Source of the DNA: Candidatus Bathyarchaeia archaeon
Lineage (GTDB): Archaea > Thermoproteota > Bathyarchaeia > Bathyarchaeales > Bathycorpusculaceae
Reading direction: 5' to 3'
Assembly: GCA_038727135.1 (NCBI GenBank)
Contig: JAVYWL010000002.1
Span: 7,186 to 71,185 of the forward strand
Length of the DNA: 64,000 nt
The translations under genes and the position numbers were made by a program. The notes below the pieces were generated by a model. It worked only from the letters and a program-made list of their open reading frames with translations. It was not told the DNA's origin and did not search any database. How positions within the stretch are numbered: position 1 is the first letter of the stretch; every line of letters starts with the position of its first letter. This document shows positions 1 through 64,000 of the stretch, piece by piece.

Positions 1-26
1 AAAGGTTTGGTGTGAGGTGAAAAGAG

Positions 27-632
27 ATGGCGATTTACCACCTTAAAACACCCATCTCGGAAGGGGAAATCCGTAAGCTGAAGGTCAATGATGTCATATA
101 CATAACTGGAACTATAGTGACAGCCAGAGACCAAGCCCACAGGCGAGCCCTAGAATACTTCAAACAGGGAAAACCCTTGCCCATAAACCTTGAAGGATTG
201 GCGGTTTTCCACTGCGGACCAGTGGTAAGCAAGGAAGGCGACAAATGGGTTGCCGTTGCCGCCGGTCCAACAACAAGCACAAGAATGGACATATTCGAAG
301 ACGAGTTTATCAAAAACTTCAAGGTCCGAGTCGTAATAGGCAAGGGTGGAATGGGAAAAAGGACAACAGACGCCATGGCAAAATACGGAGCCGTCTATGG
401 AGCCTTCACAGGCGGAGCAGCAATACTAGCGGCTAAAGCCATAAAAAATGTTAGGGGCGTTGAGTGGCTTGACCTCGGCACGCCTGAAGCCCTATGGATT
501 TTCGAAGTTGAAGACTTTGGACCGCTAACAGTGGCTATAGACTCCCATGGAAACAACCTGTTCATGGACGTGGCAAAAACAGTAGAAGAAAACAGGAAAA
601 GGATTTACGAGAAGCTCGGGCTACAGCCCTAA
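27..632 (+). CDS. Fe-S hydro-lyase beta subunit (class I fumarate hydratase / tartrate dehydratase beta)
   Basis: 201 aa. Family-typical stretches TARDQAHRR, GPTTSTRMD and IGKGGMG. GAGGTGA RBS upstream. The alpha subunit would lie upstream of the window. Confidence 0.8.
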   Translation: MAIYHLKTPISEGEIRKLKVNDVIYITGTIVTARDQAHRRALEYFKQGKPLPINLEGLAVFHCGPVVSKEGDKWVAVAAGPTTSTRMDIFEDEFIKNFKVRVVIGKGGMGKRTTDAMAKYGAVYGAFTGGAAILAAKAIKNVRGVEWLDLGTPEALWIFEVEDFGPLTVAIDSHGNNLFMDVAKTVEENRKRIYEKLGLQP

Positions 633-662
633 ACCTTCCCACATTTTTCTAATTGTAACGGG

Positions 663-1139
663 CTATAGTTCTCTGCTCATTACGTAGGCGTCTTCACCAT
701 CCGAATAATAGCCACGGATTGTCCTTGTAACCTTAAAGCCCAATTTTTTGTATAGGCTTATGGCTGGCATGTTGGAAACCCTAACTTCCAAGAAGGCTTG
801 CTTTGCGTTGTATATGCGCATCCCTTCCAAGGCTTTTGTCACAAGGGCTTCGCCTATGCCCCTTCGCCTGTGTTCTGGCATGACAGCAATTGAGACTATG
901 TGCCCCTTTTTGATGAAGCCGCTGAAACCAAAGTTTGACAGGCCAAGCTCAATGCGGCACATGACATAGCCAACAATTTCGCCGTTCCCCTCAGCTACTA
1001 TGAAGGTTTCTGGAAAACGGTTATACAAGTCCATGAAGAAGTAGTCGCCATAATTTTCCGGGAGGCAGACACGGTTGATATACATTACGCGTTCAAGGTC
1101 TTTTGGTGTAAACTTCCGCAGGGTGTATGTCTGTTGCAA
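663..1139 (-). CDS. GNAT N-acetyltransferase, RimI/Ard1-like
   Basis: 158 aa. GNAT acetyl-CoA motif region HRRRGIGEALV. Size and layout match archaeal N-alpha-acetyltransferases. Confidence 0.75.
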   Translation of the reverse strand: MQQTYTLRKFTPKDLERVMYINRVCLPENYGDYFFMDLYNRFPETFIVAEGNGEIVGYVMCRIELGLSNFGFSGFIKKGHIVSIAVMPEHRRRGIGEALVTKALEGMRIYNAKQAFLEVRVSNMPAISLYKKLGFKVTRTIRGYYSDGEDAYVMSREL

Positions 1140-1215
1140 GCTCCCTTTACTCCCACGGTTTTAATGGTTAGGTTTGCATTCCTACTTTAAAGTTTTTCCG
1201 AAACGGATTAAGCAT

Positions 1216-2508
1216 TTATTCGCTTGCCTTAACCTCTGGAAGTGTTAAATTCCCGTAAGGCATAACCCAAACCTTCGCGTTTTCCCCTACTATCTTGAAC
1301 GCCTCGTTAAGGGCTTCATTCACTGTTCGCGCCGTTTTGAGTCTAAAAACGTTTGTGGCGTAATAGTCTGGCATGGCTGAGACGAGGATTATTTGGGCTT
1401 TTTGCAGAGCCTTCATCAAATAGTAGGCTTTATGCCCACCCACAACAAAGTTGCGCTTAATCTCCCTCTCCACGGCTTTTATATCCTTAAACTTAACCAT
1501 CCAATCATAAAACGCTTGATTTCCATATCCTTCTGGGCATTCAGCCGCCAAAATTATGACGCCGCCACGCTTTACAACCTCTAAAGCGCTGTCAACGCCC
1601 TTATAGGCTTGGAAGAGGTTCACGTCAAACGGGTGCCCGCCGGGGCTTACAACAACGATGTCGGCTCTTCGATCCACTGGTATACGGTACATTTCATCTA
1701 CGAGCTTAACGCCCTCGTAGAAGGCTTGCTCCAAGTCGCCAGCAAAAGCCTTCACAACTTCGCCTTTGCTGTTAATCACAACATTTAGGATAAAGTCAAC
1801 CTTCGCCATCCTTGCGGCTTCAACCATATCCTCATGAACCGGATTTCCATCCAAGACACCAGTCCTAGCGTTTGGATGCAGAAGCATGGCATGATTAGCC
1901 TTAATAGTCTCCTCGCCTGCAACACCGGGCAAGACGCTTTTTCTACCACCGCCATAACCAGCATAATAATGGAAACACACGTCACCAGTCAAAATCTTCA
2001 AGTCAGCCTCAGCGAAAATGCGATTCAAATAAACTTTTGTTCCATATTTAAGCGTGGTGCCCACATAAACAAGATCTGGAGCCTTGCAGTCGTGGCTTAC
2101 GGCTTTCACACGCCTTAGGACGCCTTCGCCTAAAAGTCTAACAGCCTCCTCGCTGGTGACAGCCCTATGCGCGCCACAACCAAAAACAATGGTCATGTTT
2201 TCATCCTTGACGCCAGCGCTGTTCAGCTCATCCAAAAGCGGAGGCACCATAACATGACTTGGCGCCGGCCTAGTGGCATCATCAACAACAATTGCCACCT
2301 TATACTCAGGCTTGGCAATTTCGCTTAATCTCCGCGTGCCAATGGGCTCTTTTAAGGCTCTTTCAACCTCCGCCAGCGCATCCGGAACGCCAGATTTCTC
2401 TTTCGGCTCAATAGAACCTAAAAGGTTCCGAGCTGGAACGCGAAGGCAAACCTCAGTTTTACCATAAGGAAGCCAAACATCAACCATAGCGTTTTCACCG
2501 ACAACCAT
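1216..2508 (-). CDS. LarA-like nickel-dependent lactate racemase family protein (DUF2088)
   Basis: 430 aa. N-terminus LPYGKTEV...KVAIVVDDATRPAPS and GCGAHR resemble LarA-family proteins. The start may be the internal MVDVW. Confidence 0.7.
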   Translation of the reverse strand: MVVGENAMVDVWLPYGKTEVCLRVPARNLLGSIEPKEKSGVPDALAEVERALKEPIGTRRLSEIAKPEYKVAIVVDDATRPAPSHVMVPPLLDELNSAGVKDENMTIVFGCGAHRAVTSEEAVRLLGEGVLRRVKAVSHDCKAPDLVYVGTTLKYGTKVYLNRIFAEADLKILTGDVCFHYYAGYGGGRKSVLPGVAGEETIKANHAMLLHPNARTGVLDGNPVHEDMVEAARMAKVDFILNVVINSKGEVVKAFAGDLEQAFYEGVKLVDEMYRIPVDRRADIVVVSPGGHPFDVNLFQAYKGVDSALEVVKRGGVIILAAECPEGYGNQAFYDWMVKFKDIKAVEREIKRNFVVGGHKAYYLMKALQKAQIILVSAMPDYYATNVFRLKTARTVNEALNEAFKIVGENAKVWVMPYGNLTLPEVKASE

Positions 2509-2513
2509 TCATT

Positions 2514-3235
2514 TTATTTGCGCTTCCGGAATATTTTAACTCCGTCTATTTCTGTTATGTATTCGAAGCCTACTTCAACCAAGCGGCATGCCTCTTCAAC
2601 TGTTTTTGCTGTGCGCACGTGAAACTCATCATTGATGTTTTGGAATAAAGCGTTTTCGATGGTTATGTAGACAAGCGTGTTTTGGATGTTTTTGTGGCCT
2701 AGCAGCCTTTGAACGTGGATTATGTCTTTGGTTTTATGGTATTCCATGGTGCCTTTCCAATGGCGGATAGTGTGAAAGCCTATTTTAAGCAGCCTTGGAT
2801 TGCATAGTTTATGGGCTATGCGTTTCCGTGGGTGTAGAAATGGCTGTCTACCGCCTGCTTTGACGGAAATATTTTTTCACGTTTCCTGGGCAGCCTGTTC
2901 AGCATTGTTATGCATTTTTCGCTTAGTGGTAATATGCGTGGAAGGCTGCCCTTCTCGGCTGTTATGCGGACCGTTCGCCTTTCAAAGTCTATGTCTTCCC
3001 ATTTGAGGGCTAATGCTTCGCCGACACGCATACCCGTCTCTTTTAACAGCTACAATAGGGTTGATATGGTTTTGCTTGTGTTGGCTATTAACAAGTCAAT
3101 TTCCTGTTCTGTGGGTATGAAGGGTATTTTCTGGATGGGCTTGTAGCTTGGAACCTGCCATTTTATGCCCAGGTATTTGTAGAAGTTGTTCAATGTTTTA
3201 GCATAGTCATGCTTTGTGGTTTGTTGACTGGAGCT
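2514..3235 (-). pseudogene. Tyrosine recombinase (phage-integrase family) remnant with an in-frame TAG, a frameshift and no N-terminus
   Basis: Catalytic-domain pieces GMRVGEALALKWEDID, FHTIRHW and LLGHKNIQNTLVY lie in two reading frames: ORF 2816..3031 versus ORF 2514..2747, whose frame stays open upstream to about 2850. TAG at 3050-3052 interrupts ...TISTLL*LLKETGMRVGE. No start codon for the N-terminal part. Confidence 0.75.
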
Positions 3236-3525
3236 TTAACGTTTGACAAAGCCATTATGAAGGTCATGGTTGTTATGAGCCAGCGGCTACCATACTTGTC
3301 CGCCAAGTAGCCTCCTAGAAAAGCCACAATAGCCATCCCAATCCAGTTGGCCAACCCTATAATGCCCAATGCTAGGCCCGTTCCTCCCAAATGCTGAACA
3401 TAGTATTGAAAGTTTGGGGCTGGCGTCTCCATTGCAAGGTCCATTATCATCCAGTTTACCACTAGGACCTTGTAGTTGCCGCTTATGAAGGAGAATTCCC
3501 GCCGGAGGATGTCGCGAAGCCCCAT
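3190..3525 (-). pseudogene. MFS transporter 5' fragment (truncated)
   Basis: The first ~95 aa look like MFS TM1-TM3 (GGYLADKYGSRW). They then run into unrelated sequence and a stop exactly where the integrase remnant begins. Confidence 0.5.
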
Positions 3526-3900
3526 AGCCACCTTTCCACTTGTCTTCCCGAAACAAGACGACTTTAAGAATATAAGATTTGGCTGTTCTTCCACAAAATT
3601 TTATTGAAGCCTACTTGTAAATGCTTAATAACGTTGTTCGCCGTGTTAGATAAACCATAAGTGATGATGAATGGTTGATGTTTGACACATTCACCCGTAA
3701 TAGAGTTCTCCCGCAAAAACCCCATTTTTCTCATTATGCTTCGTTTAGAGGCTTCATAAAATTTTATCCCCAGACCCAAAGCGTGAAATAAGAATTAAGA
3801 AGGTTTATTGATGCAATTGAATCAGAATTTGTTTAAATTGTTCGTCAGTTAGAGTACATATATGAAGGCTTTCACTTTCAACGCCGCCGAAAACATTCCC

Positions 3901-4305
3901 TTAATCTCTTTCCCTTATTTGCTCAATCTCTTCTTGGCTTACACCATCAGTAGCATATTTGTCTCTATCAACTGCATCCGCAATAAAGATTAGGTGCAAA
4001 ATCCAAGCCAAAAGCATCAGAACTCCAACTCCAATAACATTTATTAGATTGAAAAAGGTGTCCGGAGAAAATATGCCTATTAAAAGCAGTGGTATTCCGC
4101 AAGCTAGTAAAACTTTGCCCTTAAATGCGACATGCTCCACTCTCTCCTTAGCGCTTCTTATGTAAGGTCCACTACTGAACCAAAACCAATAATGCACAGG
4201 GCTTTCTTTGCTGGCTTTCTCTTTGTTAACCCAGTAATATGATCCAATAGCGATTTGGGACAAACCATCTAAGATGAAAAGCAATCTAATTACTAAAGCT
4301 AGCAA
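3901..4305 (-). CDS. Hypothetical membrane protein
   Basis: 134 aa with several hydrophobic helices, in an AT-rich segment. No recognisable family. Confidence 0.45.
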   Translation of the reverse strand: MLALVIRLLFILDGLSQIAIGSYYWVNKEKASKESPVHYWFWFSSGPYIRSAKERVEHVAFKGKVLLACGIPLLLIGIFSPDTFFNLINVIGVGVLMLLAWILHLIFIADAVDRDKYATDGVSQEEIEQIRERD

Positions 4306-4650
4306 CTGTCTATCCTCAGACTGTTTTTAAAAGTTTGCTTAAAATTTTAAACCTTTCTCCCTCAAACCCTCTCTCCCCAACTCACTTAAATACAGAGACG
4401 TATCAATCAGCCAAACAAACAGACAATCAAACAACAAGCCACAAAAATGGACGCATTGGGCACGCCTAAAAACAAAGAAAAAGATAAAATTTAATACCAA
4501 ACCCAAAACTCGACTCAATCTGTTTACTTTCTTTTTCTAATATCTCCAAATAATACATGGTAGTCTTTATTCTGAAAAACCTTTTGTTAGTCGTATGCTA
4601 TTAAGCTCGGCAACTTTCATAACGGTTTAACTTTTAAAACTATTGAACAA

Positions 4651-5151
4651 CTATTTTGAGACTGATAACTTGTTTGGAAAAACTGTTTTTAATATACTTT
4701 CATAATCCTCAATTTTTGCATCTTTCTTTCCTGGAATGCCTCGAACATACCATTCATATTTCTTTTCGTCTGTGATTAAACGAATTTTTGCTCCCAACCC
4801 ATGCTTCTTTAATTCCACACTTCTAACTTCTGAATAGTAAATTGCAAAATTGTTCTGGTTGGCTTTCAAAAGTTCTTCTGCGGAAAATCCGACAAACTCT
4901 TGTTTCGCCGTTTTGGGCCATCTTACCAGAACACCTACTGGACTGATTAGATAACTGCCACTACCAATTTTCGCTACAATCACCCTATTTGTTGTAAAAT
5001 ACAAATCCTCGAAAAGGGTCCTCCATCTAAGGTAACTTGTTCTAAATGAATTGATAACTCCCAGAATCACTTCATCAGCGCTCATTTCCCACCACTTTTC
5101 ATGAAATTTAGCTCGGTAAGGCTTTAAGCTTTTAGAGGCTTTTGCCCACAA
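4651..5151 (-). CDS. Hypothetical protein
   Basis: 166-aa ORF in an AT-rich segment. No motif I can name. Confidence 0.45.
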   Translation of the reverse strand: MWAKASKSLKPYRAKFHEKWWEMSADEVILGVINSFRTSYLRWRTLFEDLYFTTNRVIVAKIGSGSYLISPVGVLVRWPKTAKQEFVGFSAEELLKANQNNFAIYYSEVRSVELKKHGLGAKIRLITDEKKYEWYVRGIPGKKDAKIEDYESILKTVFPNKLSVSK

Positions 5152-5213
5152 CTGTTAAAACAGCACAAGTTCTTTAAGACGTAAATGGTATAAATAGAAA
5201 GCGAGGAATCCGC

Positions 5214-5906
5214 ATGGCAATTGAAAAAACGCCTGGAAAAAATGAGATTCTTTTTGTTTGGTTTAACCGCTATGCCGGAGTAACCATAAAAACCCCCTCG
5301 AAAACCTTTGTAGTGGACCCTGTTGATGTGAAGCCCAAAGTTTTCCAGAAGGTTGACGCCATCCTCATAAGCCACGAACATTACGACCACCTAGACCCGT
5401 CACTTGTCTTAGAAGTCCATAAGCTGACCGACTGCAAGGTCATAGCAGACCCAACATCTGCAAGGAGGCTTCGCAATGCCATACCGGCTGAAAAGTTGCA
5501 CGAGGTTCAACCGGGCTCTGAGGTCAAATTTGGCGAAGTCTCTGTGAAAGCCGAAAAATGTAATCATCCACCAGCAGCCACACCTATATCCTTCATAATA
5601 ACAAGCGAGGACGGCGTAAAAGTCTTCCATACAGCGGACAGCCTGCCCTTCCCAGAAATGGCAAGCATAGGTGAGAGAGAAAAATTCGACTTGGTCTTCT
5701 GCACCGTCGGCATTGCGCCTGGAACTTCGCCGGAAACAGGCGTTGAGATAGCCAGACTTACAAAGCCTAAGGTGGCTGTTCCTTATCATACAGGCTCTTC
5801 CGCAGACCTTAAAAGGTTCGGCGAACTTTTGAAGAGGGAAATGCCAAAGGTCACATGCCTAATCCCAGAGGTTGGAAAGATTTACCAAGTTTCAAAAAAG
5901 GTGTAG
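5214..5906 (+). CDS. Metallo-beta-lactamase-fold hydrolase
   Basis: HxHxDH motif (ISHEHYDHLD) and a later H/D ligand pattern. 230 aa. Confidence 0.75.
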   Translation: MAIEKTPGKNEILFVWFNRYAGVTIKTPSKTFVVDPVDVKPKVFQKVDAILISHEHYDHLDPSLVLEVHKLTDCKVIADPTSARRLRNAIPAEKLHEVQPGSEVKFGEVSVKAEKCNHPPAATPISFIITSEDGVKVFHTADSLPFPEMASIGEREKFDLVFCTVGIAPGTSPETGVEIARLTKPKVAVPYHTGSSADLKRFGELLKREMPKVTCLIPEVGKIYQVSKKV

Positions 5907-5909
5907 AGC

Positions 5910-6539
5910 ATGCTTAAGGAAAAGGGCGGCGGAGACATTAAAGCCGAAGTCTGCAAGATACTAAACAAGATTGGCGCCCTACAATTTGGAACCTTCAAGC
6001 TTACAAGCGGAAAAATAAGCCCATACTACATAGACCTACGCATAGTTCCAAGCTTCCCAGACGCCTTCCAGAAAATCTGCGGCCTCTACACAAACTTTGT
6101 CAGGGAGAAAATAGGCGTTGAAAACTTCGAAAGAGTGGCCGGAATCCCCGTGGCAGGCATACCCTTCGCCTCGCTGGTGGCCTACAACCTCAAAAAGCCA
6201 TTCCTATACATACGCAAAGGCGTGCGCCTCCATGGAAGACAAAGAAGAGTTGAAGGAATCCTCACACCTGGAGACCGAGTTCTCCTGGTGGACGACCTAA
6301 TCACCACTGGACTATCGCTTAGGAGGGCGGCAAAAGCCATAACAGCTGAAGGTGGAATAGTAAACGACGCAGTGGTCTTATTAGACAGAGAGGAAGGCGG
6401 CGAGGAAAAATTAAAGAAAAGCGGTATTAGGCTTCACGCCCTCCTCAACATCAGCGAAGTGGCAAAAATGCTTTACGAGACAGGCGCAATAAACGAGGAA
6501 CAGTTGAAGACTATTTTGAAGCAAGTTAAAAAGGAATAA
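5910..6539 (+). CDS. pyrE: Orotate phosphoribosyltransferase
   Basis: PRPP-binding motif VLLVDDLITTGLS. N-terminal FGTFKLTSGKISPYYIDLR is typical of PyrE. Confidence 0.85.
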   Translation: MLKEKGGGDIKAEVCKILNKIGALQFGTFKLTSGKISPYYIDLRIVPSFPDAFQKICGLYTNFVREKIGVENFERVAGIPVAGIPFASLVAYNLKKPFLYIRKGVRLHGRQRRVEGILTPGDRVLLVDDLITTGLSLRRAAKAITAEGGIVNDAVVLLDREEGGEEKLKKSGIRLHALLNISEVAKMLYETGAINEEQLKTILKQVKKE

Positions 6540-6569
6540 AAAGAAAGCGTTAGAAGATGCTGGAAAGGC

Positions 6570-7130
6570 TTACTCGTAGAATATTAATTCCTTCTCCTCC
6601 AACATCTCATGAAGCTTGTGGACGGCATCATAAACGTCTTGCTCTCTTTTGGCTCCTGTGCAGACAAGCTTGCCACTTGCAAAAAGCAGTATAACAACTT
6701 TAGGATTATCCATTCTATAGATTAGCCCTGGAAACTGCTCAGGCTCATACATGGTTTTTCCAAGAGTGTAGGCTGCCTTCTCCAGGTCTATCATACCGCC
6801 AAGACTCGCAGAAGCCACAATGTTCTGAATTTTCAATTCAGGCTTGCTTATGATTATTATCCCGCCCCGCTTCAGCTCTTTAATAACCTTCATGACAGCC
6901 CTACGCGCTTCCTTTTCAGATTTGGCGCCAGTACAGACCATCTTACCAGAATTGAAGATTAAAGTAGCTGTTTTAGGCCTTTTAAGCCTAAAAACAAGCC
7001 CTGGAAACTGTTCAGGACGGTATTCGACTCCAGGATATCCCTTAACAACAGCGTTCAAGTCCACCTTCTGGTTCAGGGTTGCCGAAGCTACAACATTTTC
7101 TATGCTTATCATGGCTTTAACTTTAGGCAT
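6570..7130 (-). CDS. tbp: TATA-box binding protein
   Basis: Two direct repeats (IENVVASA...PEQFPGLVFRL... / IQNIVASA...PEQFPGLIYRM...) are diagnostic of TBP. I placed the start at MPKVKAM; the ORF extends to 7154. Confidence 0.9.
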   Translation of the reverse strand: MPKVKAMISIENVVASATLNQKVDLNAVVKGYPGVEYRPEQFPGLVFRLKRPKTATLIFNSGKMVCTGAKSEKEARRAVMKVIKELKRGGIIIISKPELKIQNIVASASLGGMIDLEKAAYTLGKTMYEPEQFPGLIYRMDNPKVVILLFASGKLVCTGAKREQDVYDAVHKLHEMLEEKELIFYE

Positions 7131-7274
7131 GGAAACACCACTTCTACATATCAAGTCTTTAAATATCCTTTATAAAGCATTAGGTTTAAAAACTCTGTTA
7201 AAATTTGAGCATTAATTTGGGAAAAACTTAAATCAGTCAACCGTAACCTTACGACTCTATAAAAGGGTGAAGAA

Positions 7275-8225
7275 TTGGGGAAAACATTAAAGTCGGGATA
7301 CACATTTCTTCCACCCGCAGTTTTTGCATCGTTTCTTTTAGCTTTCTACTTGACCTTCAAAATTCTCCCGGGACCAGAATTCATTTTTCTATGCCTGTTT
7401 GTGTACGCTTCTTACACCAAAAGCGACAACCGCTTTATAAGAGCTTTCACGCCATTCATTCTATCCTTTTTATCTTATGAGGCGTTGAATAGGCTCATAA
7501 GCAGCATCCCAAGATACATCTTCGTCAAGGAGCCAATAGCCGCTGACTCGTGGATTTTTAACACCGTCCCAACCATCGTGCTTCAAAAGTCCATTAGAAT
7601 GCCGATTTTAGATTACATCGGAGCCGCCGTCTACTCTCTGCATTTCATAGCGCCAACAATATTCGCCTTCATATTGTGGAAGTATAAGCCAAAACAATAC
7701 CGAGAATATGTTCTGGCCTTTATGATATGTACTTACAGCGCCCTTATAACTTTCCTTGTTTTTCCGGTGGCACCTCCATGGTATGGAGTTGGGGCCACAA
7801 GAATACTTTTCCAAGTTGACGATAACTTAGGTGTTCCCATGTACAGGGCACTCTATGACTATATTGGAATAAACCCATTTGCGGCATTTCCAAGCCTTCA
7901 TTCGGCGATTCCGTGGTTGATAGCCCTCTTCGCCCTTAAAGCGTGGAAGAAAAAAGCTCTGCCAATCATAATTTTCCCGATGATGGTCTGGTTTAGCGCT
8001 GTTTACCTCGGAGAACATTACGTGATTGATGTGGTAGGTGGAATTGTTTATGCAACTTTAGCCTCTATCGCAGTATACAACAAGGATAGGATTACTAAGA
8101 TCAGATTCACCTTCGGCAGAAATATTGCCGACTCGGTACTGAATAGTTTAGGGAAGATTCAGCTTCCAATATATCGAAGAAGTGAGCAAATGTATGTATC
8201 CATGATTCGGCGCACCTTGTGGTAG
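7275..8225 (+). CDS. PAP2-superfamily integral membrane protein
   Basis: Multi-TM protein with PSLHSA ... GEHYVIDVVGG, matching phosphatase motifs C2/C3 of the PAP2 family. TTG start. Confidence 0.6.
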   Translation: MGKTLKSGYTFLPPAVFASFLLAFYLTFKILPGPEFIFLCLFVYASYTKSDNRFIRAFTPFILSFLSYEALNRLISSIPRYIFVKEPIAADSWIFNTVPTIVLQKSIRMPILDYIGAAVYSLHFIAPTIFAFILWKYKPKQYREYVLAFMICTYSALITFLVFPVAPPWYGVGATRILFQVDDNLGVPMYRALYDYIGINPFAAFPSLHSAIPWLIALFALKAWKKKALPIIIFPMMVWFSAVYLGEHYVIDVVGGIVYATLASIAVYNKDRITKIRFTFGRNIADSVLNSLGKIQLPIYRRSEQMYVSMIRRTLW

Positions 8226-8241
8226 ATGCGTAATTTATGAA

Positions 8242-8445
8242 TTATGGTTTTCGCCAAAGATCTGAAACGCGTCCAACCTTTACGAGTTTCCATTTGCCGA
8301 AAAAGTCCTTTTTATAAAAGTGGTATAAGCCACATTGGGGACACTGCATGATTCGCCGGTTCTTCTCGTAGTCCATTTCATAAAGTTTCAACTCCGCGCC
8401 ACATTCAACACATTTCGGCTGCGCTTTAACAGTTTCCTTAAACAT
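8242..8445 (-). CDS. Small zinc-ribbon protein
   Basis: 67 aa with CVECG...CPQCG. Overlaps the stop of the upstream signal peptidase gene by 8 nt. Confidence 0.5.
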   Translation of the reverse strand: MFKETVKAQPKCVECGAELKLYEMDYEKNRRIMQCPQCGLYHFYKKDFFGKWKLVKVGRVSDLWRKP

Positions 8446-9403
8446 TAACTTCCAACCCTCTCTGCCTTTTTCCTTTCCAAGCTTTAAGGAAATTGTAGAG
8501 CTTCCATAGGTTGTAGGCTGCCAGTATTATGAGGAAGAACTGGAACCATGAAAATGTTGGAACGCCAAGACGCAGGCCACCATCTACTTCATAGTTAATT
8601 TGATAGGTTAAGAAGCCTTGGCATGGAGGATAAACGTTACTATTTAACTCTTCTTTATGAAACTCAAAATCTGAGAGCATTCCGTGAATTGTTACCATTC
8701 TTCCCTCTCCATGCGTTCCGGCGCCAGGTTGCCAGAAGGTTAAGGAGCCCCATAGGTTGAAGATTACAAGTCCAACGAGTATAGCGTTAATGATTATGTA
8801 AAAAATTGTGTTCAAGCTAATTTTCGAAAATAGCTTTTTCTCCTCAACTTTTTCCTCCTTTTTTGCTGGTTCTTCTTCGCTTTTTGAACCAAAGGGTAGC
8901 ATTAAGATTATAAGGATTATTATTAGAGCTATGAATAGAATATACATGTTTTTTTCTGAGTGGAGGAATAAGGGCAGGTTGCCGATAGCTGGAATTCTCC
9001 CTATCACCTTGCCAACCAGCTTTTTTGAGTCCCATGTTTCACCAGAACCTGTTGGATATCTATCCCCACGTGTTGTAATACGCCAGATACCGTTACCTAC
9101 GTATTCTTTATTGATGGCTCTGTGGACTATTAGGTCTTCCCCGCTTTTATAAACGAGAATATCTCCGTTGATGGGCTCGGCATTTATTTGAGCTGGGTCT
9201 ATTTTTTGGACTATTATTAGGTCTCCTATGTTTAGAGTTGGAAACATGCTTTCTGACGCTACTGCGAGGAGCGGATATTCGGCTCCTAGAGCTGCTTGTG
9301 CGCCGTAATAGAGGCCGAAAACTATTATGAGGATTAGGATGATGGTTATTGCTGTTTGGAAGTATTCGTTTTTCCAAAGCCTTTTTAGTGTCTGCGTTGC
9401 CAA
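8438..9403 (-). CDS. Signal peptidase I (archaeal/Sec11-type S26) with a long C-terminal membrane extension
   Basis: N-terminal TM, Ser box ESMFPTL, GDLIIVQK and His box LIVHRAI. These are followed by ~170 extra aa containing a KE-rich linker and further TM helices. Confidence 0.7.
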   Translation of the reverse strand: MATQTLKRLWKNEYFQTAITIILILIIVFGLYYGAQAALGAEYPLLAVASESMFPTLNIGDLIIVQKIDPAQINAEPINGDILVYKSGEDLIVHRAINKEYVGNGIWRITTRGDRYPTGSGETWDSKKLVGKVIGRIPAIGNLPLFLHSEKNMYILFIALIIILIILMLPFGSKSEEEPAKKEEKVEEKKLFSKISLNTIFYIIINAILVGLVIFNLWGSLTFWQPGAGTHGEGRMVTIHGMLSDFEFHKEELNSNVYPPCQGFLTYQINYEVDGGLRLGVPTFSWFQFFLIILAAYNLWKLYNFLKAWKGKRQRGLEVNV

Positions 9404-9512
9404 GTTTTTGCCTTCTTAGAGGTTTAGTTTGTCTTGTTGAATTAGCCTTCCATGTTTTAAAACTTAACGCTTTGTTTAGGGGAAAATAAAAATGAGGGGG
9501 TTGCGGGATGCT

Positions 9513-9722
9513 TTAGATTTCTATGCCTTCTGCGCCCAGTTTGACTTTGCTTACTATTCCCTTAAACTTTTTTCCACATTTTGGGCATTCATACATGCCG
9601 AAGACTGTCATGGTTATCCTCATTTTCTTGTCTGGGAAGGGGGCGATTAGCTCCCATGTCTTGTAGGGGTCTTTAACTTCTGTTCCGCATTCGGGACACG
9701 TGTTCTGTTTAGCCTTTGGCAT
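9513..9722 (-). CDS. Zinc-ribbon protein (paralog of 9765..9935)
   Basis: CPECG...CPKCGKKF. Same architecture and shared K(K/T)W motif as the neighbouring gene. Confidence 0.55.
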   Translation of the reverse strand: MPKAKQNTCPECGTEVKDPYKTWELIAPFPDKKMRITMTVFGMYECPKCGKKFKGIVSKVKLGAEGIEI

Positions 9723-9764
9723 GTTTGGTCGCCGGTTTAGCCTCGCTCTCTTAATGAAAGGGGT

Positions 9765-9935
9765 TTAAACCTTCTTCTTGCTTAGGACTTCTCGGAAAGC
9801 CTTCTTGCATTTTGGACAGTCAAACAGTCCTATTTCGAGTTGCATCCTTTTACCTGACTTGTCGGGGCGTCCAGCCATCGTCCACTTCTTCTTAGGTGTT
9901 GCAACTTGGGTTCCGCATTTTGGACATTTAGCCAT
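9765..9935 (-). CDS. Zinc-ribbon protein
   Basis: MAKCPKCG...CPKCKKAF. Start chosen at the ATG preceded by GGAGGAAAAATA; the ORF track extends to 10031. Confidence 0.55.
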   Translation of the reverse strand: MAKCPKCGTQVATPKKKWTMAGRPDKSGKRMQLEIGLFDCPKCKKAFREVLSKKKV

Positions 9936-10073
9936 TATTTTTCCTCCAAACGTCCTCGATAACCATGGTTTTCTCATGATGATAGATAAATAATTTTCCA
10001 TTGCCTCCGAGTATGACATCTGCCTTGGCATGGAACAATGGGCTTTTAAAATGCTGTGAATGAATTTTTAGCT

Positions 10074-10337
10074 TCATTTCTGGTTTTTGTGGTGTAAGCC
10101 CACCACAATTTTTAGCCCTAAGCCTTTTTCCCTTTTCTTCATGTATCTTGTTTCCGTTTTTATGATTTTTATGTCGTTTCTGGCATTTAAGTAGCCTAAA
10201 ACTTCGTATTTGACTTTTCCAAGGGCTAGGAGGGTTATTGGATTTTCTAGTGCTTTTAAGCGTTTTTCCAGCTCTTCTTTCCATCTGCCGTCTTTACCAC
10301 AGAAAATTGGTCCCTTTCGCTCCAATTCGCTCGTCAC
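10074..10337 (-). CDS. Hypothetical protein
   Basis: 87-aa ORF, same strand as the zinc-ribbon genes. No recognisable motif. Confidence 0.35.
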   Translation of the reverse strand: MTSELERKGPIFCGKDGRWKEELEKRLKALENPITLLALGKVKYEVLGYLNARNDIKIIKTETRYMKKREKGLGLKIVVGLHHKNQK

Positions 10338-10590
10338 TCTTCTCTTTAGAGTCGAAAGTTTCCAATTTTGTGGCTTACAATTTTCGGGTTTTCGTTGCAG
10401 TTAAGGTTTGTGGAAGATAATTCTGGAAGAATCTTCTATTTTATCATAATCACCAAAATTTTTGTTTACTAGTCCATGTTTTTGCGTTAATTTCGTATAT
10501 GGTTTTCTTCCGTGTCAAGCTGAAAACTGTTAAATTTGACACTCCTCTATAATTTTGGAGAAAAATAATAAAAGGCTGAGGATTTAGTTT

Positions 10591-11547
10591 TTGCCGCCTA
10601 GAAGGGTTTGGTGTAAAATTGCGTTTTTAACAGTTTGCTATTCGCTATTCCTTTTTGGTAGTGTTCAAGCAGTTTTATGTGAAAACCAGCCCTTGGTAAG
10701 GGTTTACTTCTTCGATGTGGGGCAAGGAGACGCCATATTTATAGAAACGGGTGGGCATGACGTGCTTATTGATGGTGGACCCCGTAGCGCCGGTTCAATG
10801 CTCATGGGCTATTTGTCTGATTTAGGTGTTTCGGAAATAGCCTACGTGGTTGCTACGCACCCCCATGAAGACCATATAGGAGGGCTCATATCGGTTTTAG
10901 AGTCAAGCATTTCCGTTGGTGTAGTCCTATATAATGGCGAAAGCGTCACTTCACAAGTGTACCAAAATTTTATGAGCCTTGCCCAAGGCAGAATCACCAT
11001 TGTCTATAGAGGACAAACATATGTTCTAAATGAAAATGTTAATTTCACAATTCTGAATCCTGTGCAGCCCCTTGAATTCGCAGAGGTAAACAGCAACAGC
11101 ATAGTCCTACGGCTCCAGGTGGGAGACGTGGCTTTTCTTTTCACTGGTGATGCCACTTTCGAGGTTGAGGAAAGCATGATGGATGCTGGCTTAAACCTTT
11201 CAAGTCAGGTTTTGAAGGTCGCCCATCACGGAAGCAGATACGCAACTTCAGAAGCCTTTTTAGACGTTGTTAATCCATCATACGCCGTAATCAGCGCTGG
11301 AATAGGTAACCCTTATGGGCACCCACACAACGAGACCGTTCAAAGGCTCCTAAGCAAGGGAGTAACGGTCTATGGAACATATGTTTCCGGAACAATAGTC
11401 ATGGGCACCGACGGACAAAAAGTGTACGTTTATGGAAACCCAACGCCGATTCCAGAATTCTCACAGCATATAGTTTTATGCTACCTTTTGATTCTATTCG
11501 CTTTAGTTATGTTATGGCAAAGCGCTATACAAGTTAAGCTAGGCTAG
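10591..11547 (+). CDS. Secreted ComEC/Rec2-type metallo-beta-lactamase domain protein with C-terminal PEF + TM tail
   Basis: Signal/TM N-terminus; FFDVGQGDAIFIE, ATHPHEDHIGG and VAHHGS are typical of the ComEC C-terminal MBL domain. The C-terminus is PIPEFSQHIVLCYLLILFALVMLW. TTG start. Confidence 0.7.
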   Translation: MPPRRVWCKIAFLTVCYSLFLFGSVQAVLCENQPLVRVYFFDVGQGDAIFIETGGHDVLIDGGPRSAGSMLMGYLSDLGVSEIAYVVATHPHEDHIGGLISVLESSISVGVVLYNGESVTSQVYQNFMSLAQGRITIVYRGQTYVLNENVNFTILNPVQPLEFAEVNSNSIVLRLQVGDVAFLFTGDATFEVEESMMDAGLNLSSQVLKVAHHGSRYATSEAFLDVVNPSYAVISAGIGNPYGHPHNETVQRLLSKGVTVYGTYVSGTIVMGTDGQKVYVYGNPTPIPEFSQHIVLCYLLILFALVMLWQSAIQVKLG

Positions 11548-12024
11548 CCGCTTTATTAGGCGTCCTTCCCGGTCTATTTCGCCCCTTCGAATTCGCGTTG
11601 TAGATATGGGTGCATGATTCTCCGATGGAACCATGTCTATGACTATTATATTTAGGGGTTCCAGTCCGCGTTTGGCTCTCTCCTCGTTTATTTTCCTTGC
11701 TGTTGGTTCTGTTTCCCTGCTGACTATTAGGGCTTCTAGGCAGCCCCTTTGCAACGTAACTCCATAAGCGTCATTTAGCGGGATTATTTTTGCCCTTTCC
11801 ATTAAGCCGTGCTCTTGCAGGAAAGCCTTCAGCTCTTTTAAGCGTTCTTCGTAGGAGGCCACTATGTGGGGCTTGTTCATTTTGGCTACAAAATCGTCTG
11901 TGCATAAGCCTATCAATACTTGTTCGCCCACCTCAAAAGCCTTCAACAATAGCGCCTTATGTCCCTTGTGGAGTTCGTCGAAGGTTCCGCCAACAGCCAC
12001 AACTCTAAACCTTGTAGCCTCCAA
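11539..12024 (-). CDS. coaD: Phosphopantetheine adenylyltransferase (archaeal type)
   Basis: VAVGGTFDELHKGHKALL, a cytidylyltransferase HxGH motif. 161 aa, directly downstream of pantoate kinase. Confidence 0.8.
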   Translation of the reverse strand: MEATRFRVVAVGGTFDELHKGHKALLLKAFEVGEQVLIGLCTDDFVAKMNKPHIVASYEERLKELKAFLQEHGLMERAKIIPLNDAYGVTLQRGCLEALIVSRETEPTARKINEERAKRGLEPLNIIVIDMVPSENHAPISTTRIRRGEIDREGRLIKRLA

Positions 12025-12027
12025 TCC

Positions 12028-12960
12028 CTATCCCAGCAGCCTCGCCCCGTAGAGCTCCACATTTGCCACGAGGATCTTCTCTTCTGGAAGAACTCGTTTA
12101 AAAGCTTGAGCCACTTTATCGGCGTTTTCCGATGTTGTTAATGCGTGGACAGCCTCCCCAACCATGTTTTGAGCCGCGCCGATGGCGCCAGCCTCGTCAG
12201 CAGCCCTAAACAGTTTGCGAATTCGCTCTGTGGCGAAGCCTGTTTTCTCGGCGAAATCGCGGCAGCACGCCAAAAAATTTTCAAGGGATGGTTCAGCCAA
12301 AATCTTTTCAAGGGTAAGCTTACCCCACCTATTGACGGCTAGACGCTTTTCAGGCGAGGATAAAACTTCCCTCGTCGGTATTGGACCAAAAACTCCAGCG
12401 ACAATCACATGATCCTCTGATATGGGAATGTGGTCAATTATGGCTGTTCCAGGCGCTCCGGGCTCAACGGTAACCACGCAGCCCCCACCAATTGTTAATG
12501 GGGCAACGGTGCCGAGTCCCGTCTTGCATTTTATTTCTGCTATGTGGGCTGTTCTGCCAAGCTGGTTAAGGGTTAGCTTTAAGCCCAAAGCCTTTGACAA
12601 AGCCAAGGCGGTGGTCAAGGCTCCACCGGCACTTGTGCCAAAGCCAGCCCCTATGGGGACATCAACCCAATGGCTGACTTCAACATCATAAAAGCCATCA
12701 GCCCTTTCAAGAAGCATCTCAACAACAGTCCGCGTTGTTTCTGCCTCCGGAGCATCCCGCCCATTAATGTATATGTTAATGCTGTTCTGTTCAGCCTCTG
12801 AAACGCGCACCTCTGTTGTTACTCCCTTCTTGATTCCAAAACCACCGCCTCTAGCGCCGACTTTTTCAAGGTCTGTTATGGGTTTTCCATCTGGCAGTGT
12901 GTCACATATCTCAAAAAAGCTGGAGATGCCGGCTGGGCTAAAGGCTCTTGCACTTTTCAA
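12028..12960 (-). CDS. Pantoate kinase (GHMP kinase family, archaeal CoA pathway)
   Basis: ARAFSPAGISSFFEI N-terminus and GHMP motif PIGAGFGTSAGGAL. Start set at TTG 12960, 2 nt after the upstream stop; the ORF-track extension to 13071 overlaps the upstream gene. Confidence 0.75.
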   Translation of the reverse strand: MKSARAFSPAGISSFFEICDTLPDGKPITDLEKVGARGGGFGIKKGVTTEVRVSEAEQNSINIYINGRDAPEAETTRTVVEMLLERADGFYDVEVSHWVDVPIGAGFGTSAGGALTTALALSKALGLKLTLNQLGRTAHIAEIKCKTGLGTVAPLTIGGGCVVTVEPGAPGTAIIDHIPISEDHVIVAGVFGPIPTREVLSSPEKRLAVNRWGKLTLEKILAEPSLENFLACCRDFAEKTGFATERIRKLFRAADEAGAIGAAQNMVGEAVHALTTSENADKVAQAFKRVLPEEKILVANVELYGARLLG

Positions 12961-12962
12961 TT

Positions 12963-13718
12963 TTATTCGCTCTTTCCGGTTTGGGTTAGCGATGGGAAGG
13001 CGTTGCGGCAAGCCTTGATAATAGGTGGACCTATTAGAAGGACGAAGGGAATTTCTGTGGCAAAGGTCCAAACAAATATTAGCGGCATAAACTCTGGCGG
13101 AAGGGGCGCCTTAAAGTATCCTTCCGGAGAGAAAAACACTTGGCTGTAAGCCCAAACCACTGGAGCTATTATTGCGGCTGCAACCCCCAACCCTATTATG
13201 GAGCCGACCGTGTAGCTTTTCCACTCTGGCCAAAACTTTGTAACAGCCAACATAATGGCTAGGCTTGCAATAACCGCCACTGCAAAAACTGCTACGCTGA
13301 TGTATGCAGACCAGCCTCCAGTGAAGGCTTCAGACTCAGCGGGCAATAGAACTGTTGGCAATAGCAAACCAGCAATTATGGTAACGCCGCCTATACACAT
13401 GCTTGTGCCTATCCTCCTCCAGCTTAAGCCTGTACGGGCAAAATAGCCTATCAAAAAGCCCCCAACGAAATTGGCGGTCACACCTGCAGAAAGGCTCAGC
13501 AATGGGTCACCGTGGAAAAGCATGTCGCGGATGAATATCCCTATGGCTGCCCCGGTCCCGCCAACCCATGGCCCGAAAAGAACTGAGAAAACTGCTGGTA
13601 TCACGGCTGCCGGCCAGAAGGCTACCCCTCCAAAGGTTATGCCCAAATCTGTTAGACGGCCGATTAGGGCGTATAGGGCTGCGCAGATTGCAGCCATGGC
13701 AACATGCAGTGTTTTCAT
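12963..13718 (-). CDS. ECF S-component-like membrane protein (possible pantothenate/pantoate uptake)
   Basis: Six or more TM helices. AICAALYALIG and LFGPWVGGTGAAIG...RDML resemble ECF-type substrate-capture subunits. Tight operon with the CoA genes. Confidence 0.5.
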   Translation of the reverse strand: MKTLHVAMAAICAALYALIGRLTDLGITFGGVAFWPAAVIPAVFSVLFGPWVGGTGAAIGIFIRDMLFHGDPLLSLSAGVTANFVGGFLIGYFARTGLSWRRIGTSMCIGGVTIIAGLLLPTVLLPAESEAFTGGWSAYISVAVFAVAVIASLAIMLAVTKFWPEWKSYTVGSIIGLGVAAAIIAPVVWAYSQVFFSPEGYFKAPLPPEFMPLIFVWTFATEIPFVLLIGPPIIKACRNAFPSLTQTGKSE

Positions 13719-13849
13719 CTAGTCATGCTCCTTTAAGAGTTCTTGAGCGAAGTTGAAGGCCTCTTTCTAAATAAGAATTTCCTATGAATTCTTTAAACAT
13801 GTTTAAACTTGATTTTGGCGGATGTTTTGTTGAACTGTTGAACGAGTAT

Positions 13850-13870
13850 GTGTAGCTCTGTTCTACGCAC
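13850..13870. promoter_or_regulatory. Palindromic operator-like motif, copy 1 (GTGTAGCTCTGTTCTACGCAC), just upstream of an AT-rich TATA-like box
   Basis: About 22/25 positions match copy 2 at 15138..15158. TATA-like catatttaaaca at 13878-13889. Pilin ATG at 13923. Confidence 0.5.
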
Positions 13871-13922
13871 AAACCATCATATTTAAACAACGTTGAATTT
13901 TTGGCACGGAGCGAAAAAGAAA

Positions 13923-14480
13923 ATGAAGATGTTAAGGAATAAAAGGGCATTGAGCACAGTAGTAACCACATTGATTATTCTAGTGGTTTCGGTGCTTTTG
14001 GCAACTGTTGTAACGTTCTACGCCATAAACGTAACAACCACGAGGGTGCAAGAAGAGTCGTTATTCCTAACGAAGCCGCACGTTTGGTGTCCTGCCTCTT
14101 CTGGGAACGCGCAAGCAGCATTAGTTATAATTAACACTGGTGGGCGAGATGTGGTTATAGACAAGATAACAGTCAGAGGACAAGAATCTGATTGGTCAAA
14201 TGTTTACTATAACATCACGTCTGGCGGGATATCTGCCGACCTACCCTACAACTCAACACTCAAAGACAACGGCAAAATCAACATAGGCGGCAAAGACTAC
14301 ACGTTTGTAAAAGGTACTTCTGGCAAAGATATCACGTTGAAATCTGGCATGACCTTGATAATCTACATCGACCAGCCAGACAGCATATCATTGAATGACA
14401 TAGGCACTACTGTAGGCATTACAGTGTTCACATCAAACGCCCAATACTACAAAGAGACAAATGTCCAAGCTGTCGAGTAG
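13923..14480 (+). CDS. Archaeal type IV pilin (class III signal peptide), paralog 1
   Basis: MKMLRNKRALSTVVTTLIILVVSVLLATVV is a class III signal plus hydrophobic helix. The TTG at 13893 would lie within the promoter. Confidence 0.8.
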   Translation: MKMLRNKRALSTVVTTLIILVVSVLLATVVTFYAINVTTTRVQEESLFLTKPHVWCPASSGNAQAALVIINTGGRDVVIDKITVRGQESDWSNVYYNITSGGISADLPYNSTLKDNGKINIGGKDYTFVKGTSGKDITLKSGMTLIIYIDQPDSISLNDIGTTVGITVFTSNAQYYKETNVQAVE

Positions 14481-14492
14481 GGAGGCAGTGAC

Positions 14493-15062
14493 ATGAGGCT
14501 TTTAAAGGGTAAGAAAGCGTTAAGCACCGTTGTGACAACGCTGATTATTCTAGTGGTTTCAGTGCTTCTAGCCACCGTAGTTACGTTTTACGCCATAAAC
14601 GTGACAACAACGCGTGTACAAGAAGAATCATTGCATCTAACAAAATTCCATGTGTGGTATAATCCAACAGGGGAATGGTCAGAGGCAGCCTTCGTAATAA
14701 TCAACACTGGCGGAAAAGATGTTGTCATAGACAAGATAACAGTTAGAGGACAAGAGTGCCCATGGAATAACGTCTATTACTGGAAGACGTCAGGTGCCAT
14801 AACATCGGATTTGAAACCAACGTCAACAAAGCCCAGCGGCAATTCTGTCAATATAGTTGTAGATGGTCAACCAAGATCTTTCAGCAACGCAACCGTTGCC
14901 CTCAATGGAAATGATTTAACTTTGATGTCGGGTCAAACCGTTGTAATATACATCGTTAATCCAGACAGCATTTCCGTAAACGACATAGGCGTAACCGTAG
15001 GCTTGACGGTGTTCACATCAAACGCCCAATACTACAAAGAGGCAAACGTTGAATCAACTTAA
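14493..15062 (+). CDS. Archaeal type IV pilin (class III signal peptide), paralog 2
   Basis: MRLLKGKKALSTVVTTLIILVV... The 40-aa N-terminal block is identical to paralog 1. The C-terminus VFTSNAQYYKE is shared. GGAGG RBS. Confidence 0.8.
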   Translation: MRLLKGKKALSTVVTTLIILVVSVLLATVVTFYAINVTTTRVQEESLHLTKFHVWYNPTGEWSEAAFVIINTGGKDVVIDKITVRGQECPWNNVYYWKTSGAITSDLKPTSTKPSGNSVNIVVDGQPRSFSNATVALNGNDLTLMSGQTVVIYIVNPDSISVNDIGVTVGLTVFTSNAQYYKEANVEST

Positions 15063-15065
15063 AAC

Positions 15066-15090
15066 CCTCCCTTTTTCTTCCCTTTTTATT
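15066..15090 (+). terminator. Oligo-T tracts downstream of the pilin pair
   Basis: ccctccctttttcttccctttttatt follows the stop directly. Archaeal termination typically uses T-runs. Confidence 0.4.
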
Positions 15091-15137
15091 TAAGGCAAAC
15101 ACTTTCTTATCGGGTATTAGCAATATGAATTTTCTAT

Positions 15138-15158
15138 GTGTAGTTTTGTTCTACACAC
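15138..15158. promoter_or_regulatory. Palindromic operator-like motif, copy 2 (GTGTAGTTTTGTTCTACACAC)
   Basis: GTGTAG-N7-CTACAC inverted repeat followed by cttaatatagcc (TATA-like), upstream of the assembly-gene operon starting at 15231. Confidence 0.5.
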
Positions 15159-15230
15159 ATTATCTTATCTTAATATAGCCTTCAAAGGTTTTCCATGCTG
15201 GCGGTTTGCAAGAGAGGAGACTGTTAAAGG

Positions 15231-16058
15231 TTGCGTGTGAAAGGCTTTGGAAGGCTTGCGTGTTCGAGGAAGGCTTTGGCTATTCCAGTCACCTACCTTA
15301 TACTTTTTGCCTCGCTTATCGTCATAATATCCGCCACCTATGGCTTTGCAGTAACCCGCATAAGCGCAAAAAGCGTCCAGCTAAGGGCTTCGGTTGCCAA
15401 ACAGAACATGCAAACTTTGGATGAGGCTGTGCGTTCTGTGGCTTGGTCTGCTGGAAGCTCAAAAACCATTTACATGGAGAATTGTGGAGGAGCCTTTCAA
15501 ATGCAGCCGAAAGCCAAAAGTCTCGTTATAAATTTGACGGATGGGCGGACGTTTTCCTATGTGGTTTTTAATGGTTCTGTTGGAAAAGCCCTATACATGC
15601 TTGATGGCGTGGCTGAAAGCCAAAAAGGCACATATGTTAGTGGTGACGGCCGAACAATAATAGATCAGGGCGCCTTCACGGTTACGCAGCTTTACTTTGA
15701 AAGAGGCGAGAGTGCACAACAACTTGTCCTATGCTACCGACCAATGGCAACAGCCTTGGCGGCCGGCACAAGCAACGGAAAACCGCTCAACATTATACGT
15801 GTTTACATAATAAGCTTAGCCTCTTCCCAGACGCTTTCGCTTTATGGAAGCTTCCACTTAAAGGTTTCAGCGTTGAACACCACTTCAACGGTTAAGCTTT
15901 TAATGTTCAACAGTTCGGTCTCCTCTCTTGCTTTGGAAGCCCTTTCAGAAGGCACTAAAACGACTGTTTGGCTTCCGATAGAAAGCACTAGCGAAGGCGC
16001 TGTTGTAAGCCTCGAAGTTGTCGTCTGCCACATACAAGTTAGGAGGGTTAACGCCTAA
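15231..16058 (+). CDS. Pilin-like protein (class III signal-like N-terminus)
   Basis: SRKALAIPVTYLILFASLIVIISA is a basic residue, small residue and hydrophobic helix. TTG/GTG start after GAGAGGAG. Confidence 0.55.
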   Translation: MRVKGFGRLACSRKALAIPVTYLILFASLIVIISATYGFAVTRISAKSVQLRASVAKQNMQTLDEAVRSVAWSAGSSKTIYMENCGGAFQMQPKAKSLVINLTDGRTFSYVVFNGSVGKALYMLDGVAESQKGTYVSGDGRTIIDQGAFTVTQLYFERGESAQQLVLCYRPMATALAAGTSNGKPLNIIRVYIISLASSQTLSLYGSFHLKVSALNTTSTVKLLMFNSSVSSLALEALSEGTKTTVWLPIESTSEGAVVSLEVVVCHIQVRRVNA

Positions 16059-16525
16059 TGCCAGCCATAACCCCCAGCTACTTGTACACATTCTTCGCCA
16101 TAATCGCCGTGAGCAGTATCCTCCTAGTCTCCTTTATGGGCTATGCCAACGCCATACGCCTCTCATCGGAGATGGGTAAACTAAAGGATTTGATGGATTT
16201 GGTGGCAGCCAAAGCCACAGGACTCATAAGCCTTGCAAAGGCGACAAACACAACAGCCGAAGCCTTTATTCAAGCGCCAGCAGCCATAGGCGATAGGCAG
16301 TACTGGCTCATGCTCGGAAATGACTCTTCAATGATTTGGGTTGAAGGCGGATTTGGAAACACACCAATAGCCGAGGCGGGAGTACGCGTTTATCTTCCAA
16401 GCACGGCTTTTGCTCATGGCTATTATGTTAGTGGTTATGGGGCAATCCTCCTAAAATGCTCTATGAATCAGGAAGCTGGAATCCCCGAGGTTCAGCTTTC
16501 TAGCTCAAGCCAAAATGGAGGGTGA
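16058..16525 (+). CDS. Pilus accessory protein with N-terminal TM helix
   Basis: 155 aa with one N-terminal hydrophobic helix, translationally coupled to its neighbours. Confidence 0.45.
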   Translation: MPAITPSYLYTFFAIIAVSSILLVSFMGYANAIRLSSEMGKLKDLMDLVAAKATGLISLAKATNTTAEAFIQAPAAIGDRQYWLMLGNDSSMIWVEGGFGNTPIAEAGVRVYLPSTAFAHGYYVSGYGAILLKCSMNQEAGIPEVQLSSSSQNGG

Positions 16526-18131
16526 AAACGGTTTGAAGTTTGCATTAAAACTTAAGAAGGGCGGGGCGGAGGCGGAATTTAAGGATTTAATGAAGGAAGA
16601 AGCCGAGCTAACCGGTTTTATGGAGGTTCAGAAGTGGAGTGTTCCTGAAGGCTATATTGAAGTGGAATACTATCCCTTAAAGCCTCCCTTCTCCTACGCA
16701 GCCATAATCCAGAATGAAGAAACGCTGGAATACCTATACGTTTTGGACGAGTTGCCCCTAACAAAGGAGGAGAGGGAGGGCTACCATAGGCTTAGAAACA
16801 TTTTGGAATTTGAACTTCAAGCCCCAGAGGGCGAGGAAACCCTAGCAGAGTCTTTTAGGCGGCAAATGCCCGCAATCCTTGCAAAACACCGCAAAGTGCT
16901 TGAGGGAATATCTCCTATAGGCTTGAGGAAAATCCTCTACTACCTTGAAAGGGATGTTGTTGGATATGGCAAAATAGACCCGCTGATGTATGACGATTAT
17001 GTTGAGGATATTGGATGCAGCGGCGTCAACAAACCCATATACCTTTGGCATAGGAAATATGAAAACATTAAAACAAACATCGTTTTCAGAGACGAGCAGG
17101 AACTCGAAGACTTTGTCATGCGGATGGTTCACAAGTCTGGAAAACACGTTAGCATAGCCTTCCCAATAGTGGACGTGACACTGCCGGAAAAACACCGCTT
17201 AGCCGTCTCCTTTGGCAGGGAAACAACGCCCTACGGAACAGCCTTTACCATTCGAAAGTTCCGCAAAGACCCCTTCACAATAATCGACCTTATTGAAAAC
17301 GAGACCATAAATGAGAGCATAGCCGCCTACCTATGGCTTTTGATGGAGAACAAAATGTCAGTGATGATTATTGGGGCTACGGGTGCTGGAAAAACAACAG
17401 CCCTAAACGCCATTGCATGCCTCATAAAACCCAGTTACAAAATAATCTCTGTTGAAGAAGTTGCAGAAATAAACTTGCCCCATGAGAACTGGACTTCGAC
17501 GATTGCGAGGTCTGGCTTTGGAGCTGAAAGCGAGGGCGAAATAACTCTCTACGACTTGATTAAGTCGGCAGTGCGCCACCGTCCAGACCTAATAATTGTA
17601 GGCGAAGTCCGCGGAGAAGAAGCCTACGTGCTTTTCCAAGCCTTAGCGACTGGACATGGCGGCTTGTGTACGCTTCATGCTGAGGATGTTGATACCGCCA
17701 TGAAGAGGCTTACCCAGCCACCCATGAACATCCCAACATCAATAATTCCGCTCATGAACTGTGTAATCACGGTTAAGCACGTCAGAACGCCAGTCTTCCT
17801 AGAATCTGGGAGGAGGCTTTCAAGCCGGAAGTTCATCAGCGTCACGGAAATAAAGGACTATAATAGTTATCAGGAGGTTTTCAGCTGGAATCCGTCCACA
17901 GACACTTTTAAGGAGAATTTGGCTGAAAGCTACTTGCTCAAGAAGATGGCTTCAAGCCTAGACATTCCAGTTGAAAGGCTTATTGACGAGTTAGAATATC
18001 GCAAGCGGGTTCTAGTCCACATGGTGGAGCACGGCATCCGCGACTACAGAAGCGTAAACAAAGTCCTAAGCAAATACTACAACAACCCAGAGCTTTTCCA
18101 AAGAGAATTCCTCGGGAAGGGCGAGTGGTAA
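16515..18131 (+). CDS. Type II/IV secretion family ATPase (FlaI/PilB/VirB11-like pilus assembly ATPase)
   Basis: Walker A GATGAGKTT, Walker B/Asp box DLIIVGEVRGEEA, His box TGHGGLCTLHAED. Confidence 0.9.
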   Translation: MEGENGLKFALKLKKGGAEAEFKDLMKEEAELTGFMEVQKWSVPEGYIEVEYYPLKPPFSYAAIIQNEETLEYLYVLDELPLTKEEREGYHRLRNILEFELQAPEGEETLAESFRRQMPAILAKHRKVLEGISPIGLRKILYYLERDVVGYGKIDPLMYDDYVEDIGCSGVNKPIYLWHRKYENIKTNIVFRDEQELEDFVMRMVHKSGKHVSIAFPIVDVTLPEKHRLAVSFGRETTPYGTAFTIRKFRKDPFTIIDLIENETINESIAAYLWLLMENKMSVMIIGATGAGKTTALNAIACLIKPSYKIISVEEVAEINLPHENWTSTIARSGFGAESEGEITLYDLIKSAVRHRPDLIIVGEVRGEEAYVLFQALATGHGGLCTLHAEDVDTAMKRLTQPPMNIPTSIIPLMNCVITVKHVRTPVFLESGRRLSSRKFISVTEIKDYNSYQEVFSWNPSTDTFKENLAESYLLKKMASSLDIPVERLIDELEYRKRVLVHMVEHGIRDYRSVNKVLSKYYNNPELFQREFLGKGEW

Positions 18132-18134
18132 AAG

Positions 18135-19634
18135 TTGCAGGTTCAAATCGGAAAGCCTAAAATTTTTGGGCGGATGCTAAGTCGCTTCACAGAAGAGGAC
18201 ACAAGCGAAATAAACCGGGAACTCCCCTTTGCCGCCTTGCTCTTCACAATATTGGCTGCCAGCGAGGTAACCCTATACGAGAGTTGGAAAAAACTCTGCG
18301 CCATAGAGCAACTGCCCCAATTCAGGAAAGAAGCAAGGGAAGTCGTTAGACAAGTGGAGGTTTTGGGATACGACCCCTTAACGGTCATGCAGAAGCGGGC
18401 TGAAAAAACGAAGTCTAAAAACTACCGTGAATTTCTGTTAGGCTATGTTTCAGCCGTCAGAAGCGGCGGAAACATCGTAAACTTTCTTAAAAGCAAGCTT
18501 CGCTCAATATTTGATGTTCAAAGCGCCGCCGCCATCCGCTCAATCGAAAGGCTTGGCACCCTTGTGGAAGCCTACGCCGTCATGCTGATCGTAACCCTAT
18601 GCTCCTACATACTCTTCATAGTTTTCTCGACAACATCAATATTCGAGCCTACAAGGATTGCTGGAACACCAAGCCTGTCCACCGATGTTGTCTGCCTGCT
18701 AATATTTCTCTTAACGCCGTTGATTTCGCTTGTCTTTATGATAATCGCTCACTTAGAAAGGAAAAGTAACCTTGTTGGGCTTATGGCTCCATACAAAGTT
18801 GCAGCCATCGCCATAGTCGCCGCCAGCGCCTTCCTAGCATCCACCTTCATGCTACCCCCGCTTCAATTTCTCAGAAACCCACAAATTCTGCCCCTTGTCT
18901 TGACTGTCTGCCTACTAACGGTTTCGATTCCTCCAGCAATAATCTACATGGAAATTGCCAGAATAAACAATGCTGCTGAAAATGCCATGCCAAGCTTCCT
19001 AAGAGACGTCACAGAAGCCAGAAAAACTGGACTTTCGCCAGAGAAAAGCATAGTTCACGCCACAAAACGCCCGGGCTATGGAAAATTCTCCGAAGTTCTA
19101 AGGCTTGTAAGAAGCCAAATAGAGTGGGGTGTACCCCTCAGGAAAATATTTGCGAGTATAAAGAGGAAGCTTCAGACGTGGCCTGTTTTAGTGAACTTTC
19201 TCATCCTTGTCGAAACTATAAAGATGGGCGGAGGCTCAAGTGTAGCCCTAGAAATTTTGACGGAGTACAGCGAAAAGCAGAAGGATGTGGAAATCAACAA
19301 GAAGTCCTTGCTTAGGCCTTATGTTATTTTGGCTTTCATATGGAGTGTTCTCATAGCCTTGACAACGACAATGGTTGCTTTAACGGTTTACACTTTGACG
19401 AGGCTTTCGCTTCCCGGTGCTACGCCGGTATCCTTTATTGTTATGCAGGAGCAGATGAACCTTTTCTCTTTGGGTATATTGGTGCAGTGTTGGCTTTCAG
19501 GCTTTTTTGTGGGCAAGGTTAGTGAGGGCACTTTCGCTGCTGGTTTTAAGTATTCAGCCATGCTTGTATTGACGGCACACATTTCGCTGGCGCTTTCGCA
19601 GAGCTTGTTGGGTGGAATGTTCGGGCTTGTTTAA
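18135..19634 (+). CDS. FlaJ/TadC-like polytopic membrane platform protein
   Basis: 499 aa, multi-TM with two cytoplasmic helical domains, immediately after the ATPase. Confidence 0.75.
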   Translation: MQVQIGKPKIFGRMLSRFTEEDTSEINRELPFAALLFTILAASEVTLYESWKKLCAIEQLPQFRKEAREVVRQVEVLGYDPLTVMQKRAEKTKSKNYREFLLGYVSAVRSGGNIVNFLKSKLRSIFDVQSAAAIRSIERLGTLVEAYAVMLIVTLCSYILFIVFSTTSIFEPTRIAGTPSLSTDVVCLLIFLLTPLISLVFMIIAHLERKSNLVGLMAPYKVAAIAIVAASAFLASTFMLPPLQFLRNPQILPLVLTVCLLTVSIPPAIIYMEIARINNAAENAMPSFLRDVTEARKTGLSPEKSIVHATKRPGYGKFSEVLRLVRSQIEWGVPLRKIFASIKRKLQTWPVLVNFLILVETIKMGGGSSVALEILTEYSEKQKDVEINKKSLLRPYVILAFIWSVLIALTTTMVALTVYTLTRLSLPGATPVSFIVMQEQMNLFSLGILVQCWLSGFFVGKVSEGTFAAGFKYSAMLVLTAHISLALSQSLLGGMFGLV

Positions 19635-19649
19635 CAAAGCCTCCAAAAG

Positions 19650-20726
19650 GTGAAAGCCGTGCCGGCAATATCCATCGACACCTTTTTCGCGTGTTCCCTA
19701 ATGGTTTTGCTTGTGCTATCGGCTATGGCTGCCACCGCCAGCCTCCTTTACCAGCCGATAAGCAATTCTTTTGGAAATGAAGCCTTCACGAGATATGGGG
19801 AAATCGCCAAATACATGTTATTGAACACTGGAGAGCCAGCCGACTGGGGAAAGAACAGTCAAACGTTTCCGGAAGAGTTTGGCTTGGCAGATGTTGAGGC
19901 GGCGAATCCTTACACGCTTGACATAGATAAGGTTTCTAGGCTGAATGGCGAAAACCTCCATGCTTTAAGTTATGCCCAAATATACACAAGCCTAAAAATT
20001 CCAGACATAGCCTTCCGAATCGAGATAAAACCGCTATTTGAAACTGTTATAAATCTCACAGCGACTTATGAGGACGAAAATGAAACAACTTACGAGTTTG
20101 AAATTGAAACCGTCAGAAGTGGCGTAAATGTCCCAGCAGAATTAAGGCTCTATACAATTGCTGAAAGCCTTCTGCAAAACTTGGGCGCTTACAGCTCTGA
20201 TGGTGAAATCCGCTTAAATGTGACAATCCCAAACAGCGTCAATGGACCAGCACTGCTTGTTGTTTTGGCAAAATCCAAGTACAACGCTAAAATTGTTTCC
20301 TTCGCTGTTTACGCCTTTGCCCACACCCCCCAAAATCCAATGTCAAAGGGCAGTTTTTTGAGGCTTTCCCCGTTAAACCACACACTAACTGTTGTGCCCA
20401 ATAATCCAGACATAGTCTTGTTAGACGTTTATGCCTTAACCTTCAACAACTCCTCAACCTTAGAAAAAACGACAAGTCAAAATCAAGCTGTCACATTCAA
20501 CATTCCAAAATTTTTGGACGCAAGCCCAATAATGCTAGTTGCCACCGGAAGGAATTCCACGCAATTTTTTGTGGAGTGGACTGTTTACCCGCAGATACCG
20601 GTGGCGATTGGCATAAGCCCAACAGACTCCATAAGCCTAGCAGATGTTTACGCTTACACATACTTGGTCACTATAAACTCCGCATTGTATAAGTGTACGG
20701 TTTGGCTTGGAGGACCAAAACAGTGA
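19650..20726 (+). CDS. Pilus-associated protein with N-terminal TM helix
   Basis: 358 aa with N-terminal hydrophobic helix (FFACSLMVLLVLSAMAA) and several N-x-S/T sequons. GTG start. Confidence 0.45.
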   Translation: MKAVPAISIDTFFACSLMVLLVLSAMAATASLLYQPISNSFGNEAFTRYGEIAKYMLLNTGEPADWGKNSQTFPEEFGLADVEAANPYTLDIDKVSRLNGENLHALSYAQIYTSLKIPDIAFRIEIKPLFETVINLTATYEDENETTYEFEIETVRSGVNVPAELRLYTIAESLLQNLGAYSSDGEIRLNVTIPNSVNGPALLVVLAKSKYNAKIVSFAVYAFAHTPQNPMSKGSFLRLSPLNHTLTVVPNNPDIVLLDVYALTFNNSSTLEKTTSQNQAVTFNIPKFLDASPIMLVATGRNSTQFFVEWTVYPQIPVAIGISPTDSISLADVYAYTYLVTINSALYKCTVWLGGPKQ

Positions 20727-21145
20727 AAAACCAGAAGAAAGGGCAAATCAGGATAATTGAGGCTTTTCTAGCCGTCTTAATAGTCTTCTCCTCATTGGCT
20801 ATTTCTGCAAGCCTAACAACAGAGCATAAAACCGCAGAATCCAGAGACTTGACATCTCTTGGAATGCAAGCCCTAATAAAACTTGATTCTGATGGAAGCT
20901 TAGACGCCTACATAGATTCCGGAGACTGGTTTGGACTGCGGGAAGCGTTAAGCCTTCTCCTTCCAGAGAGCATGTCCTTCAACTTAACCGTCTACGACGA
21001 GGAAATGCGGCAAATAAACACCGAAGCCATAACAAATGGAAACATCAACGGCCAAGAAGTAGCCTCAATAAAATATGTTTGCGTAAGCCGAAACCCCAAC
21101 TTCCGATATTATGTGATTTACTTGCAGTTGGCTGTGGTTAAATGA
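20723..21145 (+). CDS. Minor pilin-like protein
   Basis: VKNQKKGQIRIIEAFLAVLIVFSSLAI is prepilin-like. The GTG start overlaps the upstream stop (GTGA). Confidence 0.55.
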   Translation: MKNQKKGQIRIIEAFLAVLIVFSSLAISASLTTEHKTAESRDLTSLGMQALIKLDSDGSLDAYIDSGDWFGLREALSLLLPESMSFNLTVYDEEMRQINTEAITNGNINGQEVASIKYVCVSRNPNFRYYVIYLQLAVVK

Positions 21146-21918
21146 AAAGGCTTGGAAGACTTGTGAAAGCAAAAAGTTCCGGTCAGCTTCTGATAGTGGC
21201 GGCCCTAGCAATAGCCATACTCATATCCACAACAACAGCTTACGTCTACGAGGTCAGCAGACAAAAGCCATCCGCCTCTCAAATCTTTCCATTGGCTGAT
21301 TTCGTTTTAGCTATAAAGCAAGGCTCAAGAAACGCCATAATAAGCGCACTAGCCAACATCACAAACGGGGGAGAAAAAGCAGTTTTGGCTTCAAACCTTA
21401 ATGGTTTATCCCAAGCCTACAGAAGCCTAAACGCTTATGGGCTTTATTACCTATCCTACACAGTTTTAAATGATTCGCGTTATGTGGACGGCTTTCGGCT
21501 TTCATGGGAAGAACCAAGCGGGTTGGGCATATCAAGCGCCTACGCAAACTTCACACTGAAATTTTATGGCCTAACGGAGAAAATCGCGCTAGGCTACGCC
21601 ATAAACATAACAACAATGATAAAGCTGGAAGGCTATTACACGTTAAATGATTCTCAAAAAGTCGTAAACTTAACATGCCAAGTCTTCAATGAGGAGAAGC
21701 CAGCACTGGCCGAAAACATAACGGTCTATTATGAGCTGGACGGAATTTGGGTTCCAGCCAACTCATCAAATAACCTCTCCATAATAGATTATGGTAATGG
21801 AACCTATGCCATATCTTTCACGGTTAGCACGGACTCCAGCGATGTACGGGTCTTAGTGCGCGTCTATGATTCGCGAGGCATATTTGTTAAGGCAAACTCG
21901 ACATGTAACCAAGTCTAA
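21142..21918 (+). CDS. Minor pilin-like protein
   Basis: KAKSSGQLLIVAALAIAILIS is a prepilin-like N-terminus. ATGA start/stop overlap with the upstream gene. Confidence 0.5.
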   Translation: MKRLGRLVKAKSSGQLLIVAALAIAILISTTTAYVYEVSRQKPSASQIFPLADFVLAIKQGSRNAIISALANITNGGEKAVLASNLNGLSQAYRSLNAYGLYYLSYTVLNDSRYVDGFRLSWEEPSGLGISSAYANFTLKFYGLTEKIALGYAINITTMIKLEGYYTLNDSQKVVNLTCQVFNEEKPALAENITVYYELDGIWVPANSSNNLSIIDYGNGTYAISFTVSTDSSDVRVLVRVYDSRGIFVKANSTCNQV

Positions 21919-21952
21919 AGCCAATTTCGGCTAGTTTTCGTGTTCCTTAAAT

Positions 21953-22693
21953 ATGGATTATGCCACTTCTAAAGTGAAAAATGAACAGAAGGCTTGTGTT
22001 GAGATGAGCGAGGCAAAGGCTTGGCGTCATATTTTCACGCTTTTAAAGTTGGCGGAGCTTGGGGCCCACAGAAGAACGGCGAAAATTTCAACAGAATACC
22101 TTGCGCGGAAGCTTGGCGTTTCCCAGCAGTCTGCGTCCCGCCATCTAATAGAGCTCGAACATAAGGGTTGGATTAAGAGGACAATGACGCCGGAAGGATG
22201 TCTAATAAAAATGACGGAGTCTGGCTTAGCAGAGCTTAAGAGGCTTTACTCAGGCTTACGCTTTCTAATGGAAGCCACATATCCGCCGTCAATAACCCTT
22301 GAAGGCGTAGTCTTCACCGGATTAGGCGAAGGCGCCTACTATGTGACAAGAGACCCGTACAGAAGGCAGTTCATTGAAAAGCTAGGCTTTGACCCTTATC
22401 CTGGGACGTTGAACCTAAAACTTGTAACGGACTACGACGTTAAAACCCGCTCAGAGCTTGAGGCTTACCCAGCAATAGAGATTGAGGGGTTCAAAAACGA
22501 GAACCGCACCTTTGGACCGGTGAAGTGTTACCCGGCAATAATAGAGAACAAGGTGAAGGGCGCCCTTGTATCAGCCTTAAGAAGCCACTATGACGCGTCA
22601 GTTATGGAGCTTATAGCACCTATATGCCTAAGAAAGCATTTAGCCCTAAAAGACGGCCACAAGGTGAAGGTGGAAGTTTTAACCCTTCCATAA
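21953..22693 (+). CDS. wHTH regulator fused to CTP-dependent riboflavin kinase (RbkR-type)
   Basis: N-terminal HTH (LARKLGVSQQSASRHLIELEHKGWI) plus a C-terminal archaeal RibK domain (GLGEGAYY...PYPGTLNL). Confidence 0.8.
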   Translation: MDYATSKVKNEQKACVEMSEAKAWRHIFTLLKLAELGAHRRTAKISTEYLARKLGVSQQSASRHLIELEHKGWIKRTMTPEGCLIKMTESGLAELKRLYSGLRFLMEATYPPSITLEGVVFTGLGEGAYYVTRDPYRRQFIEKLGFDPYPGTLNLKLVTDYDVKTRSELEAYPAIEIEGFKNENRTFGPVKCYPAIIENKVKGALVSALRSHYDASVMELIAPICLRKHLALKDGHKVKVEVLTLP

Positions 22694-22702
22694 AATTTTA
22701 CG

Positions 22703-23191
22703 CTATTCGCCTCGCCTTCTATAATGCTCTATAATTTTCTGCTTAATCTTCGAAGAGCTGTCCAGCTCATCCTCGCCAAACTTGCCAATCCTAACAACCT
22801 TAATTTTGAGCCCCTTCTCCCTCACATAATCCTTAACTGCCTTCTCCATCCCATCCTGGTCGTGGCCGACTGCAATAACGTCTGGCTTAATCTTTTCAAT
22901 AACCTTGCCTATGTTAAAGTCTTCATAGCCCAAAATGGCTTCATCCACAACCTTTAAAGACTCTACAAGTGCCCGCCGCTGGTTTTCAGGTATAACCGGC
23001 TTTGAGCCCTTACGTTTTTCAACCGTGCTGTCCCTAGCCACAATGACGATTAGCTCGGCGTTTTTCCCGCCAGCTTTTTTGGCTTCCTCCAGATAACGCA
23101 CATGCCCGAGATGAAGGAGGTCGAAAACTCCTGAAGCCAAAACTACCTTCCGCTTTCTTTTCCGCTCTTTTCCTTTTTCCTCTTTGGCCAT
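22703..23191 (-). CDS. ribL: FAD synthetase, archaeal RibL type (cytidylyltransferase fold)
   Basis: VLASGVFDLLHLGHVRYLEEAKK...VIVARD. ~160 aa. Confidence 0.8.
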   Translation of the reverse strand: MAKEEKGKERKRKRKVVLASGVFDLLHLGHVRYLEEAKKAGGKNAELIVIVARDSTVEKRKGSKPVIPENQRRALVESLKVVDEAILGYEDFNIGKVIEKIKPDVIAVGHDQDGMEKAVKDYVREKGLKIKVVRIGKFGEDELDSSSKIKQKIIEHYRRRGE

Positions 23192-23442
23192 TCAAACTTC
23201 ACCATTCCCAACATTTTTAAGGCGTCGAGCAGTCCCTCACAGTACGCTACAGAAGCGAGGCTGACTTCTAGTTTTCCCTCATCCCTATAATACTTTGCAT
23301 CTTGCAGATAGGCTTTTGCAAGCTCCAAAACTTGCTTAACCTTATCCATGGAAAAATCGGCATAACCATCCACAACTGTTATTTCATCAAAAACGTGGTC
23401 TGTGGAAGCGATGTATTTTGCAACAAGTTCTTCTAGGCTCAT
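23143..23442 (-). CDS. DUF357-like small protein
   Basis: 99 aa with the pattern AKAYLQDAKYY...AYCEGLLDAL. Overlaps the RibL start. Family call is from memory only. Confidence 0.5.
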   Translation of the reverse strand: MSLEELVAKYIASTDHVFDEITVVDGYADFSMDKVKQVLELAKAYLQDAKYYRDEGKLEVSLASVAYCEGLLDALKMLGMVKFEWPKRKKEKSGKESGR

Positions 23443-24236
23443 TCCACCAACTCCAAAACGCTTGAAGGAGCATCAGCAAGCACTATCAAGGCTTCAGCTT
23501 CCATAAAATGAAGTTTTCCAGGAAAAATGAGGCTGTAGGGTGGACCGCCAAAATCATAATGCAAAAGCTCATCGACAAAGCCAGCCTTAACAGTCGGGTT
23601 TGGGCTTCCAGCCCTAGCCACCCCAACAACAAGCGTCCCGCCAGTTACAACACCCATTTTCCGCTTCTCCTCAACCTTCAAAAGGGTTTCAAGGGCTTCC
23701 CTAACACTCAAGTGGCGATTCTTTTCCATATCTATGTCTAATAGGCAGAGCGTGTGAAGCCCAAGCCCTTTGTTTTGGGCAACCACCATGTAAGGGGTTT
23801 CTGAAAAGTTTTCGGGAAAAGGGATGGTCACACTCTTACCGAACTTGTAATTGTGCAAGCCTGACAAGCCTATAGCAGCAGAAATTATAGATGCCCCGTG
23901 AATAACACGGGTTTTTATTCCACGCTTTTCAGCCGCAATTCTTATGGCTACATGCGTAGTGGCAATGAAGGGGTCTCCTGGAACCAGCAAAACGGCTTTC
24001 CCGCGCTCAGCAGCTTTCAATACGACCTCGCCATTCTCCTCCTCTAGCTCCCTTCGAGAAACAACCCTTAAATTCTTACCAGTCAAACCTTCAAAACGTT
24101 CTAAAGAAAAGTCAGGCAACAAGCTAGTGTAAAGTTCGATAAAGACGCTGTCAGCGCTCTTAACCTCCTTTAAACCTTTGAGGCTCATGCTCTCTTCATC
24201 ATGCAAACCAACACCAACAAATACAAGCTCGCCCAA
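23439..24236 (-). CDS. dph5: Diphthine synthase
   Basis: LVFVGVGLHDEESMSLKGL...VFIELYTS...LVPGDPFIATTH is the tetrapyrrole-methylase fold typical of Dph5. 265 aa. Confidence 0.85.
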   Translation of the reverse strand: MGELVFVGVGLHDEESMSLKGLKEVKSADSVFIELYTSLLPDFSLERFEGLTGKNLRVVSRRELEEENGEVVLKAAERGKAVLLVPGDPFIATTHVAIRIAAEKRGIKTRVIHGASIISAAIGLSGLHNYKFGKSVTIPFPENFSETPYMVVAQNKGLGLHTLCLLDIDMEKNRHLSVREALETLLKVEEKRKMGVVTGGTLVVGVARAGSPNPTVKAGFVDELLHYDFGGPPYSLIFPGKLHFMEAEALIVLADAPSSVLELVE

Positions 24237-24325
24237 AGTTTAAACCCTCGGCAAGCAAACCTTTAAAGCTAAATTTATAAAAGCGTTATCAAATCCATAT
24301 CACACGATAAATACGGAAGTAAAAG

Positions 24326-24430
24326 GGGCCCGTAGCTCAGTAAGGTAGAGCGGCGGACCAAACCGCTGCGCGGGGTGGGTTGAGGCTCTTAACCCGTAGG
24401 TCCCGGGTTCAATTCCCGGCGGGCCCGCCA
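24326..24430 (+). tRNA. tRNA-Lys(CUU) with a 28-nt intron at 24357..24384 (after tRNA position 30) and encoded CCA
   Basis: Acceptor GGGCCCG/CGGGCCC, D arm GCTC/GAGC, T arm CCGGG-TTCAATT-CCCGG. Spliced anticodon arm is GCGGG-CTCTTAA-CCCGT. A hand-folded hBHBh' motif places both cuts (see findings). Confidence 0.75.
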
Positions 24431-24578
24431 AAATTTCTAGCCAGAATTAAGATTTTCAGTTCAGATTGTTGCTTGGCAAAATTTTTGACAGCGCTCCATA
24501 AATTGACTATAAAGTGCGGCGCTAATGTTGGCTGCTTGAAGAGCCTTCCTACACCTAAAAATTCAGATTGGTGATGGC

Positions 24579-24956
24579 TTGGACGAGTTTGACAAGACGC
24601 TGTTAGAGGTGATTGACGAGACGCTTCGTTACTCGCTTGGGGAAAAGACGGTTGAAATCTTTTACGATTATTTGAGAAGGAAGGGTTTCTCCTTGACAAA
24701 TGTACCGCAAAACCCGGAATTCTTCTTCAATGAGTTGAGAAATGTGCTGGAGTTTGAGGGGCAACGCTTCCGCACAGTTTCGCCCCTCGGGATAGTTTCG
24801 CTTTTGGAGAGGACAATAATAGAAATTCTATGCAAAAAATTTGGGGTTAAATTCGAGGAGAAAGGCCCCATAATCTTTTCGGAATGGGTGGATAAGCTAA
24901 GGGAAGCATATCTCTTCAAGCTTTCAAAGTTAAAGGTTTTAGAGAGGCGGAGGTGA
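24579..24956 (+). CDS. Hypothetical protein
   Basis: 125 aa, TTG start, 4 nt upstream of the receiver gene. No family recognised. Confidence 0.35.
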   Translation: MDEFDKTLLEVIDETLRYSLGEKTVEIFYDYLRRKGFSLTNVPQNPEFFFNELRNVLEFEGQRFRTVSPLGIVSLLERTIIEILCKKFGVKFEEKGPIIFSEWVDKLREAYLFKLSKLKVLERRR

Positions 24957-24960
24957 AAAT

Positions 24961-25428
24961 GTGAAGGAAAAGGCAAGCATCCTAATAGTGGACGACGACG
25001 TGGACATATGCAAAACATTAAGCCTGATCCTTGAAGGCGAAGGTTACAGCGTGGACGTGGCTAACACTGGGGCAGAGGCAATAGGAAAGTCAAAGGAAAA
25101 GGCCTACAACGTCGCTTTGTTGGACATAGTGCTTCCAGACATGACTGGAACAGAACTCCTCAAAAAGCTCCATGAGACAACACCAAAAATGATAAAGATA
25201 ATGGTGACAGGCTACCCAAACCTCCAAAATGCTGTTGAAGCCCTAAATTACAACGCGGACGCATACCTAATAAAGCCAGTAAACTACGAAAAGCTGCTAA
25301 AAGTGATCGAGAAAAAACTGCAAAAACAGAGGGAAGAAGAAACCTTAACGGCAGAGAAAATCGCAGCTTTTGTTAAAATAAGAACCCAAAGGCTACTCCA
25401 AAAGTTAGAAAGCGAGGAAAGCGAATAA
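24961..25428 (+). CDS. Stand-alone response-regulator receiver domain (CheY-like)
   Basis: ILIVDDD ... ALLDIVLPDMTG ... KIMVTGY ... LIKP are receiver motifs. GTG start after GGAGGTGA. Confidence 0.8.
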   Translation: MKEKASILIVDDDVDICKTLSLILEGEGYSVDVANTGAEAIGKSKEKAYNVALLDIVLPDMTGTELLKKLHETTPKMIKIMVTGYPNLQNAVEALNYNADAYLIKPVNYEKLLKVIEKKLQKQREEETLTAEKIAAFVKIRTQRLLQKLESEESE

Positions 25429-25485
25429 ACCACGGCGCAAACACCTTACGAATGGAAAACTTTTTAGCTAAAATTGGAGGGATGT

Positions 25486-26796
25486 TTATTTCAGTTTCTT
25501 TAATGCCTCTCTCGCTTTTTCAACCGTGTAATGGATGTCATCCTCTGTGTGGGCAGCTGAAATGTGGCATCTCTTGTTAGGTTTCGGCAGGATAAAGACT
25601 CCACTTTTCATCATTTCCCTTTGAAACTTCATGAAAAGCTCATTATTAGAGAATGTGTCCCTATAATTGGTGATTTGCTTCTTCGTAAATACTATTTGGA
25701 AGATGGACCCAAAGCCCACAACTTGAGCTTCAATTTTTAATTGGTCAATGACTTCGTTGAGTTCATTTCTAATTTCCTCTCCAAGCTTAAAGAGATGCTT
25801 GTGCGCCTCATTCCTCTCCAACTCTTCTATCGTTGCAAGGGTGGCAGCCATGGATACGGGATTGCTGTTGAAGGTGCCTCCATAGTCAACATTACCCGTA
25901 GGCCTAAAATATTCCATGATTTCTTTTCTTCCACAGACTGCCGCCACGGGGAATCCGTTTGCCATGGCTTTAGCGAATGTTGTTAGGTCTGGCGTGACGT
26001 TGAAGATTTTTTGGGCTCCACCCAAGTGATGACGAAAGCCGGTAACCACCTCGTCAAAGATTAATACGATTCCATATTCTTCGGTGATTTCCCTCAAAAA
26101 TTTTAGGAAACCCTCCTTTGGAGGAATGCAGGTGGCGCTGCCATGGAGAATCGGCTCAGTTATTAGTGCCGCTATCTCATCGTGGTGCCTCCTTATTGTT
26201 TTTTCCACAATTTCTTGGTCATTAAAGGGGACGACAATTACCTGCTTTGCCGTTTCTGGGGGGATGCCTGCTGTGTCCGGAACTGGATTTGGGTGTTCTA
26301 CTGGTCCTGCCTCTTTTAGTGTTGGGTTTGTGCTGAAGGACACTATGTCGTGCCATCCATGGTAGGCACCCTCAAATTTTACAATTTTGCTTCTGCCAGT
26401 GTAAGCCCTTGCTAATCGTATAGCGTGGTAAGTGGCTTCCGTTCCCGTATTACAAAATCTGATCATTTGGGCTGAGGGGACATGAGCCGCAATTTTCTTG
26501 GCAACTTCAACCTCCAACTCGTTACAGAGACCATAAATCACGCCTTTATCCAACTGCCTTTTAACGGCGGCTGAAACTCTCGGATGGGTGTGTCCCAAGA
26601 TTACTGGTCCAAAAGCCAGATGATAATCTATGTACTGGTTGCCGTCCGCATCCCAAATCTTTGAGCCTTTAGCCATTGATATGAAAAGGGGGTAAGGTTC
26701 AAAATACCGTAGTGCGCTGTGGACGCCTCCAGGTGTAAGTTTTCTTGCCTCTTCAAAAAGCATCTTTGACCTTTCTGTCCCTTTCATGCTTATCAT
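25486..26796 (-). CDS. Class-III PLP aminotransferase, glutamate-1-semialdehyde aminomutase-like
   Basis: PGGVHSALRYF, YIDY..AFGPVILGH, NTGTEATYHAIRLARAYTG, KFEGAYHGWHD. 436 aa. Confidence 0.8.
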   Translation of the reverse strand: MISMKGTERSKMLFEEARKLTPGGVHSALRYFEPYPLFISMAKGSKIWDADGNQYIDYHLAFGPVILGHTHPRVSAAVKRQLDKGVIYGLCNELEVEVAKKIAAHVPSAQMIRFCNTGTEATYHAIRLARAYTGRSKIVKFEGAYHGWHDIVSFSTNPTLKEAGPVEHPNPVPDTAGIPPETAKQVIVVPFNDQEIVEKTIRRHHDEIAALITEPILHGSATCIPPKEGFLKFLREITEEYGIVLIFDEVVTGFRHHLGGAQKIFNVTPDLTTFAKAMANGFPVAAVCGRKEIMEYFRPTGNVDYGGTFNSNPVSMAATLATIEELERNEAHKHLFKLGEEIRNELNEVIDQLKIEAQVVGFGSIFQIVFTKKQITNYRDTFSNNELFMKFQREMMKSGVFILPKPNKRCHISAAHTEDDIHYTVEKAREALKKLK

Positions 26797-27626
26797 CTCA
26801 AGATTTTTTGGGGGAGTCCGAGGAGTTTTCTAGCCTCGCTGGGGGTGGCTATTTCTATGCCCAGCTCCTTTGCTATTCTAACAACCTTAGCCACTAATTC
26901 GGCATTGCTTTTGGCTAGGACGCCCTTGGCGAGGTAGATGTTGTCTTCCATTCCAACTCGGACGTCTCCTCCCAAAATCATTCCAAGCGTTAGAAGTTTA
27001 AATTGAACTTTGCCACCGACGGCTATGACGTTCCACCTACAGTTTTGCGGTAAAGCCTTCACCATATGCATGAGGTTTTCCGGCGTAGCCGGAATCCCGC
27101 CCCTAACACCCAAAACTAGTCCAAACCTAAGGGGTTCTTTTAATAACCCTTTTTCAAACAATTGAAGTGCCAGGTTTATGTGTCCAACATCATAGCATTC
27201 AATTTCTGGTTTTATGTTTCTCTCAAGCATCATTTTCGCAATTTTTTCCACAACATCTGGGGGGTTTAGGAATACGCTGTTGCCGAAGGTCATGGTGGCC
27301 ACGTTAAGCGATGCAAATTCAGGGTTTAGCTCAAGGGCGCACATCCTTTGCTCCAAAGAAATTCCATAGGGTCCACCGCCTCCTGTGGTAAGTTGAATAA
27401 TCATGTCACATTTTTCTCTGATTCTTTCAACAACTTCGCGGTACAAATTAACGTCTGGGTATGGTTCCTTGGTTTTTGGGTTTCTAACGTGTATGTGAGC
27501 GACTGCTGCTCCAGCTTCGTAGGCTTTCACAGCTTCTTCGGCTATTTGCTCTGGGGTTATTGGCAGGTAAGGTGTCTCCTTCCACATTGGACCAGAACCT
27601 GTTGGAGCTACCGTTATTATCATCAT
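26793..27626 (-). CDS. BKACE-family beta-keto acid cleavage enzyme (3-keto-5-aminohexanoate cleavage enzyme-like, DUF849)
   Basis: IITVAPTG...PITPEQIAEEAVKAYEAGAAVAHIHVRNPKT. 277 aa. 4-nt overlap with the aminotransferase gene. Confidence 0.8.
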   Translation of the reverse strand: MMIITVAPTGSGPMWKETPYLPITPEQIAEEAVKAYEAGAAVAHIHVRNPKTKEPYPDVNLYREVVERIREKCDMIIQLTTGGGGPYGISLEQRMCALELNPEFASLNVATMTFGNSVFLNPPDVVEKIAKMMLERNIKPEIECYDVGHINLALQLFEKGLLKEPLRFGLVLGVRGGIPATPENLMHMVKALPQNCRWNVIAVGGKVQFKLLTLGMILGGDVRVGMEDNIYLAKGVLAKSNAELVAKVVRIAKELGIEIATPSEARKLLGLPQKILR

Positions 27627-27785
27627 GTTTTATCACAACACTACTCTTTGCCACTAGATGCCATAAACTTTGTCTTTTAGCTAAGGAGTGCAATTTTTAT
27701 GGTCACTAAAAAATAAACTATAGGTTGAAAATCAATAACAAAGCTTAAAAAGAAATCCAAATGTAACTGAAGAAAGGGGAAGGTT

Positions 27786-29378
27786 TTGGCTGAAGTTAAG
27801 TTCGCCTTCCCAAGAAAGGCGACAGGGCTTGTCAGAGAATTAGGCTGGTGGTCAGCATTCTCCGTTTCCCTCAGCTACACCATTGGCAGCGGAATAAACT
27901 ATTGGTCTGTGCAGGCTGCATATTGGCATCCAGGCTCAATAATCCCACTTGCATACATTATTGGCGCTTTACCAGCGATCTTCTTGGCCTACGTGATTAC
28001 CGAAATGGGAATAATGATGCCTAGGTCCGGAGGAAGTTACATATACGTATCAAGAGTGTTAGATCCTCACGTAGGCTTTCTAGGAGACTGGTTATACTTC
28101 GTAGCCAACAACTTTGCTACCGGAGTGTTGGCTGTAATCGGCGCTGGATTCTGGGTTAAAATGATTAACCTGCTGGGTTATGCCACCAATAATCCTGACT
28201 GGATTGCCTTCACGCTGGACAATGTGGGGTTAGGCATAATAGCCGTAGTAATAGTTACGATTTATACGCTGTTGTCATTGCTGGGCATAAGAGTGTTTAG
28301 ATGGTACGTAGCGGGACTAGTTGCCATAGGCATAGTAGGAAGCTTTCTCGGGGTTGCCGCCACCTTCTATGGAATTATGAATCCGGCTTACGTGAAGGAA
28401 GCTTGGAATTTAACGTATGGTGCAGGTTCATGGGAACAAGTGCAACAAGTAGCCATAGACAATGGTTGGGCTGATTATGTTACAACCGCCACCAAAGAGG
28501 CTGGCGGCACCGGGGGAGCAACCATACTCAATTTCGTGGACACTTTCTGGGCATACTGGGGAACAACAGCGGCATGCTATTTCGGCGGAGAAATGAAATC
28601 TCCAAAGACAGGCTTCATAGTGGGCGTTTTTGCCGCCACACTATTCGTAATGTTCTGGTATGTCTTAACAGTCATCGGCGTATATACAGCCTACGGAGAC
28701 TTTGTCAGCCAATACTGTTACGTCTATGGAGAAGGATACACGGATCAGGTGACAGCGATGACTATGTTGGATCCAAGTTTACCACTATTCACAGTGCCAC
28801 TAGCGCATGGGCAGGTTTGGCTTCAAGCAATATTTGCCTTTATTCCAGCCATGTGGATTTCCAACTGCTCAGGGTCAACTCTACTTGTGGGTCCAAGGCA
28901 ACCTTTCGCATGGGCCTTTGACAGATTCTTCCCAGAAGCCTTCAACCGCGTGAATGAGCGTTTCCACTCACCCCACTGGGCAATCATATTGACTGCGTTG
29001 ATCGCCTACTTATTCATACCATTAAGCCTCGGCAACGTTTTCGTGGCAACAGTGGATGCAACATTCATCTTCATCCTCAGCCAACTTCTCATAGCCTTTG
29101 CAGGTGTAATATTGCCTTATAGACGCCCGGACATCTGGGAGAGAGGGTTTAAGGCCACCTTTGCCGGCATACCAGTAATAAGCTTATGTGGCGCCTTAGC
29201 AATCTTCTTCTGGACTTGGGGATTAGCAGTAGCTGCATCTTGGCTAACCGCTTGGGGAATGGCCTACTTGGCCTTATGGGTTTTCGTTGGCTCCCTCATA
29301 TGGTTTGCTTATGCAGAGCGCAACAGAAGGATAGGCATTGCACTACAAGACATATATGGTGAAATACCACCAGCGTAA
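27786..29378 (+). CDS. APC-superfamily amino acid/amine permease
   Basis: 530 aa, ~12 or more TM helices, with a GSGINYW-type N-terminal region. TTG start. Confidence 0.7.
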   Translation: MAEVKFAFPRKATGLVRELGWWSAFSVSLSYTIGSGINYWSVQAAYWHPGSIIPLAYIIGALPAIFLAYVITEMGIMMPRSGGSYIYVSRVLDPHVGFLGDWLYFVANNFATGVLAVIGAGFWVKMINLLGYATNNPDWIAFTLDNVGLGIIAVVIVTIYTLLSLLGIRVFRWYVAGLVAIGIVGSFLGVAATFYGIMNPAYVKEAWNLTYGAGSWEQVQQVAIDNGWADYVTTATKEAGGTGGATILNFVDTFWAYWGTTAACYFGGEMKSPKTGFIVGVFAATLFVMFWYVLTVIGVYTAYGDFVSQYCYVYGEGYTDQVTAMTMLDPSLPLFTVPLAHGQVWLQAIFAFIPAMWISNCSGSTLLVGPRQPFAWAFDRFFPEAFNRVNERFHSPHWAIILTALIAYLFIPLSLGNVFVATVDATFIFILSQLLIAFAGVILPYRRPDIWERGFKATFAGIPVISLCGALAIFFWTWGLAVAASWLTAWGMAYLALWVFVGSLIWFAYAERNRRIGIALQDIYGEIPPA

Positions 29379-29385
29379 ACTTTAG

Positions 29386-30084
29386 TTACCCACCTTTTTC
29401 TTTAATTTTGGCATCAACTATTGCAAGGTAATACCCATGCAAAATTCCAGGTTTCTTAATCACCCTTATCCCTTCATAATCAATCCTCTGCAGCTTAATC
29501 TTATAATCTTCCGGTTTTAACCCATACTTCTCAATGGTTGATTTCAATTTGTCAATGTGATGTTGAACAGCCTCCTTTAACCTTCTCTTTGTAGCTTCCT
29601 CCTCTTTGACGCCGCCTTCCTCGGCAATTTTTTTAAGCTCATATTTTGTTAAGCTCAACATAAGCAAAGTTACATCCGCTAGGATGAAAAGCAAAATTAT
29701 GCTTGGGAAGGACAAGAAAGTCCAATAAATCCATATAAAACCGGGAGGAAAAGTTACGCCCCTCTGCAATAAAATGGCTAAAACAACCACAATCATGAAA
29801 TAGATTAATGTGACAAAATTTAAGATCTTGTTTACCCTTATCATTTTTCTAAGCTTGCCAGACTGCCCTATTTTCTTCAAAACTTTTTGGGTTTCTTTAC
29901 TGAAGTATTTCAGATATGCCGAGTTTAAACTGACCGTTTTGGTTTTCGCCAACAACTCTTTTGGATCGTGAATTGAAGCGCTTCTTAAACCATCAAAGTA
30001 GCTAATTACAGAAACCAGCTCACTCGATATTTTCTGAGCCTTCTTTACATCCTCCTCAGTCCATTTCACTCTAGCCGACCCCAA
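29386..30084 (-). CDS. Hypothetical two-TM protein with charged helical tails
   Basis: 232 aa with a central pair of hydrophobic helices and a KE-rich C-terminal region. Confidence 0.45.
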   Translation of the reverse strand: MGSARVKWTEEDVKKAQKISSELVSVISYFDGLRSASIHDPKELLAKTKTVSLNSAYLKYFSKETQKVLKKIGQSGKLRKMIRVNKILNFVTLIYFMIVVVLAILLQRGVTFPPGFIWIYWTFLSFPSIILLFILADVTLLMLSLTKYELKKIAEEGGVKEEEATKRRLKEAVQHHIDKLKSTIEKYGLKPEDYKIKLQRIDYEGIRVIKKPGILHGYYLAIVDAKIKEKGG

Positions 30085-30147
30085 ACCTTACACTAACAAC
30101 ATTAGTACAAATGTGTAGGATAAGATTATTAAGACTTAGTTGGGAGT

Positions 30148-30936
30148 TTACAACCTAACTTCTTTATACCACTTTTTCTTTGTTCCAACTTGTGCTCTCT
30201 TCAACCAATCCTTGGTTTTGGGCTCCTCATCAATATACTTCAAGATTTGGTCGATCTTTGAGGTCACATCGGCAATATCTTCTGCAGTAAGTTGCTGGTA
30301 CATGGGGCAGGCAGCCCTAACCTTTTTCAAGTTGGTTGTGGCTGTGTACCAGAATCCCCAATCGTTTGCAAACAGCTTAGCCATGTATTTGGCATTAATT
30401 GTTTCCGGCGCGTCAGTATCGCCAATTTTGTGGTCCCTCAGGAGGACTATGACGTCTTTGGCGTCTTTCTCTGTGAATTCCACTATTTCCAGTTTGGTTA
30501 GCAGCAAGTCGACCAATGAGGCTGTTGGATAGTCTAGGTGGAACCTGTTTCGAAAGTCTACCTTGTGGCATAGATCTAACGCGTCATAGAAAATGTCAAT
30601 GTCAACTTTCCCTCTATAAACCTGGCGATTTCTCGTTCCAACACCACTTGTGAAGAAAAAGATGTAGGAGTCGAACTTCCAACCCCTCGTCTCAAAAAAC
30701 TTTCTGATTTTCGCTCTTTCTTTATCCGGGGCGACAAAATCTATGTCTGGAAACTCTTGTCCCTCAATTCTCTTCAGCCTTTTGTGAAGGTCAATTGCCA
30801 TGGGAGACGAGTGAATTCTAATCGCTGGGCCGCCTATCAGCCTTAACGTGAGCCCTTCCTTTTTTGCCTCCTCCACTAAGTCTATGGCCAGTTTTACAAT
30901 TTCCTCGGATGGCACTTGCTTCTTTTCCTTCTCCAT
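30148..30936 (-). CDS. Putative nucleotidyltransferase-fold protein
   Basis: LRLIGGPAIRIH ... FPDIDFVAP resembles the hG[GS] ... DxD pattern of minimal NTases (AbiEii / NTP_transf_5-like). Motif-level evidence only. Confidence 0.4.
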   Translation of the reverse strand: MEKEKKQVPSEEIVKLAIDLVEEAKKEGLTLRLIGGPAIRIHSSPMAIDLHKRLKRIEGQEFPDIDFVAPDKERAKIRKFFETRGWKFDSYIFFFTSGVGTRNRQVYRGKVDIDIFYDALDLCHKVDFRNRFHLDYPTASLVDLLLTKLEIVEFTEKDAKDVIVLLRDHKIGDTDAPETINAKYMAKLFANDWGFWYTATTNLKKVRAACPMYQQLTAEDIADVTSKIDQILKYIDEEPKTKDWLKRAQVGTKKKWYKEVRL

Positions 30937-30939
30937 TAA

Positions 30940-31899
30940 TCATCCCTCCACCTTCCACCATTTCTCAATGCCATCTTTTGTGAGGTCGATGATGAAGCCT
31001 CTAAGCACCCCTTCGCTGTATTCTGAACCGGGGTTTATGGCTAAGGTTTTTCCTATATAGTCTGAAGCATAGGATTCATGGATGTGACCGTGCAAACTTA
31101 AGAGGGGCTGATTCTCCTCAATAAATCTTCGTATGGCTTTGCTGCCTACATTATCATAAATTATTCTTCCTAGGAAGACAACTGGCTTCAAGTTCTTATC
31201 CAGTTTTGGAGCCAAATCCAGTTTGGTGCAATATGGTGGACAGTGGAAATTTAGGATAACTTTCCTCCAGTCGCCGGAGAACATGTTCTTTATCCTTTCC
31301 AGCTTTTTCCATAACTCCTCTTCTGGAGCCTCTCGAGGCGTGTCCCATGGTGTAGGGTTAACCCATTCAAAACTTAGCATTTCATAGTCTAGGCATATGT
31401 TGACAACCTTTTCCAGCGGGTATATAACACGGTCCTCGTGGGCCTTTATCAATTCGTCAATTTCAAATGAGTCGTCATTTCCAGGCATCATAACAACGGT
31501 GACGTCTTTGGGCAGTTTTTCATCAATCATGTTAAGCCATCTTTGAAGTCTCTCTTTCATGTAACCGCGGAATAATTCGTCAACCCTTTTTGGATTCTTC
31601 ATAAGCTCGTCATACTCGTCTTGGCTGCAAACATGAGTGTAAAATCCGCTGAAAGTAATCTTATCAATTAGCTTTTTTAGTTCGTCTTCGCCGCTGGCGT
31701 TTATCCATCGCCCATAAACCATGGTCTTGTATCGGCCGGGGCTTTCCTCAATTATTGGTATTATGAGTTTTCCAGTTAAATCTCCACACAACAATAGAAC
31801 ATTTGCCTTATACACTTTGGGGATTGAGAGCCACTTTCGCCAAACCATTTCGCTTCCGTGTATGTCTACGGCATGAAAGAGTCTAACTTTTTCAGCCAT
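30940..31899 (-). CDS. Calcineurin-like metallophosphoesterase
   Basis: VDIHG, CGDLTG, MPGNDD and LHGHIHE are metallophosphoesterase motifs I-V. Confidence 0.7.
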   Translation of the reverse strand: MAEKVRLFHAVDIHGSEMVWRKWLSIPKVYKANVLLLCGDLTGKLIIPIIEESPGRYKTMVYGRWINASGEDELKKLIDKITFSGFYTHVCSQDEYDELMKNPKRVDELFRGYMKERLQRWLNMIDEKLPKDVTVVMMPGNDDSFEIDELIKAHEDRVIYPLEKVVNICLDYEMLSFEWVNPTPWDTPREAPEEELWKKLERIKNMFSGDWRKVILNFHCPPYCTKLDLAPKLDKNLKPVVFLGRIIYDNVGSKAIRRFIEENQPLLSLHGHIHESYASDYIGKTLAINPGSEYSEGVLRGFIIDLTKDGIEKWWKVEG

Positions 31900-32030
31900 T
31901 GCAAGACCTAGGAAATGCTTTACCCTTATCGTATATTTACCTTACTCTTTTTAAAGCAACATCAAGGTTCACTTCTGAAAATTTTATATGCAAATACATG
32001 CAATTTGATTTGATACTCAAGGTGGAATCT

Positions 32031-32681
32031 ATGAAAGAAGAAGTCCTAAATAAACTGATGAACGCGGTCCTAAGCTATGACCCGGAAGCCGCTGTTAAAG
32101 CTGCGGAAGAAGCCCTCCAAAAAGGCGTAGACCCCGTTGAGGCCATTGAAGAAGGTCTAGCCAAAGGGGTAAGAATTGTCGGAGAGCGGTTCGGCGCCGG
32201 AGAAGCCTTTTTAACAGAGCTTGTAATAGCCGCGGAAGCCATGAAACAAGCCCTAAAAGTTCTCGAACCTGCAATTCTAAAAAGCGCTAGAGAAAAGAAA
32301 ACTCTAGGCAGGGTTCTTATAGGCACGGTGGAAGGAGATATCCACGACATTGGAAAGAACATTGTAAGTACGCTTCTCATGGTGGCCGGCTTTGAGGTTA
32401 TAGACATAGGAGTTGACGTTCCAACCGAAAAGTTCGTAGAGAAAGTTAAAGAGGTTAAACCAGACATAGTTGGAATGTCCGCCCTAATGACCACCACTAT
32501 GGCCAAAATGGCAGAGGTTATAGAAGCCCTAAAACGTGAAGGACTACGCGAAAAAGTTAAAGTGATAATAGGCGGGGCTCCCACATCCAAGAAGTGGGCC
32601 GAAGAAATAGGCGCCGACGGCCACGGCGGAGACGCCATAGAAGCTGTTGAAGTGGCAAAAAAGCTGGTGAAAGCCGCATAA
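32031..32681 (+). CDS. Corrinoid (cobalamin-binding) methyl-carrier protein 1
   Basis: B12-binding cap helix bundle plus a Rossmann domain with GDIHDIGKN (DxHxxG), SALMTTT and GGAP. Start at the ATG after AAGGTGG. Confidence 0.85.
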   Translation: MKEEVLNKLMNAVLSYDPEAAVKAAEEALQKGVDPVEAIEEGLAKGVRIVGERFGAGEAFLTELVIAAEAMKQALKVLEPAILKSAREKKTLGRVLIGTVEGDIHDIGKNIVSTLLMVAGFEVIDIGVDVPTEKFVEKVKEVKPDIVGMSALMTTTMAKMAEVIEALKREGLREKVKVIIGGAPTSKKWAEEIGADGHGGDAIEAVEVAKKLVKAA

Positions 32682-32725
32682 TCCAAGAGGCTGCTCGGTT
32701 ACGTTTTGAAGGTTGAGGCTCTAAA

Positions 32726-34183
32726 ATGGTTTTTCCCAGAGAAAATCAGAGGGTAAAATTCTCCGTCCTTTCCAGAGAAGATTTAGAAACGATTCACAAA
32801 GCCACCTTAGAAGTTTTAGAGACAACAGGGCTTAGAATCACTAGCCAAAAGTGCCTCAGGATTCTTGAGGAAGGAGGCTGCAAGGTTGATTATAAAAGGC
32901 AGGTGGCATTTATCCCCTCTTATTTGGTTGAAGAAGCCTTGAGGAAAAAACAGAAGAGCATAACTCTCTGTGCCAGAAATCCAAAATATGATGCAGTTTT
33001 GGATGAAAATCATGTGTATATAACCACTGACGGGAATGGAACCCAAACTTACGACATGGAAACTGGGGAAAGGCGGACTTCAACAAAGGATGATATAGCC
33101 AAATCAGCCATAATTTCAGACGCCATTGACGTGGTGGACATATATTGGCCCATGGTAAGTGCCCAAGACTATCCAGCCCACGTTCGACATCTCCACGATC
33201 TTGAGGTTTCTTTAGCTAACACGGAAAAACATGTAACCTTCGAAACAACCATGTCGCCTAAAGAAGCTAGATATCAGATAGAAATTGCAGCGGCAGTTCT
33301 CGGAGACGAAGAGAAGCTAAGGAAGAGGCCCATAATCTCTTCCCTACACTGCACAAGCGCCCCACTTCAAATGGATGGAAACAGCATGGAAGCCGCCCTA
33401 GAATTTTCTAAAGCTGGCATTCCAGTGATGTTTTTTGGAATGCCCCAGCCGGGAGCCACGGGTCCTGTAACGCTTGCCGGTTCTTTGGTTGTGAATAATG
33501 CTGAAGTTTTGGGCTGTCTCACTCTAACTCAATTGGTTTGTCCAGGGGCTCCTGTCATTTATGGCGCTGGCATAGCGGTTTTTGATATGAAAACCTTAAA
33601 ACGAGCTGGGGGAGGCCCGGAACACGGTTTAACCGGCGCCGCTGCCGGTGAGCTAGCAAGGTATTATGGTATGCCCTCTATTGTGGGAGGTTTTGTTTCA
33701 ACGGCAAAGACTCCGGGAGCCCAAGCATGTTATGAAAAGTTTGCAAGCGGGTTTCCACCAGTTTTCTCCGGGTGCAGCATGATCGCCGGGGTAGGATTGC
33801 TTGATGACTGCACAACCCTCGCCTTTGAAGAGATTCTAATAGACGCTGAAATTGTGAAGATAGTTTTCCGAATAGCCCAGGGAATAGAGGTTAACGACAA
33901 CACATTAGCACTTGATATTATCCGCAAAGTTGGTCCAGGCGGCAATTTCCTAGCCGAGAGACACACCCTTCAAAACTTGCGAAGGGAACATTTCATCCCC
34001 GAATTAACCGACAGGCGATCCTTCGAAGCGTGGATCAAGGATGGCGGGAAAGACCTGGTGAGGATAGCCAAGGAAAAGGTTAAGGTAATCCTTCAAACAC
34101 ACCAAGTTCAACCCTTAGAAAAGGATGTGCAAAAGGAAATCAAACGCATCATTGAAAGGGCTGAAAAGGATTTAGCTACCTAA
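32726..34183 (+). CDS. MttB-superfamily methyltransferase, non-pyrrolysine (paralog 1)
   Basis: 485 aa, uninterrupted. LSREDLETIHKATLEVLETTGLRI...FIPSYLVEEAL, GPGGNFLAERHT. Confidence 0.85.
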   Translation: MVFPRENQRVKFSVLSREDLETIHKATLEVLETTGLRITSQKCLRILEEGGCKVDYKRQVAFIPSYLVEEALRKKQKSITLCARNPKYDAVLDENHVYITTDGNGTQTYDMETGERRTSTKDDIAKSAIISDAIDVVDIYWPMVSAQDYPAHVRHLHDLEVSLANTEKHVTFETTMSPKEARYQIEIAAAVLGDEEKLRKRPIISSLHCTSAPLQMDGNSMEAALEFSKAGIPVMFFGMPQPGATGPVTLAGSLVVNNAEVLGCLTLTQLVCPGAPVIYGAGIAVFDMKTLKRAGGGPEHGLTGAAAGELARYYGMPSIVGGFVSTAKTPGAQACYEKFASGFPPVFSGCSMIAGVGLLDDCTTLAFEEILIDAEIVKIVFRIAQGIEVNDNTLALDIIRKVGPGGNFLAERHTLQNLRREHFIPELTDRRSFEAWIKDGGKDLVRIAKEKVKVILQTHQVQPLEKDVQKEIKRIIERAEKDLAT

Positions 34184-34233
34184 AAAGCTTATTAAAAACT
34201 TTGTTTGTTAAACGTTTCAAAAGGAGGAAAATT

Positions 34234-35676
34234 ATGCCTAAATCCTCTCTTCCAAAATTTCAGCCTTTGTCCGAGGATGAAATCGAGTCAATTCACCTTG
34301 CTTCTCTTAGACTCCTAGAAGAGGTTGGCGTGAAAATATACAGCGAAAACGCATTAAAATTATTAAGCGGCAACGGAGCTGAGGTGGACTTTGATAAGAA
34401 AATTGCCTATATCCCACAACATTTGGTTAAGGAAGCTCTCAGTAAGGCGCCTTCCACCATCAAACTTTATGGTAGAATTAGGAGACACGACAGAGTTTTA
34501 GAAGGAGACACAGTCACATTTAATCCTGGATCATCAGCCCTATACATTCTGGATTATGAGACTGGTGAAATTAGGAGACCAATTTCGAAGGATTTGGAGA
34601 ATCTTGTTAGACTTGCCGACGCTCTTGAACATATTCAGGCGCAAAGCACAGCCATGGTTGTTTCGGATGTCCCTCAGTCAATAGTGGACCGTTACCGCCT
34701 CTACATAGTTCTAAAAAATTCTTCAAAGCCAATAATAACCGGAGCCTTCAGCATCGATGGACTTTATGACATGAAAAGAATGCTTGAAATTGTGGCTGGC
34801 GGCGAGAAAGAATTAGCCAAAAAGCCCATGGCAATATTTGATGTTTGTCCCTCTTCACCGTTAAAATGGAGCGAAATCGACGTACAAAACCTAGTAGATT
34901 GCGCCAAATTCCGTTTACCTGTTAATATTATTCCAGCAATCCAGTTAGGTGCCACTGGTCCCGCAACGATAGCTGGCTCCCTTGTTCAACACAACGCCGA
35001 AGTTTTAAGCGGCTTGGTGATGGTTCAGCTAGTAAATCCGGGTTCCCCGGTGATTTATGGCGGTTCACCAACGGTTTTCGATCAGAGGTGTGCTACGGCT
35101 TGTCTAGGGGCTGTGGAAGCTATGCTTCTGGGTTGTGCCTACATCCAAATTGCAAAGAGCTATCGATTGCCAACTCACATGTATATTGGACTTAGTGATG
35201 CGAAGGTGATAGATGCACAATGCGGCTTTGAAACTGGAATAGGCTTAGTATTAGGAGCGTTGGCTGGAATAAACGTGATATCCGGACCGGGAATGTTAAA
35301 CTTTGAAAATTGCCAAAGTTTAGAAAAACTTGTTATAGACAACGAAATTTGCGGCATGGCACTTAGGCTAGCAAAGGGTGTTAAGGTTGAAGATGAAACA
35401 ATAGCCTTCGACCTTATTAAAAAGGTGGGGCCCGGCGGAACATACTTGGCAGAAAGGCACACTCTGGAATGGATTAGAAAAGAGCAGTTCGTACCATCAG
35501 AAATCATTGATCGCAAAGAATGGAAGGCTTGGAGAGATGCTGGGAAAAAAGACGTAGTGAAACGAGCTCACGAAATTGTCGAGAAAAAACTGAAAGAGCA
35601 TGTGCCTGAGCCGTTACCCAAAGATGTCCAAGAAAACCTTGACAATTTTGCAAAAGACCTATTGAAAAGATGCTGA
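34234..35676 (+). CDS. MttB-superfamily methyltransferase, non-pyrrolysine (paralog 2)
   Basis: LSEDEIESIHLASLRLLEEVGVKI, GPGGTYLAERHT. Start at the ATG after AAGGAGGA. Confidence 0.85.
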   Translation: MPKSSLPKFQPLSEDEIESIHLASLRLLEEVGVKIYSENALKLLSGNGAEVDFDKKIAYIPQHLVKEALSKAPSTIKLYGRIRRHDRVLEGDTVTFNPGSSALYILDYETGEIRRPISKDLENLVRLADALEHIQAQSTAMVVSDVPQSIVDRYRLYIVLKNSSKPIITGAFSIDGLYDMKRMLEIVAGGEKELAKKPMAIFDVCPSSPLKWSEIDVQNLVDCAKFRLPVNIIPAIQLGATGPATIAGSLVQHNAEVLSGLVMVQLVNPGSPVIYGGSPTVFDQRCATACLGAVEAMLLGCAYIQIAKSYRLPTHMYIGLSDAKVIDAQCGFETGIGLVLGALAGINVISGPGMLNFENCQSLEKLVIDNEICGMALRLAKGVKVEDETIAFDLIKKVGPGGTYLAERHTLEWIRKEQFVPSEIIDRKEWKAWRDAGKKDVVKRAHEIVEKKLKEHVPEPLPKDVQENLDNFAKDLLKRC

Positions 35677-35757
35677 AAGAATGGCATACCGCCCTAACTT
35701 TTTATGAAAATTTAAATAGATTCCCAACGGTAAGACAGATTCCAAGGAGGATTCAAG

Positions 35758-36663
35758 ATGTTCAAGTTTGAAAAGGAGCAGAAAATTTTTGACATTGCAA
35801 ACGTGAAGGTTGGAGGGCAACCAGGTCAACTTCCAACGGTGCTCATTGGAAGCATATTTTACCATAAGCACAAGATCGTAAAGGACGAGCGGAAAGGCGA
35901 GTTCGACAAGGAGAAAGCCGAAGAAGCACTGAAAAAGGAGGAGGAAATATCCAATAGAACTGGAAATCCGAGAATTGTGGATGTTTGCTGTTCATGGCCA
36001 GAAGCCTTTGAAAAATTCATAGAGTTTGTCGCAGACCATATTGATGGACCCTTTACGATTGATGGCGCCACAGCCGATGTTAGGATTGCCGGGGCAAAAT
36101 ATGTTGGGGAAGTAGGCTTATCCGAAAGGGTTGTTTACAATTCCATAACACCCCATGTTAAAGAGGAAGAAATCACAGCCATTAGAGACGCCAAGATTAA
36201 ATCTGCCGTACTTTTAACACTTAACACCAAAAACCCCACAATTTCGGGAAGGTTGCAGGTGCTCGACGAGTTATTAGCCACGGCTCAAAAGGCGGGAATA
36301 GAAAAGTTTTTGGTGGATACTACGGTTCTCGACCTGCCCGATCCGGGACCAGTTAGCAAGGCCATCTACCTAGTTAAGGAAAAATATGGGTTGCCCGCTG
36401 GGGCTGGAACACATAACGCTGTTGACAGATGGAAAAGTAGGCGCAAGCTTGATGCAACAGAGTATATGCTTGCAACCAGTGTAGCCAACGTTTTCCCCAT
36501 AATTGCCGGAGCCAACTTCATACTGTATGGACCCATTGAAAACGCTTCCCAAGCATACTTTTACTGTGGCTTAGCTGACGCTTATGTCGCTTACGCTGTT
36601 TCCCAAGAGTTTGGGGTAAGACCGTTAACAAGAGATCATCCATTATACAAAATATTCAGGTAA
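35758..36663 (+). CDS. mtrH: MtrH-like methyltransferase (methyl-corrinoid:tetrahydromethanopterin/folate methyltransferase)
   Basis: MFKFEKEQKIFDIANVKVGGQPGQLPTVLIGSIFY closely matches the MtrH N-terminus as I remember it. 301 aa. No other mtr genes nearby. Confidence 0.8.
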   Translation: MFKFEKEQKIFDIANVKVGGQPGQLPTVLIGSIFYHKHKIVKDERKGEFDKEKAEEALKKEEEISNRTGNPRIVDVCCSWPEAFEKFIEFVADHIDGPFTIDGATADVRIAGAKYVGEVGLSERVVYNSITPHVKEEEITAIRDAKIKSAVLLTLNTKNPTISGRLQVLDELLATAQKAGIEKFLVDTTVLDLPDPGPVSKAIYLVKEKYGLPAGAGTHNAVDRWKSRRKLDATEYMLATSVANVFPIIAGANFILYGPIENASQAYFYCGLADAYVAYAVSQEFGVRPLTRDHPLYKIFR

Positions 36664-36754
36664 AAGTTTAAACATCCTAAAAATTCGTTATAAAACCGCT
36701 TTACTATTTTCTTCTAATTCAAGTTTTTAAGTGTGCTATTGTGGAATATGGCTT

Positions 36755-37930
36755 TCACTTGTTTAACTTTTCTAGGGCTGTCCGCATTCTATTCATTGCT
36801 TCCTTTATTTTCTCCTTTGATGTCGCATAGGAAATTCTTATGTATCCTTCACCGTAATCGCCGAAGGCTGTTCCCGGCACTGTTATAACCTTTGCCTTCT
36901 CAAGAAGATACATTGCAATTTTCTCTGAGGGCATACCTGTTTCCTTTATGCTTGGGAAAACATAGAAGGCTCCCTCAGGTTTTAGACATGTAACTCCGGG
37001 CATACTGTTTAACTCTTTTGTTACGATTTCTCTTCTTTCGGCGTACTCCTTAAGCATTCTTTGCACGTGTTCCTTTGGACCGCGTAAAGCCGCAATGGCA
37101 GCCATCTGGGAAATGGAGCTTGGATGCACAAGGACGTGCTCTTGAAGTTCGAGCATAACCTCTGTAATCTCTTCTGGTGCCACGACAAAGCCTATGCGCC
37201 ATCCGGTCATGGCATAGGTTTTTGAGAATGTGAATATGCTTACTGTTCTCTCTTTCATTTCTGGAAGAGACGCGATGCTCACGTGGTTTACTCCATCATA
37301 TAAAATATTTTCATAAGCTTCATCGGAAATCACATAGAGGTCGTGTTCCAACACGATATCCGCTATGCTTTTCAGCTCCTTTTCCCTAAGCACAGCCCCT
37401 GTAGGATTGGACGGCGAATTAATAATGATAGCCTTCGTTTTCGGCGTTATCCTCTCCGCTATATCGTCGGCTTCTGCGTGGAAATTATTCTCCTCTTTGA
37501 GGGGATAATAAACCGGTTTGCCACCAGCAAGAACTGTTTGGGCAGCATAGTTTGGGAAGCCGGGATCTGGAATAAGCACCTCGTCGCCGGGGTCTATTAA
37601 AGCTAGCATCGCCAGAGATAAGCCTCCCATGGCTCCAGCTGTTGCCATAATTTCCTTCTCCGGGTCGGCTTCTATGCGGTTTTCTTTCCGCAGCTTTTCC
37701 GAAGCAACCTTCCTAAACTCTAGGAAACCAGCATTTACGGTGTAGTGGGTGTAGCCCTCCCTCATAGCCTTAAAAGCTGCCTCAATAATGTGCGGCGGCG
37801 TGTCAAAATCCGGCTCCCCTATTGATAAATTCACCAGGCCTTCATATTTTTGAGCCAAGTCAAACATTTTCCGGATTCCGGATTTTGGAATTTTCTTAGA
37901 ACGCTTTGAAAGTTTCAATTTTTTACTCAT
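36755..37930 (-). CDS. Class I/II PLP aminotransferase (aspartate aminotransferase-like)
   Basis: LSIGEPDFDTP, NPSNPTG, SFSKTYAMTGWRIG. 391 aa. Confidence 0.85.
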   Translation of the reverse strand: MSKKLKLSKRSKKIPKSGIRKMFDLAQKYEGLVNLSIGEPDFDTPPHIIEAAFKAMREGYTHYTVNAGFLEFRKVASEKLRKENRIEADPEKEIMATAGAMGGLSLAMLALIDPGDEVLIPDPGFPNYAAQTVLAGGKPVYYPLKEENNFHAEADDIAERITPKTKAIIINSPSNPTGAVLREKELKSIADIVLEHDLYVISDEAYENILYDGVNHVSIASLPEMKERTVSIFTFSKTYAMTGWRIGFVVAPEEITEVMLELQEHVLVHPSSISQMAAIAALRGPKEHVQRMLKEYAERREIVTKELNSMPGVTCLKPEGAFYVFPSIKETGMPSEKIAMYLLEKAKVITVPGTAFGDYGEGYIRISYATSKEKIKEAMNRMRTALEKLNK

Positions 37931-37955
37931 AAGGAACCCTACGCTTAACGAAAAT

Positions 37956-38612
37956 TTATTTCGAATATCCTAGAAGCCTTTTAACAACTTCGACTGCCTC
38001 TGTGGCGTCTGCTCCATAGCCGTCGGCGCCTATTTCTTCAGCCCATTCTCTGCTGGCTGGAGCCCCGCCTATGATTACTTTAACCTTGTCTCTTAGGCCT
38101 TCCCTCTTTAAAGCCTCAATGACTGTTCTTTGCTCTGGCAGGGTTGTGGTTAAGAGGGCTGACAGTCCAACGACGTCTGGCTTTAACTCTTTAATCTTCT
38201 CTACAAATTTTTCAGCTGGCACGTCCTCTCCAATGTCGTAAACTTCAAACCCGTTTGCTGTTAGCATAGAACCAACTATGGTTTTTCCTATGCTGTGGAT
38301 GTCTCCTGCAACAGTGCCTAAAAGCACTTTGCCAAGAGCCTTGCGCTCCTTCTTCGCCCGTCTTAGCTCTGGCTCCAAAACTTCTAAAGCTTTTTTCATA
38401 GTTTCTGCAGCCATTACCAGTTCTGGGAGAAACGCTTCTCCGTTGGCAAATTTTTCTCCAACCTCTCTTATTCCCCTAGCTAAGCCTTCCTCTATAGCCT
38501 TAAGAAGGTCAACCCCAAGCTTTACTGCCTCTTTAGCAGCGGAAACCGCCTCGTCAGCATTGTAGTTCAAAACTGAAAGCCTTAACCTTTCAATAATGTT
38601 TTCTGCGCTCAT
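37956..38612 (-). CDS. Corrinoid (cobalamin-binding) methyl-carrier protein 2
   Basis: GDIHSIGKT (DxHxxG), SALLTTT, GGAP. Roughly 60% identical by eye to carrier 1. Confidence 0.85.
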   Translation of the reverse strand: MSAENIIERLRLSVLNYNADEAVSAAKEAVKLGVDLLKAIEEGLARGIREVGEKFANGEAFLPELVMAAETMKKALEVLEPELRRAKKERKALGKVLLGTVAGDIHSIGKTIVGSMLTANGFEVYDIGEDVPAEKFVEKIKELKPDVVGLSALLTTTLPEQRTVIEALKREGLRDKVKVIIGGAPASREWAEEIGADGYGADATEAVEVVKRLLGYSK

Positions 38613-38613
38613 T

Positions 38614-40035
38614 TTAAGCTCCTCCCCTTCTCTTAATAATGCTTATAATTTTAGCTTTTACATCCTTTGAGAGCGGAAGAACTTGATGCTCTTTTAATAT
38701 TTTCTCGGCTTCTTCCTTAGCTTTAACCCATAAATCCCTAGCCCCCGATTTGACCCAAATGTCTGGAAAAGTCCTATCAGTTATTTTCGGTATCCAAATC
38801 TCCCTTCTGAAGTGTTCAAGGGTGTGGCGCTCTTTTATGAAGCTGCCTTTGGGTCCAACATTCTTGATAACGTCAAATGCTAGGGTTTCATCTGTGATTT
38901 CGAAGCCGCCTACAAGTTTCTTTATCATACTGACAATCTCATTGTCTATGATGAGCCCTTCCAGGCTCATGGTGTTTTCTGAGGCGATTAAACCCATTCC
39001 GCATATTAGGTTAAGACCAGCAAGGGCTGGAAGTACACCTGTTAAAGCCTTTTCATATCCCATCTGAGCGTCCAGAGATTTGGAGTCTGTTAAAACACCG
39101 CCGCCAGCGCTTGGAATACCGTAATAATGCGCCATGTTGGCAACGCATGAGTGTAGCAGGGCAAATTCTGGTCCTCCAAGCACGGCTGAAGCTTGTCTCA
39201 CATCCATGGCCCTTGCCCAACTCCCAATGACGAGCGGAGCGTTCTTGTTAACCACATAACGAATCACTAAGGCACTTATGAACTCAGCCATGTTTAGGGC
39301 TAGAGTTCCAGCCAAAGTCACTGGACTTGTCGCCCCAGCCATGGGACCAGAGTTCACAAAAACCGGGATGCCAAGTTTGCAAGCTTCAACAAAAGCTTCA
39401 AGGGTAGCCCTATCATAAGTAAGTGGACTCGTTATAGATATCAGCAAAAGCATTATCGGTTTTTTCCTCAACTCCTCAACTCCGCCAACAATAGTTGAAG
39501 CCATTTCAATGGCGTCTTGGGCGCCTTCCTTCCGCATAGCCTCATTAATTATTGGTTTACTTGTGTTTTCGAAGGCTGTTGCCCACATGTACCTATCCAC
39601 AATCTCATGGGGCACATCCATTGGAGAGCCCATACACATGTAAAACTCAACATTATCTAAGGCGTCGGCAATTCTCGTTGCATTCGCCAAGTCTTGAACT
39701 GTAACCCTCCTATAAGTTCTTGACGCGGCATCATAGAAGTTAGTTGCAAAACCCACGGTGCCGAAACGGGTTTCATCCCCGCCCAGAGTCCTCCTCGTTT
39801 TCAAGTCTCTATGGTAAACGCTAAATCTATGGGGTGTCTTCTGCAGAGCGTCCTCAGCAAGATAATGTGGAATAAACGCTCGCTGACTTTTATGATCAAC
39901 CTCAGCGCCCGCCTCCTCAAGCTTTTGAAGAACTTCTTCATAGGGAATTATAACGCCGACCTCTTGAAGGATATCCAAACTTGTCAGATGCACAGCGTAC
40001 CTTTGTCTCTTGGAAAGTAAATTAGGGTAGTACAT
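38614..40035 (-). CDS. MttB-superfamily methyltransferase, non-pyrrolysine (paralog 3)
   Basis: 473 aa, uninterrupted. FIPHYLAEDAL, GPKGSFIKERHT. 1-nt spacing to corrinoid gene 2. Confidence 0.85.
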   Translation of the reverse strand: MYYPNLLSKRQRYAVHLTSLDILQEVGVIIPYEEVLQKLEEAGAEVDHKSQRAFIPHYLAEDALQKTPHRFSVYHRDLKTRRTLGGDETRFGTVGFATNFYDAASRTYRRVTVQDLANATRIADALDNVEFYMCMGSPMDVPHEIVDRYMWATAFENTSKPIINEAMRKEGAQDAIEMASTIVGGVEELRKKPIMLLLISITSPLTYDRATLEAFVEACKLGIPVFVNSGPMAGATSPVTLAGTLALNMAEFISALVIRYVVNKNAPLVIGSWARAMDVRQASAVLGGPEFALLHSCVANMAHYYGIPSAGGGVLTDSKSLDAQMGYEKALTGVLPALAGLNLICGMGLIASENTMSLEGLIIDNEIVSMIKKLVGGFEITDETLAFDVIKNVGPKGSFIKERHTLEHFRREIWIPKITDRTFPDIWVKSGARDLWVKAKEEAEKILKEHQVLPLSKDVKAKIISIIKRRGGA

Positions 40036-40144
40036 GGTTTTTTACCTTTTAAATAATATGAGCTTAAAGGTTGTCCTAATAAAATTTATTCTCAATGTAC
40101 GAAAAATTTTTAGGAAGCATTTTCAGCTTTTTTAATGAAGTGTC

Positions 40145-41011
40145 ATGAAAGTCAATCTACTCCGTAAATATAATTATTTATTTTTATATTTGCCAGCTCT
40201 GGTCCTTTTTTTTGTATTTTTCCTAACGCCTTTTGTTCTTATGATCAGAATAAGTTTTTTCATAGGGAAACCATTACATTGTTATATAGAAGGTTTTACG
40301 ATTGAAAATTATTTGCGATTTTTAAGAGACTCCTATGTTCACGAACGGTTAATGTTCACACTTCAGTTATCAGCACCAGTAATTTTCCTAACTCTTGCTC
40401 TTGCCTATATTATGGCATATGCAATATCTCGTTCTTCCGGGATTAAGCGGTTGGTACTTATTTGTATTACTATTTTTCCAATTTGGATAAATTTAGTTGT
40501 TCTAGCTTTTGGCTGGCAAGTCGTATTCGCAAGATACGGTCTCATAAACTACTTTCTAATGAATATCGGTCTTATAGATAAACCCACACCACTTGGATAT
40601 AACTTCATTTCTGTTGTGATAGGACTAGTCTACGTATGTTTACCTTATACTATTTTAACTTTGTTAAGTGTGCTTGACAATATCGATCCAACATTAGAAG
40701 AAGCGGCGAAAGATCTTGGAGCCTCAAAATTCAAAATCTTTGTCGAAGTAACGTTGCCTCTGTCAATGCCCGGAATAATTACAGGAGCAGCTTTTTGTTT
40801 CGTATGGGCTATGAGTTCTTTTGTTATTCCCTCATTTCTCGGTTCTCCTATGCAAAAAACAATCGGCATGGAAATAGCTAACCAGGTGTTAACGGCGTTA
40901 AACTGGCCTTATGGTTCTGTGTTAAGCATCGTATTATTATGTATAACTAGTTTGACATTACTTACTTCAAACACATTAAGGGAGAGGGCCACAAGATGGG
41001 CAAAACAATAA
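40145..41011 (+). CDS. ABC transporter permease (PotB-like)
   Basis: 6 TM. EAAKDLGASKFKIFVEVTLPLSMPGI (EAA loop). Confidence 0.8.
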   Translation: MKVNLLRKYNYLFLYLPALVLFFVFFLTPFVLMIRISFFIGKPLHCYIEGFTIENYLRFLRDSYVHERLMFTLQLSAPVIFLTLALAYIMAYAISRSSGIKRLVLICITIFPIWINLVVLAFGWQVVFARYGLINYFLMNIGLIDKPTPLGYNFISVVIGLVYVCLPYTILTLLSVLDNIDPTLEEAAKDLGASKFKIFVEVTLPLSMPGIITGAAFCFVWAMSSFVIPSFLGSPMQKTIGMEIANQVLTALNWPYGSVLSIVLLCITSLTLLTSNTLRERATRWAKQ

Positions 41012-41805
41012 TTAAATCAAGTAATTTTTTAAACCTTGCCTGTGCCTTAATATCAGCCTTTATGATAACTCCAGTAGCCTTAATTTTTATAACATCTCTT
41101 GATCCAGCTAAGTACATACGGTTTCCTCCATCGGGGTTTTCGCTGTTATGGTATGAGTATTTTTTTTCGAACAAAATGTGGCAAGATGCTCTCCTTAATA
41201 GTATTTATGTAGCAGTTTTAAACACCGTTATCTCTGTTCCATGTGGAATTATGGCAGCCTACGCGTACAGAAAATATCCTTTTACCAAGTTGAAAAATAT
41301 ATTTAATACAATTATGATAATTCCATATGTAACTCCAAGTTTGTTAATTGGAATTGCACTTTTGATGGCCTTCGGTCAAACAATCCTTAGAGGAACCTAT
41401 TTTATGGTCGCAATTGCCCATGCATTATGGTCAACATCCTTTGTTTATATTCTTATGCAAGCTGCTTTAGCAAACTATGACTTTACATATGAAGAAGCAG
41501 CGAAAGATCTTGGAGCTAATCTGGTTCAAGTATTTTCCGAAGTTACATTACCTCTTTTAAAGAGTGCCCTCATAGCGGCAATTCTCTTTGCCTTTATTTC
41601 ATCATTTGGTGAAGTAACTATGGCTATTTTTTTGGTAACAAACAAAACAATCACCCTACCAGTTCTTTTATGGACATCACTAAAATATGAATTACATCCA
41701 GTAGCAACTGTTGCTTCAGTGATCTGCATCATTTTCGCAATTGTTATATTTGTATTAATTACTAAATTTTTTGGAACTGGAATATTAACTAAAATCGGGA
41801 TGTAA
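40996..41805 (+). CDS. ABC transporter permease (PotC-like)
   Basis: EAAKDLGANLVQVFSEVTLPLLKSAL. 6 TM. Confidence 0.8.
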   Translation: MGKTIIKSSNFLNLACALISAFMITPVALIFITSLDPAKYIRFPPSGFSLLWYEYFFSNKMWQDALLNSIYVAVLNTVISVPCGIMAAYAYRKYPFTKLKNIFNTIMIIPYVTPSLLIGIALLMAFGQTILRGTYFMVAIAHALWSTSFVYILMQAALANYDFTYEEAAKDLGANLVQVFSEVTLPLLKSALIAAILFAFISSFGEVTMAIFLVTNKTITLPVLLWTSLKYELHPVATVASVICIIFAIVIFVLITKFFGTGILTKIGM

Positions 41806-41807
41806 AA

Positions 41808-42887
41808 ATGGAGATAGCAGTTGAGACAAGAAATATAACTAAAAGATTCGAAAAAGGTAAGGTTGTAGCTCTCGACAATGTCTCTATTTACGTTAAAAAA
41901 GGTGAAATTTTTACTTTACTAGGTCCCTCTGGGAGTGGAAAATCTACTCTCTTAAGGATTATTGATGGATTGGAACAGCCCGATAGTGGTGATGTTTTTA
42001 TAGATGGCAAATGCGTCACCTATGTTCCTGCACATAAACGAGACGTATGCATGGTTTTCCAAAGACTTGCACTTTTTCCTCACAAAAACGTATTTGAAAA
42101 CGTAGCTTTTGGTTTGAAAATGCGTAAATTTGATAAGAATGAAATAAAGAAAAGGGTTGAGGAAACTCTTTGGAAAGTTGAACTTGACCCAGAAATTTAC
42201 ACCTCGCGCTTTCCGCATCAGTTAAGTGGAGGAGAAATGCAACGCGTTGCGTTGGCAAGAGCAATAGTTTTACGTCCAGCTGTAATACTTTTTGATGAGC
42301 CTTTATCCAGCCTTGATAGACGTTTGCGCGATAAAATGCGTGTAGAATTAAAACAGTTATTAAAAAAGTTCAATATAACAGCTATTTATGTGACCCATGA
42401 TCAGGAGGAAGCTTTCGTTATTTCCGATAGAATGGCTGTAATAAATAAGGGTAAAATCGTTCAAGAGGGAACTCCACTGGAGCTTTATGAGAAACCGCAA
42501 TCAGCCTTTGTTGCAAATTTCCTAGGTGATACTAACATTTATAAAGGAGTTATAAAGCAAATAAAAGGCAACTTAGTGATTATAGAACTTCAAGGAGGAA
42601 CATGTATAACTGCCAAATATGCGGATGCCCCGTCTATTTCAAGAGATGTTTTGGTATCTTTAAAAGCTGAGAAAATTGTTTTGTCTGATCGGCCTTTATT
42701 CGAAAACCATTTAGAAGCTGTAATAAGGGATGTTATATTCATGGGTGAAAAAATCATGTATATAGTTGAGGTGAGTAAAGAGTTAACGCTAAAAGCATTT
42801 GAAAAAAATTTTGGTAAGATTTGGCGTAAAGGAGGCAAGGTGCTAGTAAATTGGCTTCCAGACGACGTAGCACTTATCCCAGGGTAA
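41808..42887 (+). CDS. ABC transporter ATP-binding protein (PotA/CysA-like with C-terminal TOBE-type domain)
   Basis: Walker A GPSGSGKST, signature LSGGEMQRVALARA, Walker B ILFDEPLS. Confidence 0.9.
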   Translation: MEIAVETRNITKRFEKGKVVALDNVSIYVKKGEIFTLLGPSGSGKSTLLRIIDGLEQPDSGDVFIDGKCVTYVPAHKRDVCMVFQRLALFPHKNVFENVAFGLKMRKFDKNEIKKRVEETLWKVELDPEIYTSRFPHQLSGGEMQRVALARAIVLRPAVILFDEPLSSLDRRLRDKMRVELKQLLKKFNITAIYVTHDQEEAFVISDRMAVINKGKIVQEGTPLELYEKPQSAFVANFLGDTNIYKGVIKQIKGNLVIIELQGGTCITAKYADAPSISRDVLVSLKAEKIVLSDRPLFENHLEAVIRDVIFMGEKIMYIVEVSKELTLKAFEKNFGKIWRKGGKVLVNWLPDDVALIPG

Positions 42888-43142
42888 TTTCTGTTTTAAG
42901 CTTAAAGTTTCAGCAAAATATCTCACTTTCTTATGTATAACAATTAAATGTTTCATTTATATAATTCTTCAACGCTAAAGCTACGATATCACCTCAAATT
43001 CAAACATTTGAATTTTATTAAGCTTAAATTGTTTAGCGACGCTATTAAGTAAAGCTTTATATTACTTATCTCATTTTAACAGTGGACTAAAGCTGTAGGA
43101 GATTCTATACAAGTTTTTATGTTGATTTTCACAATTTGTTTT

Positions 43143-44168
43143 TTATTCCAATTTTAGTTTTGGATAGTACCCTAAAACTTCTTGGTTAACTACATGTTTA
43201 GGTTTGATACATTTGTAAAACCTTATTATTTCTTCACATGCCATTTTTCGAACATTTATGATTGATTCCTCGCTGTACCATGCTATATGAGGTGTGATGA
43301 TGACGTTTTTAAGCTTCAAGAACGGACTATTTTTATCAAGAGGTTCTTTTTCAAAAACATCTAAGGCAGCTGCATAAATGGTGTTGTTTTGCAACGCTTC
43401 ATATAAAGCTTCTTGATCCACTATCGCTCCGCGGGATACATTTATCAACATTGCCGTTTTTTTCATTAAGTTAATTCTTTTTTTGTCTATTAAATGATAG
43501 GTCTCTTTCGTGAGTGGGCAATGGATTGAGATTATATCAGAAGCTTTTAATAGGTTGTCTAAATCAGCTTGCATAACTCCAGAATCTTTGAAGATTACAT
43601 CTGGCAAATATGGATCATAAACAAGAATCCTTAAACCAAGGGACTTAAGTTTTTTGGCTACTTCCATTCCAATTCTTCCAAATCCAATGATTCCAGCCGT
43701 CTTCCCGCTTAGTCTATAAATCGGACTGAAACGTTTCCAGTCCGTCCTAAAATTCGCCTTTCCTTTTTTTGTATAATAGTCGATCCATGGAATTTTTCTA
43801 GCTAAAGCAAAAATTAAACTTAAAGTATGCTCAGTTACTTCAACTGTGCAATAGTCTGGGATATTGCATACTATTATCCTCTTTTTTGTTGCTGTTTTTA
43901 AATCAATATTGTCATATCCAACAGCCAAGCGGACGATTAAGCGTAAATTTTTCAGAGATGATAATATTTTTTTATTTAAAGGTAGCAGGTTGCTGATAAT
44001 TACATCCGCATCCCTTGCAACATTCAAAATCTCACTATCGTTTTTACACCTAAAAGATTTTATTTCCGCGTTTATTTCTTTTAAGGCTTCTTTCTCAAGG
44101 GAGACGTCATCAAATGGATTATCCACCATTACAACTCTAATTCTATCTACATTCATTGTATCAATCAT
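43143..44168 (-). CDS. D-isomer-specific 2-hydroxyacid dehydrogenase family protein
   Basis: NAD fold GIIGFGRIGMEVAKK; VSRGAIVD; ITPHIAWYS. Confidence 0.8.
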   Translation of the reverse strand: MIDTMNVDRIRVVMVDNPFDDVSLEKEALKEINAEIKSFRCKNDSEILNVARDADVIISNLLPLNKKILSSLKNLRLIVRLAVGYDNIDLKTATKKRIIVCNIPDYCTVEVTEHTLSLIFALARKIPWIDYYTKKGKANFRTDWKRFSPIYRLSGKTAGIIGFGRIGMEVAKKLKSLGLRILVYDPYLPDVIFKDSGVMQADLDNLLKASDIISIHCPLTKETYHLIDKKRINLMKKTAMLINVSRGAIVDQEALYEALQNNTIYAAALDVFEKEPLDKNSPFLKLKNVIITPHIAWYSEESIINVRKMACEEIIRFYKCIKPKHVVNQEVLGYYPKLKLE

Positions 44169-44431
44169 CTAGTTCGTTAAGTGCAACAAAAATATAATTT
44201 TTGCTGACCGATTCTCGCGTACGTAATCGTGTTTTAACTTGGTGGTTACCTTTTCTTATTCGCAAATCTTTAAGGACAGGTTTCCTAACCTATAACCGTA
44301 AGCTACAATCTTGTTTTCCGGATTTTAGACTAAAGGTCACTTGTAATGTTTACATTTTAATCTTACATAGAGGCTCAATTCAGTAAAATTTATATCTTCT
44401 TAAAAAAACATAACCAAAGAATGGTGATACA

Positions 44432-45556
44432 ATGAAATTGGTATTTAAGTATGTGTCGGTCTTTATTTTGGGGATTATAATCGGGGCAGCATCGATATAC
44501 CTTATCTACCAGCCTCAAATGGTCAAAACCACCGAGTATAAAGTTGTCAGTGAGTTTGAATACTTACGACAGAAGTTTCAAGGAATGACTTTAAGGGTTA
44601 CTGCTTGGAGCGGACCGTATGCGGAAAACTTTAGGTGGGCAATTGTTGAACCCTTTGAAGATTTAACCGGCGTAAATATTGAATTAGTTATTGGTTGGGC
44701 GGAATTTATACCTATGTTACAAGCGGCTCCTCCGGACCAGCCACCATTCGACGTTTTTAATCTCGATGATTATAATTTTATTGCTGCAAAAAACCTGGAT
44801 AAGCTTTTACCATTGAATTTATCAAGGATTCCTAATGCCCAATATGTATACTCATGTTTAAAACAAAAGAGAGAAGAGTGGAAATCAGGACTCGCCATAC
44901 CATTTGATGGAGGCTTGTATACCATAATTGTGAACAGGGAGGTTGTGCCATTTGAAATCACTTCCTGGGCGGATTTAAAGCGCCCAGAACTTAGAGGCTT
45001 AATTGCAATGGATCGAACTTGGTATTATGGGCTCTATGTAGGTGCGTTAATGTTAGGTCATAAGTACTTAAATGATACAAACGTAGATGCAGCGTTTGCA
45101 GAAATTGCTAGTTTAAAAGATAGCGTTCACGTGTGGTACACTTCAGGAGCAGAAGCCCTTCAACTCTTAGAATCAAAGGAGGTGGGTGTAGCGATTTATT
45201 ACACTGGGGGTGCTTATGACGCCATCAAAAGAGGGGAACCGTTAGAAATAGTCATTCCTAGGGAAGGAGCAATAGCCTGGCTTGGATCCCTAAGTATAGT
45301 GCGTGGGGTGTCACCGGAAATTCGGGAACTTGCAGAAGCGTTTATTAACTTCGCGCTAAGTCCCGTTAGTCAATCGAGACATGTCACAAAATCCGGTAAT
45401 TTTGTGTGCGGGGAGTACGCAAAGGTTCCGAAAGACCAATACTTTAATCCTGCAAGCAACGAAGAAATGGATAAAATGGTGTTCTTTGACTGGGAGTGGC
45501 TCGAGCAACACTGGACAGAACTAGAAAATCGATGGAATACAGAAATTTTAGGCTAA
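44432..45556 (+). CDS. ABC transporter substrate-binding protein (PotD/PotF-like), membrane-anchored
   Basis: N-terminal TM anchor followed by a family-1 SBP-like sequence. Separated from potBCA by the dehydrogenase gene. Confidence 0.7.
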   Translation: MKLVFKYVSVFILGIIIGAASIYLIYQPQMVKTTEYKVVSEFEYLRQKFQGMTLRVTAWSGPYAENFRWAIVEPFEDLTGVNIELVIGWAEFIPMLQAAPPDQPPFDVFNLDDYNFIAAKNLDKLLPLNLSRIPNAQYVYSCLKQKREEWKSGLAIPFDGGLYTIIVNREVVPFEITSWADLKRPELRGLIAMDRTWYYGLYVGALMLGHKYLNDTNVDAAFAEIASLKDSVHVWYTSGAEALQLLESKEVGVAIYYTGGAYDAIKRGEPLEIVIPREGAIAWLGSLSIVRGVSPEIRELAEAFINFALSPVSQSRHVTKSGNFVCGEYAKVPKDQYFNPASNEEMDKMVFFDWEWLEQHWTELENRWNTEILG

Positions 45557-45750
45557 GCTCATTCCTCTTTTCTTTTCCATTTTTAAATTCTTAAAGAAAA
45601 TCAATTCAAAAACGGAGCGACCATACTTATCGAGTTTAAAATGCGTAAACTGTGAAAAATACTTCAGTCAAAATTTTTCAATAATAAAGAAAGAATTTTG
45701 AAGAAAAGATTTTAAAGGCTGCATAGTAAAACGACTCAGCGTGGTATATT

Positions 45751-47208
45751 ATGATTGGTTTCTCCAGAGATGATCAAAAAATAAAAATCAGAATTTTTTC
45801 TCGATCTGAGTTGGAAGCTATTCATTGGGCTACGCTGGATATTCTTGAGAGAACTGGTGTTAAGATATACAGTGAAAAATGTCTAAAAATCCTCGAGGAG
45901 GCTGGTTGTAAGGTAGATTACAAAATGGGGTGTGCATTAATTCCCTCCGAGGTCGTTGAAGAGGCTTTAAGAAAGAAAAAAAGTGTATTTAGGTTGTGTG
46001 CCAGAAACCCGAAATATGACTTGAAGCTAGATGGCAGACATGTGTACATAACCACGGATGGCAACGCGGTAAACACTCTGGATTTTGAGACTGGGGAAAG
46101 AAGGGCTTCAACAAAAGATGACATTGCTAAGTCAGCCACCATCGCAGACGCGCTTGACTCTGTTGGCGTTTATTGGCCAATGGTCACCTCCTCAGATGTG
46201 CCTGCGCCCATTCGACATTTGCACGACTTAGAAGCATCTTTAGCCAATACTGAAAAGCACGTTCAACTTGAAACAATAGTCAAACCAAAAGTAGCCCGTT
46301 ATGCAGTTGAAATTGCAGCGGCTGTGGTTGGAGACACAAAAAAGCTCAGGGAACGCCCAATAATATCCTCTCTGCATTGCACCATATCGCCCCTCCAACA
46401 TGAAGGGGGATCCATTGAAGCAGCATTAGAATTTGCCAAGGCAGGTATACCCGTATCCTTTTATGGAATGCCACAAGCAGGTGCCACCAGCCCAGTAACG
46501 CTTGCAGGAGCAGTCGTTATTAATAACGCCGAAGTTTTAAGTGGCCTTGTAATAGTGCAACTTGTGCATCCAGGAGCACCAGTGATATATGGCACTGGCG
46601 GCGCTGGTTTTGACATGAAAGCGGGCACTTGGACAGGGGGATCACCAGAACGGGCGCTAATTTCGGCAGCCGCGGGGGAGCTGGCTAAATACTATAATAT
46701 GCCATCTCTTGTGGGAGGTTTTGTTACATCCGCCAAAACTATCGACGCACAAGCATGTTATGAAAAGCTCATCAGCGGCATCCCCCAAGTTCTTTCCGGA
46801 TGCGACATAATTGCTGGAATAGGCCTCATCGACAACTGCAATACCCTTTCGTTTGAGCAGCTTCTGATAGATGATGAAATCGTTAACATGACTTTTCGCC
46901 TTGTTGAAGGCATAGAAGTGAAAGAACAGACAATAGCACTCGACCTGATTCAAAAAATTGGTCCCGGGGGCAATTTCTTGGCTGAGAAGCATACACTTGA
47001 ATATTTGCAGAAAGAACACTTCATTCCAAAATTAACTGATAGACGCTCTTATGAGGCCTGGCTTAAAAATGGCGCAAAGGACATCACAAAGAGGGCAAAA
47101 GAAAAAGTTAAAACAATCCTCCAACAACATCAACCACAACCCCTGCCAAAAGAAACTCGAACGGAAATACAAAATATCATTGGACGTGCAGAAAAAGATA
47201 TGATTTAA
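45751..47208 (+). CDS. MttB-superfamily methyltransferase, non-pyrrolysine (paralog 4)
   Basis: 485 aa, colinear with paralog 1 and about two-thirds identical by eye. GPGGNFLAEKHT. Confidence 0.85.
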   Translation: MIGFSRDDQKIKIRIFSRSELEAIHWATLDILERTGVKIYSEKCLKILEEAGCKVDYKMGCALIPSEVVEEALRKKKSVFRLCARNPKYDLKLDGRHVYITTDGNAVNTLDFETGERRASTKDDIAKSATIADALDSVGVYWPMVTSSDVPAPIRHLHDLEASLANTEKHVQLETIVKPKVARYAVEIAAAVVGDTKKLRERPIISSLHCTISPLQHEGGSIEAALEFAKAGIPVSFYGMPQAGATSPVTLAGAVVINNAEVLSGLVIVQLVHPGAPVIYGTGGAGFDMKAGTWTGGSPERALISAAAGELAKYYNMPSLVGGFVTSAKTIDAQACYEKLISGIPQVLSGCDIIAGIGLIDNCNTLSFEQLLIDDEIVNMTFRLVEGIEVKEQTIALDLIQKIGPGGNFLAEKHTLEYLQKEHFIPKLTDRRSYEAWLKNGAKDITKRAKEKVKTILQQHQPQPLPKETRTEIQNIIGRAEKDMI

Positions 47209-47221
47209 AGGTGAAGTGTTT

Positions 47222-48484
47222 ATGCTTGTCGAAGGCTTGAAATGTATAAATTGTGGAGAAATATTTCCTCCCGAACCAAAATTTTTTGTCTGTCCAAAAT
47301 GCGGCGTCGAAAAGGTTAGAGGGATAACAGTTTTCAAGGGCATAACAGAGGTCGTGTACAACTACGAAGAGATGGGAGAAATCATAAGTAAAAAACTGTT
47401 TTCCCAGAGACCTTTCAATGCCCTAAGATACATGGAACTATTGGGTTTTCGAAAGGAAGAAAGGTTAATAACGTTAGGTGAAGGTGGAACCCCGCTACTG
47501 AAAAGCGGGAAGCTAGCTGAAAGGCTTAAAGTTAAAAATCTACTGTTGAAAATTGAGGCTCAGAATCCAACGGGCTCTTTTAAAGATCGTGAAAGCCTCT
47601 TAGCCGTGAATAAAGCCTTACAGTTTGGAAAAAAGAGCGTGTCGTGCGTTTCATCTGGGAATGCTGCTGCTTCTCTGTCGGCTTATGCAGCCAGAGCTGG
47701 ACTAGACTGTTTTGTTTTTATGCCCTCAACTGCTTCGAAGGGGAAGATTTCTCAATGTTCAGTTCACGGAGCCAAAACTTTTCTTGTGGACGGGATTTAT
47801 GAGGAAATCTTTGAGGTTTACTTAGAGGCGGTTAAGGACTTGGACATTTTCGAGTCTTGCCCGGGACACAACAGGTTTAGGGTGGAAGGCGACAAGACGA
47901 TCAGTTATGAAATATGTGAACAGTTGGGATGGAAAGCACCCGACTGGGTTATAGACAATGTTGGTAACGGCACCCACTTGTATGGCATGTGGAAAGGCTT
48001 CAAAGAGCTAAGGGACCTGGGCTTCATAGACAATTTGCCGAAAATGGTTGCCACCGGACCAGTTGGCGGGGCGCCAATAGTTGACGGTTTCAAGAAGGGC
48101 GAGGCTGCACCTTTGGAAAGTTGCGAGGAATCCATAGCTGAGGGTTTGGTTAGCAGGTGGAGTTATGATGCTCCCTTGGCTCTTAAAGCATTAAGAGAGT
48201 CCGGAGGAAACGCAGAGTACGTCTCAGACAATGAGATTTTAAAGGCTATGAGTTTGTTGGCTCGTCTTGAAGGAGTATTTGCAGAACCGTCTGGTTCAGC
48301 TTGTATCGCCGTCCTTCCAAAACTCGTTGAAGCCGGCATTATTGATTGTAAGGACGAGGTTGTATGCCTAATAACTGGAAACGGGCTTAAAGATCCAAAA
48401 AGCGGAAGACGAATATCCAAAAAGCCAATCGACGTACCGCTTAGCGTCAGGGAAATTAAGGAATTTTTAAGGCGTTTTTCTTGA
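47222..48484 (+). CDS. thrC: Threonine synthase-like PLP enzyme with N-terminal zinc ribbon
   Basis: CINCG...CPKCG, then the PLP lysine motif NPTGSFKDRES. ATG 8 nt after GGTGA. Confidence 0.7.
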   Translation: MLVEGLKCINCGEIFPPEPKFFVCPKCGVEKVRGITVFKGITEVVYNYEEMGEIISKKLFSQRPFNALRYMELLGFRKEERLITLGEGGTPLLKSGKLAERLKVKNLLLKIEAQNPTGSFKDRESLLAVNKALQFGKKSVSCVSSGNAAASLSAYAARAGLDCFVFMPSTASKGKISQCSVHGAKTFLVDGIYEEIFEVYLEAVKDLDIFESCPGHNRFRVEGDKTISYEICEQLGWKAPDWVIDNVGNGTHLYGMWKGFKELRDLGFIDNLPKMVATGPVGGAPIVDGFKKGEAAPLESCEESIAEGLVSRWSYDAPLALKALRESGGNAEYVSDNEILKAMSLLARLEGVFAEPSGSACIAVLPKLVEAGIIDCKDEVVCLITGNGLKDPKSGRRISKKPIDVPLSVREIKEFLRRFS

Positions 48485-48500
48485 AGCGAAGGGGGAAATT

Positions 48501-49394
48501 ATGAGTTTATTTTTCGGAGCTGAAACAAAAAACAAAGATGATGCAAACGCCTTTGTTCTTGGTTTATGTTGGGATAAAAGCTCATCCTTTAGGAAAGGCT
48601 CCGCTAAAGCCCCAAAAGCCATCAGAGAATACACAAGCTCAAAAATATACAACCCTTTCACCGAAAACAACGTGAACCTTAAGGATCACTGGAAAATTTA
48701 CGATTTAGGCGATATAGCACCCGCATCAATCATAAAGGCTTTTGAAATGGTGAAAGATGTTGTTAGCAAAAATGCCGATTCCAAATTGCACATTTTCCTA
48801 GGAGGAGACCACAGCATCACATACGCTACGTTAAAGGCTTTAAAAGAAATCTCAAAAGTTCCTTGGGGTTTGATCTACTTTGACGCCCACCCCGACTTAT
48901 ACGAGAGCTATGATGGAGATTTATACTCACATGCATGCACCGTGAGGAGGATAGTTGAAGAGGGCATCGTTAATCCTCATTATATAATTCAAGTTGGCAT
49001 AAGGGCATCCACGGCCGAGCAGACGGCTTATGCCAAAAAAGCCAAGATAAAAACTGTAACCACATCTGAAGTTTATAAAAATGCAGAGAAAATTTCCTCC
49101 TTCATAAACGAAGCCTTGGGCAAGGTTGAAAACGTGTACGTATCCCTAGACGTTGACGTCCTAGACCCTGCGTTTGCTCCGGGAGTCGGCAACCCTGAAG
49201 GTGGAGGAATAACGCTGCGAAACCTTATAGACATAGTCCATAACCTAAAAAGATTAAACATAAAGGCCTTGGACGTGGTTGAAGCGAATCCAAATTATGA
49301 TTACGCAGGCGTAACCTTCTGCAGCATATCAAAATTCATCAGAGAATTCTTAGGAACCACTATAAAGCCACACGCACGGCAACCATGGCCATAG
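48501..49394 (+). CDS. speB: Agmatinase / ureohydrolase family protein
   Basis: Mn ligand motifs GGDHSIT, DAHPD, SLDVDVLDPAFAPG. Confidence 0.8.
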   Translation: MSLFFGAETKNKDDANAFVLGLCWDKSSSFRKGSAKAPKAIREYTSSKIYNPFTENNVNLKDHWKIYDLGDIAPASIIKAFEMVKDVVSKNADSKLHIFLGGDHSITYATLKALKEISKVPWGLIYFDAHPDLYESYDGDLYSHACTVRRIVEEGIVNPHYIIQVGIRASTAEQTAYAKKAKIKTVTTSEVYKNAEKISSFINEALGKVENVYVSLDVDVLDPAFAPGVGNPEGGGITLRNLIDIVHNLKRLNIKALDVVEANPNYDYAGVTFCSISKFIREFLGTTIKPHARQPWP

Positions 49395-49500
49395 CAATGG
49401 TTACCCAAGCTTCTGTAAAAAGAATGGCCTAATGTTTTTTGGGAAGAGGAAATAATGATGAGGTGGAAGAAACCCAAAAAGTGTCAGAACCCCGGAAAGT

Positions 49501-49577
49501 GGCCGAGGTGAGGTAGCCTGGAAGCCTACGGGCCTGTGGAGCCCGGCGCTCGGGTTCAAATCCCGGCTTCGGCCCCA
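49501..49577 (+). tRNA. tRNA-His(GUG) with genomically encoded G-1, C73 discriminator and CCA
   Basis: Acceptor GCCGAGG/CTTCGGC, anticodon arm CGGGC-CTGTGGA-GCCCG, T loop TTCAAAT. An extra 5' G at 49501 lies opposite C73. Confidence 0.9.
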
Positions 49578-49633
49578 TAAACCATCGGGGGCTTTTGCCT
49601 TTGTCCCTAACAATAGTGGATGCAAGATTTCAC

Positions 49634-50098
49634 ATGTTTAAGGACGAGGATTTCTGGATGCTTGCTGAGATTGAGTCCCATCCGGATGTTATGCGTTGGA
49701 ACATCGAACCATATAAAGGCGACAAGGCTGAAATGTATCGTGCTTTTAAAGAAGCCATTGAAAGGCTTCAAGTTGAGAAGGATAAAATATTTCTTGTTGG
49801 AATATTTGAAGGCCGAGTTGTTGGTTTTGTCGGAGTGCGTTCCAAAAATGAAGGCCTAGAGCATGTTGGGGAAGTTGGCATTTCTGTTCACCCAAACTAT
49901 TGGGGAAGAGGATTTGGAACAAGCCTATTAAAGGCGGCTGTTGAAAAGGTTAAGGTTGAGGGATTTGCCAAACTTGAACTAGAAACTACCGCATCGAATA
50001 AGGCTATGTTGAAGGTGGCTCAAAAAGTTGGGTTTAAAGTTAAAAGTGTTGAAAAGAGAGAGGCTTCAGAAATAGTCTTTATGGAATTAACCTTTTAA
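49634..50098 (+). CDS. GNAT N-acetyltransferase
   Basis: YWGRGFGTSLLKAAV. Start moved to ATG 49634 because the TTG at 49595 begins 17 nt after the tRNA-His 3' end. Confidence 0.7.
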   Translation: MFKDEDFWMLAEIESHPDVMRWNIEPYKGDKAEMYRAFKEAIERLQVEKDKIFLVGIFEGRVVGFVGVRSKNEGLEHVGEVGISVHPNYWGRGFGTSLLKAAVEKVKVEGFAKLELETTASNKAMLKVAQKVGFKVKSVEKREASEIVFMELTF

Positions 50099-50196
50099 AC
50101 AGTTACATTGGCGGCATTACTGGTTCTTCAAGAAAATGATAAGGGAGAGAAGGGGCTCCGAAAGTAGTCAAAATAAGCGGGAGAGTTATTTCTGTT

Positions 50197-50397
50197 TTGC
50201 AAAAAACTTTTACTTCTAAGTTGAGTTCTATCTTGTGGTGGTTGTTGTTGGATGTTAAGCTTCTTGTTGACGGTGAAGAGATAAGCCTTAACAAGTTTGT
50301 TGTTAAGATTTTGGGCGGCACCATTGTTGGGGCTGTTAGTGCTTTGCGTGGCGTCAAAGAGGATTGGAAGGAAATTAAAGTAGAGATTAGGCGGTAA
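50197..50397 (+). CDS. Small hypothetical protein
   Basis: 66-aa ORF with TTG start. Only weak coding appearance. Confidence 0.3.
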   Translation: MQKTFTSKLSSILWWLLLDVKLLVDGEEISLNKFVVKILGGTIVGAVSALRGVKEDWKEIKVEIRR

Positions 50398-50416
50398 ATG
50401 TTAGGGATGAGCGCGC

Positions 50417-51073
50417 ATGATCTCCGAAGAGCACAAGAAACACTTGCGGGAAGAGTTTGTTGGAAAGCTTCAAAATCCAGTTAGGCTTGTTGTTTTTACG
50501 CAAGAATATGAATGTCCTTATTGTGCGGAGACGCGGAAGCTCATTGAGGAGTTAGCCACCTTAAGTGATAAGATAGGCGTAGAAGTTTACGATTTTGTGG
50601 CTGACACGGATAAGGCTAGGGCTTATAGCATCGACAAGGTTCCAGCGGTGGCCATTATTGGCGAGAAGGATTTTGGTTTGCGGTTTTATGGTTTGCCCTA
50701 TGGTTATGAGTTTGGGACCCTTGTGGAGGGCATAATCGCTGTTTCCCGCGGAAAGTCGGATATTTCTGAAAGTGTTAGAGAGAGGCTTAAAGGCGTTAAG
50801 GCGCCGGTGCACATTCAAGTTTTTGTGACGTTGACTTGTCCCTATTGCCCCTCTGTTGCTAGTCTAGCCTACAAGTTTGCTGTTGAAAGTGACTTTGTTA
50901 GGGCTGACGTTATTGATGTGAGCGAGTTTCCACATATTGGGCATAAGTACGCTGTTATGGGCGTTCCCAAAACAGTCATAAATGAGAAGGTGGAGTTTGT
51001 TGGGGCTGTCCCGGAAGAAATTTTCTTAGAGCATGTTTTGCTTGCCGCCCGCCGCCCAGAATACGTCTTATAG
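50417..51073 (+). CDS. Protein disulfide oxidoreductase (two thioredoxin-fold units, glutaredoxin-like)
   Basis: Two CPYC active sites (ECPYCAE, TCPYCPS) about 110 aa apart, as in archaeal PDO. Confidence 0.8.
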   Translation: MISEEHKKHLREEFVGKLQNPVRLVVFTQEYECPYCAETRKLIEELATLSDKIGVEVYDFVADTDKARAYSIDKVPAVAIIGEKDFGLRFYGLPYGYEFGTLVEGIIAVSRGKSDISESVRERLKGVKAPVHIQVFVTLTCPYCPSVASLAYKFAVESDFVRADVIDVSEFPHIGHKYAVMGVPKTVINEKVEFVGAVPEEIFLEHVLLAARRPEYVL

Positions 51074-51119
51074 CATTTAAGTGGTGTGAAATCTGGCTGG
51101 CAAAAAAGAGTTTTTAACT

Positions 51120-51896
51120 TTGGTTTTCGTTTACAGCGGCGAATTTGCAGAGCGTGTGATAAGGAATCTTATAAATGACCCTAGTTTCTGCAATTCTTGC
51201 GGCTTGTATTGCGACTCTTGTAAGTATGGCGTTTACAGTTATGTGCGGAACATCCGCGCTGCTATAGAGCTTCCGAAGCCTTCGGATTTGCCAGCCTTCA
51301 TAGACAAGCCAGAAGAATACATGCCCAGGAGTGTTCCGCGGGCAGATTTGTGTGTGGCTTCCGGCTTACACAAGGACCTGCTTTTGGAACTGCCAACCCA
51401 CATTACGAAGGCTGGTGTTAAAGGCTTAATTGTGCCCGTTGAAGATTTTAACGAGGTTCCATCAGGTTTGAGGAAGCAGTTGGAAGAGCGCTGTCTTGAG
51501 CTTGGCTTGGAGTGTGCTTTTCCGAAGCCCTTCTGTTCGCTAGAGCCATCTAAGGATAAGCCTTTCATCTCTCGCTTTGTAGAGGAGTTGGGGGTTGGGC
51601 GTCCAAAACTTGAGATTTCCACTGCAAGGCGAGGTGGACGTGAGGTTGTGGAGACAGCTATTGTTAGGCGGAGTGCTCCATGCGGCTCAACATGGTATGT
51701 GGCGAGAAAGCTCATAGGCGTTGAAACAAAACGAGAAATCTTATACGATGCAATTGCGAAGGCTCATCATAGCTATCCATGCACGGCGACAATGAACGTT
51801 GATCCAGAGGTTAAGGAGCCAATTCTCCACATAGGCGGCTACATAATAAGGGAGGAAGTAGAAAAAGCACTGGAAAAGGCTGGATGTACGACTTAA
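51120..51896 (+). CDS. DUF166-like Cys-rich protein
   Basis: 258 aa with FCNSCGLYCDSC. Family assignment is from memory. TTG start. Confidence 0.5.
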   Translation: MVFVYSGEFAERVIRNLINDPSFCNSCGLYCDSCKYGVYSYVRNIRAAIELPKPSDLPAFIDKPEEYMPRSVPRADLCVASGLHKDLLLELPTHITKAGVKGLIVPVEDFNEVPSGLRKQLEERCLELGLECAFPKPFCSLEPSKDKPFISRFVEELGVGRPKLEISTARRGGREVVETAIVRRSAPCGSTWYVARKLIGVETKREILYDAIAKAHHSYPCTATMNVDPEVKEPILHIGGYIIREEVEKALEKAGCTT

Positions 51897-52303
51897 CTTT
51901 TCTCTAAACGCTCGATAAGGTCTAGGACTTTGGCTTTTATGGCATCTCGAATTTTTCTGGCTTCGTCTAGTGGCATTTTGGCTGGGTCTGGCATGTTCCA
52001 CTCTTCCACGTGCCTTGCGTAAACTACTGGGCAGAGGGAGCCGCTGCAGACTATTATGGCTACTTCAGCCTTCTCCTGAAGCTCCCTCGTCATAATTTGA
52101 GGTTTTTTGTGGCTTATGTCTATACCCTCTTCAAGCATGAGTCGGACAGCGTTTGGATGAACCCTTTCAGCTGGTTTTAAGCCAGCACTCACGGCTTTCC
52201 AGCCACTTAGCGCATACTTGTTAAAGTAGGCTTCGGCAATCTGGCTCCTAAAACTATTCTCAACACAAACAAACAAGACGGTTTTCAAACTATCCATCTT
52301 CAT
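51893..52303 (-). CDS. Low-molecular-weight phosphotyrosine phosphatase / ArsC-type arsenate reductase
   Basis: CX5R(S) P-loop VLFVCVENSFRSQ. Start set at MKMDSLKT; the upstream ORF extension lacks homology-like features. Confidence 0.75.
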   Translation of the reverse strand: MKMDSLKTVLFVCVENSFRSQIAEAYFNKYALSGWKAVSAGLKPAERVHPNAVRLMLEEGIDISHKKPQIMTRELQEKAEVAIIVCSGSLCPVVYARHVEEWNMPDPAKMPLDEARKIRDAIKAKVLDLIERLEKS

Positions 52304-52373
52304 GGGCTGATGTTTTAACACATCTTCATCCACACGATGCGGCAGTGAAGATTTAATTATACCGTAAATTGTC

Positions 52374-53279
52374 CTAGCGATTTGAATATAAGCTTTGGAT
52401 GATCGCATCACGCATCTCCTTAAAATTCCAATCAGAAACTCCATCTAAGAAGTCGCATCCATGAATTCTCCATTCATTTGGGTCGAGCTCAAACTTTCGA
52501 ACAGAACATCGCTGTCGGGCGTTAAGCATAGCGTTTATCAATTCATTTAATTCCATTTTGATTTTGTCTTTGCCTTTAAAATCAAGCCAAGGTTTTATGC
52601 CGTTAGTAGAAATTTCTATAAATGTGACTGGCAAAAAATCCTCAATTTTCCTTACACTAGAAATGCGAACGTAAGATAATTTTTCTTGGCATGACTTTAA
52701 GCATTCTTTAAGTATTGCAATTCTAACTAGAGAACCGAAATCCGTTACTAAGTCACGAAGCTGACCTAGTTGCAAAATCATATTCGAATGAAATTTAGTG
52801 CAAGAGTTTTGATTTATGTATTGCTCGTATCCTGTTGGAAAATCGTCGTAGCGCGGAATAAATATGAAGGTTATCGAAACCTTTGGAAGGTATCGTAAGT
52901 ATATGGCAATTAAAAAAGATAATAGCATTAAGACCAAAGCCAGAAGCATTAACTGTAAATTATTTAAGATTATTGGGACGCCAAAACCTAGATTTACAGC
53001 CAAGTTTCCTAACACTCCTACCCAAGCAGCGAAAATCCAACCCATTACAGCCTTTTGTTTCTCAGAGAATAACTCTACAAATCTATTAATATCCGCAAGC
53101 TCCCTTCGGTAAAATTCCATGATTGTTTCTGTTTCTTTACTTAAATCAAGTTTTTGATCATGCTGTTTGAGGATTCCAGAAGGTAAATAGGGCCATGTGT
53201 TAATCTGTAAAACATCATTCGCCACAAATTCTTGCCAAGTTAACTGTTTTAATGGTTTTCCCATCATGTATAACTTCAT
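52374..53279 (-). CDS. Hypothetical membrane protein (AT-rich orphan)
   Basis: 301 aa with two or three central hydrophobic helices. No motif recognised. Confidence 0.45.
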   Translation of the reverse strand: MKLYMMGKPLKQLTWQEFVANDVLQINTWPYLPSGILKQHDQKLDLSKETETIMEFYRRELADINRFVELFSEKQKAVMGWIFAAWVGVLGNLAVNLGFGVPIILNNLQLMLLALVLMLLSFLIAIYLRYLPKVSITFIFIPRYDDFPTGYEQYINQNSCTKFHSNMILQLGQLRDLVTDFGSLVRIAILKECLKSCQEKLSYVRISSVRKIEDFLPVTFIEISTNGIKPWLDFKGKDKIKMELNELINAMLNARQRCSVRKFELDPNEWRIHGCDFLDGVSDWNFKEMRDAIIQSLYSNR

Positions 53280-53377
53280 ATTGAGTAGAAATCAATCTTG
53301 GCATAAAAACTTAATCTTCACAAATGAGAGTTCCTAAAGGCGGCTAAAATGAAAAATAAGGAAATAAGTTGCTAAAT

Positions 53378-54613
53378 TCAGCCTTCCCAGTCTAAGAGTC
53401 TTTTTTCGCCTTCGATCTTCTTTATGTCTGTTATGTCTTGGGAAACTTCCATTGTTCCCAAATATTTGCCGTCCTTGTCTCTAACCGCGAAGTATCTTAT
53501 GTGGATTAGGCGGTCTCCCATTTGAATCCAGAATTCAGCCACATCTCTTTCGCCTTTCTTGAAGGCTTCTAGGATTCTGTTGACCACGTGGACGCTTTTC
53601 TGAGGGTGGCAAAGCTGAACCTTTCTGCCCAAAATAGCCTTCGTCCTCACGAATATGCGTTTATCCGCCTTGCTAAAGTATTTGACGGCGTCATCCTTAT
53701 CCACGAAGGTTATGTCCACTGGCAGCGTGTTCAAAATAGCCTCAATCTCCTCTTTCGTTAAAGAGCCTGTTTCAAATTGTATTGTGCCTTCTGGCATAGG
53801 TTTCTCCTCGGCTGCTGGTTTTTCAAGAGTTTTGGCTGGTTTGGCTATTAAGTGTTCCGGGGTGAAGCAGCAATATCCAATTTCGTCAAAATCCGCCCTT
53901 ATAGTGGACCATTCTTGCTCTGTGACAACGCGCTGGGCTGCCGGAAACAGAATGTTGTTCTCCTTGTAAATGTGGCTGTTAAGCATATCGCCCACGGCCT
54001 TTGCTAGTTCGCTAAGCTGCCTCTTAAAATCTGAAAAGTTCATTTTTGCGGCGTTCTCGATTAAGGCTTTGAGCTGCTGCTTCTTTTCCCTAACCTGGTT
54101 GTGCTCCATCCACATTATTGCAGGGGGCTCACTTATACCATGTCTTTCCAAGACTGGGAATAGCGCGTTTTCCTCCCTCAAATAGTGCTTTTCAGCGTCT
54201 AAAAGCTCATCCGCCACATGCCTCAGCTGTGACAGTTCTCCAGCCACCGCATCTGGGCTTTCGGCTTTTTGCACTTTTTCAACCAAGACGTTAAGCTTCT
54301 CGGCTATTTGCTGAATCATTTTATGCTCTTCTAAAAGTATGCCAATGGGACTGGTTGGGGCAACCTCAACCTTCTGTTTTTCTAACTGCTCCCTAAAAAT
54401 CGCCAAGTGAACATCGCAAAGTCTCTGAAGCTCCTCTCTTGATACACCTTCGCTTACGAGTTCCTGTTCAATTTTAGCTATTTCAAGCGAGCTCACGCCC
54501 TCAAGAAACTGTCTAAAACGCTCCTTAACCTGTTCGGGTGGGGCGCCAGCATGCAACTGCCTTAAAATTTCTTTTAAAACCTTCTTCCGCTCTTCTTCTG
54601 TCACTCCACCCAT
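53378..54613 (-). CDS. DUF438 / hemerythrin-like / PAS domain protein
   Basis: N-terminal DUF438-like helix bundle, HHE-type hemerythrin repeats (EEHKMI..., HNQVRE...) and a C-terminal PAS-like region. 1 nt downstream of fprA. Confidence 0.7.
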   Translation of the reverse strand: MGGVTEEERKKVLKEILRQLHAGAPPEQVKERFRQFLEGVSSLEIAKIEQELVSEGVSREELQRLCDVHLAIFREQLEKQKVEVAPTSPIGILLEEHKMIQQIAEKLNVLVEKVQKAESPDAVAGELSQLRHVADELLDAEKHYLREENALFPVLERHGISEPPAIMWMEHNQVREKKQQLKALIENAAKMNFSDFKRQLSELAKAVGDMLNSHIYKENNILFPAAQRVVTEQEWSTIRADFDEIGYCCFTPEHLIAKPAKTLEKPAAEEKPMPEGTIQFETGSLTKEEIEAILNTLPVDITFVDKDDAVKYFSKADKRIFVRTKAILGRKVQLCHPQKSVHVVNRILEAFKKGERDVAEFWIQMGDRLIHIRYFAVRDKDGKYLGTMEVSQDITDIKKIEGEKRLLDWEG

Positions 54614-54614
54614 T

Positions 54615-55805
54615 TTAGGTGCCTCCTTCTAAAATTTTCTTGGCTAATGCTTTCCCAAGCTCCACTATGCGCTTCATGCTCTCGTCTGTTGGCGGTCCAT
54701 TAATTTCTAGCGCACCGATAACCTCGATTTTAAAGTCGCCAAGTATTTCTTGAATTTGTCGTATTGCGCCTCCACCCCAACCATAAGAGCTTAAGACAAC
54801 AGCGAATTTTGTTGGTGGACGCAAAGCCTTGAAAAGGTATGTGGCATAAACAGCCAATGGATGGGCTCCGCCCAAAACTGTTGGTGCACCAAGCACTATG
54901 GCTCTTGAATCCACAAGGTCTTTGGCTAAATCGCCAACATCAGTCACTGCTAAGTTGTGGAAGGCTAATTCGATGCCTTCCGATGCTAGTGTTTCAGCCA
55001 TCTGCTTAACCATGGCATCTGTGCTGCTCCACATACTTACATAGGCTATTGTCGCCTTCGCTCGCGTTTCGCCAACCGCCCAACGCCTATAAGCGTTTAA
55101 AATAAGCTCTGGCTTTCTATGGATGGGACCATGGCTAGGCGCTATCATTCTAATTTTTAGGTTGGCGATTTTTTCTAGGGCTTTCTGTGCCATAGCCCTG
55201 AAAGGCATCATTATCTCGCCCCAATAACGCTGGGCGTGGACAAGCAAGTCCTCAATTTCGTCACTGTAGACGCCTCCAGCCATGTGGGCGCCGAAAAAGT
55301 CACATGGGAAAAGTATTCCATCTTCTTCCAAGTATGTGAACGTTGTTTCTGGCCAATGGAGCATAGGCGCCTCAATAAAGCGCAGGTTTTTGTCGCCTAG
55401 ACTTATGGCCTCATTGTCAGCTACAACCTTAATTCGCTCTTGTGGAACGTGATAATAAACTTGAGCCATTTTTGCGCCTCTGCCAGTAGCCACTAGTTTA
55501 GCTTTCGATGCGATTTTCATTATGTGGGGTATGGCGCCAGCGTGGTCTGGCTCCGCATGATTCATGACAACGTAATCAATTTCTTCTGGTTTTGCCATGT
55601 TGCGGATTTTATCTTCCAAATCTTTTTCGAAGCCCGGATTTACAGTGTCTATTAAGGCTTTCCCATCGCTGCCAATGATGAGGTAAGCGTTATAGGATGT
55701 GCCTTTTGGAAGCGGGATTAGGGCGTCGAAAATTCTGCGGTTCCAATCTCTTACGCCTACCCAGTAAACGTTTTCCGCTATTTTCAGAACGTTTCTTTCA
55801 GTCAC
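54615..55805 (-). CDS. fprA: Flavodiiron protein (FprA; MBL-like diiron domain + flavodoxin domain)
   Basis: NHAEPDHAGA diiron motif and a C-terminal flavodoxin-like domain (IAYVSMWSSTD). GTG start. Confidence 0.85.
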   Translation of the reverse strand: MTERNVLKIAENVYWVGVRDWNRRIFDALIPLPKGTSYNAYLIIGSDGKALIDTVNPGFEKDLEDKIRNMAKPEEIDYVVMNHAEPDHAGAIPHIMKIASKAKLVATGRGAKMAQVYYHVPQERIKVVADNEAISLGDKNLRFIEAPMLHWPETTFTYLEEDGILFPCDFFGAHMAGGVYSDEIEDLLVHAQRYWGEIMMPFRAMAQKALEKIANLKIRMIAPSHGPIHRKPELILNAYRRWAVGETRAKATIAYVSMWSSTDAMVKQMAETLASEGIELAFHNLAVTDVGDLAKDLVDSRAIVLGAPTVLGGAHPLAVYATYLFKALRPPTKFAVVLSSYGWGGGAIRQIQEILGDFKIEVIGALEINGPPTDESMKRIVELGKALAKKILEGGT

Positions 55806-55815
55806 ACGCGTTCAC

Positions 55816-55837
55816 CTTTATTACAATTGTAATAAAG
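55816..55837. promoter_or_regulatory. Perfect 22-bp palindrome CTTTATTACAATTGTAATAAAG between fprA and the divergent regulator gene
   Basis: The sequence equals its own reverse complement. It lies 11 nt from the fprA GTG and next to the AT-rich TATATTTAT element. Confidence 0.55.
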
Positions 55838-55881
55838 TATATTTATGCCTTTCCCCACAATATAACAAGGAGGAATGAAAA

Positions 55882-56289
55882 ATGCTACTGCCATGCGAGG
55901 TCGCCGTGAAAAGCCTACTCCCACCAGTAAGGGCAGCACTAGCCAAACAACTAATGACAAAACACAACCTAAAACAGATGGAGACAGCAAAACTGCTGGG
56001 CGTAAGCCAACCTGCCATAAGCCTTTACAACAAGAAAATGCGGGGAAAAGCCCTAGACCTGGAAAAAGACAAAGAAATTAAAAGGCTAATTGATGAGTTG
56101 GCGGATTCCCTGGCAAAGGAGGGCTTATCTCACAAGGATTTTACACTAAAGTTTTGTGAAATCTGCAAAGTCGCTCGTGCAAAAGGTTTGTTGTGCAATA
56201 TGCATAAGGCTTTAGATCCAACATTTGAAACTGAAAAATGTGGATTATGCATGTCTACAGAACTAAAATGTCTAACTCAAAACCCTTAA
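55882..56289 (+). CDS. HTH transcriptional regulator with Cys-rich C-terminus
   Basis: HTH QMETAKLLGVSQPAISLY. C-terminal CEIC...C...CGLC. ATG 7 nt after AAGGAGGA. Confidence 0.6.
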   Translation: MLLPCEVAVKSLLPPVRAALAKQLMTKHNLKQMETAKLLGVSQPAISLYNKKMRGKALDLEKDKEIKRLIDELADSLAKEGLSHKDFTLKFCEICKVARAKGLLCNMHKALDPTFETEKCGLCMSTELKCLTQNP

Positions 56290-56306
56290 ATACTAAAGGG
56301 CATAAA

Positions 56307-56534
56307 ATGCAGACAAGTCATGGAAATGACAGTAAAAGAAGCGCTCAAGAATTTTTCAAGCTTTACTTAACTGCTTTAGCCACTACCTTGATACTCTTAA
56401 CCTCCGGAGCGCTGATCTACACCACCATAATGAATAAACCCTTCCTGGAAACTATTCGTGGAGCCTTGATTATCGGGGCGCTTGTTCTGCTCGGCATGGG
56501 CTTTGTGAGTTTGCTTCCATTTTTCGGAATATAG
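56307..56534 (+). CDS. Small membrane protein (possibly the 5' part of a disrupted gene)
   Basis: 75 aa with two hydrophobic helices. Further TM-like coding continues in other frames up to ~56683. Confidence 0.3.
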   Translation: MQTSHGNDSKRSAQEFFKLYLTALATTLILLTSGALIYTTIMNKPFLETIRGALIIGALVLLGMGFVSLLPFFGI

Positions 56535-56687
56535 GTACATAAGAGGAGGCGCTTTAAACCCTGTCATCGCTAGGGAAGGAATGAGGCATATAAGGCTGGA
56601 AGAGACCCCAAAAGGATGGGAATAATACTGGGATTTGTTGGCTTCACCCTTCTCCTAATATACTTCATCGTCTTTCAGTAAAATCGC

Positions 56688-57566
56688 TTATTCTGCTAGG
56701 AACTTTATTATTTTCTCGTAGACATCCTTGTCCCTTAAGTCTTCATGCCCCTTGTATATGCTTGGGTTGTCATTAACCTCAACAACTACATAGTCGCCGT
56801 TAACCTCCTTGATGTCGACGCCGTAAAGCCCCTTCCCAATGACACTGCAGGTTTTTAGGGCTATTTCCTTGAGTTTTTGAGGCGCATTGTCACGTTTCAG
56901 AGTAACTGTTCTGCCCCATATGAAGCTTGGTTTTCCACGGCGCTTTACGCCGTGTTTCCACTTGCCCTTCGGCATCATGTACTTGCAAACATATAGAACT
57001 TCGCCGTTTAGGACGCCCACACGCCAGTCAAAGCGGGAAGGCATAAACTTCTGCACAACAATGTAGTCTGACCGCCTAAAGAATCGTTTGGCAACTTCTC
57101 GAAAGCTTGTTTCGCATGAAACCTTCTCCACATATTTAGAGAAGCTGGTGTAAGGCGCCTTAATAACCACTGGTTTTCCAAAAAGCTCGAAGATTTCCTC
57201 TATCTGCCTATGATGAAACTCATCCTTGTTCAAAAAAAATGTTGGAATGCGCGGCACATTATACTTTTCAAAGAGCCGGTACTGGTGGATTTTGTTGGCG
57301 CAAATCCTAATCGAAATTGGGTCGTCAACAACTTTTAAGCCAAGCTCCCAAGCAGTTTTTGAAACTACATAGGCTGTGTAAAGCGGGTCGGTGGTCGCCC
57401 TAATGAAAACTGCGTCATACTTTGGGATTTCAGAAAGTCCGCTTCTAAATAAGAAGTTGAACGAATGCCCCATCTGCTCAGCTGTTTGCTTAAAGGTTTG
57501 GAGAGCCTCAGCTTCGTCAGAATATGTGAAATTGTATTTTTCAACAAAACATGCTATCCGCGTCAA
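56688..57566 (-). CDS. RimK-type ATP-grasp ligase
   Basis: 292 aa. The ATP-grasp core pattern (VVIKAPYTSFSKYV, GVDIKEVNGDYVVVEVNDNP) resembles RimK family members. Confidence 0.75.
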   Translation of the reverse strand: MTRIACFVEKYNFTYSDEAEALQTFKQTAEQMGHSFNFLFRSGLSEIPKYDAVFIRATTDPLYTAYVVSKTAWELGLKVVDDPISIRICANKIHQYRLFEKYNVPRIPTFFLNKDEFHHRQIEEIFELFGKPVVIKAPYTSFSKYVEKVSCETSFREVAKRFFRRSDYIVVQKFMPSRFDWRVGVLNGEVLYVCKYMMPKGKWKHGVKRRGKPSFIWGRTVTLKRDNAPQKLKEIALKTCSVIGKGLYGVDIKEVNGDYVVVEVNDNPSIYKGHEDLRDKDVYEKIIKFLAE

Positions 57567-58294
57567 TCAAACCATCCTTTCCCGGAAACCCGGGAAACAA
57601 TTTGAGAAATCATATCAACGTCAGGAGGCGTAATTTCCTCCATCTTTAAGGGTTGAAGCCCACAAAGGTAGGTTTTCCCATTGAAACGTTGAATATGCAA
57701 TTTGCATACTGGAATTTTGAAGGTTTCATAGACTTTTTTGGCTATTTCCCGTGTGTTGCTGTCTTCATGGACGCATTCGCCGAAGAAGGATTTAACGGAA
57801 ACTATTTCGCCACGTAGTGGTTGGGCGCAAACGGCATAACGGTAGTTCATGCTTAGGCTTTTGACAGCCTTGTATAGGGCAGTTCTATTTCTTGCTGTTT
57901 GGAAACCGTTAAACGAAAAGGGATTAACTGCGAAGACAACAACTGGGAAGCTGAATTCAGCCATTATCTGCTTAACAGAGTCCGTAACAAGATATGGCGT
58001 TACTGGCGTCCCATTTTTTGAAGCTCTAACCAGTAGAACCGGCAGCCTGTAAGCATCTATGGCGTTTTCCGTTGTTGGGACAACATCGTTTCCAAGAATT
58101 TCAGCGTGAAGCGAAACATAATAGCCTGTTTTCATGTATCTGTAGTCGTTGTTTATGTTGAGAATGAAGTCCCTAACAGAAGACTTGAGGAAGGCTGATG
58201 GTTTTATTATGGACGCGTTTGTTCTTAGGTCGATGTTTGAGACGACCAGCACGCAAGAGGCACCAGACAACAGAAAACAGCTAACACCATCCAA
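57563..58294 (-). CDS. RLAN-like protein (RimK-like ATP-grasp N-terminal domain)
   Basis: YRYMKTGYYVSLHAEILGNDVVP matches the conserved Y..GYY.SL.AE..G..V.P core I recall for RLAN. 4-nt overlap with the ATP-grasp gene. TTG start. Confidence 0.55.
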   Translation of the reverse strand: MDGVSCFLLSGASCVLVVSNIDLRTNASIIKPSAFLKSSVRDFILNINNDYRYMKTGYYVSLHAEILGNDVVPTTENAIDAYRLPVLLVRASKNGTPVTPYLVTDSVKQIMAEFSFPVVVFAVNPFSFNGFQTARNRTALYKAVKSLSMNYRYAVCAQPLRGEIVSVKSFFGECVHEDSNTREIAKKVYETFKIPVCKLHIQRFNGKTYLCGLQPLKMEEITPPDVDMISQIVSRVSGKGWFD

Positions 58295-58366
58295 ATATTT
58301 AAAACTAACTATGCAACTATGCCAATCAACTCTATTCCTAGCGGGGAAATGCTATAAGCTTATATT

Positions 58367-59599
58367 TTGGCTGGCTGCACAATTCTCTCTGTTAAAGAGG
58401 CAGTCTGTACGTACAGAACCTTAGAGGTTCTCGGACCAGAACATGAGTTCTCGCTCGTAGATGAAAATTTGAGGGCTTTGCCAATGGTTGACAAAGTCAT
58501 AAAGGATGTTTATGGGCGAGTTGTAAACTTTGTGGAGTTTGGCAACTTCACCTTTGGAAAAGAATTGCAACTTCACGTTGTTGAGGTTAAGCCTAACAAA
58601 CCTTTCAAGTCACCAAAAACCTTTGAAGAGAACATGCATGAGGCTGTTTTAAGGCTCAGCGAAATGCTTGAACATCGTTATGGAGCGAGGCTTTTGGGAA
58701 CTGGGATGCATCCGACATTGAGGCTTGAGGAAACAGCCGTTTGGCCGCATCGCCACAAGCAGATTTACGAGGCTTTCAGCCGAATCTTCAACCTTAAACA
58801 GCATGGATGGCTTAACATACAAAGCTTTCAACTTAACATTCCATATGCCGATGAAGCCAAAGCCGTTCAAATGCATAACCTGCTTGCCAACGTCTGCGCC
58901 TATCTTCCAGCTGTTTCGGCTTCCTCCCCCATCTTTGAGGGGCAATTAGGCGATTACGTGGATAATAGGCTTCTCTTTTACATGGAAAACCAGAAGGAAA
59001 TTCCATCAGTAACTGGAAAAGTCGTTCCCGAATATGTTCAGTCCTTTAGGCAGTATAGGCAGGAAGTTATTGGGCGTTATTCGGCTGATTTAGCCAAGGT
59101 TGGAGCCCACAGTTGCATCCTCAACAAGGAATGGGTTAACTCGAGGGGCATAATCTTCCGCTTTGAAAGGAAAGCCCTAGAAATAAGGGTCATGGACGAA
59201 CAGGAATGCATAAAATCCGACGTGGCTCTAAGCTGTTTTATAAGGGCGCTGCTTAGAGGCTTGATGAAAACGGATGAGCCTTTAATGCCGACGGAAGTTT
59301 TGGCTGAAGACTTCAAGTCCGTCATAAAATATGGCTTAGAGGCGAAAGTGCTCCATTCCAATGGGCCAACAGCTAGGCATGTGTGCAGACACTTTTTAAA
59401 AGTCGCTTGGGAAAACGCCACATCCGAAGAGAAGGAATATCTCCCCTTAATAGAGAAGCGTGTTGAACACGGCAACCTTTCAGATGTCATCAGAGAGAAA
59501 GTCAAAGTTAGGGCGCAGAAGACGAATATGCATGAGGCAATTATAGACGTTTACTCGAAACTTTTAAACAGCCTAGAGGCTAATGAACCCATATTTTGA
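58367..59599 (+). CDS. GCS2-family carboxylate-amine ligase (glutamate-cysteine ligase family 2 / YbdK-like)
   Basis: GPEHEFSLVD, LGTGMHP and a glutamine-synthetase-like fold pattern. The start (TTG) is uncertain. Confidence 0.7.
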   Translation: MAGCTILSVKEAVCTYRTLEVLGPEHEFSLVDENLRALPMVDKVIKDVYGRVVNFVEFGNFTFGKELQLHVVEVKPNKPFKSPKTFEENMHEAVLRLSEMLEHRYGARLLGTGMHPTLRLEETAVWPHRHKQIYEAFSRIFNLKQHGWLNIQSFQLNIPYADEAKAVQMHNLLANVCAYLPAVSASSPIFEGQLGDYVDNRLLFYMENQKEIPSVTGKVVPEYVQSFRQYRQEVIGRYSADLAKVGAHSCILNKEWVNSRGIIFRFERKALEIRVMDEQECIKSDVALSCFIRALLRGLMKTDEPLMPTEVLAEDFKSVIKYGLEAKVLHSNGPTARHVCRHFLKVAWENATSEEKEYLPLIEKRVEHGNLSDVIREKVKVRAQKTNMHEAIIDVYSKLLNSLEANEPIF

Positions 59600-59605
59600 T
59601 AGAGG

Positions 59606-60154
59606 TTGGAAGCGCGTATGCAAGCTGAAGGCGAACGCCAGAAAAACTTCTTTAACATTTGCGGCACTTGCAAGATTAACTGTTGCTGGGATGCTAGACC
59701 GCCAATAACCGAAAAGCGTGAAAAAATTATTCTAGAATACTTGAAGGCGCATGGCATCCACGTTGAGAATCCTTTCGTGCATGCTGAATATACTTTTCCA
59801 AGGGAAGACGAAGGCGGATACTGCATATTTTATGATAGGACGACGAGAAAATGTGTTGTGCATCCAGCAAAGCCAGAAACATGCGTCGCTGGTCCCATAA
59901 CCTTCGACATAAACAAGGCGACTGGTAAAATTGAGTGGTACTTGAAGATGGAGAAAATTTGTCCCCTCGCTGGAGTAATTTACGAGGATAAAGCCCTCTT
60001 TAAGAAGCATTTTGAAGCCGCTAGAAGGGAAATTCTGCAGCTTGTAAGAGAACTGACGCCAAAGGCTTTGAAGATCATATTGAAGCGAGAAGAACCAGAC
60101 ACATTCAAGATAGGGGAGGAAGAAATAGAAGGGGAAATTTTGGATAAACTATAG
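59606..60154 (+). CDS. YkgJ-family CxxCxxCC cysteine-cluster protein
   Basis: CGTCKINCC near the N-terminus plus a later C..C.. pattern. 6 nt after the GCS2 stop. Confidence 0.65.
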   Translation: MEARMQAEGERQKNFFNICGTCKINCCWDARPPITEKREKIILEYLKAHGIHVENPFVHAEYTFPREDEGGYCIFYDRTTRKCVVHPAKPETCVAGPITFDINKATGKIEWYLKMEKICPLAGVIYEDKALFKKHFEAARREILQLVRELTPKALKIILKREEPDTFKIGEEEIEGEILDKL

Positions 60155-60191
60155 GATAACATGTCGCAGGAGAATGTTAATTTTCAGCGTT

Positions 60192-62903
60192 TTAAGTTCT
60201 AGTGATCTTCCGCATAAAAATTTCTGGCATAACAAGAAAGCCCAAGCATGAAAGGGACGCAACAATTACCCATTCAGCTATGTCTAATTGTGCTGTATGA
60301 AAAAGAAGGCTTAATGCGGGAACATAAACAACAGCCAAAGTTGAAACTACAGATATAAGCACACCTGCAAGCAGCCACCTGTTGGTTAAGAAGCCCGCTT
60401 TGAAGGCATTTTTGGTTTCTGATCTGCAGTTCCAAACAACCACCAACTCGTAGAAACATGCCACTAGGAAAGCCATGGTTCTCGCTTTTTCAAGAGAACC
60501 CAAAACAGCGAAGCCCCACCAAAAAGCAGCGATCTCCGCTGCCAGCTGAATCAACGTGGATGCAAGAATGAAAATTAGCATGCCATGCAATAAGCCCTCC
60601 TTTGGGCTGCGGGGAGGTTTTTCCATAACATCCTCGGCTGGCGGATCTTTGCCTAAGGCTATTGCGGGCGGTCCGTCGGTGACAAGATTTAACCACAAGA
60701 TCATTGTTGGCAGAAGGGGTATGGGCAAACCAGCTAAGGCAAAGGACCCTACAAGGATCAGTTCAGTAAAGTTGAGGGCGAGGAGAAACCTTATGAACTT
60801 TCTAATGTTGTTGTAAATTATTCGACCTCCTTCAACAGCTTTGACTATTGTGGCGAAGTTATCGTCTGCCAGAACCATGTCTGAAGCCTCCTTAGCCACG
60901 TCTGTTCCGGTTATGCCCATGGCTACGCCAATATCCGCTTGCTTTAGTGCTGGTGCATCGTTGACACCGTCCCCTGTCATTGCCACAATGTGCCCCTTCC
61001 TTTTCAAAATCTTAACTATGCGAAGCTTGTGTTCAGGGGAGACTCTTGCGTAAACTGTTACTTTTTCAACAATTTCCTCAAACTTCTCGTCGCTTAGCTG
61101 GTCTAGTTCAGCGCCTGTTAAGACTAAGTCGCCCTCATTGTATATGCCGACTTCCTTCGCCACGGCGATGGCTGTGAGTTTGTGGTCTCCCGTTATCATC
61201 ACAGCTTTTATTCCAGCTTTTTGGCATAGTTTAACGGCTTCCTTGGCTTCCTCTCTTGGCGGGTCAATCATCCCAACAAGTCCGACAAAAACCATGTCAT
61301 GTTCGATGCTTTCTTCATTGTATTCGTTATCTAGGCTTGGTAGAACCTTGTAGGCTAAGCCTAACACACGAAGCGCTTGACTTGCCATTTCCTCGTTTTT
61401 TCTTAGAATTAGTTCTCTTCCCGCCTTGCTAAGTTTCGTTTCTTTCCCATCCATGTATATGTAACTGCAAAGTTGCAAGACGACTTCTGGAGAGCCTTTA
61501 GTAAAGGCAAGATAACGCCCATCATCAGTCTTATGCAGTGTTGTCATACGTTTCCTTTCAGAACTAAATGGGATTTCGCTCACTCTCGGATACTCTTTTT
61601 CCACATAGCTCTTCCATATTCCTGCCTTTGCCGCCGCAACAATGAGTGCTCCCTCGGTAGGGTCTCCGAGAATTGTTTGCCCATCATAGGAGGCGTTATT
61701 ACATAATGCTCCAATTTTAAGGAGCAACGCTATCCCGGGTTCAAGAATAGGGTTTATTTGTGTACCATCCTTTTGGAACTCGCCGATTGCTGAGTAGCCA
61801 GAACCCGTAACATCAATCATCTTGTTGTTGACGAAGATTTTGCGTACCGTCATTTCACCCTTTGTCAACGTGCCAGTTTTATCTGAGCATATGACTGTTG
61901 TGGAGCCCAAAGTTTCCACAGAGGCGAGTCTCCGAATTACCGCGTTGCGTTTAGCAAGCTCTCTGGCACCAAGAGCAAGGGTCACAGTAACAATGGCTGG
62001 TAAGCCTTCGGGAACGGCAGACACAGCTAAAGCCACAGAGGTCATAAATATCTCGATGCCGATTACGGCGTTCCTCAGAAACGCAAGCGCCAGAATTAAC
62101 GCCGCAGCAACAACCACCAAACCGATTTTCTTGGCGAACTTATCAAGTTTAGTTTTTAAGGGGATTTCCTCTTTTTCAACTGCTTGAACCATTTCTGCTA
62201 TTTTGCCAAACTCTGTGCTCATCCCGGTGGCTACAACTACGGCCTTTCCTCTTCCATAAACCACATGGGTTGCAGCGAAAACCATGTTTCGCCTTTCAGA
62301 TACCACCGTGTTTTCAGGCAAAACCATCGTGCTCTTGTTTACCGGAACAGATTCCCCCGTTAAAACAGCCTCGTTGACCCTAAGTTCAAAAGCTTCGATA
62401 ACTCTGCCATCAGCAGACACACGATCCCCAGCTTCGAGGACCAGAATGTCTCCGGGAACAACTTCCCTTGCTGGAATTGAAACTTCTTTGCCATCCCGCA
62501 GCACCCTCGCTTTGGGAGCTGCCAATTTCTCCATGGCTTCTATTGCCTTTTCCGACCTATACTCTTGTATAAAGCCAACAACAGCGTTGAGAATAACAAT
62601 GGCGCCAATCACGATCGCGTCAGCATATGTTTCTATTGCCGCGTGAGGTTTAGCTGCGGTTTCAGCTTCAAACCAGCCAATTACGACTGAAATAACAATG
62701 GCCGCCAACAAAATCAGTGTGAAAACATTTTTGAACTGAAGTAGGAAAATCTTGAACAGGGAAATTCTTTTTCGCCTTTCAAACTCGTTATAACCGAACT
62801 TACGTAGCCTAAGCGCAGCTTCTTCAGTGCTCAAGCCCTTCCGGTCGGAATTTAAAGCATGCAGAACATCCTCTACATCCATTGCATGCCATCGATGAGC
62901 CAA
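60192..62903 (-). CDS. P-type cation-transporting ATPase (P2-type, Ca2+-ATPase-like)
   Basis: TGES, VPEGLPA (TM4), [18 protein letters not shown]. 903 aa. TTG start preserves the conserved N-terminal WH...VEDVL. Confidence 0.9.
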
Positions 62904-63146
62904 GCTTCTTCCCTACCGGCTATGCTACCATCAATTATAACTGGTCTTCTAAACAAACGTGGAGGATAATTTTGAGAATCTAACATATAATCCTTTTAGT
63001 CATCAATTTGGATACTTTTTCGCAAAAATCTAGAGGGGGCTATCCAATTTACGGCTGCTACAACTCATAAATTTGATGTTGCGTGTTGCAAAATGCTTTT
63101 ACCTTTGGTTTTCCGCTATTCCTATAGCATCGAGGTTTAAACCGCT

Positions 63147-64000
63147 TTGAAAGAGCAGCCCAAAAATGCTTTTGACCTTCTAGTTAAGCCTGTTCGCCGC
63201 TTGATTGAGCAGAGGGGATTCTCTAAACCAACAGAGCCTCAAGAAAAGACTATTCCGCTCATCCTTGAAGGGAAAAATGTTCTGCTTATTTCGCCAACAG
63301 CGACCGGCAAGACTGAAGCCGCCTTCTTACCCGTTTTGAGCATGCTATTGCAGGAGCCACACACTCCAGGCATAAAAGTGCTTTACATCACGCCTCTGAG
63401 GGCTTTAAACCGGGACATGTTGGAACGCCTTGAATGGTGGTGTAACAATCTAGACATTAAGCTGGCTGTTAGGCACGGCGACACAGAAACCCGCGAACGG
63501 ACAAGGCAAGCGCGGAGTCCACCGGACGTTTTGATAACAACGCCTGAAACTCTGCAGGCTATTTTGGTTGGCTGGATTATGAGGCAACACTTGCAGCAAG
63601 TCCGCTGGGTCATAATTGATGAAGTTCATGAGATGGCTGACAGCAAACGTGGAAGCCAGCTTGCCCTAAGCCTTGAAAGGCTCAGAACAATGATTGGGAG
63701 AGACTTCCAAATAATAGGCTTGTCAGCCACCATTGGCAGCCCTGAAAAGGTAGCTCAATTCCTCGTTGGAAACGGCCGTCCAATAGAGATTGTACGAGTT
63801 CCAGTTGCCAGAAAAATGCGTCTCAAAATACTTTTCCCAAAGCCTAAACCAGAAGACTTTAGACTGGCAGAACAGCTTTACACGCACCCAGAGGTGGCGG
63901 CCAGGCTTAGGGTTATCCGCGATTACATAAGCCGCCATAGATCGGTTCTTCTCTTCACAAATACACGCGCCATATCAGAGGTTTTGGCAAGCCGTTTCAA
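63147..64000 (+). CDS. Lhr-like DEAD/DEAH-box helicase, 5' part (continues beyond the window)
   Basis: Open frame not listed in the ORF track because there is no stop before the window end. Motif I SPTATGKTEAA, motif II DEVH, motif III SAT. Probable TTG start. Confidence 0.8.
   Translation, partial: MKEQPKNAFDLLVKPVRRLIEQRGFSKPTEPQEKTIPLILEGKNVLLISPTATGKTEAAFLPVLSMLLQEPHTPGIKVLYITPLRALNRDMLERLEWWCNNLDIKLAVRHGDTETRERTRQARSPPDVLITTPETLQAILVGWIMRQHLQQVRWVIIDEVHEMADSKRGSQLALSLERLRTMIGRDFQIIGLSATIGSPEKVAQFLVGNGRPIEIVRVPVARKMRLKILFPKPKPEDFRLAEQLYTHPEVAARLRVIRDYISRHRSVLLFTNTRAISEVLASRF

Follow-up and report, generated by a model that had tools for sequence, protein, structure and literature searches.

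The pilus locus and its two palindromic sites

The window, i.e., the whole 64-kb stretch of DNA that was searched here, belongs to a 1.55-Mb Bathyarchaeia genome (94.7% complete, designated G000) and carries a type IV pilus locus on its forward strand. The locus starts with a pair of pilin genes. Pilin 1 (13923..14480, +) encodes an archaeal type IV pilin with a class III signal peptide and the N-terminus MKMLRNKRALSTVVTTLIILVVSVLLA, its Pilin_N match lying below the curated cut-off; pilin 2 (14493..15062, +), a paralogue of pilin 1, begins 13 nt past it. The stop codon of pilin 2 is followed by a T-rich tract (15066..15092, +) that is likely to act as an archaeal terminator, and similar tracts occur in the same place in orthologous loci. 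Further downstream lies the pilus assembly operon (15231..21918, +), recognized by its Pfam matches and sequences and conserved in 68-80 of 80 related loci, which comprises two pilin-like genes, a T2SSE ATPase (16515-18131), a T2SSF platform protein (18135-19634) and three minor-pilin-like genes. A regulator encoded within the operon was considered and rejected, since the three ORFs at 19650-21918 all display pilin-like N-terminal hydrophobic segments. Directly 3' of the operon, an arrangement found in 46 of the 80 loci, Pfam identified an RbkR-type wHTH plus CTP-dependent riboflavin kinase gene (21953..22693, +), which we regard as a neighbour outside the regulon.

Two related sequences, ATGTGTAGCTCTGTTCTACGCACA at 13848-13871 and ATGTGTAGTTTTGTTCTACACACA at 15136-15159, are read upstream of the pilin pair and of the assembly operon, respectively; they agree at 21 of 24 bases, and with the T that precedes them the figure is 22 of 25. 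Both contain the inverted repeat TGTGTAG-N7-CTACRCA, which occurs at 13849-13869 and 15137-15157 and in no other place in the window, against a chance expectation of 0.01. With arms TGTGTAG and CTACACA, a 7-nt spacer and an overall size of 21 bp, its dyad symmetry suits a dimeric DNA-binding protein. Site 1 (13849..13869, +; TGTGTAG-CTCTGTT-CTACGCA) has 6 of 7 complementary arm positions, lies within a conserved block at 13847-13871 (TA...CA) and, at 42.7 bits, is the best PWM match of the genome; site 2 (15137..15157, +; TGTGTAG-TTTTGTT-CTACACA), within a conserved block at 15135-15159, has perfect arms (7/7) and scores 38.6 bits. With up to 3 mismatches allowed, the pattern TGTGTAGNNNNGTTCTACRCACA matched nothing else in the 64 kb, giving 2 matches where 0.01 were expected from shuffles, and two matches were obtained in 0 of 100 shuffles. 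Pilin 2 has no palindrome of its own, and relatives have either 1 or 2 pilin genes in the interval that separates the sites.

A separate 18-bp palindrome, CTTTAAACATGTTTAAAC (13791..13808, no strand assigned), shares the intergenic region of site 1 and lies closer to the divergent S-component / pantoate kinase / PPAT operon. It is kept in relatives including G011, a genome without pilus genes, and does not belong to the pilus operator.

Both sites are followed by promoter-like elements. For the pilin pair, a putative promoter (13870..13887, +) is suggested by position and consists of the BRE CAAACCA and the TATA-like box TCATATTTAAA (13877-13887); for the assembly operon, alignments and the information profile point to a putative BRE/TATA (TTA TCTTATCT TAATATA; 15160..15177, +), with TATA-like boxes TCTTATCT/TTAATATA at 15163-15177 and a spacing to site 2 that is 2 nt below that of most sites. 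The promoter boxes of the palindrome-bearing genes are non-consensus. This architecture bears out what a previous sequence-only reading had described, namely a motif matching at about 22 of 25 positions at both promoters (22/25 with the preceding T on re-reading), GTGTAG-N7-CTAC(G/A)C inverted arms, which are present at both sites around the 7-nt spacer, an AT-rich TATA-like box after each copy, T-runs between the two units, located at 15072-15091 past the second pilin stop codon, and a pilin pair or assembly operon downstream, for which Pfam returned two Pilin_N matches and then the T2SSE and T2SSF operon.

Conservation and genome-wide specificity of the palindrome

Comparison of the orthologous loci revealed the motif at both positions in several families of the order, as expected if the sequence-only reading of a shared operator was right. 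Both sites are found at the same positions in 42 of 51 orthologous Bathyarchaeia loci, the 51 being those with at least 3 kb of upstream DNA, and just 2 further sites occur in 685 kb; the flanks upstream are unconserved. The 21-mer of site 1 is identical and at the same position in loci of the same genus, and is conserved across families. In orthologous loci, the ATPase start follows site 2 at a distance of about 1.36-1.5 kb. The onset of conservation is sharp at the palindrome and continues into the promoter: positions that were not used to select sites (-1, +21, +22) carry 1.8-2.0 bits and columns +21 to +34 from the motif start carry 0.6-1.9 bits, compared with about 0.1-0.3 bits in the upstream flank. 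In both the alignments and the information profile, the palindrome is followed in fixed register by a conserved CAAAyyA and by TCWTATYT, the TATA-like block standing at +28 to +34; their identities as BRE and TATA box, like that of the start, are putative. As each copy ends at the BRE-like CAAAyyA with the TATA-like TCWTATYT behind it, the palindrome would span roughly -60 to -40 relative to the predicted transcription start, which would lie near 13900-13906 for the pilin pair and near 15186-15192 for the assembly operon. Variation among lineages was also recorded: in a few of them the whole 21-mer is inverted, asymmetric spacer included, and g30, a large genus, has a degenerate distal half-site.

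A motif search of the 1.55-Mb genome yielded three strong PWM matches only (42.7, 38.6 and 23.6 bits), all upstream of genes, the third of which added a member to the putative regulon; weaker matches (19.6 and 16.5 bits, at C4:49294 and C4:60840) fall within coding regions. The reversed genome gave zero matches when scanned with the same PWM. Likewise, the reversed pattern, counted per genome at 0-1 mismatch, gave zero matches in 41 relatives, and in 201 genomes it gave 2 matches, with the exact motif held by 50 genomes. A dispersed repeat or MITE, the outcome that would have spoken against a shared operator, was rejected on these grounds, since there are three strong copies per genome instead of many at unrelated positions and the reversed control is near empty.

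A conserved 148-aa protein as putative third target

The third strong site lies on another contig of G000, within C1:724925-724985, upstream of a conserved 148-aa gene. In 22 of 22 genomes with this gene, the motif is located 143-192 nt upstream of it and is followed by CACAAAAGGCAAAAAT. The protein is presumably cytoplasmic, and it is assigned to the regulon as its third member. A total of 386 homologues were found, and no Pfam or PDB sequence match was obtained for the protein. An AF2 model built from a 58-sequence alignment reached a pLDDT of 68.7 and consists of four strands followed by helices, the single-sequence model being poor (pLDDT 55); the best Foldseek matches in the PDB included SecB, the SecB-like Rv1957 and actin-capping protein, all of them weak (E >= 0.03, TM <= 0.43).

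A TrmB-like protein as candidate regulator

A TrmB-family protein of 290 aa is encoded at C1:653573-654445 of G000, unlinked to the pilus locus. It matches Pfam PF01978 (N-terminal winged helix; 58.3 bits, cut-off 25.6) and PF11495 (33.6 bits, cut-off 22.2); of the 233 profile positions, the latter match reaches from 3 to 130 only, so a sugar-binding subdomain is probably absent. Against the PDB, residues 45-287 align with TrmBL2 (E 2e-6). Throughout the order the recognition helix (LHRTETYRILRDLEK) does not vary, genus g30 with its degenerate half-site included, which renders covariation between helix and motif variants uninformative.

The TrmB-like gene co-occurs with the pilus genes and the motif. 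Among 201 genomes of the order, 96 hold both the ATPase and the TrmB-like gene, 1 the ATPase only, 17 the TrmB-like gene only (i.e., without an ATPase above the E-value threshold used) and 87 neither, counts which are phylogenetically non-independent, so that a Fisher p-value overstates the association. Of the 50 genomes that hold the exact motif, 49 also have the gene, and in 57 of the 96 genomes it lies 2.2-7.9 kb from the ATPase, in three arrangements. It is on the basis of this synteny and co-occurrence that we name the protein as candidate regulator. The sequence-only reading had found no regulator gene inside the locus, which holds for the window as far as it goes; nevertheless, an RbkR gene stands directly downstream and the best candidate is on another contig, and the likely regulator escaped that reading since its gene is unlinked in this genome.

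The promoter of the TrmB-like gene contains a conserved tandem, TGAATTCA-N5-TGAATTCA, and no palindrome; in every lineage examined this tandem adjoins a good TATA box (GAAGTATAAAATA). The same tandem also precedes a GH57 / glycogen-synthase gene cluster.

Natural deletions of the pilus genes

Three genomes of the same genus have lost their pilus genes, and TrmB-like fragments with stop codons persist in two of them (G011 and G013). In G011 the whole pilus locus is absent; what is left of its promoter shows decay in the distal half-site, and stop codons interrupt what is left of the TrmB-like gene. Part of the pilus locus is deleted internally in G012, which has no TrmB-like gene; and in G013 both the TrmB-like and the 148-aa genes are pseudogenes. 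The candidate regulator thus decays together with the pilus genes and the motif.

Proposed mechanism and alternative readings

We consider it likely that the palindrome is the operator of a small pilus regulon, with a TrmB-like dimer as its most likely binder and activation as the favoured effect. According to this model, the 21-bp inverted repeat TGTGTAG-N7-CTACRCA would be a cis-regulatory protein-binding site of a pilus regulon of Bathyarchaeia, marking three promoters: those of the pilin pair, of the assembly operon and of the unlinked gene for the presumably cytoplasmic 148-aa protein. A dimer of the TrmB-like protein, with its N-terminal winged helix and truncated TrmB C-terminal domain, would occupy the palindrome and, bound upstream of the putative BRE, would most likely help TBP/TFB onto the non-consensus promoters, so that a single switch would govern the supply of pilins, the assembly machinery and the 148-aa protein. 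The shared operator of the sequence-only reading, i.e., a single dimeric factor in BRE/TATA-proximal position co-regulating both units, gains support from the conservation, specificity and position of the site, the binder and the effect being proposals. That the TrmB-like dimer binds the palindrome appears probable, and, given such binding, activation seems somewhat favoured over repression.

The same factor at the same site may instead be a repressor that occludes TFB/TBP beside the BRE until a signal releases it, a possibility to which we assign appreciably less weight. The palindrome directly abuts the putative BRE, where a bound factor could block TFB, and both repressors and activators are known in the TrmB family; for TrmBL1, activation is associated with sites that precede the BRE/TATA. 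The palindrome lies entirely upstream of the putative BRE/TATA, which is the usual archaeal activator position, as with EarA (PMC13286277), and this together with the non-consensus promoter boxes speaks against repression. The loss of the regulator along with the pilus genes fits both modes, and hence does not discriminate between them.

Less probable again is that the palindrome is the transcription-factor site of another regulator, with the TrmB-like protein reading the TGAATTCA tandem or acting elsewhere in the pathway. The promoter of the trmB-like gene does hold this tandem rather than the palindrome in every lineage examined, and two genomes, G009 (94% complete) and G083, keep the pilus locus with the TrmB-like gene undetected. 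Nevertheless, synteny with the locus was seen for no regulator gene besides the TrmB-like one, and inverted repeats of such size (21 bp) are characteristic binding targets of TrmB-family proteins. RbkR and the PadR pair both fail the co-occurrence comparison, being found in genomes without pilus genes. The PadR pair was rejected as specific regulator because its orthologues occur in many such genomes; G031 has a 20/21 match to site 2 beside its PadR gene, and the orthologous region of G000 holds a degenerate copy only, plus a palindrome of its own, GATATGTC-N8-GACATATC. EarA was rejected as well, as its family (PF07381) gave zero matches in the genome (94.7% complete).

It is very improbable that the motif is no protein operator at all but an RNA hairpin (terminator or processing site), a site for recombination on either side of a pilin cassette, or a small repeat of the dispersed kind. 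The sequence could fold into a 7-bp stem closing a loop of 7 nt, site 2 and the third site lie 3' of co-directional genes, and the window copies are direct repeats around pilin genes whose number between them varies (1-2); however, site 1 has no co-directional upstream gene, in >100 distinct sites the arms persist as sequence and show no compensatory pair changes, the TATA-like box follows in fixed register, the three copies per genome are all upstream of genes, and the motif at the 148-aa gene stands alone and flanks nothing. The least credible reading, that the neighbouring RbkR uses the motif as its operator and ties flavin status to the S-component operon and the pilus genes, draws on the position of that gene directly downstream of the operon, on site 1 sharing its intergenic region with the ECF S-component gene, and on RbkR proteins binding 16-20 bp palindromes (PMC5397151), and is ruled out as very unlikely by co-occurrence, by the G011 deletion and by the published motifs: RbkR is present in 40 of 41 relatives with the motif confined to those with pilus genes; full-length RbkR (86-93% identity) is found in G011, G013, G017 and G018, where the motif is absent at <=1 mismatch; in G011 it abuts the S-component operon, both intact, with the pilus genes gone and the palindrome decaying; the published consensuses (TnnCA-N4-TGnnA, TTAC-N10-GTAA, AAACT-N2-AGTTT and TnAG-N6-CTnA) differ; and neither the third site nor extra pilin loci have a flavin connection.

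Comparison with known archaeal regulators

Among the described systems, TrmB, TrmBL1 and TrmBL2 of Thermococcales and Halobacteria likewise use palindromic operators, e.g., TGM, TATCAC-N5-GTGATA, and the candidate resembles TrmBL2 in length and sequence, in its PF01978 winged helix and in part of PF11495; however, the operator sequence is unrelated, and the regulons of that family concern sugar metabolism as opposed to the pilus genes here. EarA is a winged-helix activator dedicated to one type IV filament operon, known from Methanococcus maripaludis and Pyrococcus furiosus. At the archaellum (fla/arl) promoter it binds shortly before a weak BRE/TATA (PMC13286277), a position and a regulon logic that the palindrome with its putative BRE/TATA would share. 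A strengthened BRE bypasses the need for EarA. The EarA site, in contrast, is described as short repeated boxes rather than a 21-bp inverted repeat, and its target is the archaellum of Euryarchaeota, not a non-archaellum pilus of Bathyarchaeia; a PF07381 protein was not found in the genome studied here. In Sulfolobus, PF01978-type Lrs14 regulators control pili (PMC4858521), and the Lrs14-type AbfR1 and ArnR/ArnR1 of Sulfolobus acidocaldarius are wHTH proteins that regulate type IV pili and the archaellum. The Lrs14 family shares the PF01978 helix-turn-helix with the candidate (PMC4858521), but its proteins are small and never encoded in pilus loci (PMC4858521), in contrast to the 290 aa of the candidate and its proximity to the pilus locus in 57/96 genomes; ArnR proteins are membrane-anchored and the TrmB-like protein is soluble. 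Finally, RbkR operators of archaeal riboflavin genes are palindromes close to the promoter (PMC5397151), as is the palindrome here, with an RbkR gene next door, and differ in motif sequence, co-occurrence pattern and behaviour in natural deletions.

Implications for pilus control in Bathyarchaeia

To our knowledge, experiments have established nothing on how genes are regulated in Bathyarchaeia, an archaeal class that is abundant and uncultured, and we are aware of little on the control of non-archaellum type IV pili in any archaeon. A broader model, which we put forward tentatively and consider rather unlikely, holds that regulator, pilins, assembly operon and 148-aa protein form a self-contained pilus module, lost repeatedly, with the TrmB-like protein as its master switch. 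In a two-step cascade, this switch would itself be under an upstream factor that reads the TGAATTCA tandem, and the 148-aa protein would act as a new cytoplasmic, chaperone-like partner of prepilins; were this true, pilus expression would be wired to carbon status via a TrmB-type protein repurposed from sugar control. In this archaeon and its relatives, the pilin genes, the assembly operon and the 148-aa gene are most likely switched together via the palindrome. The outcome of this work is a concrete prediction, with a defined 21-bp site, three target promoters and one named candidate regulator, and it describes what would be a compact module whose parts come and go together, an aid to the annotation of a 148-aa family without known domain.

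Palindromic sites at the pilus promoters

Both copies of the palindromic motif lie exactly where the sequence-only reading had placed them: site 1, before the pilin pair (ATGTGTAGCTCTGTTCTACGCACA, 13848-13871; inverted-repeat core 13849-13869), and site 2, before the assembly operon (ATGTGTAGTTTTGTTCTACACACA, 15136-15159; core 15137-15157). The inverted arms claimed for them were recovered as the core TGTGTAG-N7-CTACRCA in each copy, and the proposed match at about 22 of 25 positions was reproduced when the preceding T is counted (22/25; 21/24 bases otherwise). Pfam assignments likewise bore out the pilus genes noted downstream: two archaeal type IV pilins (13923-14480 and 14493-15062) and, beyond a T-rich tract, the assembly operon (15231-21918), which on Pfam and sequence evidence comprises two pilin-like genes, a T2SSE ATPase, a T2SSF platform protein and three further genes whose products have pilin-like N-termini. 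In two related genomes of one genus (G021:C1:520934-522550 and G200:C8:26011-27627), the open frame of the ATPase orthologue spans 689 aa with one in-frame TAA, and may result from fusion of an upstream gene or from a read-through artefact.

Sites 1 and 2 were the sole matches to the 23-mer pattern at up to 3 mismatches in the 64-kb window, where shuffles predicted 0.01 matches and none of 100 contained two. Across the genome that carries the window (G000; 1.55 Mb, 7 contigs, 94.7% complete), only one further site with 1 mismatch was found (C1:724940-724960). With a position weight matrix made from 53 distinct sites in related loci, these three sites scored 42.7, 38.6 and 23.6 bits, the next-best matches reached 19.6 and 16.5 bits, both within coding regions, and the reversed genome gave nothing above 12 bits. 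Three strong sites in the whole 1.55-Mb genome rule out a dispersed repeat, and the regulon envisaged in the sequence-only reading gains a third member.

This third palindrome lies upstream of a 148-aa gene on the minus strand (C1:724361-724804; also L003 919-1365). It is found 143-192 nt upstream of the gene in all 22 relatives having it, and is then followed by CACAAAAGGCAAAAAT; with a gap of about 150 nt, either the leader is long or the start codon has been mis-assigned. The gene is located within ~8 kb of the pilus ATPase in G038 and G039, at ~8.3 kb in G026 and at ~15 kb in G040. No Pfam match and no PDB sequence match were obtained for the protein; 386 homologues were found, and the 120 listed were 'hypothetical protein' or had no name, their source being Bathyarchaeia or not named. 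An AF2 model (58-sequence alignment; pLDDT 68.7) predicts four strands followed by helices, and SecB and a SecB-like chaperone are among the closest PDB folds, at E values no better than 0.03, so that a chaperone role is only a lead. In one relative, G032, the palindrome also precedes a second pilin pair.

Conservation in related loci

Orthologous loci were collected via the pilus ATPase, and counts were limited to the 51 that include 3 kb or more of DNA 5' of it. At up to 1 mismatch, two sites were present in 42 loci, one in 7 and none in 2; they stand ~1.36-1.5 kb and 2.0-2.7 kb before the ATPase start, and only two matches lie elsewhere in 685 kb. Conservation of the motif, a check put forward with the sequence-only reading, was thus seen in loci from several families within the order, with ATPase identity as low as ~66%. 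In alignments, the sequence 5' of the palindrome is unrelated, and the 3' side holds a conserved block, giving the consensus TA-TGTGTAG-nnnnGTT-CTACRCA-CAAAyyA-TCWTATYT. Information content is ~0.1-0.3 bits from -60 to -4, 1.8-2.0 bits at -1, +21 and +22 (positions not used in site selection), and 1.0-1.8 bits in the TATA-like block (+28 to +34), after which it drops again. The sequence of the arms is itself kept, with no compensatory changes. Relative to the promoter, 80 sites are forward, 2 reversed and 9 ambiguous; a few lineages have the entire 21-mer inverted, asymmetric spacer included, and more distant genera have a degenerate promoter-distal half-site and retain the promoter-side ACRCACAAA. 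Separately, a one-mismatch palindrome (TGTATAG...CTACGCA) was observed in L097 (1379-1399) and L103 (~4.6 kb upstream of the ATPase), ~700 nt upstream of the TrmB-like gene described below and between two small uncharacterised genes.

Natural deletions

Three genomes of the same genus have lost pilus genes. In G011 the entire locus is missing, from pilin to last minor pilin (L184, G011:C5:29000-42000; junction ~5057-5300), with the S-component operon, which diverges from site 1, and the RbkR gene (wHTH-riboflavin kinase) intact and adjacent; the pilin promoter is left, its distal half-site decayed (TGTGCAA...CTACGCA), and the TrmB-like gene has been reduced to a fragment containing stop codons. 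In G012 (L146, G012:C3, 5001-5200), site 1 and the first 36 pilin codons are joined to minor-pilin genes, m358 and m150 each match as two pieces (frame breaks), and a search for the TrmB-like gene found none. The 148-aa gene is broken in G012 and G013, both without intact pilus genes, and the TrmB-like gene is broken in G013. These deletions show that the palindrome belongs to the pilus genes and not to the neighbouring operons. The candidate TrmB-like regulator seems to lack any further essential target.

The DNA separating site 1 from the divergent S-component / GHMP (pantoate) kinase / cytidylyltransferase operon holds a distinct 18-bp palindrome (CTTTAAACATGTTTAAAC, 13791-13808). This palindrome is kept in relatives, including G011 with its pilus genes gone, has one similar site in G000 (C3:76814, 2 mismatches), and may serve the divergent genes as their operator.

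A TrmB-like candidate regulator

All ORFs of 80 related loci were clustered, and a TrmB-like gene was found adjoining the pilus locus, upstream or downstream, in 13; the G000 orthologue is unlinked (C1:653573-654445). The protein matches PF01978 (58 bits) and PF11495 (34 bits; positions 3-130 of 233), is similar to TrmBL2, and has an invariant recognition helix (LHRTETYRILRDLEK). A survey of 201 genomes from the order, each with a completeness of 85% or more, found the TrmB-like gene together with the pilus ATPase orthologue in 96, the ATPase alone in 1, the TrmB-like gene alone in 17 and neither in 87. Distances of 2.2-7.9 kb separate the two genes in 57 genomes, in three arrangements, and the TrmB-like gene occurs in 49 of 50 genomes with the exact motif; none of these tallies is phylogenetically independent.

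The promoter of the TrmB-like gene has a conserved tandem element, TGAATTCA-N5-TGAATTCA (also TTTTGAATTCA-N-ATTTTGAATTCA; C1:653468-653491), which differs from the palindrome, immediately precedes a good TATA box and is kept in every lineage examined. This element may be what the TrmB-like protein actually recognises, the palindrome then being read by another factor. Alternatively, it may be the site of a regulator acting upstream of the TrmB-like gene, and may define a second regulon or the upstream step of a cascade. A second G000 copy (C2:105709-105732; C2:105712) precedes a 77-aa ORF, and a degenerate copy (C1:691292-691315) precedes a 234-aa gene adjoining GH57 and glycosyltransferase genes in a glycogen-related cluster.

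RbkR (21953-22693) is directly 3' of the assembly operon and a neighbour in 46 of 80 loci; it was dismissed as the palindrome binder because full-length RbkR (86-93% identity) occurs in genomes without palindrome or pilus locus, and published RbkR motifs differ from the palindrome (PMC5397151). A PadR gene in G031 has a 20/21 copy of site 2 10 nt from its start codon (TTTGTAGTTTTGTTCTACGCA, L143 2446-2466), and the divergent PadR pair of G000 (C2:179215-179265) has its own palindrome, GATATGTC-N8-GACATATC, and only a degenerate site 2-like copy; the pair fails the same co-occurrence test as RbkR.

Mechanism and comparison with known systems

Taking TCWTATYT as the TATA box would place the palindrome at about -60 to -40, abutting the BRE, with predicted transcription starts at around 13900-13906 and 15186-15192; a GGAG motif follows each of them closely, ahead of the start codon. 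Archaeal activators such as EarA, of the archaellum (PF07381 family), occupy a position upstream of the BRE (PMC13286277). We therefore favour activation, in which the bound factor would recruit TFB/TBP, over repression via occlusion of the BRE, which the same position may also permit. EarA controls type IV filament genes with the same logic; no EarA homologue was found in G000, and the candidate regulator of the Bathyarchaeia system is a member of the TrmB family. PF01978-type Lrs14 regulators are tied to pili in Sulfolobus (PMC4858521). These analyses predict a new operator, with its regulon and regulator, for a class that has no experimental genetics.

Follow-up and report, generated by a model that had tools for sequence, protein, structure and literature searches.

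Among the closest known counterparts of the gene reported here are the split tRNA-Lys(CUU) genes of Nanoarchaeum equitans, Staphylothermus marinus and S. hellenicus, whose halves are joined between tRNA positions 30 and 31 via an hBHBh' motif (Chan et al. 2011, PMC3218864). Position 30/31 also figures among the known non-canonical sites of tRNA introns, and such off-site introns are associated with the two-subunit type of splicing endonuclease (PMC4090602). Cleavage by the archaeal endonuclease EndA falls between the second and third bulge residue (PMC4307357), and a loop specific to crenarchaeal EndA has been linked to a broad substrate range (PMC12397907). A literature search found no paper on a 30/31 intron of tRNA-Lys(CUU) specifically in Bathyarchaeia ('30/31' is itself unsearchable as a term).

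A gene interrupted at this site lies in the genome of a Candidatus Bathyarchaeia archaeon, within a stretch of 64,000 nucleotides (hereafter the window, to which coordinates refer unless a contig is named). Like the known off-site introns (PMC4090602), its intron is short, predicted to be protein-spliced, placed outside 37/38 and flanked by two 3-nt bulges 4 bp apart, in a host with a probable two-subunit endonuclease; unlike them, it is hosted by a Bathyarchaeia MAG and not by a cultivated crenarchaeon, and its central helix holds two G-U pairs where the Thermoprotei genes found have G-C. [quoted passage not shown] The split genes, for their part, are separate loci kilobases apart that are joined in trans via a long leader-trailer duplex, whereas the Bathyarchaeia gene is contiguous and carries a 28-nt intron in cis.

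The explanation that we hold with high confidence is that this locus, beside which no other tRNA-Lys(CUU) gene was found in the assembly, gives rise, from a conserved promoter of the TATA type, to a precursor with a 28-nt protein-spliced intron at 30/31. Its observed part consists of the gene, the motif with its conservation and covariation, and the enzyme genes.

The tRNA-Lys(CUU) gene and its surroundings

The host assembly comprises 1.55 Mb in 7 contigs, with 44% G+C. The tRNA-Lys(CUU) gene corresponds to window positions 24326-24430 (+), where coordinates and base pairs were re-read in the sequence, and it occupies a 342-nt gap between a tetrapyrrole-methylase-family gene on one side and, on the other, a small ORF followed by a receiver-domain gene. 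The Rfam model RF00005 matches 24326-24427 (+) at 53.5 bits, with 37 nt in place of the nine anticodon-arm positions of the model. Deletion of 24357-24384 yields a 77-nt tRNA-Lys(CUU) cloverleaf with an encoded CCA and the anticodon arm GCGGG-CUCUUAA-CCCGU, to which ARAGORN gives a score of 123.2. The gene is made up as follows:

24265..24285 (+): putative BRE/TATA element AAAGCTAAATTTATAAAAGCG, with the TATA core TTTATAAA (24274-24281) standing 45-52 nt before the mature 5' end
24326..24356 (+): 5' exon, tRNA nt 1-30 (acceptor 5' strand, D arm, nt 26 and anticodon-stem nt 27-30), from the Rfam alignment and from ARAGORN on the spliced sequence
24357..24384 (+): intron ACCAAACCGCUGCGCGGGGUGGGUUGAG, 28 nt, between tRNA positions 30 and 31; its removal gives the best tRNA score (123.2)
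24385..24427 (+): 3' exon, tRNA nt 31-73 (G31, loop CUCUUAA, 3' stem strand, variable loop, T arm, acceptor 3' strand and discriminator), from Rfam and ARAGORN
24388..24390 (+): anticodon CUU (Lys), from ARAGORN
24428..24430 (+): genome-encoded 3' CCA, read from the sequence; CCA is encoded in most orthologues

The original prediction of a tRNA-Lys(CUU) with a 28-nt intron and a 77-nt product including CCA is borne out by Rfam, by ARAGORN and by base-for-base reading. In its intron mode, ARAGORN reports a tRNA-Lys(ctt) spanning exactly 24326-24430 with a 28-nt intron; with default settings, it reports no tRNA at this locus. Since the gene is overlooked by default tRNA finders, the genome would seem to be without a tRNA-Lys(CUU): no other gene for this tRNA was found in the assembly, which is 94.7% complete, and 24326-24430 is the sole copy found. 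The element AAAGCTAAATTTATAAAAGCG, or a near-identical one, stands at the same distance upstream of most orthologous genes, and it probably acts as the promoter.

Two further features of the window were observed in passing. A tRNA-His(GUG) gene at 49502-49577 (+) has a nearly identical counterpart about 240 kb away on the same contig (C2:296167-296242). The Rfam model PYLIS_3 matches 38994-39093 at 57.4 bits, inside an ORF (38614-40035, -) that encodes an uninterrupted MttB-family protein of 473 aa (Pfam MTTB, 310 bits) and that has UUA at the UAG of the model. The UUA in place of UAG, together with the uninterrupted ORF, marks the protein as a non-pyrrolysine MttB homologue, and the PYLIS_3 match probably reflects similarity of the coding sequence.

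The hBHBh' motif and the 30/31 junction

A complete hBHBh' motif had been drawn across the intron borders in the original prediction, and each of its coordinates and pairs is present in the sequence:

24347..24350 (+): 5' strand AGAG of the outer helix h, tRNA nt 21-24 (in the cloverleaf, the last of the D loop and the D-stem 3' strand), pairing with 24386-24389
24386..24389 (+): 3' strand CUCU of the outer helix h, tRNA nt 32-35, two of which are the first bases of the anticodon
24351..24354 (+): exon strand CGGC of the 4-bp central helix H, tRNA nt 25-28, pairing with 24379-24382
24379..24382 (+): central helix H, intron strand GUUG, forming two G-U pairs with CGGC
24355..24357 (+): 5' bulge GGA, cut predicted at 24356/24357 from motif geometry
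24383..24385 (+): 3' bulge AGG, cut predicted at 24384/24385 from motif geometry
24358..24378 (+): inner helix h', CCA (24358-60) with UGG (24376-78), which closes a small intron hairpin, CCGC (24363-66)/GCGG (24370-73), from a constrained fold

Counted from the borders, exon positions -6 to -3 (CGGC) pair at all four positions with intron positions -6 to -3 (GUUG). The outer helix has 4 bp and the inner helix 3 bp (up to 7 bp in relatives), where the strict definition of hBHBh' asks for at least 2 bp in each. The two 3-nt bulges are 4 bp apart, and cuts after the second nucleotide of each coincide exactly with the exon-intron borders, so that the published cleavage rule (PMC4307357) reproduces the 30/31 junction.

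The motif alone is not rare: in 10 kb of the window, the strict form was counted 8-12 times on each strand, or about once per kb by chance, and its shape by itself thus proves nothing. When the intron was shuffled at the fixed junction, just 0.15% of the shuffled sequences gave a 4/4 central helix together with an inner helix of at least 3 bp. It is the comparative evidence that is decisive for the motif.

Orthologues were searched for in 60 genomes of relatives that belong to the host's genus, family and order, 32 of which hold a full-length precursor including the intron, and two more a precursor with an added 37/38 intron. Across the 29 distinct orthologous sequences that were compared, the exons are almost invariant, while the introns (19-36 nt) vary freely at the same junction. 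The central helix is fully paired in 29/29: its intron strand reads GUUG, GUCG, GCUG or GCCG, its exon strand varies once (CGAC), and all of these pair. The inner helix occurs as CCA/UGG, CUAACC/GGUUAG, CUGACC/GGUCGG, CUAGCU/AGCUAG and CUGGUC/GACUAG, with five of its six pairs changed on both sides among orthologues. The 3' bulge may read AAG or AAA in relatives, its third base tracking nt 39. Covariation was counted on an alignment of 28 sequences, in which 95.8% of the cells are paired, against 21-55% with the partners slid, and in which the covariation score is 0.247, against a shuffle mean of 0.104 (none of 500 shuffles scored as high). The changes in the central helix are one-sided and compatible in this alignment (G-U to G-C or A-U, with 100% of the cells paired), and the outer helix is invariant in all 28 sequences; as both of its strands are exon and never vary, covariation neither supports nor contradicts it.

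On every point tested here, 24357-24384 is confirmed as a predicted protein-spliced tRNA intron of the BHB type at a non-canonical position, in a host that encodes both a splicing endonuclease and the RtcB ligase. The locus might otherwise be read as a decaying, non-functional pseudogene with an insertion that is never removed, a reading which the failure of default tRNA finders to report the gene would suit. This is scarcely credible in view of the absence of a second Lys(CUU) gene among those found in the assembly, of exons that stay nearly invariant across 29 distinct orthologues while the intron varies and covaries, of the conservation of both the promoter and the encoded CCA, and of the presence of the splicing enzymes in the genome.

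The exact position of the intron is settled by the anticodon stem. The first base of the second exon (nt 31) and nt 39 form G-C in most orthologues and A-U in two of them (L114 and L115), a covariation that fixes the junction at 30/31. ARAGORN agrees with the original prediction on the anticodon and places the intron one base later, at the stem-loop border 31/32 (its -i output reads 'gcgga-Intron-ctctt'). This placement might draw on the intron-less relatives, which have GCGGA-CUCUUAA, the first intron base A resembling their ancestral A31. Yet ARAGORN confines its introns to the loop, and the mature tRNA that would result opposes A31 to C39, a mismatch that scores 118.5 instead of 123.2. Furthermore, an intron at 31/32 fits no bulge-helix-bulge register, and it is the base following the 3' cut with which nt 39 changes (G with C, A with U), the A that follows the 5' cut being invariant, all of which makes this position highly improbable. 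No other register of the motif works, as a one-base shift, although it would preserve the mature sequence, sets two G residues against each other in the central helix. The non-canonical 30/31 site of the original prediction therefore stands, on the covariation of nt 31 with nt 39 and on the better tRNA score.

Splicing enzymes, precursor folding and other off-site introns

Two EndA paralogues are encoded in the genome (185 and 186 aa, with PF01974 matches of 104 and 91 bits), each with N- and C-terminal endonuclease domains, together with RtcB (a 600-bit match). For the 185-aa protein, which keeps the Tyr/His/Lys triad, the nearest counterparts are the catalytic subunits of S. tokodaii (2CV8) and A. 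pernix (3P1Z_B). Its segment GIPKPKIPEF aligns with VEKPRGADF of A. pernix, K-P-K falling on the K44-P45-R46 loop, and carries the conserved Lys, the Pro/Val and the Lys/Arg of the crenarchaeal-specific insert (PMC12397907). The 186-aa protein is full length and has Thr where M. jannaschii EndA carries the catalytic His. A full triad is present in only one of the two, as in an (alpha-beta)2 enzyme, and the paralogues probably form a heterotetramer. Inspection of the EndA type thus returned a loop-bearing, crenarchaeal-type catalytic subunit and a His-less paralogue, in line with the expectation that the off-site intron would go together with a particular endonuclease architecture. The relatives to which the EndA protein led are almost all labelled Candidatus Bathyarchaeia or Bathyarchaeota, and many come from hot-spring samples.

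Cutting, ligation and the quaternary structure of the enzyme are proposed here by analogy with established archaeal tRNA splicing. The precursor would take a bulge-helix-bulge form, in which nt 21-28 of the first exon contribute to both the outer helix, formed with nt 32-35 of the second, and the central helix, formed with the end of the intron. The splicing endonuclease would thus be offered two 3-nt bulges with 4 bp between them. A heterotetramer-type EndA, combining the loop-bearing catalytic subunit with the His-less, putatively structural paralogue, would cut after the second nucleotide of each bulge, and RtcB would ligate G30 to G31, allowing the anticodon stem GCGGG/CCCGU to form.

The motif is absent from the unconstrained RNA fold, that is, from the minimum-energy structure of the precursor. 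[quoted passage not shown] The motif conformer requires the D stem to open, an energy cost that is inherent to the 30/31 site because any strict motif there borrows nt 21-25 from the D arm. As the outer helix and the first central pair both demand this opening, and as the full motif is about 6 kcal/mol costlier than the cloverleaf-compatible fold at 37 C, the enzyme might instead be presented with a relaxed substrate that has the same cut sites, in which the D arm stays folded and AGAG/CUCU never forms, leaving both bulges, the inner helix and a central helix of 3 bp. The outer helix is without covariation support, and relaxed motifs are cut by EndA carrying the crenarchaeal loop (PMC12397907; PMC4307357). 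Such a substrate nevertheless seems unlikely, given that all orthologues and all other lineages examined can form the full 4+4 bp pairing, that the full-motif fold is no worse than the cloverleaf-compatible one at 75 C (-11.5 against -10.5), and that the drawings published for the junctions of Staphylothermus and Nanoarchaeum show a canonical hBHBh' (PMC3218864). The complete hBHBh' motif is retained as the preferred form of the substrate.

The minimum-energy fold is dominated by a different pairing, in which the 3' end of the intron, GGGUUGAG, can form 8 bp with CUUAACCC, from the anticodon loop and the 3' strand of the stem, within 24377-24395 (+) of the window. It is made possible by the fact that most Bathyarchaeia keep GUUG, with its two G-U pairs, where Thermoprotei have GCCG. 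This hairpin can form in 22 of the 29 orthologues and was rejected as a conserved structure, the remaining 7 breaking it by changes that keep or improve the central helix.

The tRNA-Lys(CUU) intron is one of several off-site introns in this genome. When the long tRNA candidates of the genome were scanned with the strict motif, tRNA-Lys(CUU) was the one gene resolved, the remainder needing relaxed criteria, and the intron positions of the following genes were worked out by hand from their sequences:

C3:63018-63199 (-): tRNA-Tyr(GUA), 182 nt, with at least two introns, the first at 30/31 (31 nt, 4/4 central helix, 9-bp inner helix)
C1:574239-574348 (-): tRNA-Arg(CCG), anticodon stem interrupted in its 5' strand by a 31-nt intron at 29/30
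C1:573813-573921 (+): tRNA-Gly(UCC), 31-nt intron at about 29/30, with a relaxed motif (3/4 central helix, no inner helix at the border)
C1:62606-62706 (+): tRNA-Arg(UCU), D-arm intron of 23 nt, a good tRNA only once this is removed
C3:65498-65604 (+): tRNA-Val(CAC), D-arm intron of 29 nt, a good tRNA only once this is removed

In tRNA-Tyr(GUA), the second intron is a long one near 37/38; about 83 nt remain under the best two-intron model, and a third intron is possible in this candidate. The Gly(UCC) and Arg(CCG) genes are neighbours on C1. Comparison by eye of the Lys intron with those of tRNA-Tyr, tRNA-Arg(CCG) and tRNA-Gly(UCC), for signs of intron transposition, found no likeness beyond forced positions. 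In Euryarchaeota, there are tRNA-Trp introns that bear a guide RNA with box C and box D; the tRNA-Trp(CCA) gene of this genome (C1:99136-99309, +) has a long canonical intron of at least 67 nt with AUGAAGA and CUGA, which are box C- and box D-like, and a second intron is likely in this gene.

The 30/31 break in related archaea

Intron-less tRNA-Lys(CUU) genes (GCGGA-CUCUUAA-UCCGU) occur in at least nine genomes of the same family or order (L124-L132). Among order-level relatives, a 37/38 intron is found alone in two genomes (L116 and L117) and together with the 30/31 intron in two others (L118 and L119). Four layouts of the gene are seen within one Bathyarchaeia order. This pattern of presence and absence indicates that the intron comes and goes at the family level. 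In the intron-less genes, nt 31 and nt 39 form A-U, and elsewhere the first intron base is almost always A, so that the 5' border still reads like the intron-less GCGGAC. The usefulness of the intron as a taxonomic marker, which the original prediction had put forward, turns out to be weak, as the intron is common to several Thermoproteota classes and is missing from several genera of the same family; its value is limited to indicating 'Thermoproteota-type tRNA processing'.

In a scan for GAGGCTCTTAACCCG across one genome per prokaryote species, the same junction was recovered in tRNA-Lys(CUU) genes labelled Sulfolobales, Desulfurococcales/-aceae, Zestosphaera, Infirmifilum and Methanomethylicota. 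The Bathyarchaeia gene is identical to these cis-intron genes in its exon junctions, in the bulges GGA and AGG, in AGAG/CUCU and in CGGC. By contrast, the introns of Thermoprotei and Methanomethylicota (13-41 nt) have mostly GCCG as the central strand and a different inner sequence, and they share no sequence similarity with the Bathyarchaeia introns beyond the positions that the motif forces. The intron at 30/31 is therefore an ordinary example of a known feature that is widespread in related archaea, neither special to this genome nor new in kind.

The split genes break at the same place. In a Staphylothermus MAG (L217), the two halves of tRNA-Lys(CUU) are 3.6 kb apart, the trailer of the 5' half being complementary to the leader of the 3' half, and their edges (GCGG/A... 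and ...GAG/GCUCUUAA) are identical to the exon edges of the Bathyarchaeia gene. For 24326-24430 itself, a split gene was rejected, as both exons are contiguous with one upstream promoter. Halves of the 3' type, bordered in the same way (...GAG/GCUCUUAA) and preceded by a promoter box of the TTTAATAATCC type, were also observed in four Desulfurococcales MAGs (L224, L232, L237 and L246) and in a Thermoprotei MAG (L238), with no 5' exon within 110 nt or anywhere in the 4-8 kb examined. These five may be further split tRNA-Lys(CUU) genes beyond Staphylothermus.

Why would the same tRNA be broken at the same nucleotide in so many lineages? We give roughly even odds to an account in which the break at 30/31 is either a single, very old intron, in place before Thermoprotei, Methanomethylicia and Bathyarchaeia diverged, or a hard-wired hot spot. 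Half of the recognition motif comes from the exons, since A21-G24 of the common GAGC D stem are complementary to C32-U35 of the CUU anticodon loop, and C25-C28 (CGGC) need just a GYYG tract in the intron. That half of the motif is built into the exons may be what makes the break recurrent across classes. If so, it would account for the repeated occurrence of cis introns and split genes at 30/31 in Bathyarchaeia, Sulfolobales, Desulfurococcales, Thermofilaceae, Methanomethylicota and Nanoarchaeota, and the cis intron would be the natural precursor of the split genes.

For the enzymology of tRNA splicing, the link between off-site introns and a two-subunit, loop-bearing endonuclease fits this genome, and would now reach a hot-spring lineage of Bathyarchaeia. 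For the evolution of tRNA genes, the same break in the same tRNA across several classes, with split genes among them, provides a good data set with which to ask if split genes arose from cis introns.

Follow-up and report, generated by a model that had tools for sequence, protein, structure and literature searches.

Four pyrrolysine-free MttB-family methyltransferases, two corrinoid proteins and an MtrH homologue form a probable hub for methyl transfer in a Bathyarchaeia archaeon from a hot spring

We analyzed a 64-kb stretch of DNA (the window) from a Candidatus Bathyarchaeia metagenome-assembled genome, an uncultured archaeon from a hot spring. An initial annotation had reported four MttB-family open reading frames (ORFs), two corrinoid proteins and one MtrH homologue; this observation was confirmed, and the interpretation attached to it is supported in part. 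The genes and features considered here are:

32031-32681, plus strand: CoP1, corrinoid protein, 216 aa, first gene of the plus-strand operon (B12-binding, 107 bits; B12-binding_2, 73 bits)
32726-34183, plus strand: MttB1, non-pyrrolysine (non-Pyl) MttB-family MT1, 485 aa (PF06253, 333 bits)
34234-35676, plus strand: MttB2, non-Pyl MttB-family MT1, 480 aa from ATG (PF06253, 342 bits)
35677-35757, plus strand: deletion scar in the mttB2-mtrH spacer, where a RACo-type corrinoid activase gene has left ~55 nt from its 3' end
35758-36663, plus strand: soluble MtrH/MtgA-type predicted methylcorrinoid:pterin methyltransferase (MT2), 301 aa (PF02007, 304 bits)
36755-37930, minus strand: class I/II aminotransferase at the end of the minus-strand unit (PF00155, 263 bits)
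37956-38612, minus strand: CoP2, corrinoid protein, 218 aa (B12-binding, 104 bits; B12-binding_2, 72 bits)
38614-40035, minus strand: MttB3, non-Pyl MttB-family MT1, 473 aa (PF06253, 310 bits)
40036-47221, no strand assigned: 7.2-kb strain-specific insertion (transporter, dehydrogenase, MT1), missing from related loci
40145-41011 and 40996-41805, plus strand: ABC importer permeases (BPD_transp_1 twice)
41808-42887, plus strand: ABC importer ATPase (ABC_tran plus TOBE_2)
43143-44168, minus strand: D-isomer-specific 2-hydroxyacid dehydrogenase, 341 aa (2-Hacid_dh_C, 215 bits)
44432-45556, plus strand: PotD/PotF-like solute-binding protein, 374 aa (SBP_bac_8, 88 bits)
45751-47208, plus strand: MttB4, non-Pyl MttB-family MT1, 485 aa (PF06253, 359 bits)
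47222-48484, plus strand: ThrC-like PLP enzyme (PALP, 244 bits; TIGR00260 thrC, 210 vs 167)
48501-49394, plus strand: agmatinase-like ureohydrolase (Arginase, 238 bits; TIGR01230 agmatinase, 193 vs 174)

On the plus strand, CoP1, MttB1, MttB2 and MtrH form an operon with spacers of 44, 50 and 81 nt. MttB3, CoP2 and the aminotransferase make up a minus-strand unit with spacers of 1 and 25 nt, the CoP2 start lying 1 nt past the MttB3 stop; the strand of MttB3 and its carrier is a correction to the initial annotation. All parts of the 15-kb island described there are present, but it is not a single unit, since positions 40036-47221 are a strain-specific insertion. Every part of the cluster is backed by Pfam, NCBIfam and PDB matches, and in the Pfam search the MttB, corrinoid and MtrH ORFs each matched their own models strongly. 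All three components of the proposed architecture were recovered: MT1s of the MttB type, predicted to be substrate-specific, corrinoid carriers with the DxHxxG motif, and an MT2 of the MtrH type.

The four MttB ORFs match PF06253 (MTTB) over almost the whole model (E 1e-92 to 1e-107); the longest ORF of MttB2 begins at a TTG at 34201. They fall into three deep subfamilies (B1/B4, B2 and B3), MttB1 and MttB4 being paralogs with 66% identity. A phylogeny of the paralogs gave three clades at 95-100% bootstrap, and MttB2 groups with a fifth subtype from relatives in one clade (100% bootstrap). The closest solved MT1 and carrier belong to the Methanosarcina barkeri MttB-MttC (+MtbA) trimethylamine:coenzyme M system (7XCL/7XCN). 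M. barkeri MttB is 32-37% identical to the window MT1s (297 bits for MttB4), and the AF2 model of MttB4 (pLDDT 85.7) aligns with MttB (7XCL) at TM 0.84 and with MtgB (9YCE) at TM 0.83. Unlike M. barkeri MttB, the window enzymes have neither the pyrrolysine codon nor Tyr364. No in-frame TAG or internal stop occurs in any of the four ORFs, and the M. barkeri Pyl334 column holds V, L, L and V in MttB1-4, the Leu of MttB3 being encoded by UUA. Pyl-MttB shows 100% conservation of Tyr364, in whose place MttB1-4 have A, S, C and A. TAG functions as a regular stop codon, terminating 13 of 59 genes, and the only tRNAs in the window are tRNA-His and one probably intron-bearing tRNA. The earlier description of a pyrrolysine-free system in an uncultured archaeon, here one of the Bathyarchaeia, therefore stands.

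We consider a conventional methanogenic methylamine pathway, with the coenzyme M methyltransferase, Mcr and pyl genes elsewhere in the genome, extremely improbable. The Pyl position is free of UAG, Tyr364 is replaced throughout, TAG serves as a normal stop, and the operon's own MT2 is MtrH-like. A Pfam scan that took in every ORF of at least 195 aa in the 64-kb window found no URO-D (MtaA/MtbA), RACo/RamA, Mcr or Pyl family, as had first been noted for this window. What such a pathway has in its favor is that MttB1 (536.7) and MttB4 (553.5) score above the trusted cut-off of 525 of the TMA-methyltransferase equivalog TIGR02369 (MttB2, at 473, is under it), that Rfam PYLIS_3 matches inside MttB3, and that Mcr is present in some Bathyarchaeia (PMC8407382). 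The PYLIS_3 match (38994-39093) was rejected as spurious; it opens at a UUA codon and stems from homology of the coding sequence.

The initial annotation cited characterized non-Pyl MttB members that act on quaternary amines, and these compounds proved to be poor models. Arg312 is conserved in MtgB, MtpB, MtcB, MtyB and MthB and, with His348, binds the acid group of the substrate in each quaternary-amine member of the MttB family characterized to date (PMC13080624). Both residues are missing in all four paralogs and in the other 135 homologues of a 137-sequence alignment, where Arg occurs at the R312 column only in the MtgB reference; MttB1-4 have Ile, His, Ala and Leu there. All four residues of the MtgB glycine-betaine pocket (Y97, R312, H348 and F356) are replaced, and the pocket signatures are paralog-specific and kept among orthologues. 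Because Arg312/His348 and Pyl334/Tyr364 are all missing, MttB1-4 are predicted to act on neither the known betaines nor trimethylamine. The MthB/MtcB/MtpB/MtyB quaternary-amine:THF systems of Eubacterium limosum (with RamQ) resemble the window in combining MttB-superfamily MT1s, a corrinoid protein and an MT2; there the MT2 methylates THF and several paralogs feed one C1 pool. Each of their MT1s uses an acidic quaternary amine and retains the Arg312 that the window paralogs lack, and even choline needs prior phosphorylation. These systems also differ from the window cluster in being bacterial, THF-based and equipped with an activase.

The call of two corrinoid carriers with cobalamin-binding motifs (DIHDIG, SALMTTT and GGAP in CoP1; DIHSIG, SALLTTT and GGAP in CoP2) was upheld by the Pfam matches and by NCBIfam TIGR02370, where CoP1 (232 bits) and CoP2 (228) are both above the cut-off of 215. 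The top PDB match of CoP1 is M. barkeri MttC (7xcn_M, 214 bits), and CoP1 is called at 216 aa in relatives too.

The MtrH-like ORF scores above NF002142 (316 vs 287) and TIGR01114 (285 vs 271) and, at 281, under the 550 cut-off of the MtgA model. It is 46% identical to 8z9u_B and 43% identical to Desulfitobacterium hafniense MtgA (6sj8), whose structure is solved and whose PDB entry names it methylcorrinoid:tetrahydrofolate methyltransferase, vs just 31-36% to methanogen MtrH, which makes the suggested exit of the methyl group via MtrH to a pterin plausible. Within 6 kb of soluble-type MtrH we found RACo activase at 18 of 40 loci, a corrinoid protein at 16, MttB at 9 and a URO-D-type methyltransferase at 8, whereas each of these partners lies near methanogen-type mtrH at no more than 2 of 40 loci (MttB at 0/40). 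The D. hafniense MtgB-MtgC-MtgA glycine betaine:tetrahydrofolate system (2QNE/9YCE, 6SJ8) shares three homologous components with the window, including a DxHxxG carrier and an MT1 of 30-33% identity. In contrast to that system, the window has four MT1s, two carriers, an archaeal host and probably a tetrahydromethanopterin (H4MPT) acceptor, and its proteins are under the MtgA and MtgC NCBIfam cut-offs.

We interpret the cluster as a corrinoid-dependent methyl-transfer hub, a reading to which we give a probability of roughly 0.68. Each pyrrolysine-free MttB TIM-barrel enzyme would take one methyl group off its own methylated onium-type substrate and pass it to the Co(I) center of a small corrinoid protein of the His-on type. 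Judging by operon structure, CoP1 would serve MttB1 and MttB2, and CoP2 would serve MttB3; no dedicated carrier gene accompanies MttB4. From CH3-Co(III), the one soluble MtrH/MtgA-type enzyme would then move the methyl group to a pterin, most likely H4MPT according to the Bathyarchaeia literature, from which it could enter the Wood-Ljungdahl methyl branch. Such an MT1, corrinoid protein, MtrH and pterin sequence is plausible and departs from M. barkeri, given that the window has no MtbA/MtaA and that its MT2 is predicted to feed a pterin and not coenzyme M. The 64 kb of the window hold no Wood-Ljungdahl, H4MPT or THF gene that would anchor the onward route of the methyl group.

Corrinoid-pterin methyl transfer is reversible in principle, as in MetH/MeTr-type enzymes, and this counts for an anabolic direction in which MtrH loads the corrinoid proteins from methyl-H4MPT and acceptors receive the methyl group from the MttB-like enzymes, as might happen when osmolytes or cofactors are made. 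Loh et al. raised this for the bathyarchaeal CoP-MtrH couple (PMC7886697). We regard it as quite unlikely here: all characterized MttB-superfamily members are demethylases (PMC13080624, PMC12155760), and the recurrence of importers, dependent on a solute-binding protein in the window and in related loci L086-L088 and L029 and Opp-type in L003-L005, points to substrate uptake.

The concept of non-methanogenic MttB-CoP-MtrH methylotrophy is not new (PMC9723716, PMC11291895, PMC7886697; likewise PMC10989822), and mtrH-mttB-corrinoid clusters were described earlier for Culexarchaeia, Asgard lineages and Bathyarchaeia. The mtrH-mttB-corrinoid-activase clusters predicted in Culexarchaeia, Brockarchaeia, Freyarchaeia/Atabeyarchaeia/Sifarchaeia and Bathy-6 match the window in gene set and proposed logic, namely non-Pyl MttB, a corrinoid protein of COG5012 and a stand-alone MtrH leading to the H4MPT/THF methyl branch, with no Mcr (PMC9723716, PMC11291895, PMC7886697). 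The window MtrH directly retrieved one locus of Culexmicrobium (L018) and one of Hecatellales (L016). Unlike these genome-predicted clusters, the window combines two carriers with four MT1s that belong to three subfamilies, one MT1 sits in an ABC-transporter and dehydrogenase cassette, and the activase is deleted with a scar. The new details are the paralogs lacking Arg312/His348, the composite island and the activase deletion scar.

The missing RamA-type activase, noted in the initial annotation, reflects a lineage-specific deletion and not the module's design. Relatives L007, L008, L009 and L014 keep a full 630-aa RACo-type activase gene (Fer2, RACo_linker, Raco_middle and RACo_C_ter domains) between mttB2 and mtrH. 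A tblastn search of the 64-kb window with the L007 protein found only a 15-residue remnant, residues 614-628 matching 35703-35747, and nucleotide alignment and translation of the scar gave ENLNRFPTVR vs ENLNKFPSVR. L006 has the activase deletion too. Because the cluster's own gene is deleted, reactivation of oxidized Co(II) carriers would have to rely on an activase encoded elsewhere. This loss, with no second activase copy in the 64-kb window, might suggest a decaying, non-functional cluster. That is very improbable, since all seven core genes are intact, the MT1 cassette was gained after the deletion, and selection on the remaining cluster genes is still purifying (dN/dS 0.05-0.08 vs L006; dS 0.57-1.2 overall and 0.57-0.85 for the seven core genes). 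Moreover, the cultured Ca. Baizosediminiarchaeum ligniniphilus (Bathy-8), whose genome likewise has no identifiable activase, expresses its O-demethylase system, MtgB_1/2-MtgC-MtgA, with MT1 and carrier active in vitro and CH3-H4MPT as the proposed product (PMC10989822). It shares with the window a bathyarchaeal corrinoid protein and an MtrH-like MT2, but its MT1 is of a Bathyarchaeia-specific family of ~300 aa, unrelated to MttB, and acts on methoxylated aromatics.

The insertion carrying MttB4 is missing from L001, L002 and L010, where the flanks are ~94-98% identical in nucleotides, and from L006, L007, L009 and L014, where MttB3 is directly followed by the PALP gene. Its GC3 is 0.27-0.39 vs 0.40-0.47 for the core cluster; flanking repeats and an integrase were looked for around 40036-47221 and none were found. 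The solute-binding protein has weak PotD and PhnS2 matches and polyamine-binding proteins as top PDB matches (57-66 bits); it does not belong to the OpuAC/ProX betaine-binding type. The 2-hydroxyacid dehydrogenase is under every NCBIfam equivalog cut-off and accompanies the transporter in L086-L088. Importer orthologues of 65-70% identity adjoin an MttB-family gene in L087 and are present also in L086, L088 and L029. The nearest cassette relatives (solute-binding protein 66-82% identical) all adjoin an MttB gene, with mtrH and activase alongside in L088 and L029; in other genomes, too, the transporter cassette accompanies MttB genes. An 84% orthologue of MttB4 lies upstream of CoP-MttB-MttB in L098. 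MttB4 came in with the PotABCD-like importer and the dehydrogenase, which, within the proposed hub, probably supply and process its substrate.

The surrounding genes could also be read in terms of nutrient release: imported N-methylated amines or amino-acid derivatives would be stripped of their methyl group, a by-product, and the backbone would enter amino-acid catabolism through the co-transcribed aminotransferase and the neighboring PLP, ureohydrolase, BKACE and class-III aminotransferase genes. The aminotransferase, under every NCBIfam equivalog cut-off, is 25 nt downstream of CoP2, an adjacency kept in L006, L007, L009, L014 and L087. Relatives have proline-racemase-family, ornithine-cyclodeaminase-family and aldehyde:ferredoxin oxidoreductase genes between mtrH and the aminotransferase, an amino-acid permease, BKACE and a class-III aminotransferase are encoded upstream, and MttB4 orthologues (69-76%) adjoin Opp-type transporters and amidohydrolases. 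We nevertheless hold this reading to be rather unlikely, as no neighboring gene is specific to a named methylated compound and the synteny is documented only in fairly close relatives. The reading overlaps with that of a methyl-transfer hub. The PLP enzyme and ureohydrolase, which are above the threonine synthase and agmatinase cut-offs and syntenic in L001, L007, L009 and L014, are probably housekeeping genes.

The cluster encodes four MttB-family methyltransferases, two corrinoid carriers and an MtrH homologue:

CoP1, 32031-32681 (+), corrinoid carrier of ~216 aa with B12-binding_2 and B12-binding domains
MttB1, 32726-34183 (+), methyltransferase with a full-length match to PF06253 (MTTB)
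MttB2, 34201/34234-35676 (+), methyltransferase with a full-length match to PF06253
MtrH homologue, 35758-36663 (+), full-length match to PF02007 (304 bits)
CoP2, 37956-38612 (-), corrinoid carrier of ~216 aa with B12-binding_2 and B12-binding domains
MttB3, 38614-40035 (-), methyltransferase with a full-length match to PF06253
MttB4, 45751-47208 (+), methyltransferase with a full-length match to PF06253

The core is formed by two divergent units, CoP1-MttB1-MttB2-MtrH (+) and MttB3-CoP2-aminotransferase (-). It is kept in related metagenome-assembled genomes at ~94-98% nucleotide identity (loci L001, L002 and L010) and in more distant ones with 82-92% MtrH identity (L006, L007, L008, L009 and L014). 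The best-supported reading of the cluster is a three-step corrinoid relay that runs from a first methyltransferase (MT1) to a carrier, then to an MtrH-like second methyltransferase (MT2), and ends at a pterin. A substrate-specific MttB would methylate Co(I) of the corrinoid carrier, and the MtrH-like protein would hand the methyl group from the carrier to the pterin.

The initial annotation described four uninterrupted MttB-family frames without in-frame TAG, and domain searches bear this out: all four match PF06253 (COG5598) at 310-359 bits over model positions ~24-499 of 500 (Pfam), and none contains an internal stop or TAG codon. MttB1 and MttB4 are 66% identical and every other pair 34-40%; identities are 32-37% to Methanosarcina barkeri MttB and 30-33% to Desulfitobacterium hafniense MtgB. 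A neighbour-joining tree, in which MtgB and MttB (sequences from PDB alignments) are the only characterised references and the deep nodes are uninformative, contains three well-supported subfamilies: MttB1 with MttB4, MttB3, and MttB2 grouped with a fifth subtype seen in relatives only. The AlphaFold (AF2) model of MttB4 (pLDDT 85.7) has TM-scores of 0.84 to MttB (7XCL) and 0.83 to MtgB (9YCE), and its sole long low-confidence stretch, residues 404-443, corresponds to the dimerisation loop. MttB4 is thus predicted to adopt a TIM-barrel fold with a C-terminal dimerisation extension.

Two of the paralogs score as true trimethylamine methyltransferases. The equivalog model TIGR02369 ([trimethylamine--corrinoid protein] Co-methyltransferase; trusted cut-off 525) is passed by MttB4 (553.5) and MttB1 (536.7), while MttB2 (473) and MttB3 (465) fall below it, and JGI labels homologues of MttB1 and MttB4 with the name of this model. 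At the residue level, MttB1-4 have V, L, L and V in place of Pyl334. Tyr364 and Gly110 show 100% conservation in Pyl-containing MttBs, where Pyl activation requires them (PMC9842639); MttB1-4 have A, S, C and A at the Tyr364 position, and Gly110 is present in MttB1, MttB3 and MttB4 and replaced by Ser in MttB2. The TIGR02369 score clashes with these residue-level tests and so is not decisive, and by the Pyl334 and Tyr364 columns none of the four proteins is a true (Pyl-dependent) trimethylamine methyltransferase. HMM-only pipelines therefore mislabel the MttB1/MttB4 clade, which exceeds the cut-off though both residues are absent. Similarly, a match in MttB3 to Rfam PYLIS_3, the pyrrolysine insertion sequence of mttB (38994-39093, -; 57.4 bits vs a gathering score of 38), could be taken as a sign of Pyl decoding. 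This was rejected because the first codon of the match, exactly the one equivalent to Pyl, is UUA (Leu), because the other paralogs also match at the homologous place with sub-threshold scores of 18.8-23.0 bits (46721-46822, 35191-35290 and 33693-33794), and because base pairs are very sparse in the model. Both the TIGR02369 passes and the PYLIS_3 match are homology effects, not pyrrolysine evidence. No pylTSBCD or Pyl-biosynthesis genes were found within the 64-kb window by Pfam scan and tRNA search.

A 2026 active-site study of MtgB found that Arg312 and His348 hold the acid group of the substrate; Arg312 forms a salt bridge to it and is conserved in MtgB, MtcB, MtpB, MtyB and MthB, and His348, the second contact, is less strictly conserved (PMC13080624). 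Choline is accepted by MthB only after phosphorylation (PMC12155760). In MttB1-4 the position of Arg312, which lies between the conserved motifs P-S and D-A/S-K, is taken by I, H, A and L, and among 137 aligned sequences Arg occurs there in the MtgB reference alone. His348 sits in a one-residue insertion unique to MtgB among the aligned sequences; the residues neighbouring this position are A, S, C and A. All residues were mapped by alignment, which is free of gaps and anchored by motifs around the Arg312 and Pyl columns and less certain in the Tyr97 region, and the comparison with MtpB, MtcB, MtyB and MthB runs through the published Arg312 statement together with the alignment to MtgB. As aligned, MttB1-4 are unlike the characterised non-Pyl enzymes at key acid-binding positions. 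With the acid-binding Arg missing, the default annotation of archaeal MttB homologues as enzymes for glycine betaine, carnitine or similar quaternary amines is probably wrong. An onium-type methyl donor is likely on chemical grounds, because an enzyme that lacks Pyl needs a leaving group that is activated beforehand. The pocket signature of each paralog is kept among its orthologues, which argues for distinct, maintained specificities.

The two ~216-aa corrinoid carriers recognized at first sight are also supported: CoP1 and CoP2 have a B12-binding_2 cap and a Rossmann B12-binding domain with the His-on DxHxxG motif (DIHDIG / DIHSIG), and both carry the SALxTTT and GGAP motifs. They pass TIGR02370 (232 and 228 bits, respectively, vs a cut-off of 215) and fall short of the NCBIfam equivalog cut-offs specific to MtgC and MtbC. 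The putative pairing of carriers with MT1s follows gene order.

The frame originally called MtrH-like fits that description, given its PF02007 match and scores above the cut-offs of NF002142 (316 vs 287) and TIGR01114 (285 vs 271); its score against the MtgA equivalog (281) is below the cut-off of 550. The protein is 43-46% identical to soluble homologues vs 31-36% to methanogen MtrH. Its best match in the PDB is 8Z9U, and it shares 43% identity with D. hafniense MtgA, described in its PDB deposit as a methylcorrinoid:THF methyltransferase. This closer identity to MtgA than to methanogen MtrH makes a pterin acceptor plausible. Among window ORFs of at least 120 aa, Pfam found no match to the Mtr subunits of the membrane MtrA-H complex, and the homologue does not appear to be a canonical MtrH of the methanogen complex. 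The nearest genomes by MtrH protein are Bathyarchaeia assemblies labelled DRTY-6, DGJ8 and ZZQ, which are Yunnan hot-spring sites. Across genomes, the soluble MtrH type is associated with activases, corrinoid proteins and two MT1 families (MttB and URO-D type), and methanogen-type mtrH loci are without such association. The same activase-mtrH pair also lies beside a URO-D-family methyltransferase and a corrinoid protein in L011 (11130-12889) and in 7 further loci among L006-L045, an arrangement that resembles bacterial-type O-demethylases. The soluble MtrH thus seems to work with more than one family of MT1, in Bathyarchaeia as well as in other archaea. For the relay in the window, H4MPT would be the acceptor, followed by entry into the Wood-Ljungdahl pathway, as suggested by the Bathyarchaeia literature (PMC7886697, PMC10989822). 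No C1-pathway or C1-carrier genes are present in the window.

Among all window ORFs of at least 195 aa there was no Pfam match to the URO-D (MtaA/MtbA), RACo/RamA, Mcr or Pyl families, in keeping with the earlier statement that MtaA/MtbA, Mcr and pyl genes are absent. TBP and a CTP-dependent riboflavin kinase, both archaeal markers, are encoded in the window. The accompanying statement that a RamA-type activase is missing holds for the 64 kb, where Pfam scans detected no RACo_C_ter protein, and requires qualification as to its cause, since relatives have the gene at a defined position in this very cluster. In L007, L008, L009 and L014, a 630-aa activase (Fer2, RACo_linker, Raco_middle and RACo_C_ter domains) is encoded between mttB2 and mtrH, with only 2 nt separating its end from the start of mtrH; across genome loci, an activase lies at most 6 kb from soluble mtrH in 18 of 40. 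The mttB2-mtrH spacer is ~80 nt in the window (81 nt), L010 and L006. Within it, ~55 nt from the 3' end of the activase gene survive (ENLNRFPTVR vs ENLNKFPSVR), and tblastn recovered only this 15-residue remnant (35703-35747). The remnant in the spacer, with the full gene in relatives, identifies the absence as a lineage-specific deletion. Comparison with L006, which shares the deletion, gave dS of 0.57-0.85 and dN/dS of 0.05-0.08 for MttB1-3, MtrH, CoP2 and the aminotransferase. Judged by these rates, the remaining cluster genes are not decaying, and the system persists under selection after loss of the activase. The simplest explanation would be an activase encoded elsewhere in the genome. 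The cultured Ca. B. ligniniphilus is likewise without an identifiable activase (PMC10989822).

In all core-bearing relatives (L001, L002, L006-L010 and L014), MttB3 directly adjoins the ThrC-like (PALP) gene, and the intervening segment of the window is thus a 7.2-kb insertion:

40036-47221, insertion with two ABC permeases, an ATPase with a TOBE_2 domain, a D-2-hydroxyacid dehydrogenase, a PotD-like binding protein and MttB4

With a GC3 of 0.27-0.31, its genes for the transporter and the dehydrogenase lie below those of the core (0.40-0.47). A deletion in the relatives could also produce the difference in length, and was rejected given the MttB3-PALP adjacency in 7 loci (82-99% MtrH identity) and the deviant GC3. 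Around the insertion we found no convincing flanking or terminal repeats or integrase; a tRNA-His gene is found at a distance of 2.3 kb. In each of the three metagenomic loci whose binding proteins are closest (82%, 81% and 66% identity), there is the same transporter and dehydrogenase beside an MttB gene of the fifth subtype. This transporter-dehydrogenase-MttB module abuts mtrH and the activase in L088 and L029, and the aminotransferase-CoP2 pair in L087. Orthologues of MttB4 with 69-76% identity lie beside Opp-type ABC transporters and amidohydrolases, and one with 84% identity is immediately upstream of CoP-MttB-MttB. These transporter-linked loci indicate that the MT1 genes of the lineage behave as modules and have been joined to importers repeatedly. 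An importer, a dehydrogenase and an MT1 that travel together provide a handle on substrate identity, and the PDB relatives of the binding protein and of the dehydrogenase are generic (polyamine-binding proteins and PGDH/glyoxylate reductases, respectively). The ThrC-like and agmatinase-like genes downstream of MttB4 were set aside as substrate clues, as both score above housekeeping equivalog cut-offs.

The characterised non-Pyl MttB-family members all use acidic betaines or phosphocholine as methyl donors. In contrast, the Arg312-less archaeal MttBs (MttB1/MttB4; MttB2 with the fifth subtype; MttB3) might serve a class of donors not recognised so far, namely onium or polyamine-like cations that are non-acidic and enter via a PotABCD-type importer, and MT1 genes might spread as transporter-linked cassettes that plug into a resident CoP-MtrH hub, which in this lineage would work without a cis-encoded activase. 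We offer this proposal tentatively, with a probability of roughly 0.3. The identity of the methylated compounds consumed affects the supply of substrates to methylotrophic methanogens.

Related clusters have been described from genomes. In Culexarchaeia, mtrH lies beside mttB (COG5598), a corrinoid protein (COG5012) and an activase (COG3984), read as methylotrophy on quaternary amines or unknown substrates without Mcr or pyl (PMC9723716). An equivalent reading was given for Atabeyarchaeia and Freyarchaeia, citing Sif-, Brock- and Culexarchaeia (PMC11291895), and a CoP-MtrH couple was reported in Bathy-6 (PMC7886697). Thermoplasmata basal to Methanomassiliicoccales offer further precedent. "Methylotrophy in the Mire" (PMC10805028) contains no relevant bathyarchaeal MttB data. 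The cluster is therefore of a genome-predicted type already described. What is new is that no paralog has the acid-binding Arg, that a cassette is linked to a transporter, and that the activase scar coexists with continued purifying selection, three testable points added to a methylotrophy scheme so far built from annotation.

Other genes vary or persist around the cluster. In L007 (10916-14817), L009 and L014, an aldehyde:ferredoxin oxidoreductase and a proline-racemase-family gene lie between mtrH and the aminotransferase, and L007 additionally has an ornithine-cyclodeaminase/mu-crystallin-family gene inside the cluster. All three genes are absent from the window; where they occur, they hint that the products have backbones of the proline or hydroxyproline type. 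Divergent from CoP1, three genes (29386-31899, -) encode a metallophosphoesterase (30940-31899, weak match) and proteins of 262 and 232 aa without Pfam or NCBIfam match; the trio keeps its position beside the cluster in L001, L007, L008, L009 and L014. A 301-aa ORF (52374-53279, -), also without Pfam or NCBIfam match, resembles the ~300-aa Bathyarchaeia-specific O-demethylase MT1 (PMC10989822) in size. In a type IV pilus/archaellum-like locus (13893-21918, +), six ORFs that match no family surround the genes for a T2SSE ATPase (16515-18131) and a T2SSF membrane protein (18135-19634). The span 49377-50020, with tRNA-His (49502-49577) and the 5' two-thirds of a GNAT acetyltransferase gene (49595-50098), is absent from L001 and L010 (~94-98% identical); these retain only the GNAT 3' end, which points to a loss on the relatives' side or an assembly artefact. 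An Rfam tRNA of 102 nt (24326-24427, +; 53.5 bits), not reported by ARAGORN, is probably an intron-containing archaeal tRNA. Just upstream of the cluster (25486-29378) are a class-III aminotransferase, an APC-family amino-acid permease and a BKACE beta-keto-acid cleavage enzyme, the last with 330 bits for Kce, short of the cut-off of 382. The three are syntenic in close relatives and may form a beta-amino or keto-acid catabolic module.

Follow-up and report, generated by a model that had tools for sequence, protein, structure and literature searches.

A Soluble, Complex-Independent MtrH-Family Methyltransferase Predicted in a Corrinoid Methyltransferase Island of a Bathyarchaeial Genome, and the ramA Relic in Front of Its Gene

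Introduction

The MtrH family was divided by Kurth et al. 2021 into the MtrH of the Mtr complex (subgroup I) and non-complex MtrH-related proteins, the latter including an enzyme from Desulfitobacterium hafniense and MtoA (PMC8630106). The window analyzed here is the whole stretch of 64,000 nucleotides from a hot-spring Candidatus Bathyarchaeia archaeon, and it carries an mtrH-like gene on the forward strand at positions 35758..36663. This locus raises the question of whether the encoded protein is the displaced subunit of a membrane complex or a soluble enzyme that serves the corrinoid proteins encoded around it. The analysis presented below indicates that the gene is real and that, as judged from sequence and genomic context, it most likely encodes a soluble, complex-independent enzyme of the MtrH/MtgA type that would transfer methyl groups from B12 carrier proteins to tetrahydromethanopterin (H4MPT).

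Results and Discussion

Identity and Family of the MtrH-like Protein

Inspection of the sequence places the ATG of the mtrH-like open reading frame at 35758 and the TAA stop codon at 36661-36663. The product of 301 amino acids is predicted to be a non-complex methylcorrinoid:pterin methyltransferase (MT2) of the MtrH/MtgA/MtoA type. The original prediction had described an MtrH-like reading frame 81 nt past MttB paralog 2, with no other mtr subunit nearby; the coordinates proved to be exact and no further mtr subunit is present at the locus. The protein aligns with the Pfam family MtrH (PF02007) over the full length of the profile (positions 1-297 of 299) with an E value of 1.1e-90 and a score of 304 bits against a gathering cut-off of 22.8.

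The NCBIfam models separate the window protein from the MtrH proteins whose genes are linked to an mtr operon. The top model for the window protein is NF002142, the "MtrH family protein" subfamily, on which it reaches 316 bits (cut-off 287). The operon-linked proteins score 210-270 bits with NF002142, which is under this cut-off, and their highest-scoring model is the mtrH equivalog TIGR01114 with 380-546 bits. The window protein exceeds the cut-off of TIGR01114 by a narrow margin (285 versus 271 bits). Its closest named homologs, and the loci at 79-99% identity, come from hot-spring Bathyarchaeia MAGs, including members of the Bathycorpusculaceae.

Genes of the Island and Their Conservation

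Three genes of a corrinoid methyltransferase system precede mtrH on the same strand. Corrinoid protein 1 (32031..32681, forward strand) contains the B12-binding_2 and B12-binding domains and has a TIGR02370 score of 231 against a cut-off of 215; its reading frame is open from 31899 and the domains begin at residue 50. MttB paralog 1 follows at 32726..34183 (forward strand, PF06253, E 2.6e-99) and MttB paralog 2 at 34201..35676 (forward strand, PF06253, E 5e-102). MttB paralog 2 is a member of the non-Pyl MttB superfamily, and its nearest solved structures are 2QNE, a methyltransferase from D. hafniense, and 9YCE, which is a glycine betaine methyltransferase. Translation of this paralog probably starts at the ATG at 34234, and its TGA stop codon is found at 35674-35676.

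The opposite strand carries genes for a class I/II aminotransferase, corrinoid protein 2 (37956..38612, reverse strand, TIGR02370 score of 228 against the cut-off of 215) and MttB paralog 3 (38614..40035, reverse strand, PF06253, E 2e-92). Further genes of the island encode an ABC importer, a 2-hydroxyacid dehydrogenase, a binding protein, a PLP enzyme, and an arginase-family enzyme (with MttB paralog 4 at 45751..47208, forward strand, PF06253, E 4e-107). Four MttB paralogs and two corrinoid proteins are encoded within 11 kb. The order corrinoid protein-MttB-MttB-(RamA)-MtrH on one side and aminotransferase-corrinoid protein-MttB on the other is kept in six relatives (loci L011-L015 and L019).

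Proposed Reaction Sequence and Its Direction

The reading that is regarded with good confidence as the likely one is that of a soluble MtrH-family MT2 in a corrinoid-dependent demethylation system, through which methyl groups would pass from a methylated corrinoid to H4MPT and on to acetyl-CoA. An MttB paralog (MT1) would act on a methylated amine, with quaternary amines and N-methyl amino acids as the probable substrates, and move its methyl group onto the Co(I) center of one of the two island corrinoid proteins. The MtrH-like enzyme would then use methyl-Co(III) to methylate a pterin, most likely H4MPT, at N5, and the carbon monoxide dehydrogenase/acetyl-CoA synthase (CODH/ACS) would combine methyl-H4MPT with CO and CoA to form acetyl-CoA. 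Oxidized corrinoid would be re-reduced by an activase of the RamA/RACo type, whose gene lies at another place on the contig. We infer the direction of transfer, the acceptor, the substrates, and the consumption of the methyl group by ACS from the genomic context.

MtrH works in the opposite way in the Mtr complex, from methyl-H4MPT to Co(I) (PMC7886697), and an anabolic role in this native direction was weighed for the window enzyme. Methyl-H4MPT released by CODH/ACS through cleavage of acetyl-CoA would then load a corrinoid protein for biosynthesis, for example of methionine. This option was raised by Loh et al. for the pairs of corrinoid protein and MtrH in Bathy-6 (PMC7886697), and the failure to find Mer and MetF would leave acetyl-CoA cleavage as the only other source of methyl-H4MPT. 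The surroundings of the gene make such a role improbable. A methionine-synthase-like gene is absent from the island, and mtrH stands instead among four MttB methyltransferases, two corrinoid proteins, transporters, and genes of amino acid catabolism. The layout is that of catabolic MT1-corrinoid protein-MT2 systems such as MtgABC and MtoABCD, and ramA is coupled directly to mtrH in the relatives.

The Pterin Acceptor and the C1 Pathway

The host genome contains two copies of Ftr and, also from the H4MPT branch, Mch, together with a complete archaeal CODH/ACS operon (CdhA, CdhB, CdhC, CdhD, CdhE, and a CooC-like ATPase). Searches of the genome, which is 94.7% complete, found none of MetF, FTHFS, and FolD. 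In the congener G031, mtrH is located 234 nt from an ftr gene. The pterin that accepts the methyl group is therefore most probably H4MPT. Beta-RFAP synthase, a committed marker of H4MPT biosynthesis, is represented by a weak match of 23 bits, below the cut-off of 113.

The alternative in which the mechanism is the same and tetrahydrofolate is the acceptor, as it is for MtgA of D. hafniense, is considered very unlikely. The window enzyme is 44% identical to the tetrahydrofolate-dependent MtgA, and parts of both the tetrahydrofolate and the H4MPT branches occur in related archaea (PMC9723716). This identity does not carry the window enzyme into the MtgA equivalog (NF047990), for which it reaches 281 of the 550 bits required. 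His219 is found in the window enzyme and in all of the H4MPT-using MtrH proteins of the complex, whereas MtgA has a serine at this position. The set of pterin enzymes described above (two Ftr, Mch, and an archaeal-type CODH/ACS, with MetF, FTHFS, and FolD not found) and the proximity of mtrH to ftr in the congener also argue against tetrahydrofolate.

Mtd and Mer, or any luciferase-like protein, were likewise not found in the 94.7% complete genome. The C1 pathway detected in this seven-contig MAG is incomplete, since none of Mer, Mtd, and MetF was found. CODH/ACS is the only recognized consumer of methyl-H4MPT in the genome. If the absences of Mer, MetF, Mtd, FolD, and FTHFS are real, the synthesis of acetyl-CoA by CODH/ACS would, on a speculative reading, depend strictly on methyl groups from methylated amines.

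Independence from the Mtr Complex

The host genome is a MAG of 1.55 Mb in seven contigs, with the window on contig 2, and it contains one copy of mtrH. A genome check for mtrA-G and an MtrH phylogeny had been proposed together with the original prediction. The genome search covered MtrA, MtrD, MtrE, and McrA and gave no match for any of the four proteins in this 94.7% complete genome. Among 31 genomes of the host's family, MtrA is found in none and mtrH in 15, always as a single match. Methanogen loci retrieved with the same query have mtrE-D-C-B-A upstream of mtrH, as confirmed with Pfam.

The tree was constructed from 57-58 MtrH-family proteins, comprising the window protein, 53 proteins from the retrieved loci, and three PDB chains. 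The operon-linked MtrH proteins (15-16 sequences) form one clade, and the window protein falls outside of it. It is placed in another clade, which comprises 24 orphans, has an SH-aLRT support of 98%, and includes sequences from Bathyarchaeia, Archaeoglobi, Baldrarchaeum, Culexmicrobium, and Thermoprotei. Constraining the group of the window protein into the complex clade lowers the log-likelihood by 101 units (AU test, p 6e-16), for a group that was defined post hoc with the tree already seen.

The residues of the pterin site are retained. The M. mazei residues D103, N129, D196, and N230 (PMC12774963) correspond in the alignment to D102, N128, D187, and N220 of the window protein, and H219 and S32 are likewise kept. 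Glutamine occupies position 75 in 16 of 16 complex MtrH proteins, and 40 of 42 orphans, among them the window protein and MtgA, have an aspartate there. The insertions specific to the complex proteins, at M. mazei residues 173-174 and 241-245 (the latter with the K242/K243 patch), are missing from all 42 orphans. The best matches among solved structures are 8Z9U chain B (E 4e-77, 46% identity) and D. hafniense MtgA (E 2e-72, 44% identity), with the complex MtrH of M. mazei (9QTP) behind them at E 1.5e-55 and 35% identity.

The possibility that the gene encodes the displaced MtrH of a membrane-bound Mtr complex specified elsewhere is refuted as far as the data allow and retains a negligible probability. 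The MtrH label given by both Pfam and TIGR01114 and the 5% of the genome that is missing speak for it. Against it, MtrA, MtrD, MtrE, and McrA were not found in the genome, nor MtrA in 31 genomes of the family, the tree and the AU test place the protein outside of the complex clade, and Gln75 and the complex-specific insertions are missing. The original proposal of a complex-independent MtrH that works with the soluble corrinoid proteins of the island is supported by all of the genomic tests, namely the failure to find the complex, the orphan clade, and the conserved synteny.

The Spacer and the ramA Relic

The spacer between MttB paralog 2 and mtrH (35677..35757, forward strand) is exactly 81 nt in length. 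It contains tttttatgaaaatttaaatag at 35699-35719. Within this stretch, the TATA-box-like candidate promoter motif TTTAAATA (35711..35718, forward strand) is preceded by GAAAA. The Shine-Dalgarno-like sequence AAGGAGGA (35743..35750, forward strand) is located further along the spacer, 7 nt ahead of the ATG.

In L012-L014 and L019, a gene with a product of 630 amino acids separates mttB2 from mtrH, and its end is 2 nt ahead of the mtrH ATG. The encoded protein is a corrinoid reductive activase (RACo/RamA) with Fer2, RACo_linker, Raco_middle, and RACo_C_ter domains, and ramA is found immediately 5' of mtrH in 10 of the retrieved loci. Positions 35704-35757 of the spacer align at 78-83% identity with the 54 nt that immediately precede mtrH in L012 and L013, where these nucleotides code for RamA. 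In the same alignment, the 27 nt at the 5' end of the spacer show an identity of approximately 30%, which is the random level; their similarity to the intergenic region between mttB2 and ramA in the relatives is weak and ambiguous. Given the match of 54 nt to the 3' end of ramA and the random level of the 5' part, the spacer is read as the scar of a ramA deletion. By this comparison of sequences, the 5' 27 nt show no similarity to ramA, and the last 54 nt are identified as the 3' end of a deleted ramA, in a scar common to this locus, L015, and L011.

The two motifs have counterparts in the coding sequence of the relatives. There, TTTAAATA(G/A)A is read as the codons TTA-AAT-A(G/A)A, which specify Leu-Asn-Arg/Lys of the conserved RamA C-terminus H-x-x-L-N-R/K-F-P-S. 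The ribosome-binding site of mtrH, AAGGAG, sits inside the 3' end of ramA in the relatives and is homologous to AAGGAGGA. The promoter-like region of its own that had been ascribed to mtrH is thus confirmed with respect to both motifs, which are present in the spacer, and is reinterpreted with respect to the region itself, which corresponds to the 3' end of the deleted ramA. An origin of the spacer by de novo insertion of a promoter was rejected, and the evidence favors the relic.

The only RamA of the host genome is encoded at C2:96029-97981, 53 kb downstream on the same contig and outside of the window. Its identity to the RamA of the L012 island is 56%, whereas the other island genes are 83-93% identical to those of L012. 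The gene at C2:96029-97981 is therefore a separate copy, and translocation of the island ramA to that position was rejected.

A Possible Internal Promoter

The motif in the spacer agrees well with the archaeal BRE/TATA consensus, and the distance of approximately 40 nt from TTTAAATA to the ATG suits an archaeal promoter with a short leader. Six copies of TTTAAATA are present in the window versus 6.2 expected, so the count by itself is not above chance. Five of the six copies are located between open reading frames, in keeping with the role of a TATA box. The sequence (T/C)TTAAATA occurs at the same spot in 9 of the 10 ramA genes that are followed by mtrH, and it is missing in the three motif-bearing ramA genes that mtrH does not follow, including the RamA gene of the host genome. 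These sequences are few and closely related, and the pattern is therefore only a hint of a putative internal mtrH promoter within the 3' end of ramA.

A more far-reaching proposal combines two statements. If the absences of Mer, MetF, Mtd, FolD, and FTHFS are real, the orphan MtrH would be the sole route to methyl-H4MPT, making acetogenesis an obligately methyl-dependent "half-pathway", and at the same time the ramA relic would have been kept for its TATA-like codons, as a pre-existing internal promoter of mtrH. Taken together, the two statements are speculative and rather unlikely to hold jointly.

Relation to Published Work and Significance

Loh et al. 2021 (PMC7886697) cite Evans 2015 and Vanwonterghem 2016 for isolated mtrH genes beside corrinoid-protein genes in Bathyarchaeia and for the idea that these supply methyl groups to H4MPT. 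The 2022 description of the Culexarchaeia reports that mtrH shares its locus with mttB, corrinoid-protein, and activase genes, and proposes the demethylation of quaternary amines into the tetrahydrofolate or H4MPT branch (PMC9723716). The same role of the gene has been proposed for this arrangement in PMC7886697, PMC8630106, and PMC9723716. The arrangement of mtrH, mttB, corrinoid-protein, and ramA genes in non-methanogenic archaea is thus already published; the gene and its reading are sound but not new. The ramA relic is the one new detail of this locus.

Orphan mtrH genes next to corrinoid methyltransferase genes underlie the methane-free methylotrophy proposed for Bathyarchaeia, Culexarchaeia, Asgard archaea, and Archaeoglobi, which are abundant and mostly uncultured. 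The locus is a clean and well-assembled case, with one mtrH, an Mtr complex that was not found, four MttB paralogs, two corrinoid proteins, and a full CODH/ACS, and it could be used to reconstitute the archaeal methyl-corrinoid:H4MPT step in a heterologous host. The ramA relic provides a small and instructive case of operon remodeling, and it warns against calling AT-rich spacers promoter-like when relatives have not been checked.

Comparison with Known Systems

The gene clusters of Culexarchaeia, Bathy-6, and Asgard archaea contain the same set of mtrH, mttB, and corrinoid-protein genes and have given rise to the same hypothesis, in which the demethylation of quaternary amines feeds the Wood-Ljungdahl pathway. 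The MtrH of Culexmicrobium (L023) is 75% identical to the window enzyme and belongs to the same clade. These clusters carry an activase gene, whereas the cluster in the window has the 54-nt relic in place of ramA. The hosts also differ, in that Mer, MetF, and Mtd were not found in the window host.

The complex MtrH proteins of M. mazei (9QTP/9QTS) and M. marburgensis (8Q3V) are TIM-barrel pterin methyltransferases of the same family with conserved pterin-binding residues. They have MtrA-G partners, of which MtrA, MtrD, and MtrE gave no match in the window host, and they lie in a separate clade, with Gln75 and the insertions that include K242/K243 in place of the Asp75 of the window enzyme, which has none of these insertions. 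Their physiological direction is probably opposite to that of the window enzyme. Chain B of PDB entry 8Z9U, annotated as "Tetrahydromethanopterin S-methyltransferase subunit H" with 344 amino acids, is closer, with its 46% identity extending over 273 residues, and it groups on the tree with an orphan MtrH from Bathyarchaeia. Its C-terminal region does not align with the window enzyme.

MtoA of Methermicoccus shengliensis was proposed to be the methyl-Co(III)-MtoC:H4MPT methyltransferase of a methoxydotrophy cluster (PMC8630106). By its description, it resembles the window enzyme as an archaeal, non-complex MT2 of the MtrH family that is encoded together with an MT1, a corrinoid protein, and an activase (PMC8630106). 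The MT1 partners of MtoA are O-demethylases (MtoB), whereas those in the window are of the MttB family. The host of MtoA is a methanogen with Mtr and Mcr, neither of which was found in the window host.

MtgA of D. hafniense (6SJ8/6SJN/6SK4) carries out the methylcorrinoid:tetrahydrofolate methyl transfer in the glycine betaine system MtgABC. It falls into a different orphan clade on the tree. The host of the window enzyme is an archaeon with H4MPT-type enzymes in which folate enzymes were not detected; the acceptor of the window enzyme is thus probably H4MPT, unlike that of MtgA. MtgA is likewise a soluble MT2 encoded with a non-Pyl MT1 of the MttB family and a corrinoid protein, and it shares Asp75 and the Asp/Asn/Asp/Asn set of the pterin site. 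The original prediction had drawn an analogy between the window enzyme and the methylcorrinoid:tetrahydrofolate step of the bacterial betaine systems. The likeness stands, and the relation goes beyond analogy: MtgA belongs to the same Pfam family and shares 44% identity with it across 298 aligned residues (E 2e-72), and the MT2 of the bacterial betaine system is therefore a homolog of the window enzyme.

Remnant of ramA Upstream of mtrH

The 81-nt spacer between MttB paralog 2 and the orphan mtrH-like gene (35758–36663, forward strand) spans positions 35677–35757 of the window. The 3′-terminal 54 nt (35704–35757) are 78–83% identical to the 3′ end of ramA, the gene for the RACo/RamA corrinoid reductive activase directly upstream of mtrH in relatives (positions 7947–8000 in both L012 and L013, mtrH-bearing loci of other genomes). 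The segment is a remnant of a deleted ramA. The same deletion is common to the window, L011, and L015.

The motif (T/C)TTAAATA appears at Leu-Asn-Arg/Lys codons, approximately 50 nt upstream of mtrH, in nine of ten ramA genes with mtrH directly 3′ (L012–L014, L016–L020, and L022). It is absent from the ramA genes of the fetched set that lack an adjacent mtrH, a comparison of few sequences that are closely related to each other. For this small sample of close kin, the motif inside ramA may serve as an internal promoter for mtrH. Within the window, five of the six copies of the octamer TTTAAATA are located between ORFs (7158, 13880, 35711, 40048, and 58296), consistent with a local TATA-box consensus; the sixth is intragenic (43973). 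The total shows no excess over chance expectation.

C1 Pathway and Pterin Acceptor

Two copies of Ftr, together with Mch, are present in the whole genome to which the window belongs (1.55 Mb, 94.7% complete), and a complete cdhABCDE operon is found at C3:168797–175835. No Mer, luciferase-like protein of any kind, MetF, Mtd, FolD, or FTHFS was found in the whole genome. The methyl branch of the Wood–Ljungdahl pathway looks broken between methenyl- and methyl-H4MPT. Another genome from this genus has ftr (formylmethanofuran:H4MPT formyltransferase) 234 nt from mtrH on the same strand (G031:C16:18393–19900); this gene context hints at H4MPT as the acceptor.

Gene Content of the Island

The interval between mtrH and the aminotransferase gene holds additional genes in L012 (8916–12817), L013, L014, and L019, which encode an aldehyde:ferredoxin oxidoreductase, a proline-racemase-family enzyme, and an ornithine cyclodeaminase/mu-crystallin enzyme. 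These genes are absent from the window. The mtrH island is modular and may be tied to proline-derived betaines.

MttB1 (32726–34183) and MttB4 (45751–47208) score 537 and 554, respectively, against the NCBIfam "trimeth_pyl" equivalog and pass the cut-off of 525, even though neither contains an in-frame TAG. Automatic annotation would label both as trimethylamine methyltransferases.

MtrH-Family Genes in Other Lineages

In Candidatus Baldrarchaeum yapensis (L026), a single ramA is flanked by two MtrH paralogs (7029–7955 and 10553–11509) that belong to different orphan clades, with genes for a corrinoid protein and a URO-D-family methyltransferase upstream. A very divergent MtrH-family gene occurs in the bacterial Nitrospirota (L060 and L067; Thermodesulfovibrionales, Dissulfurispiraceae), where it clusters with ramA and with genes for URO-D-family methyltransferase, corrinoid protein, and ferredoxin; in the tree, it is placed basally on a long branch.
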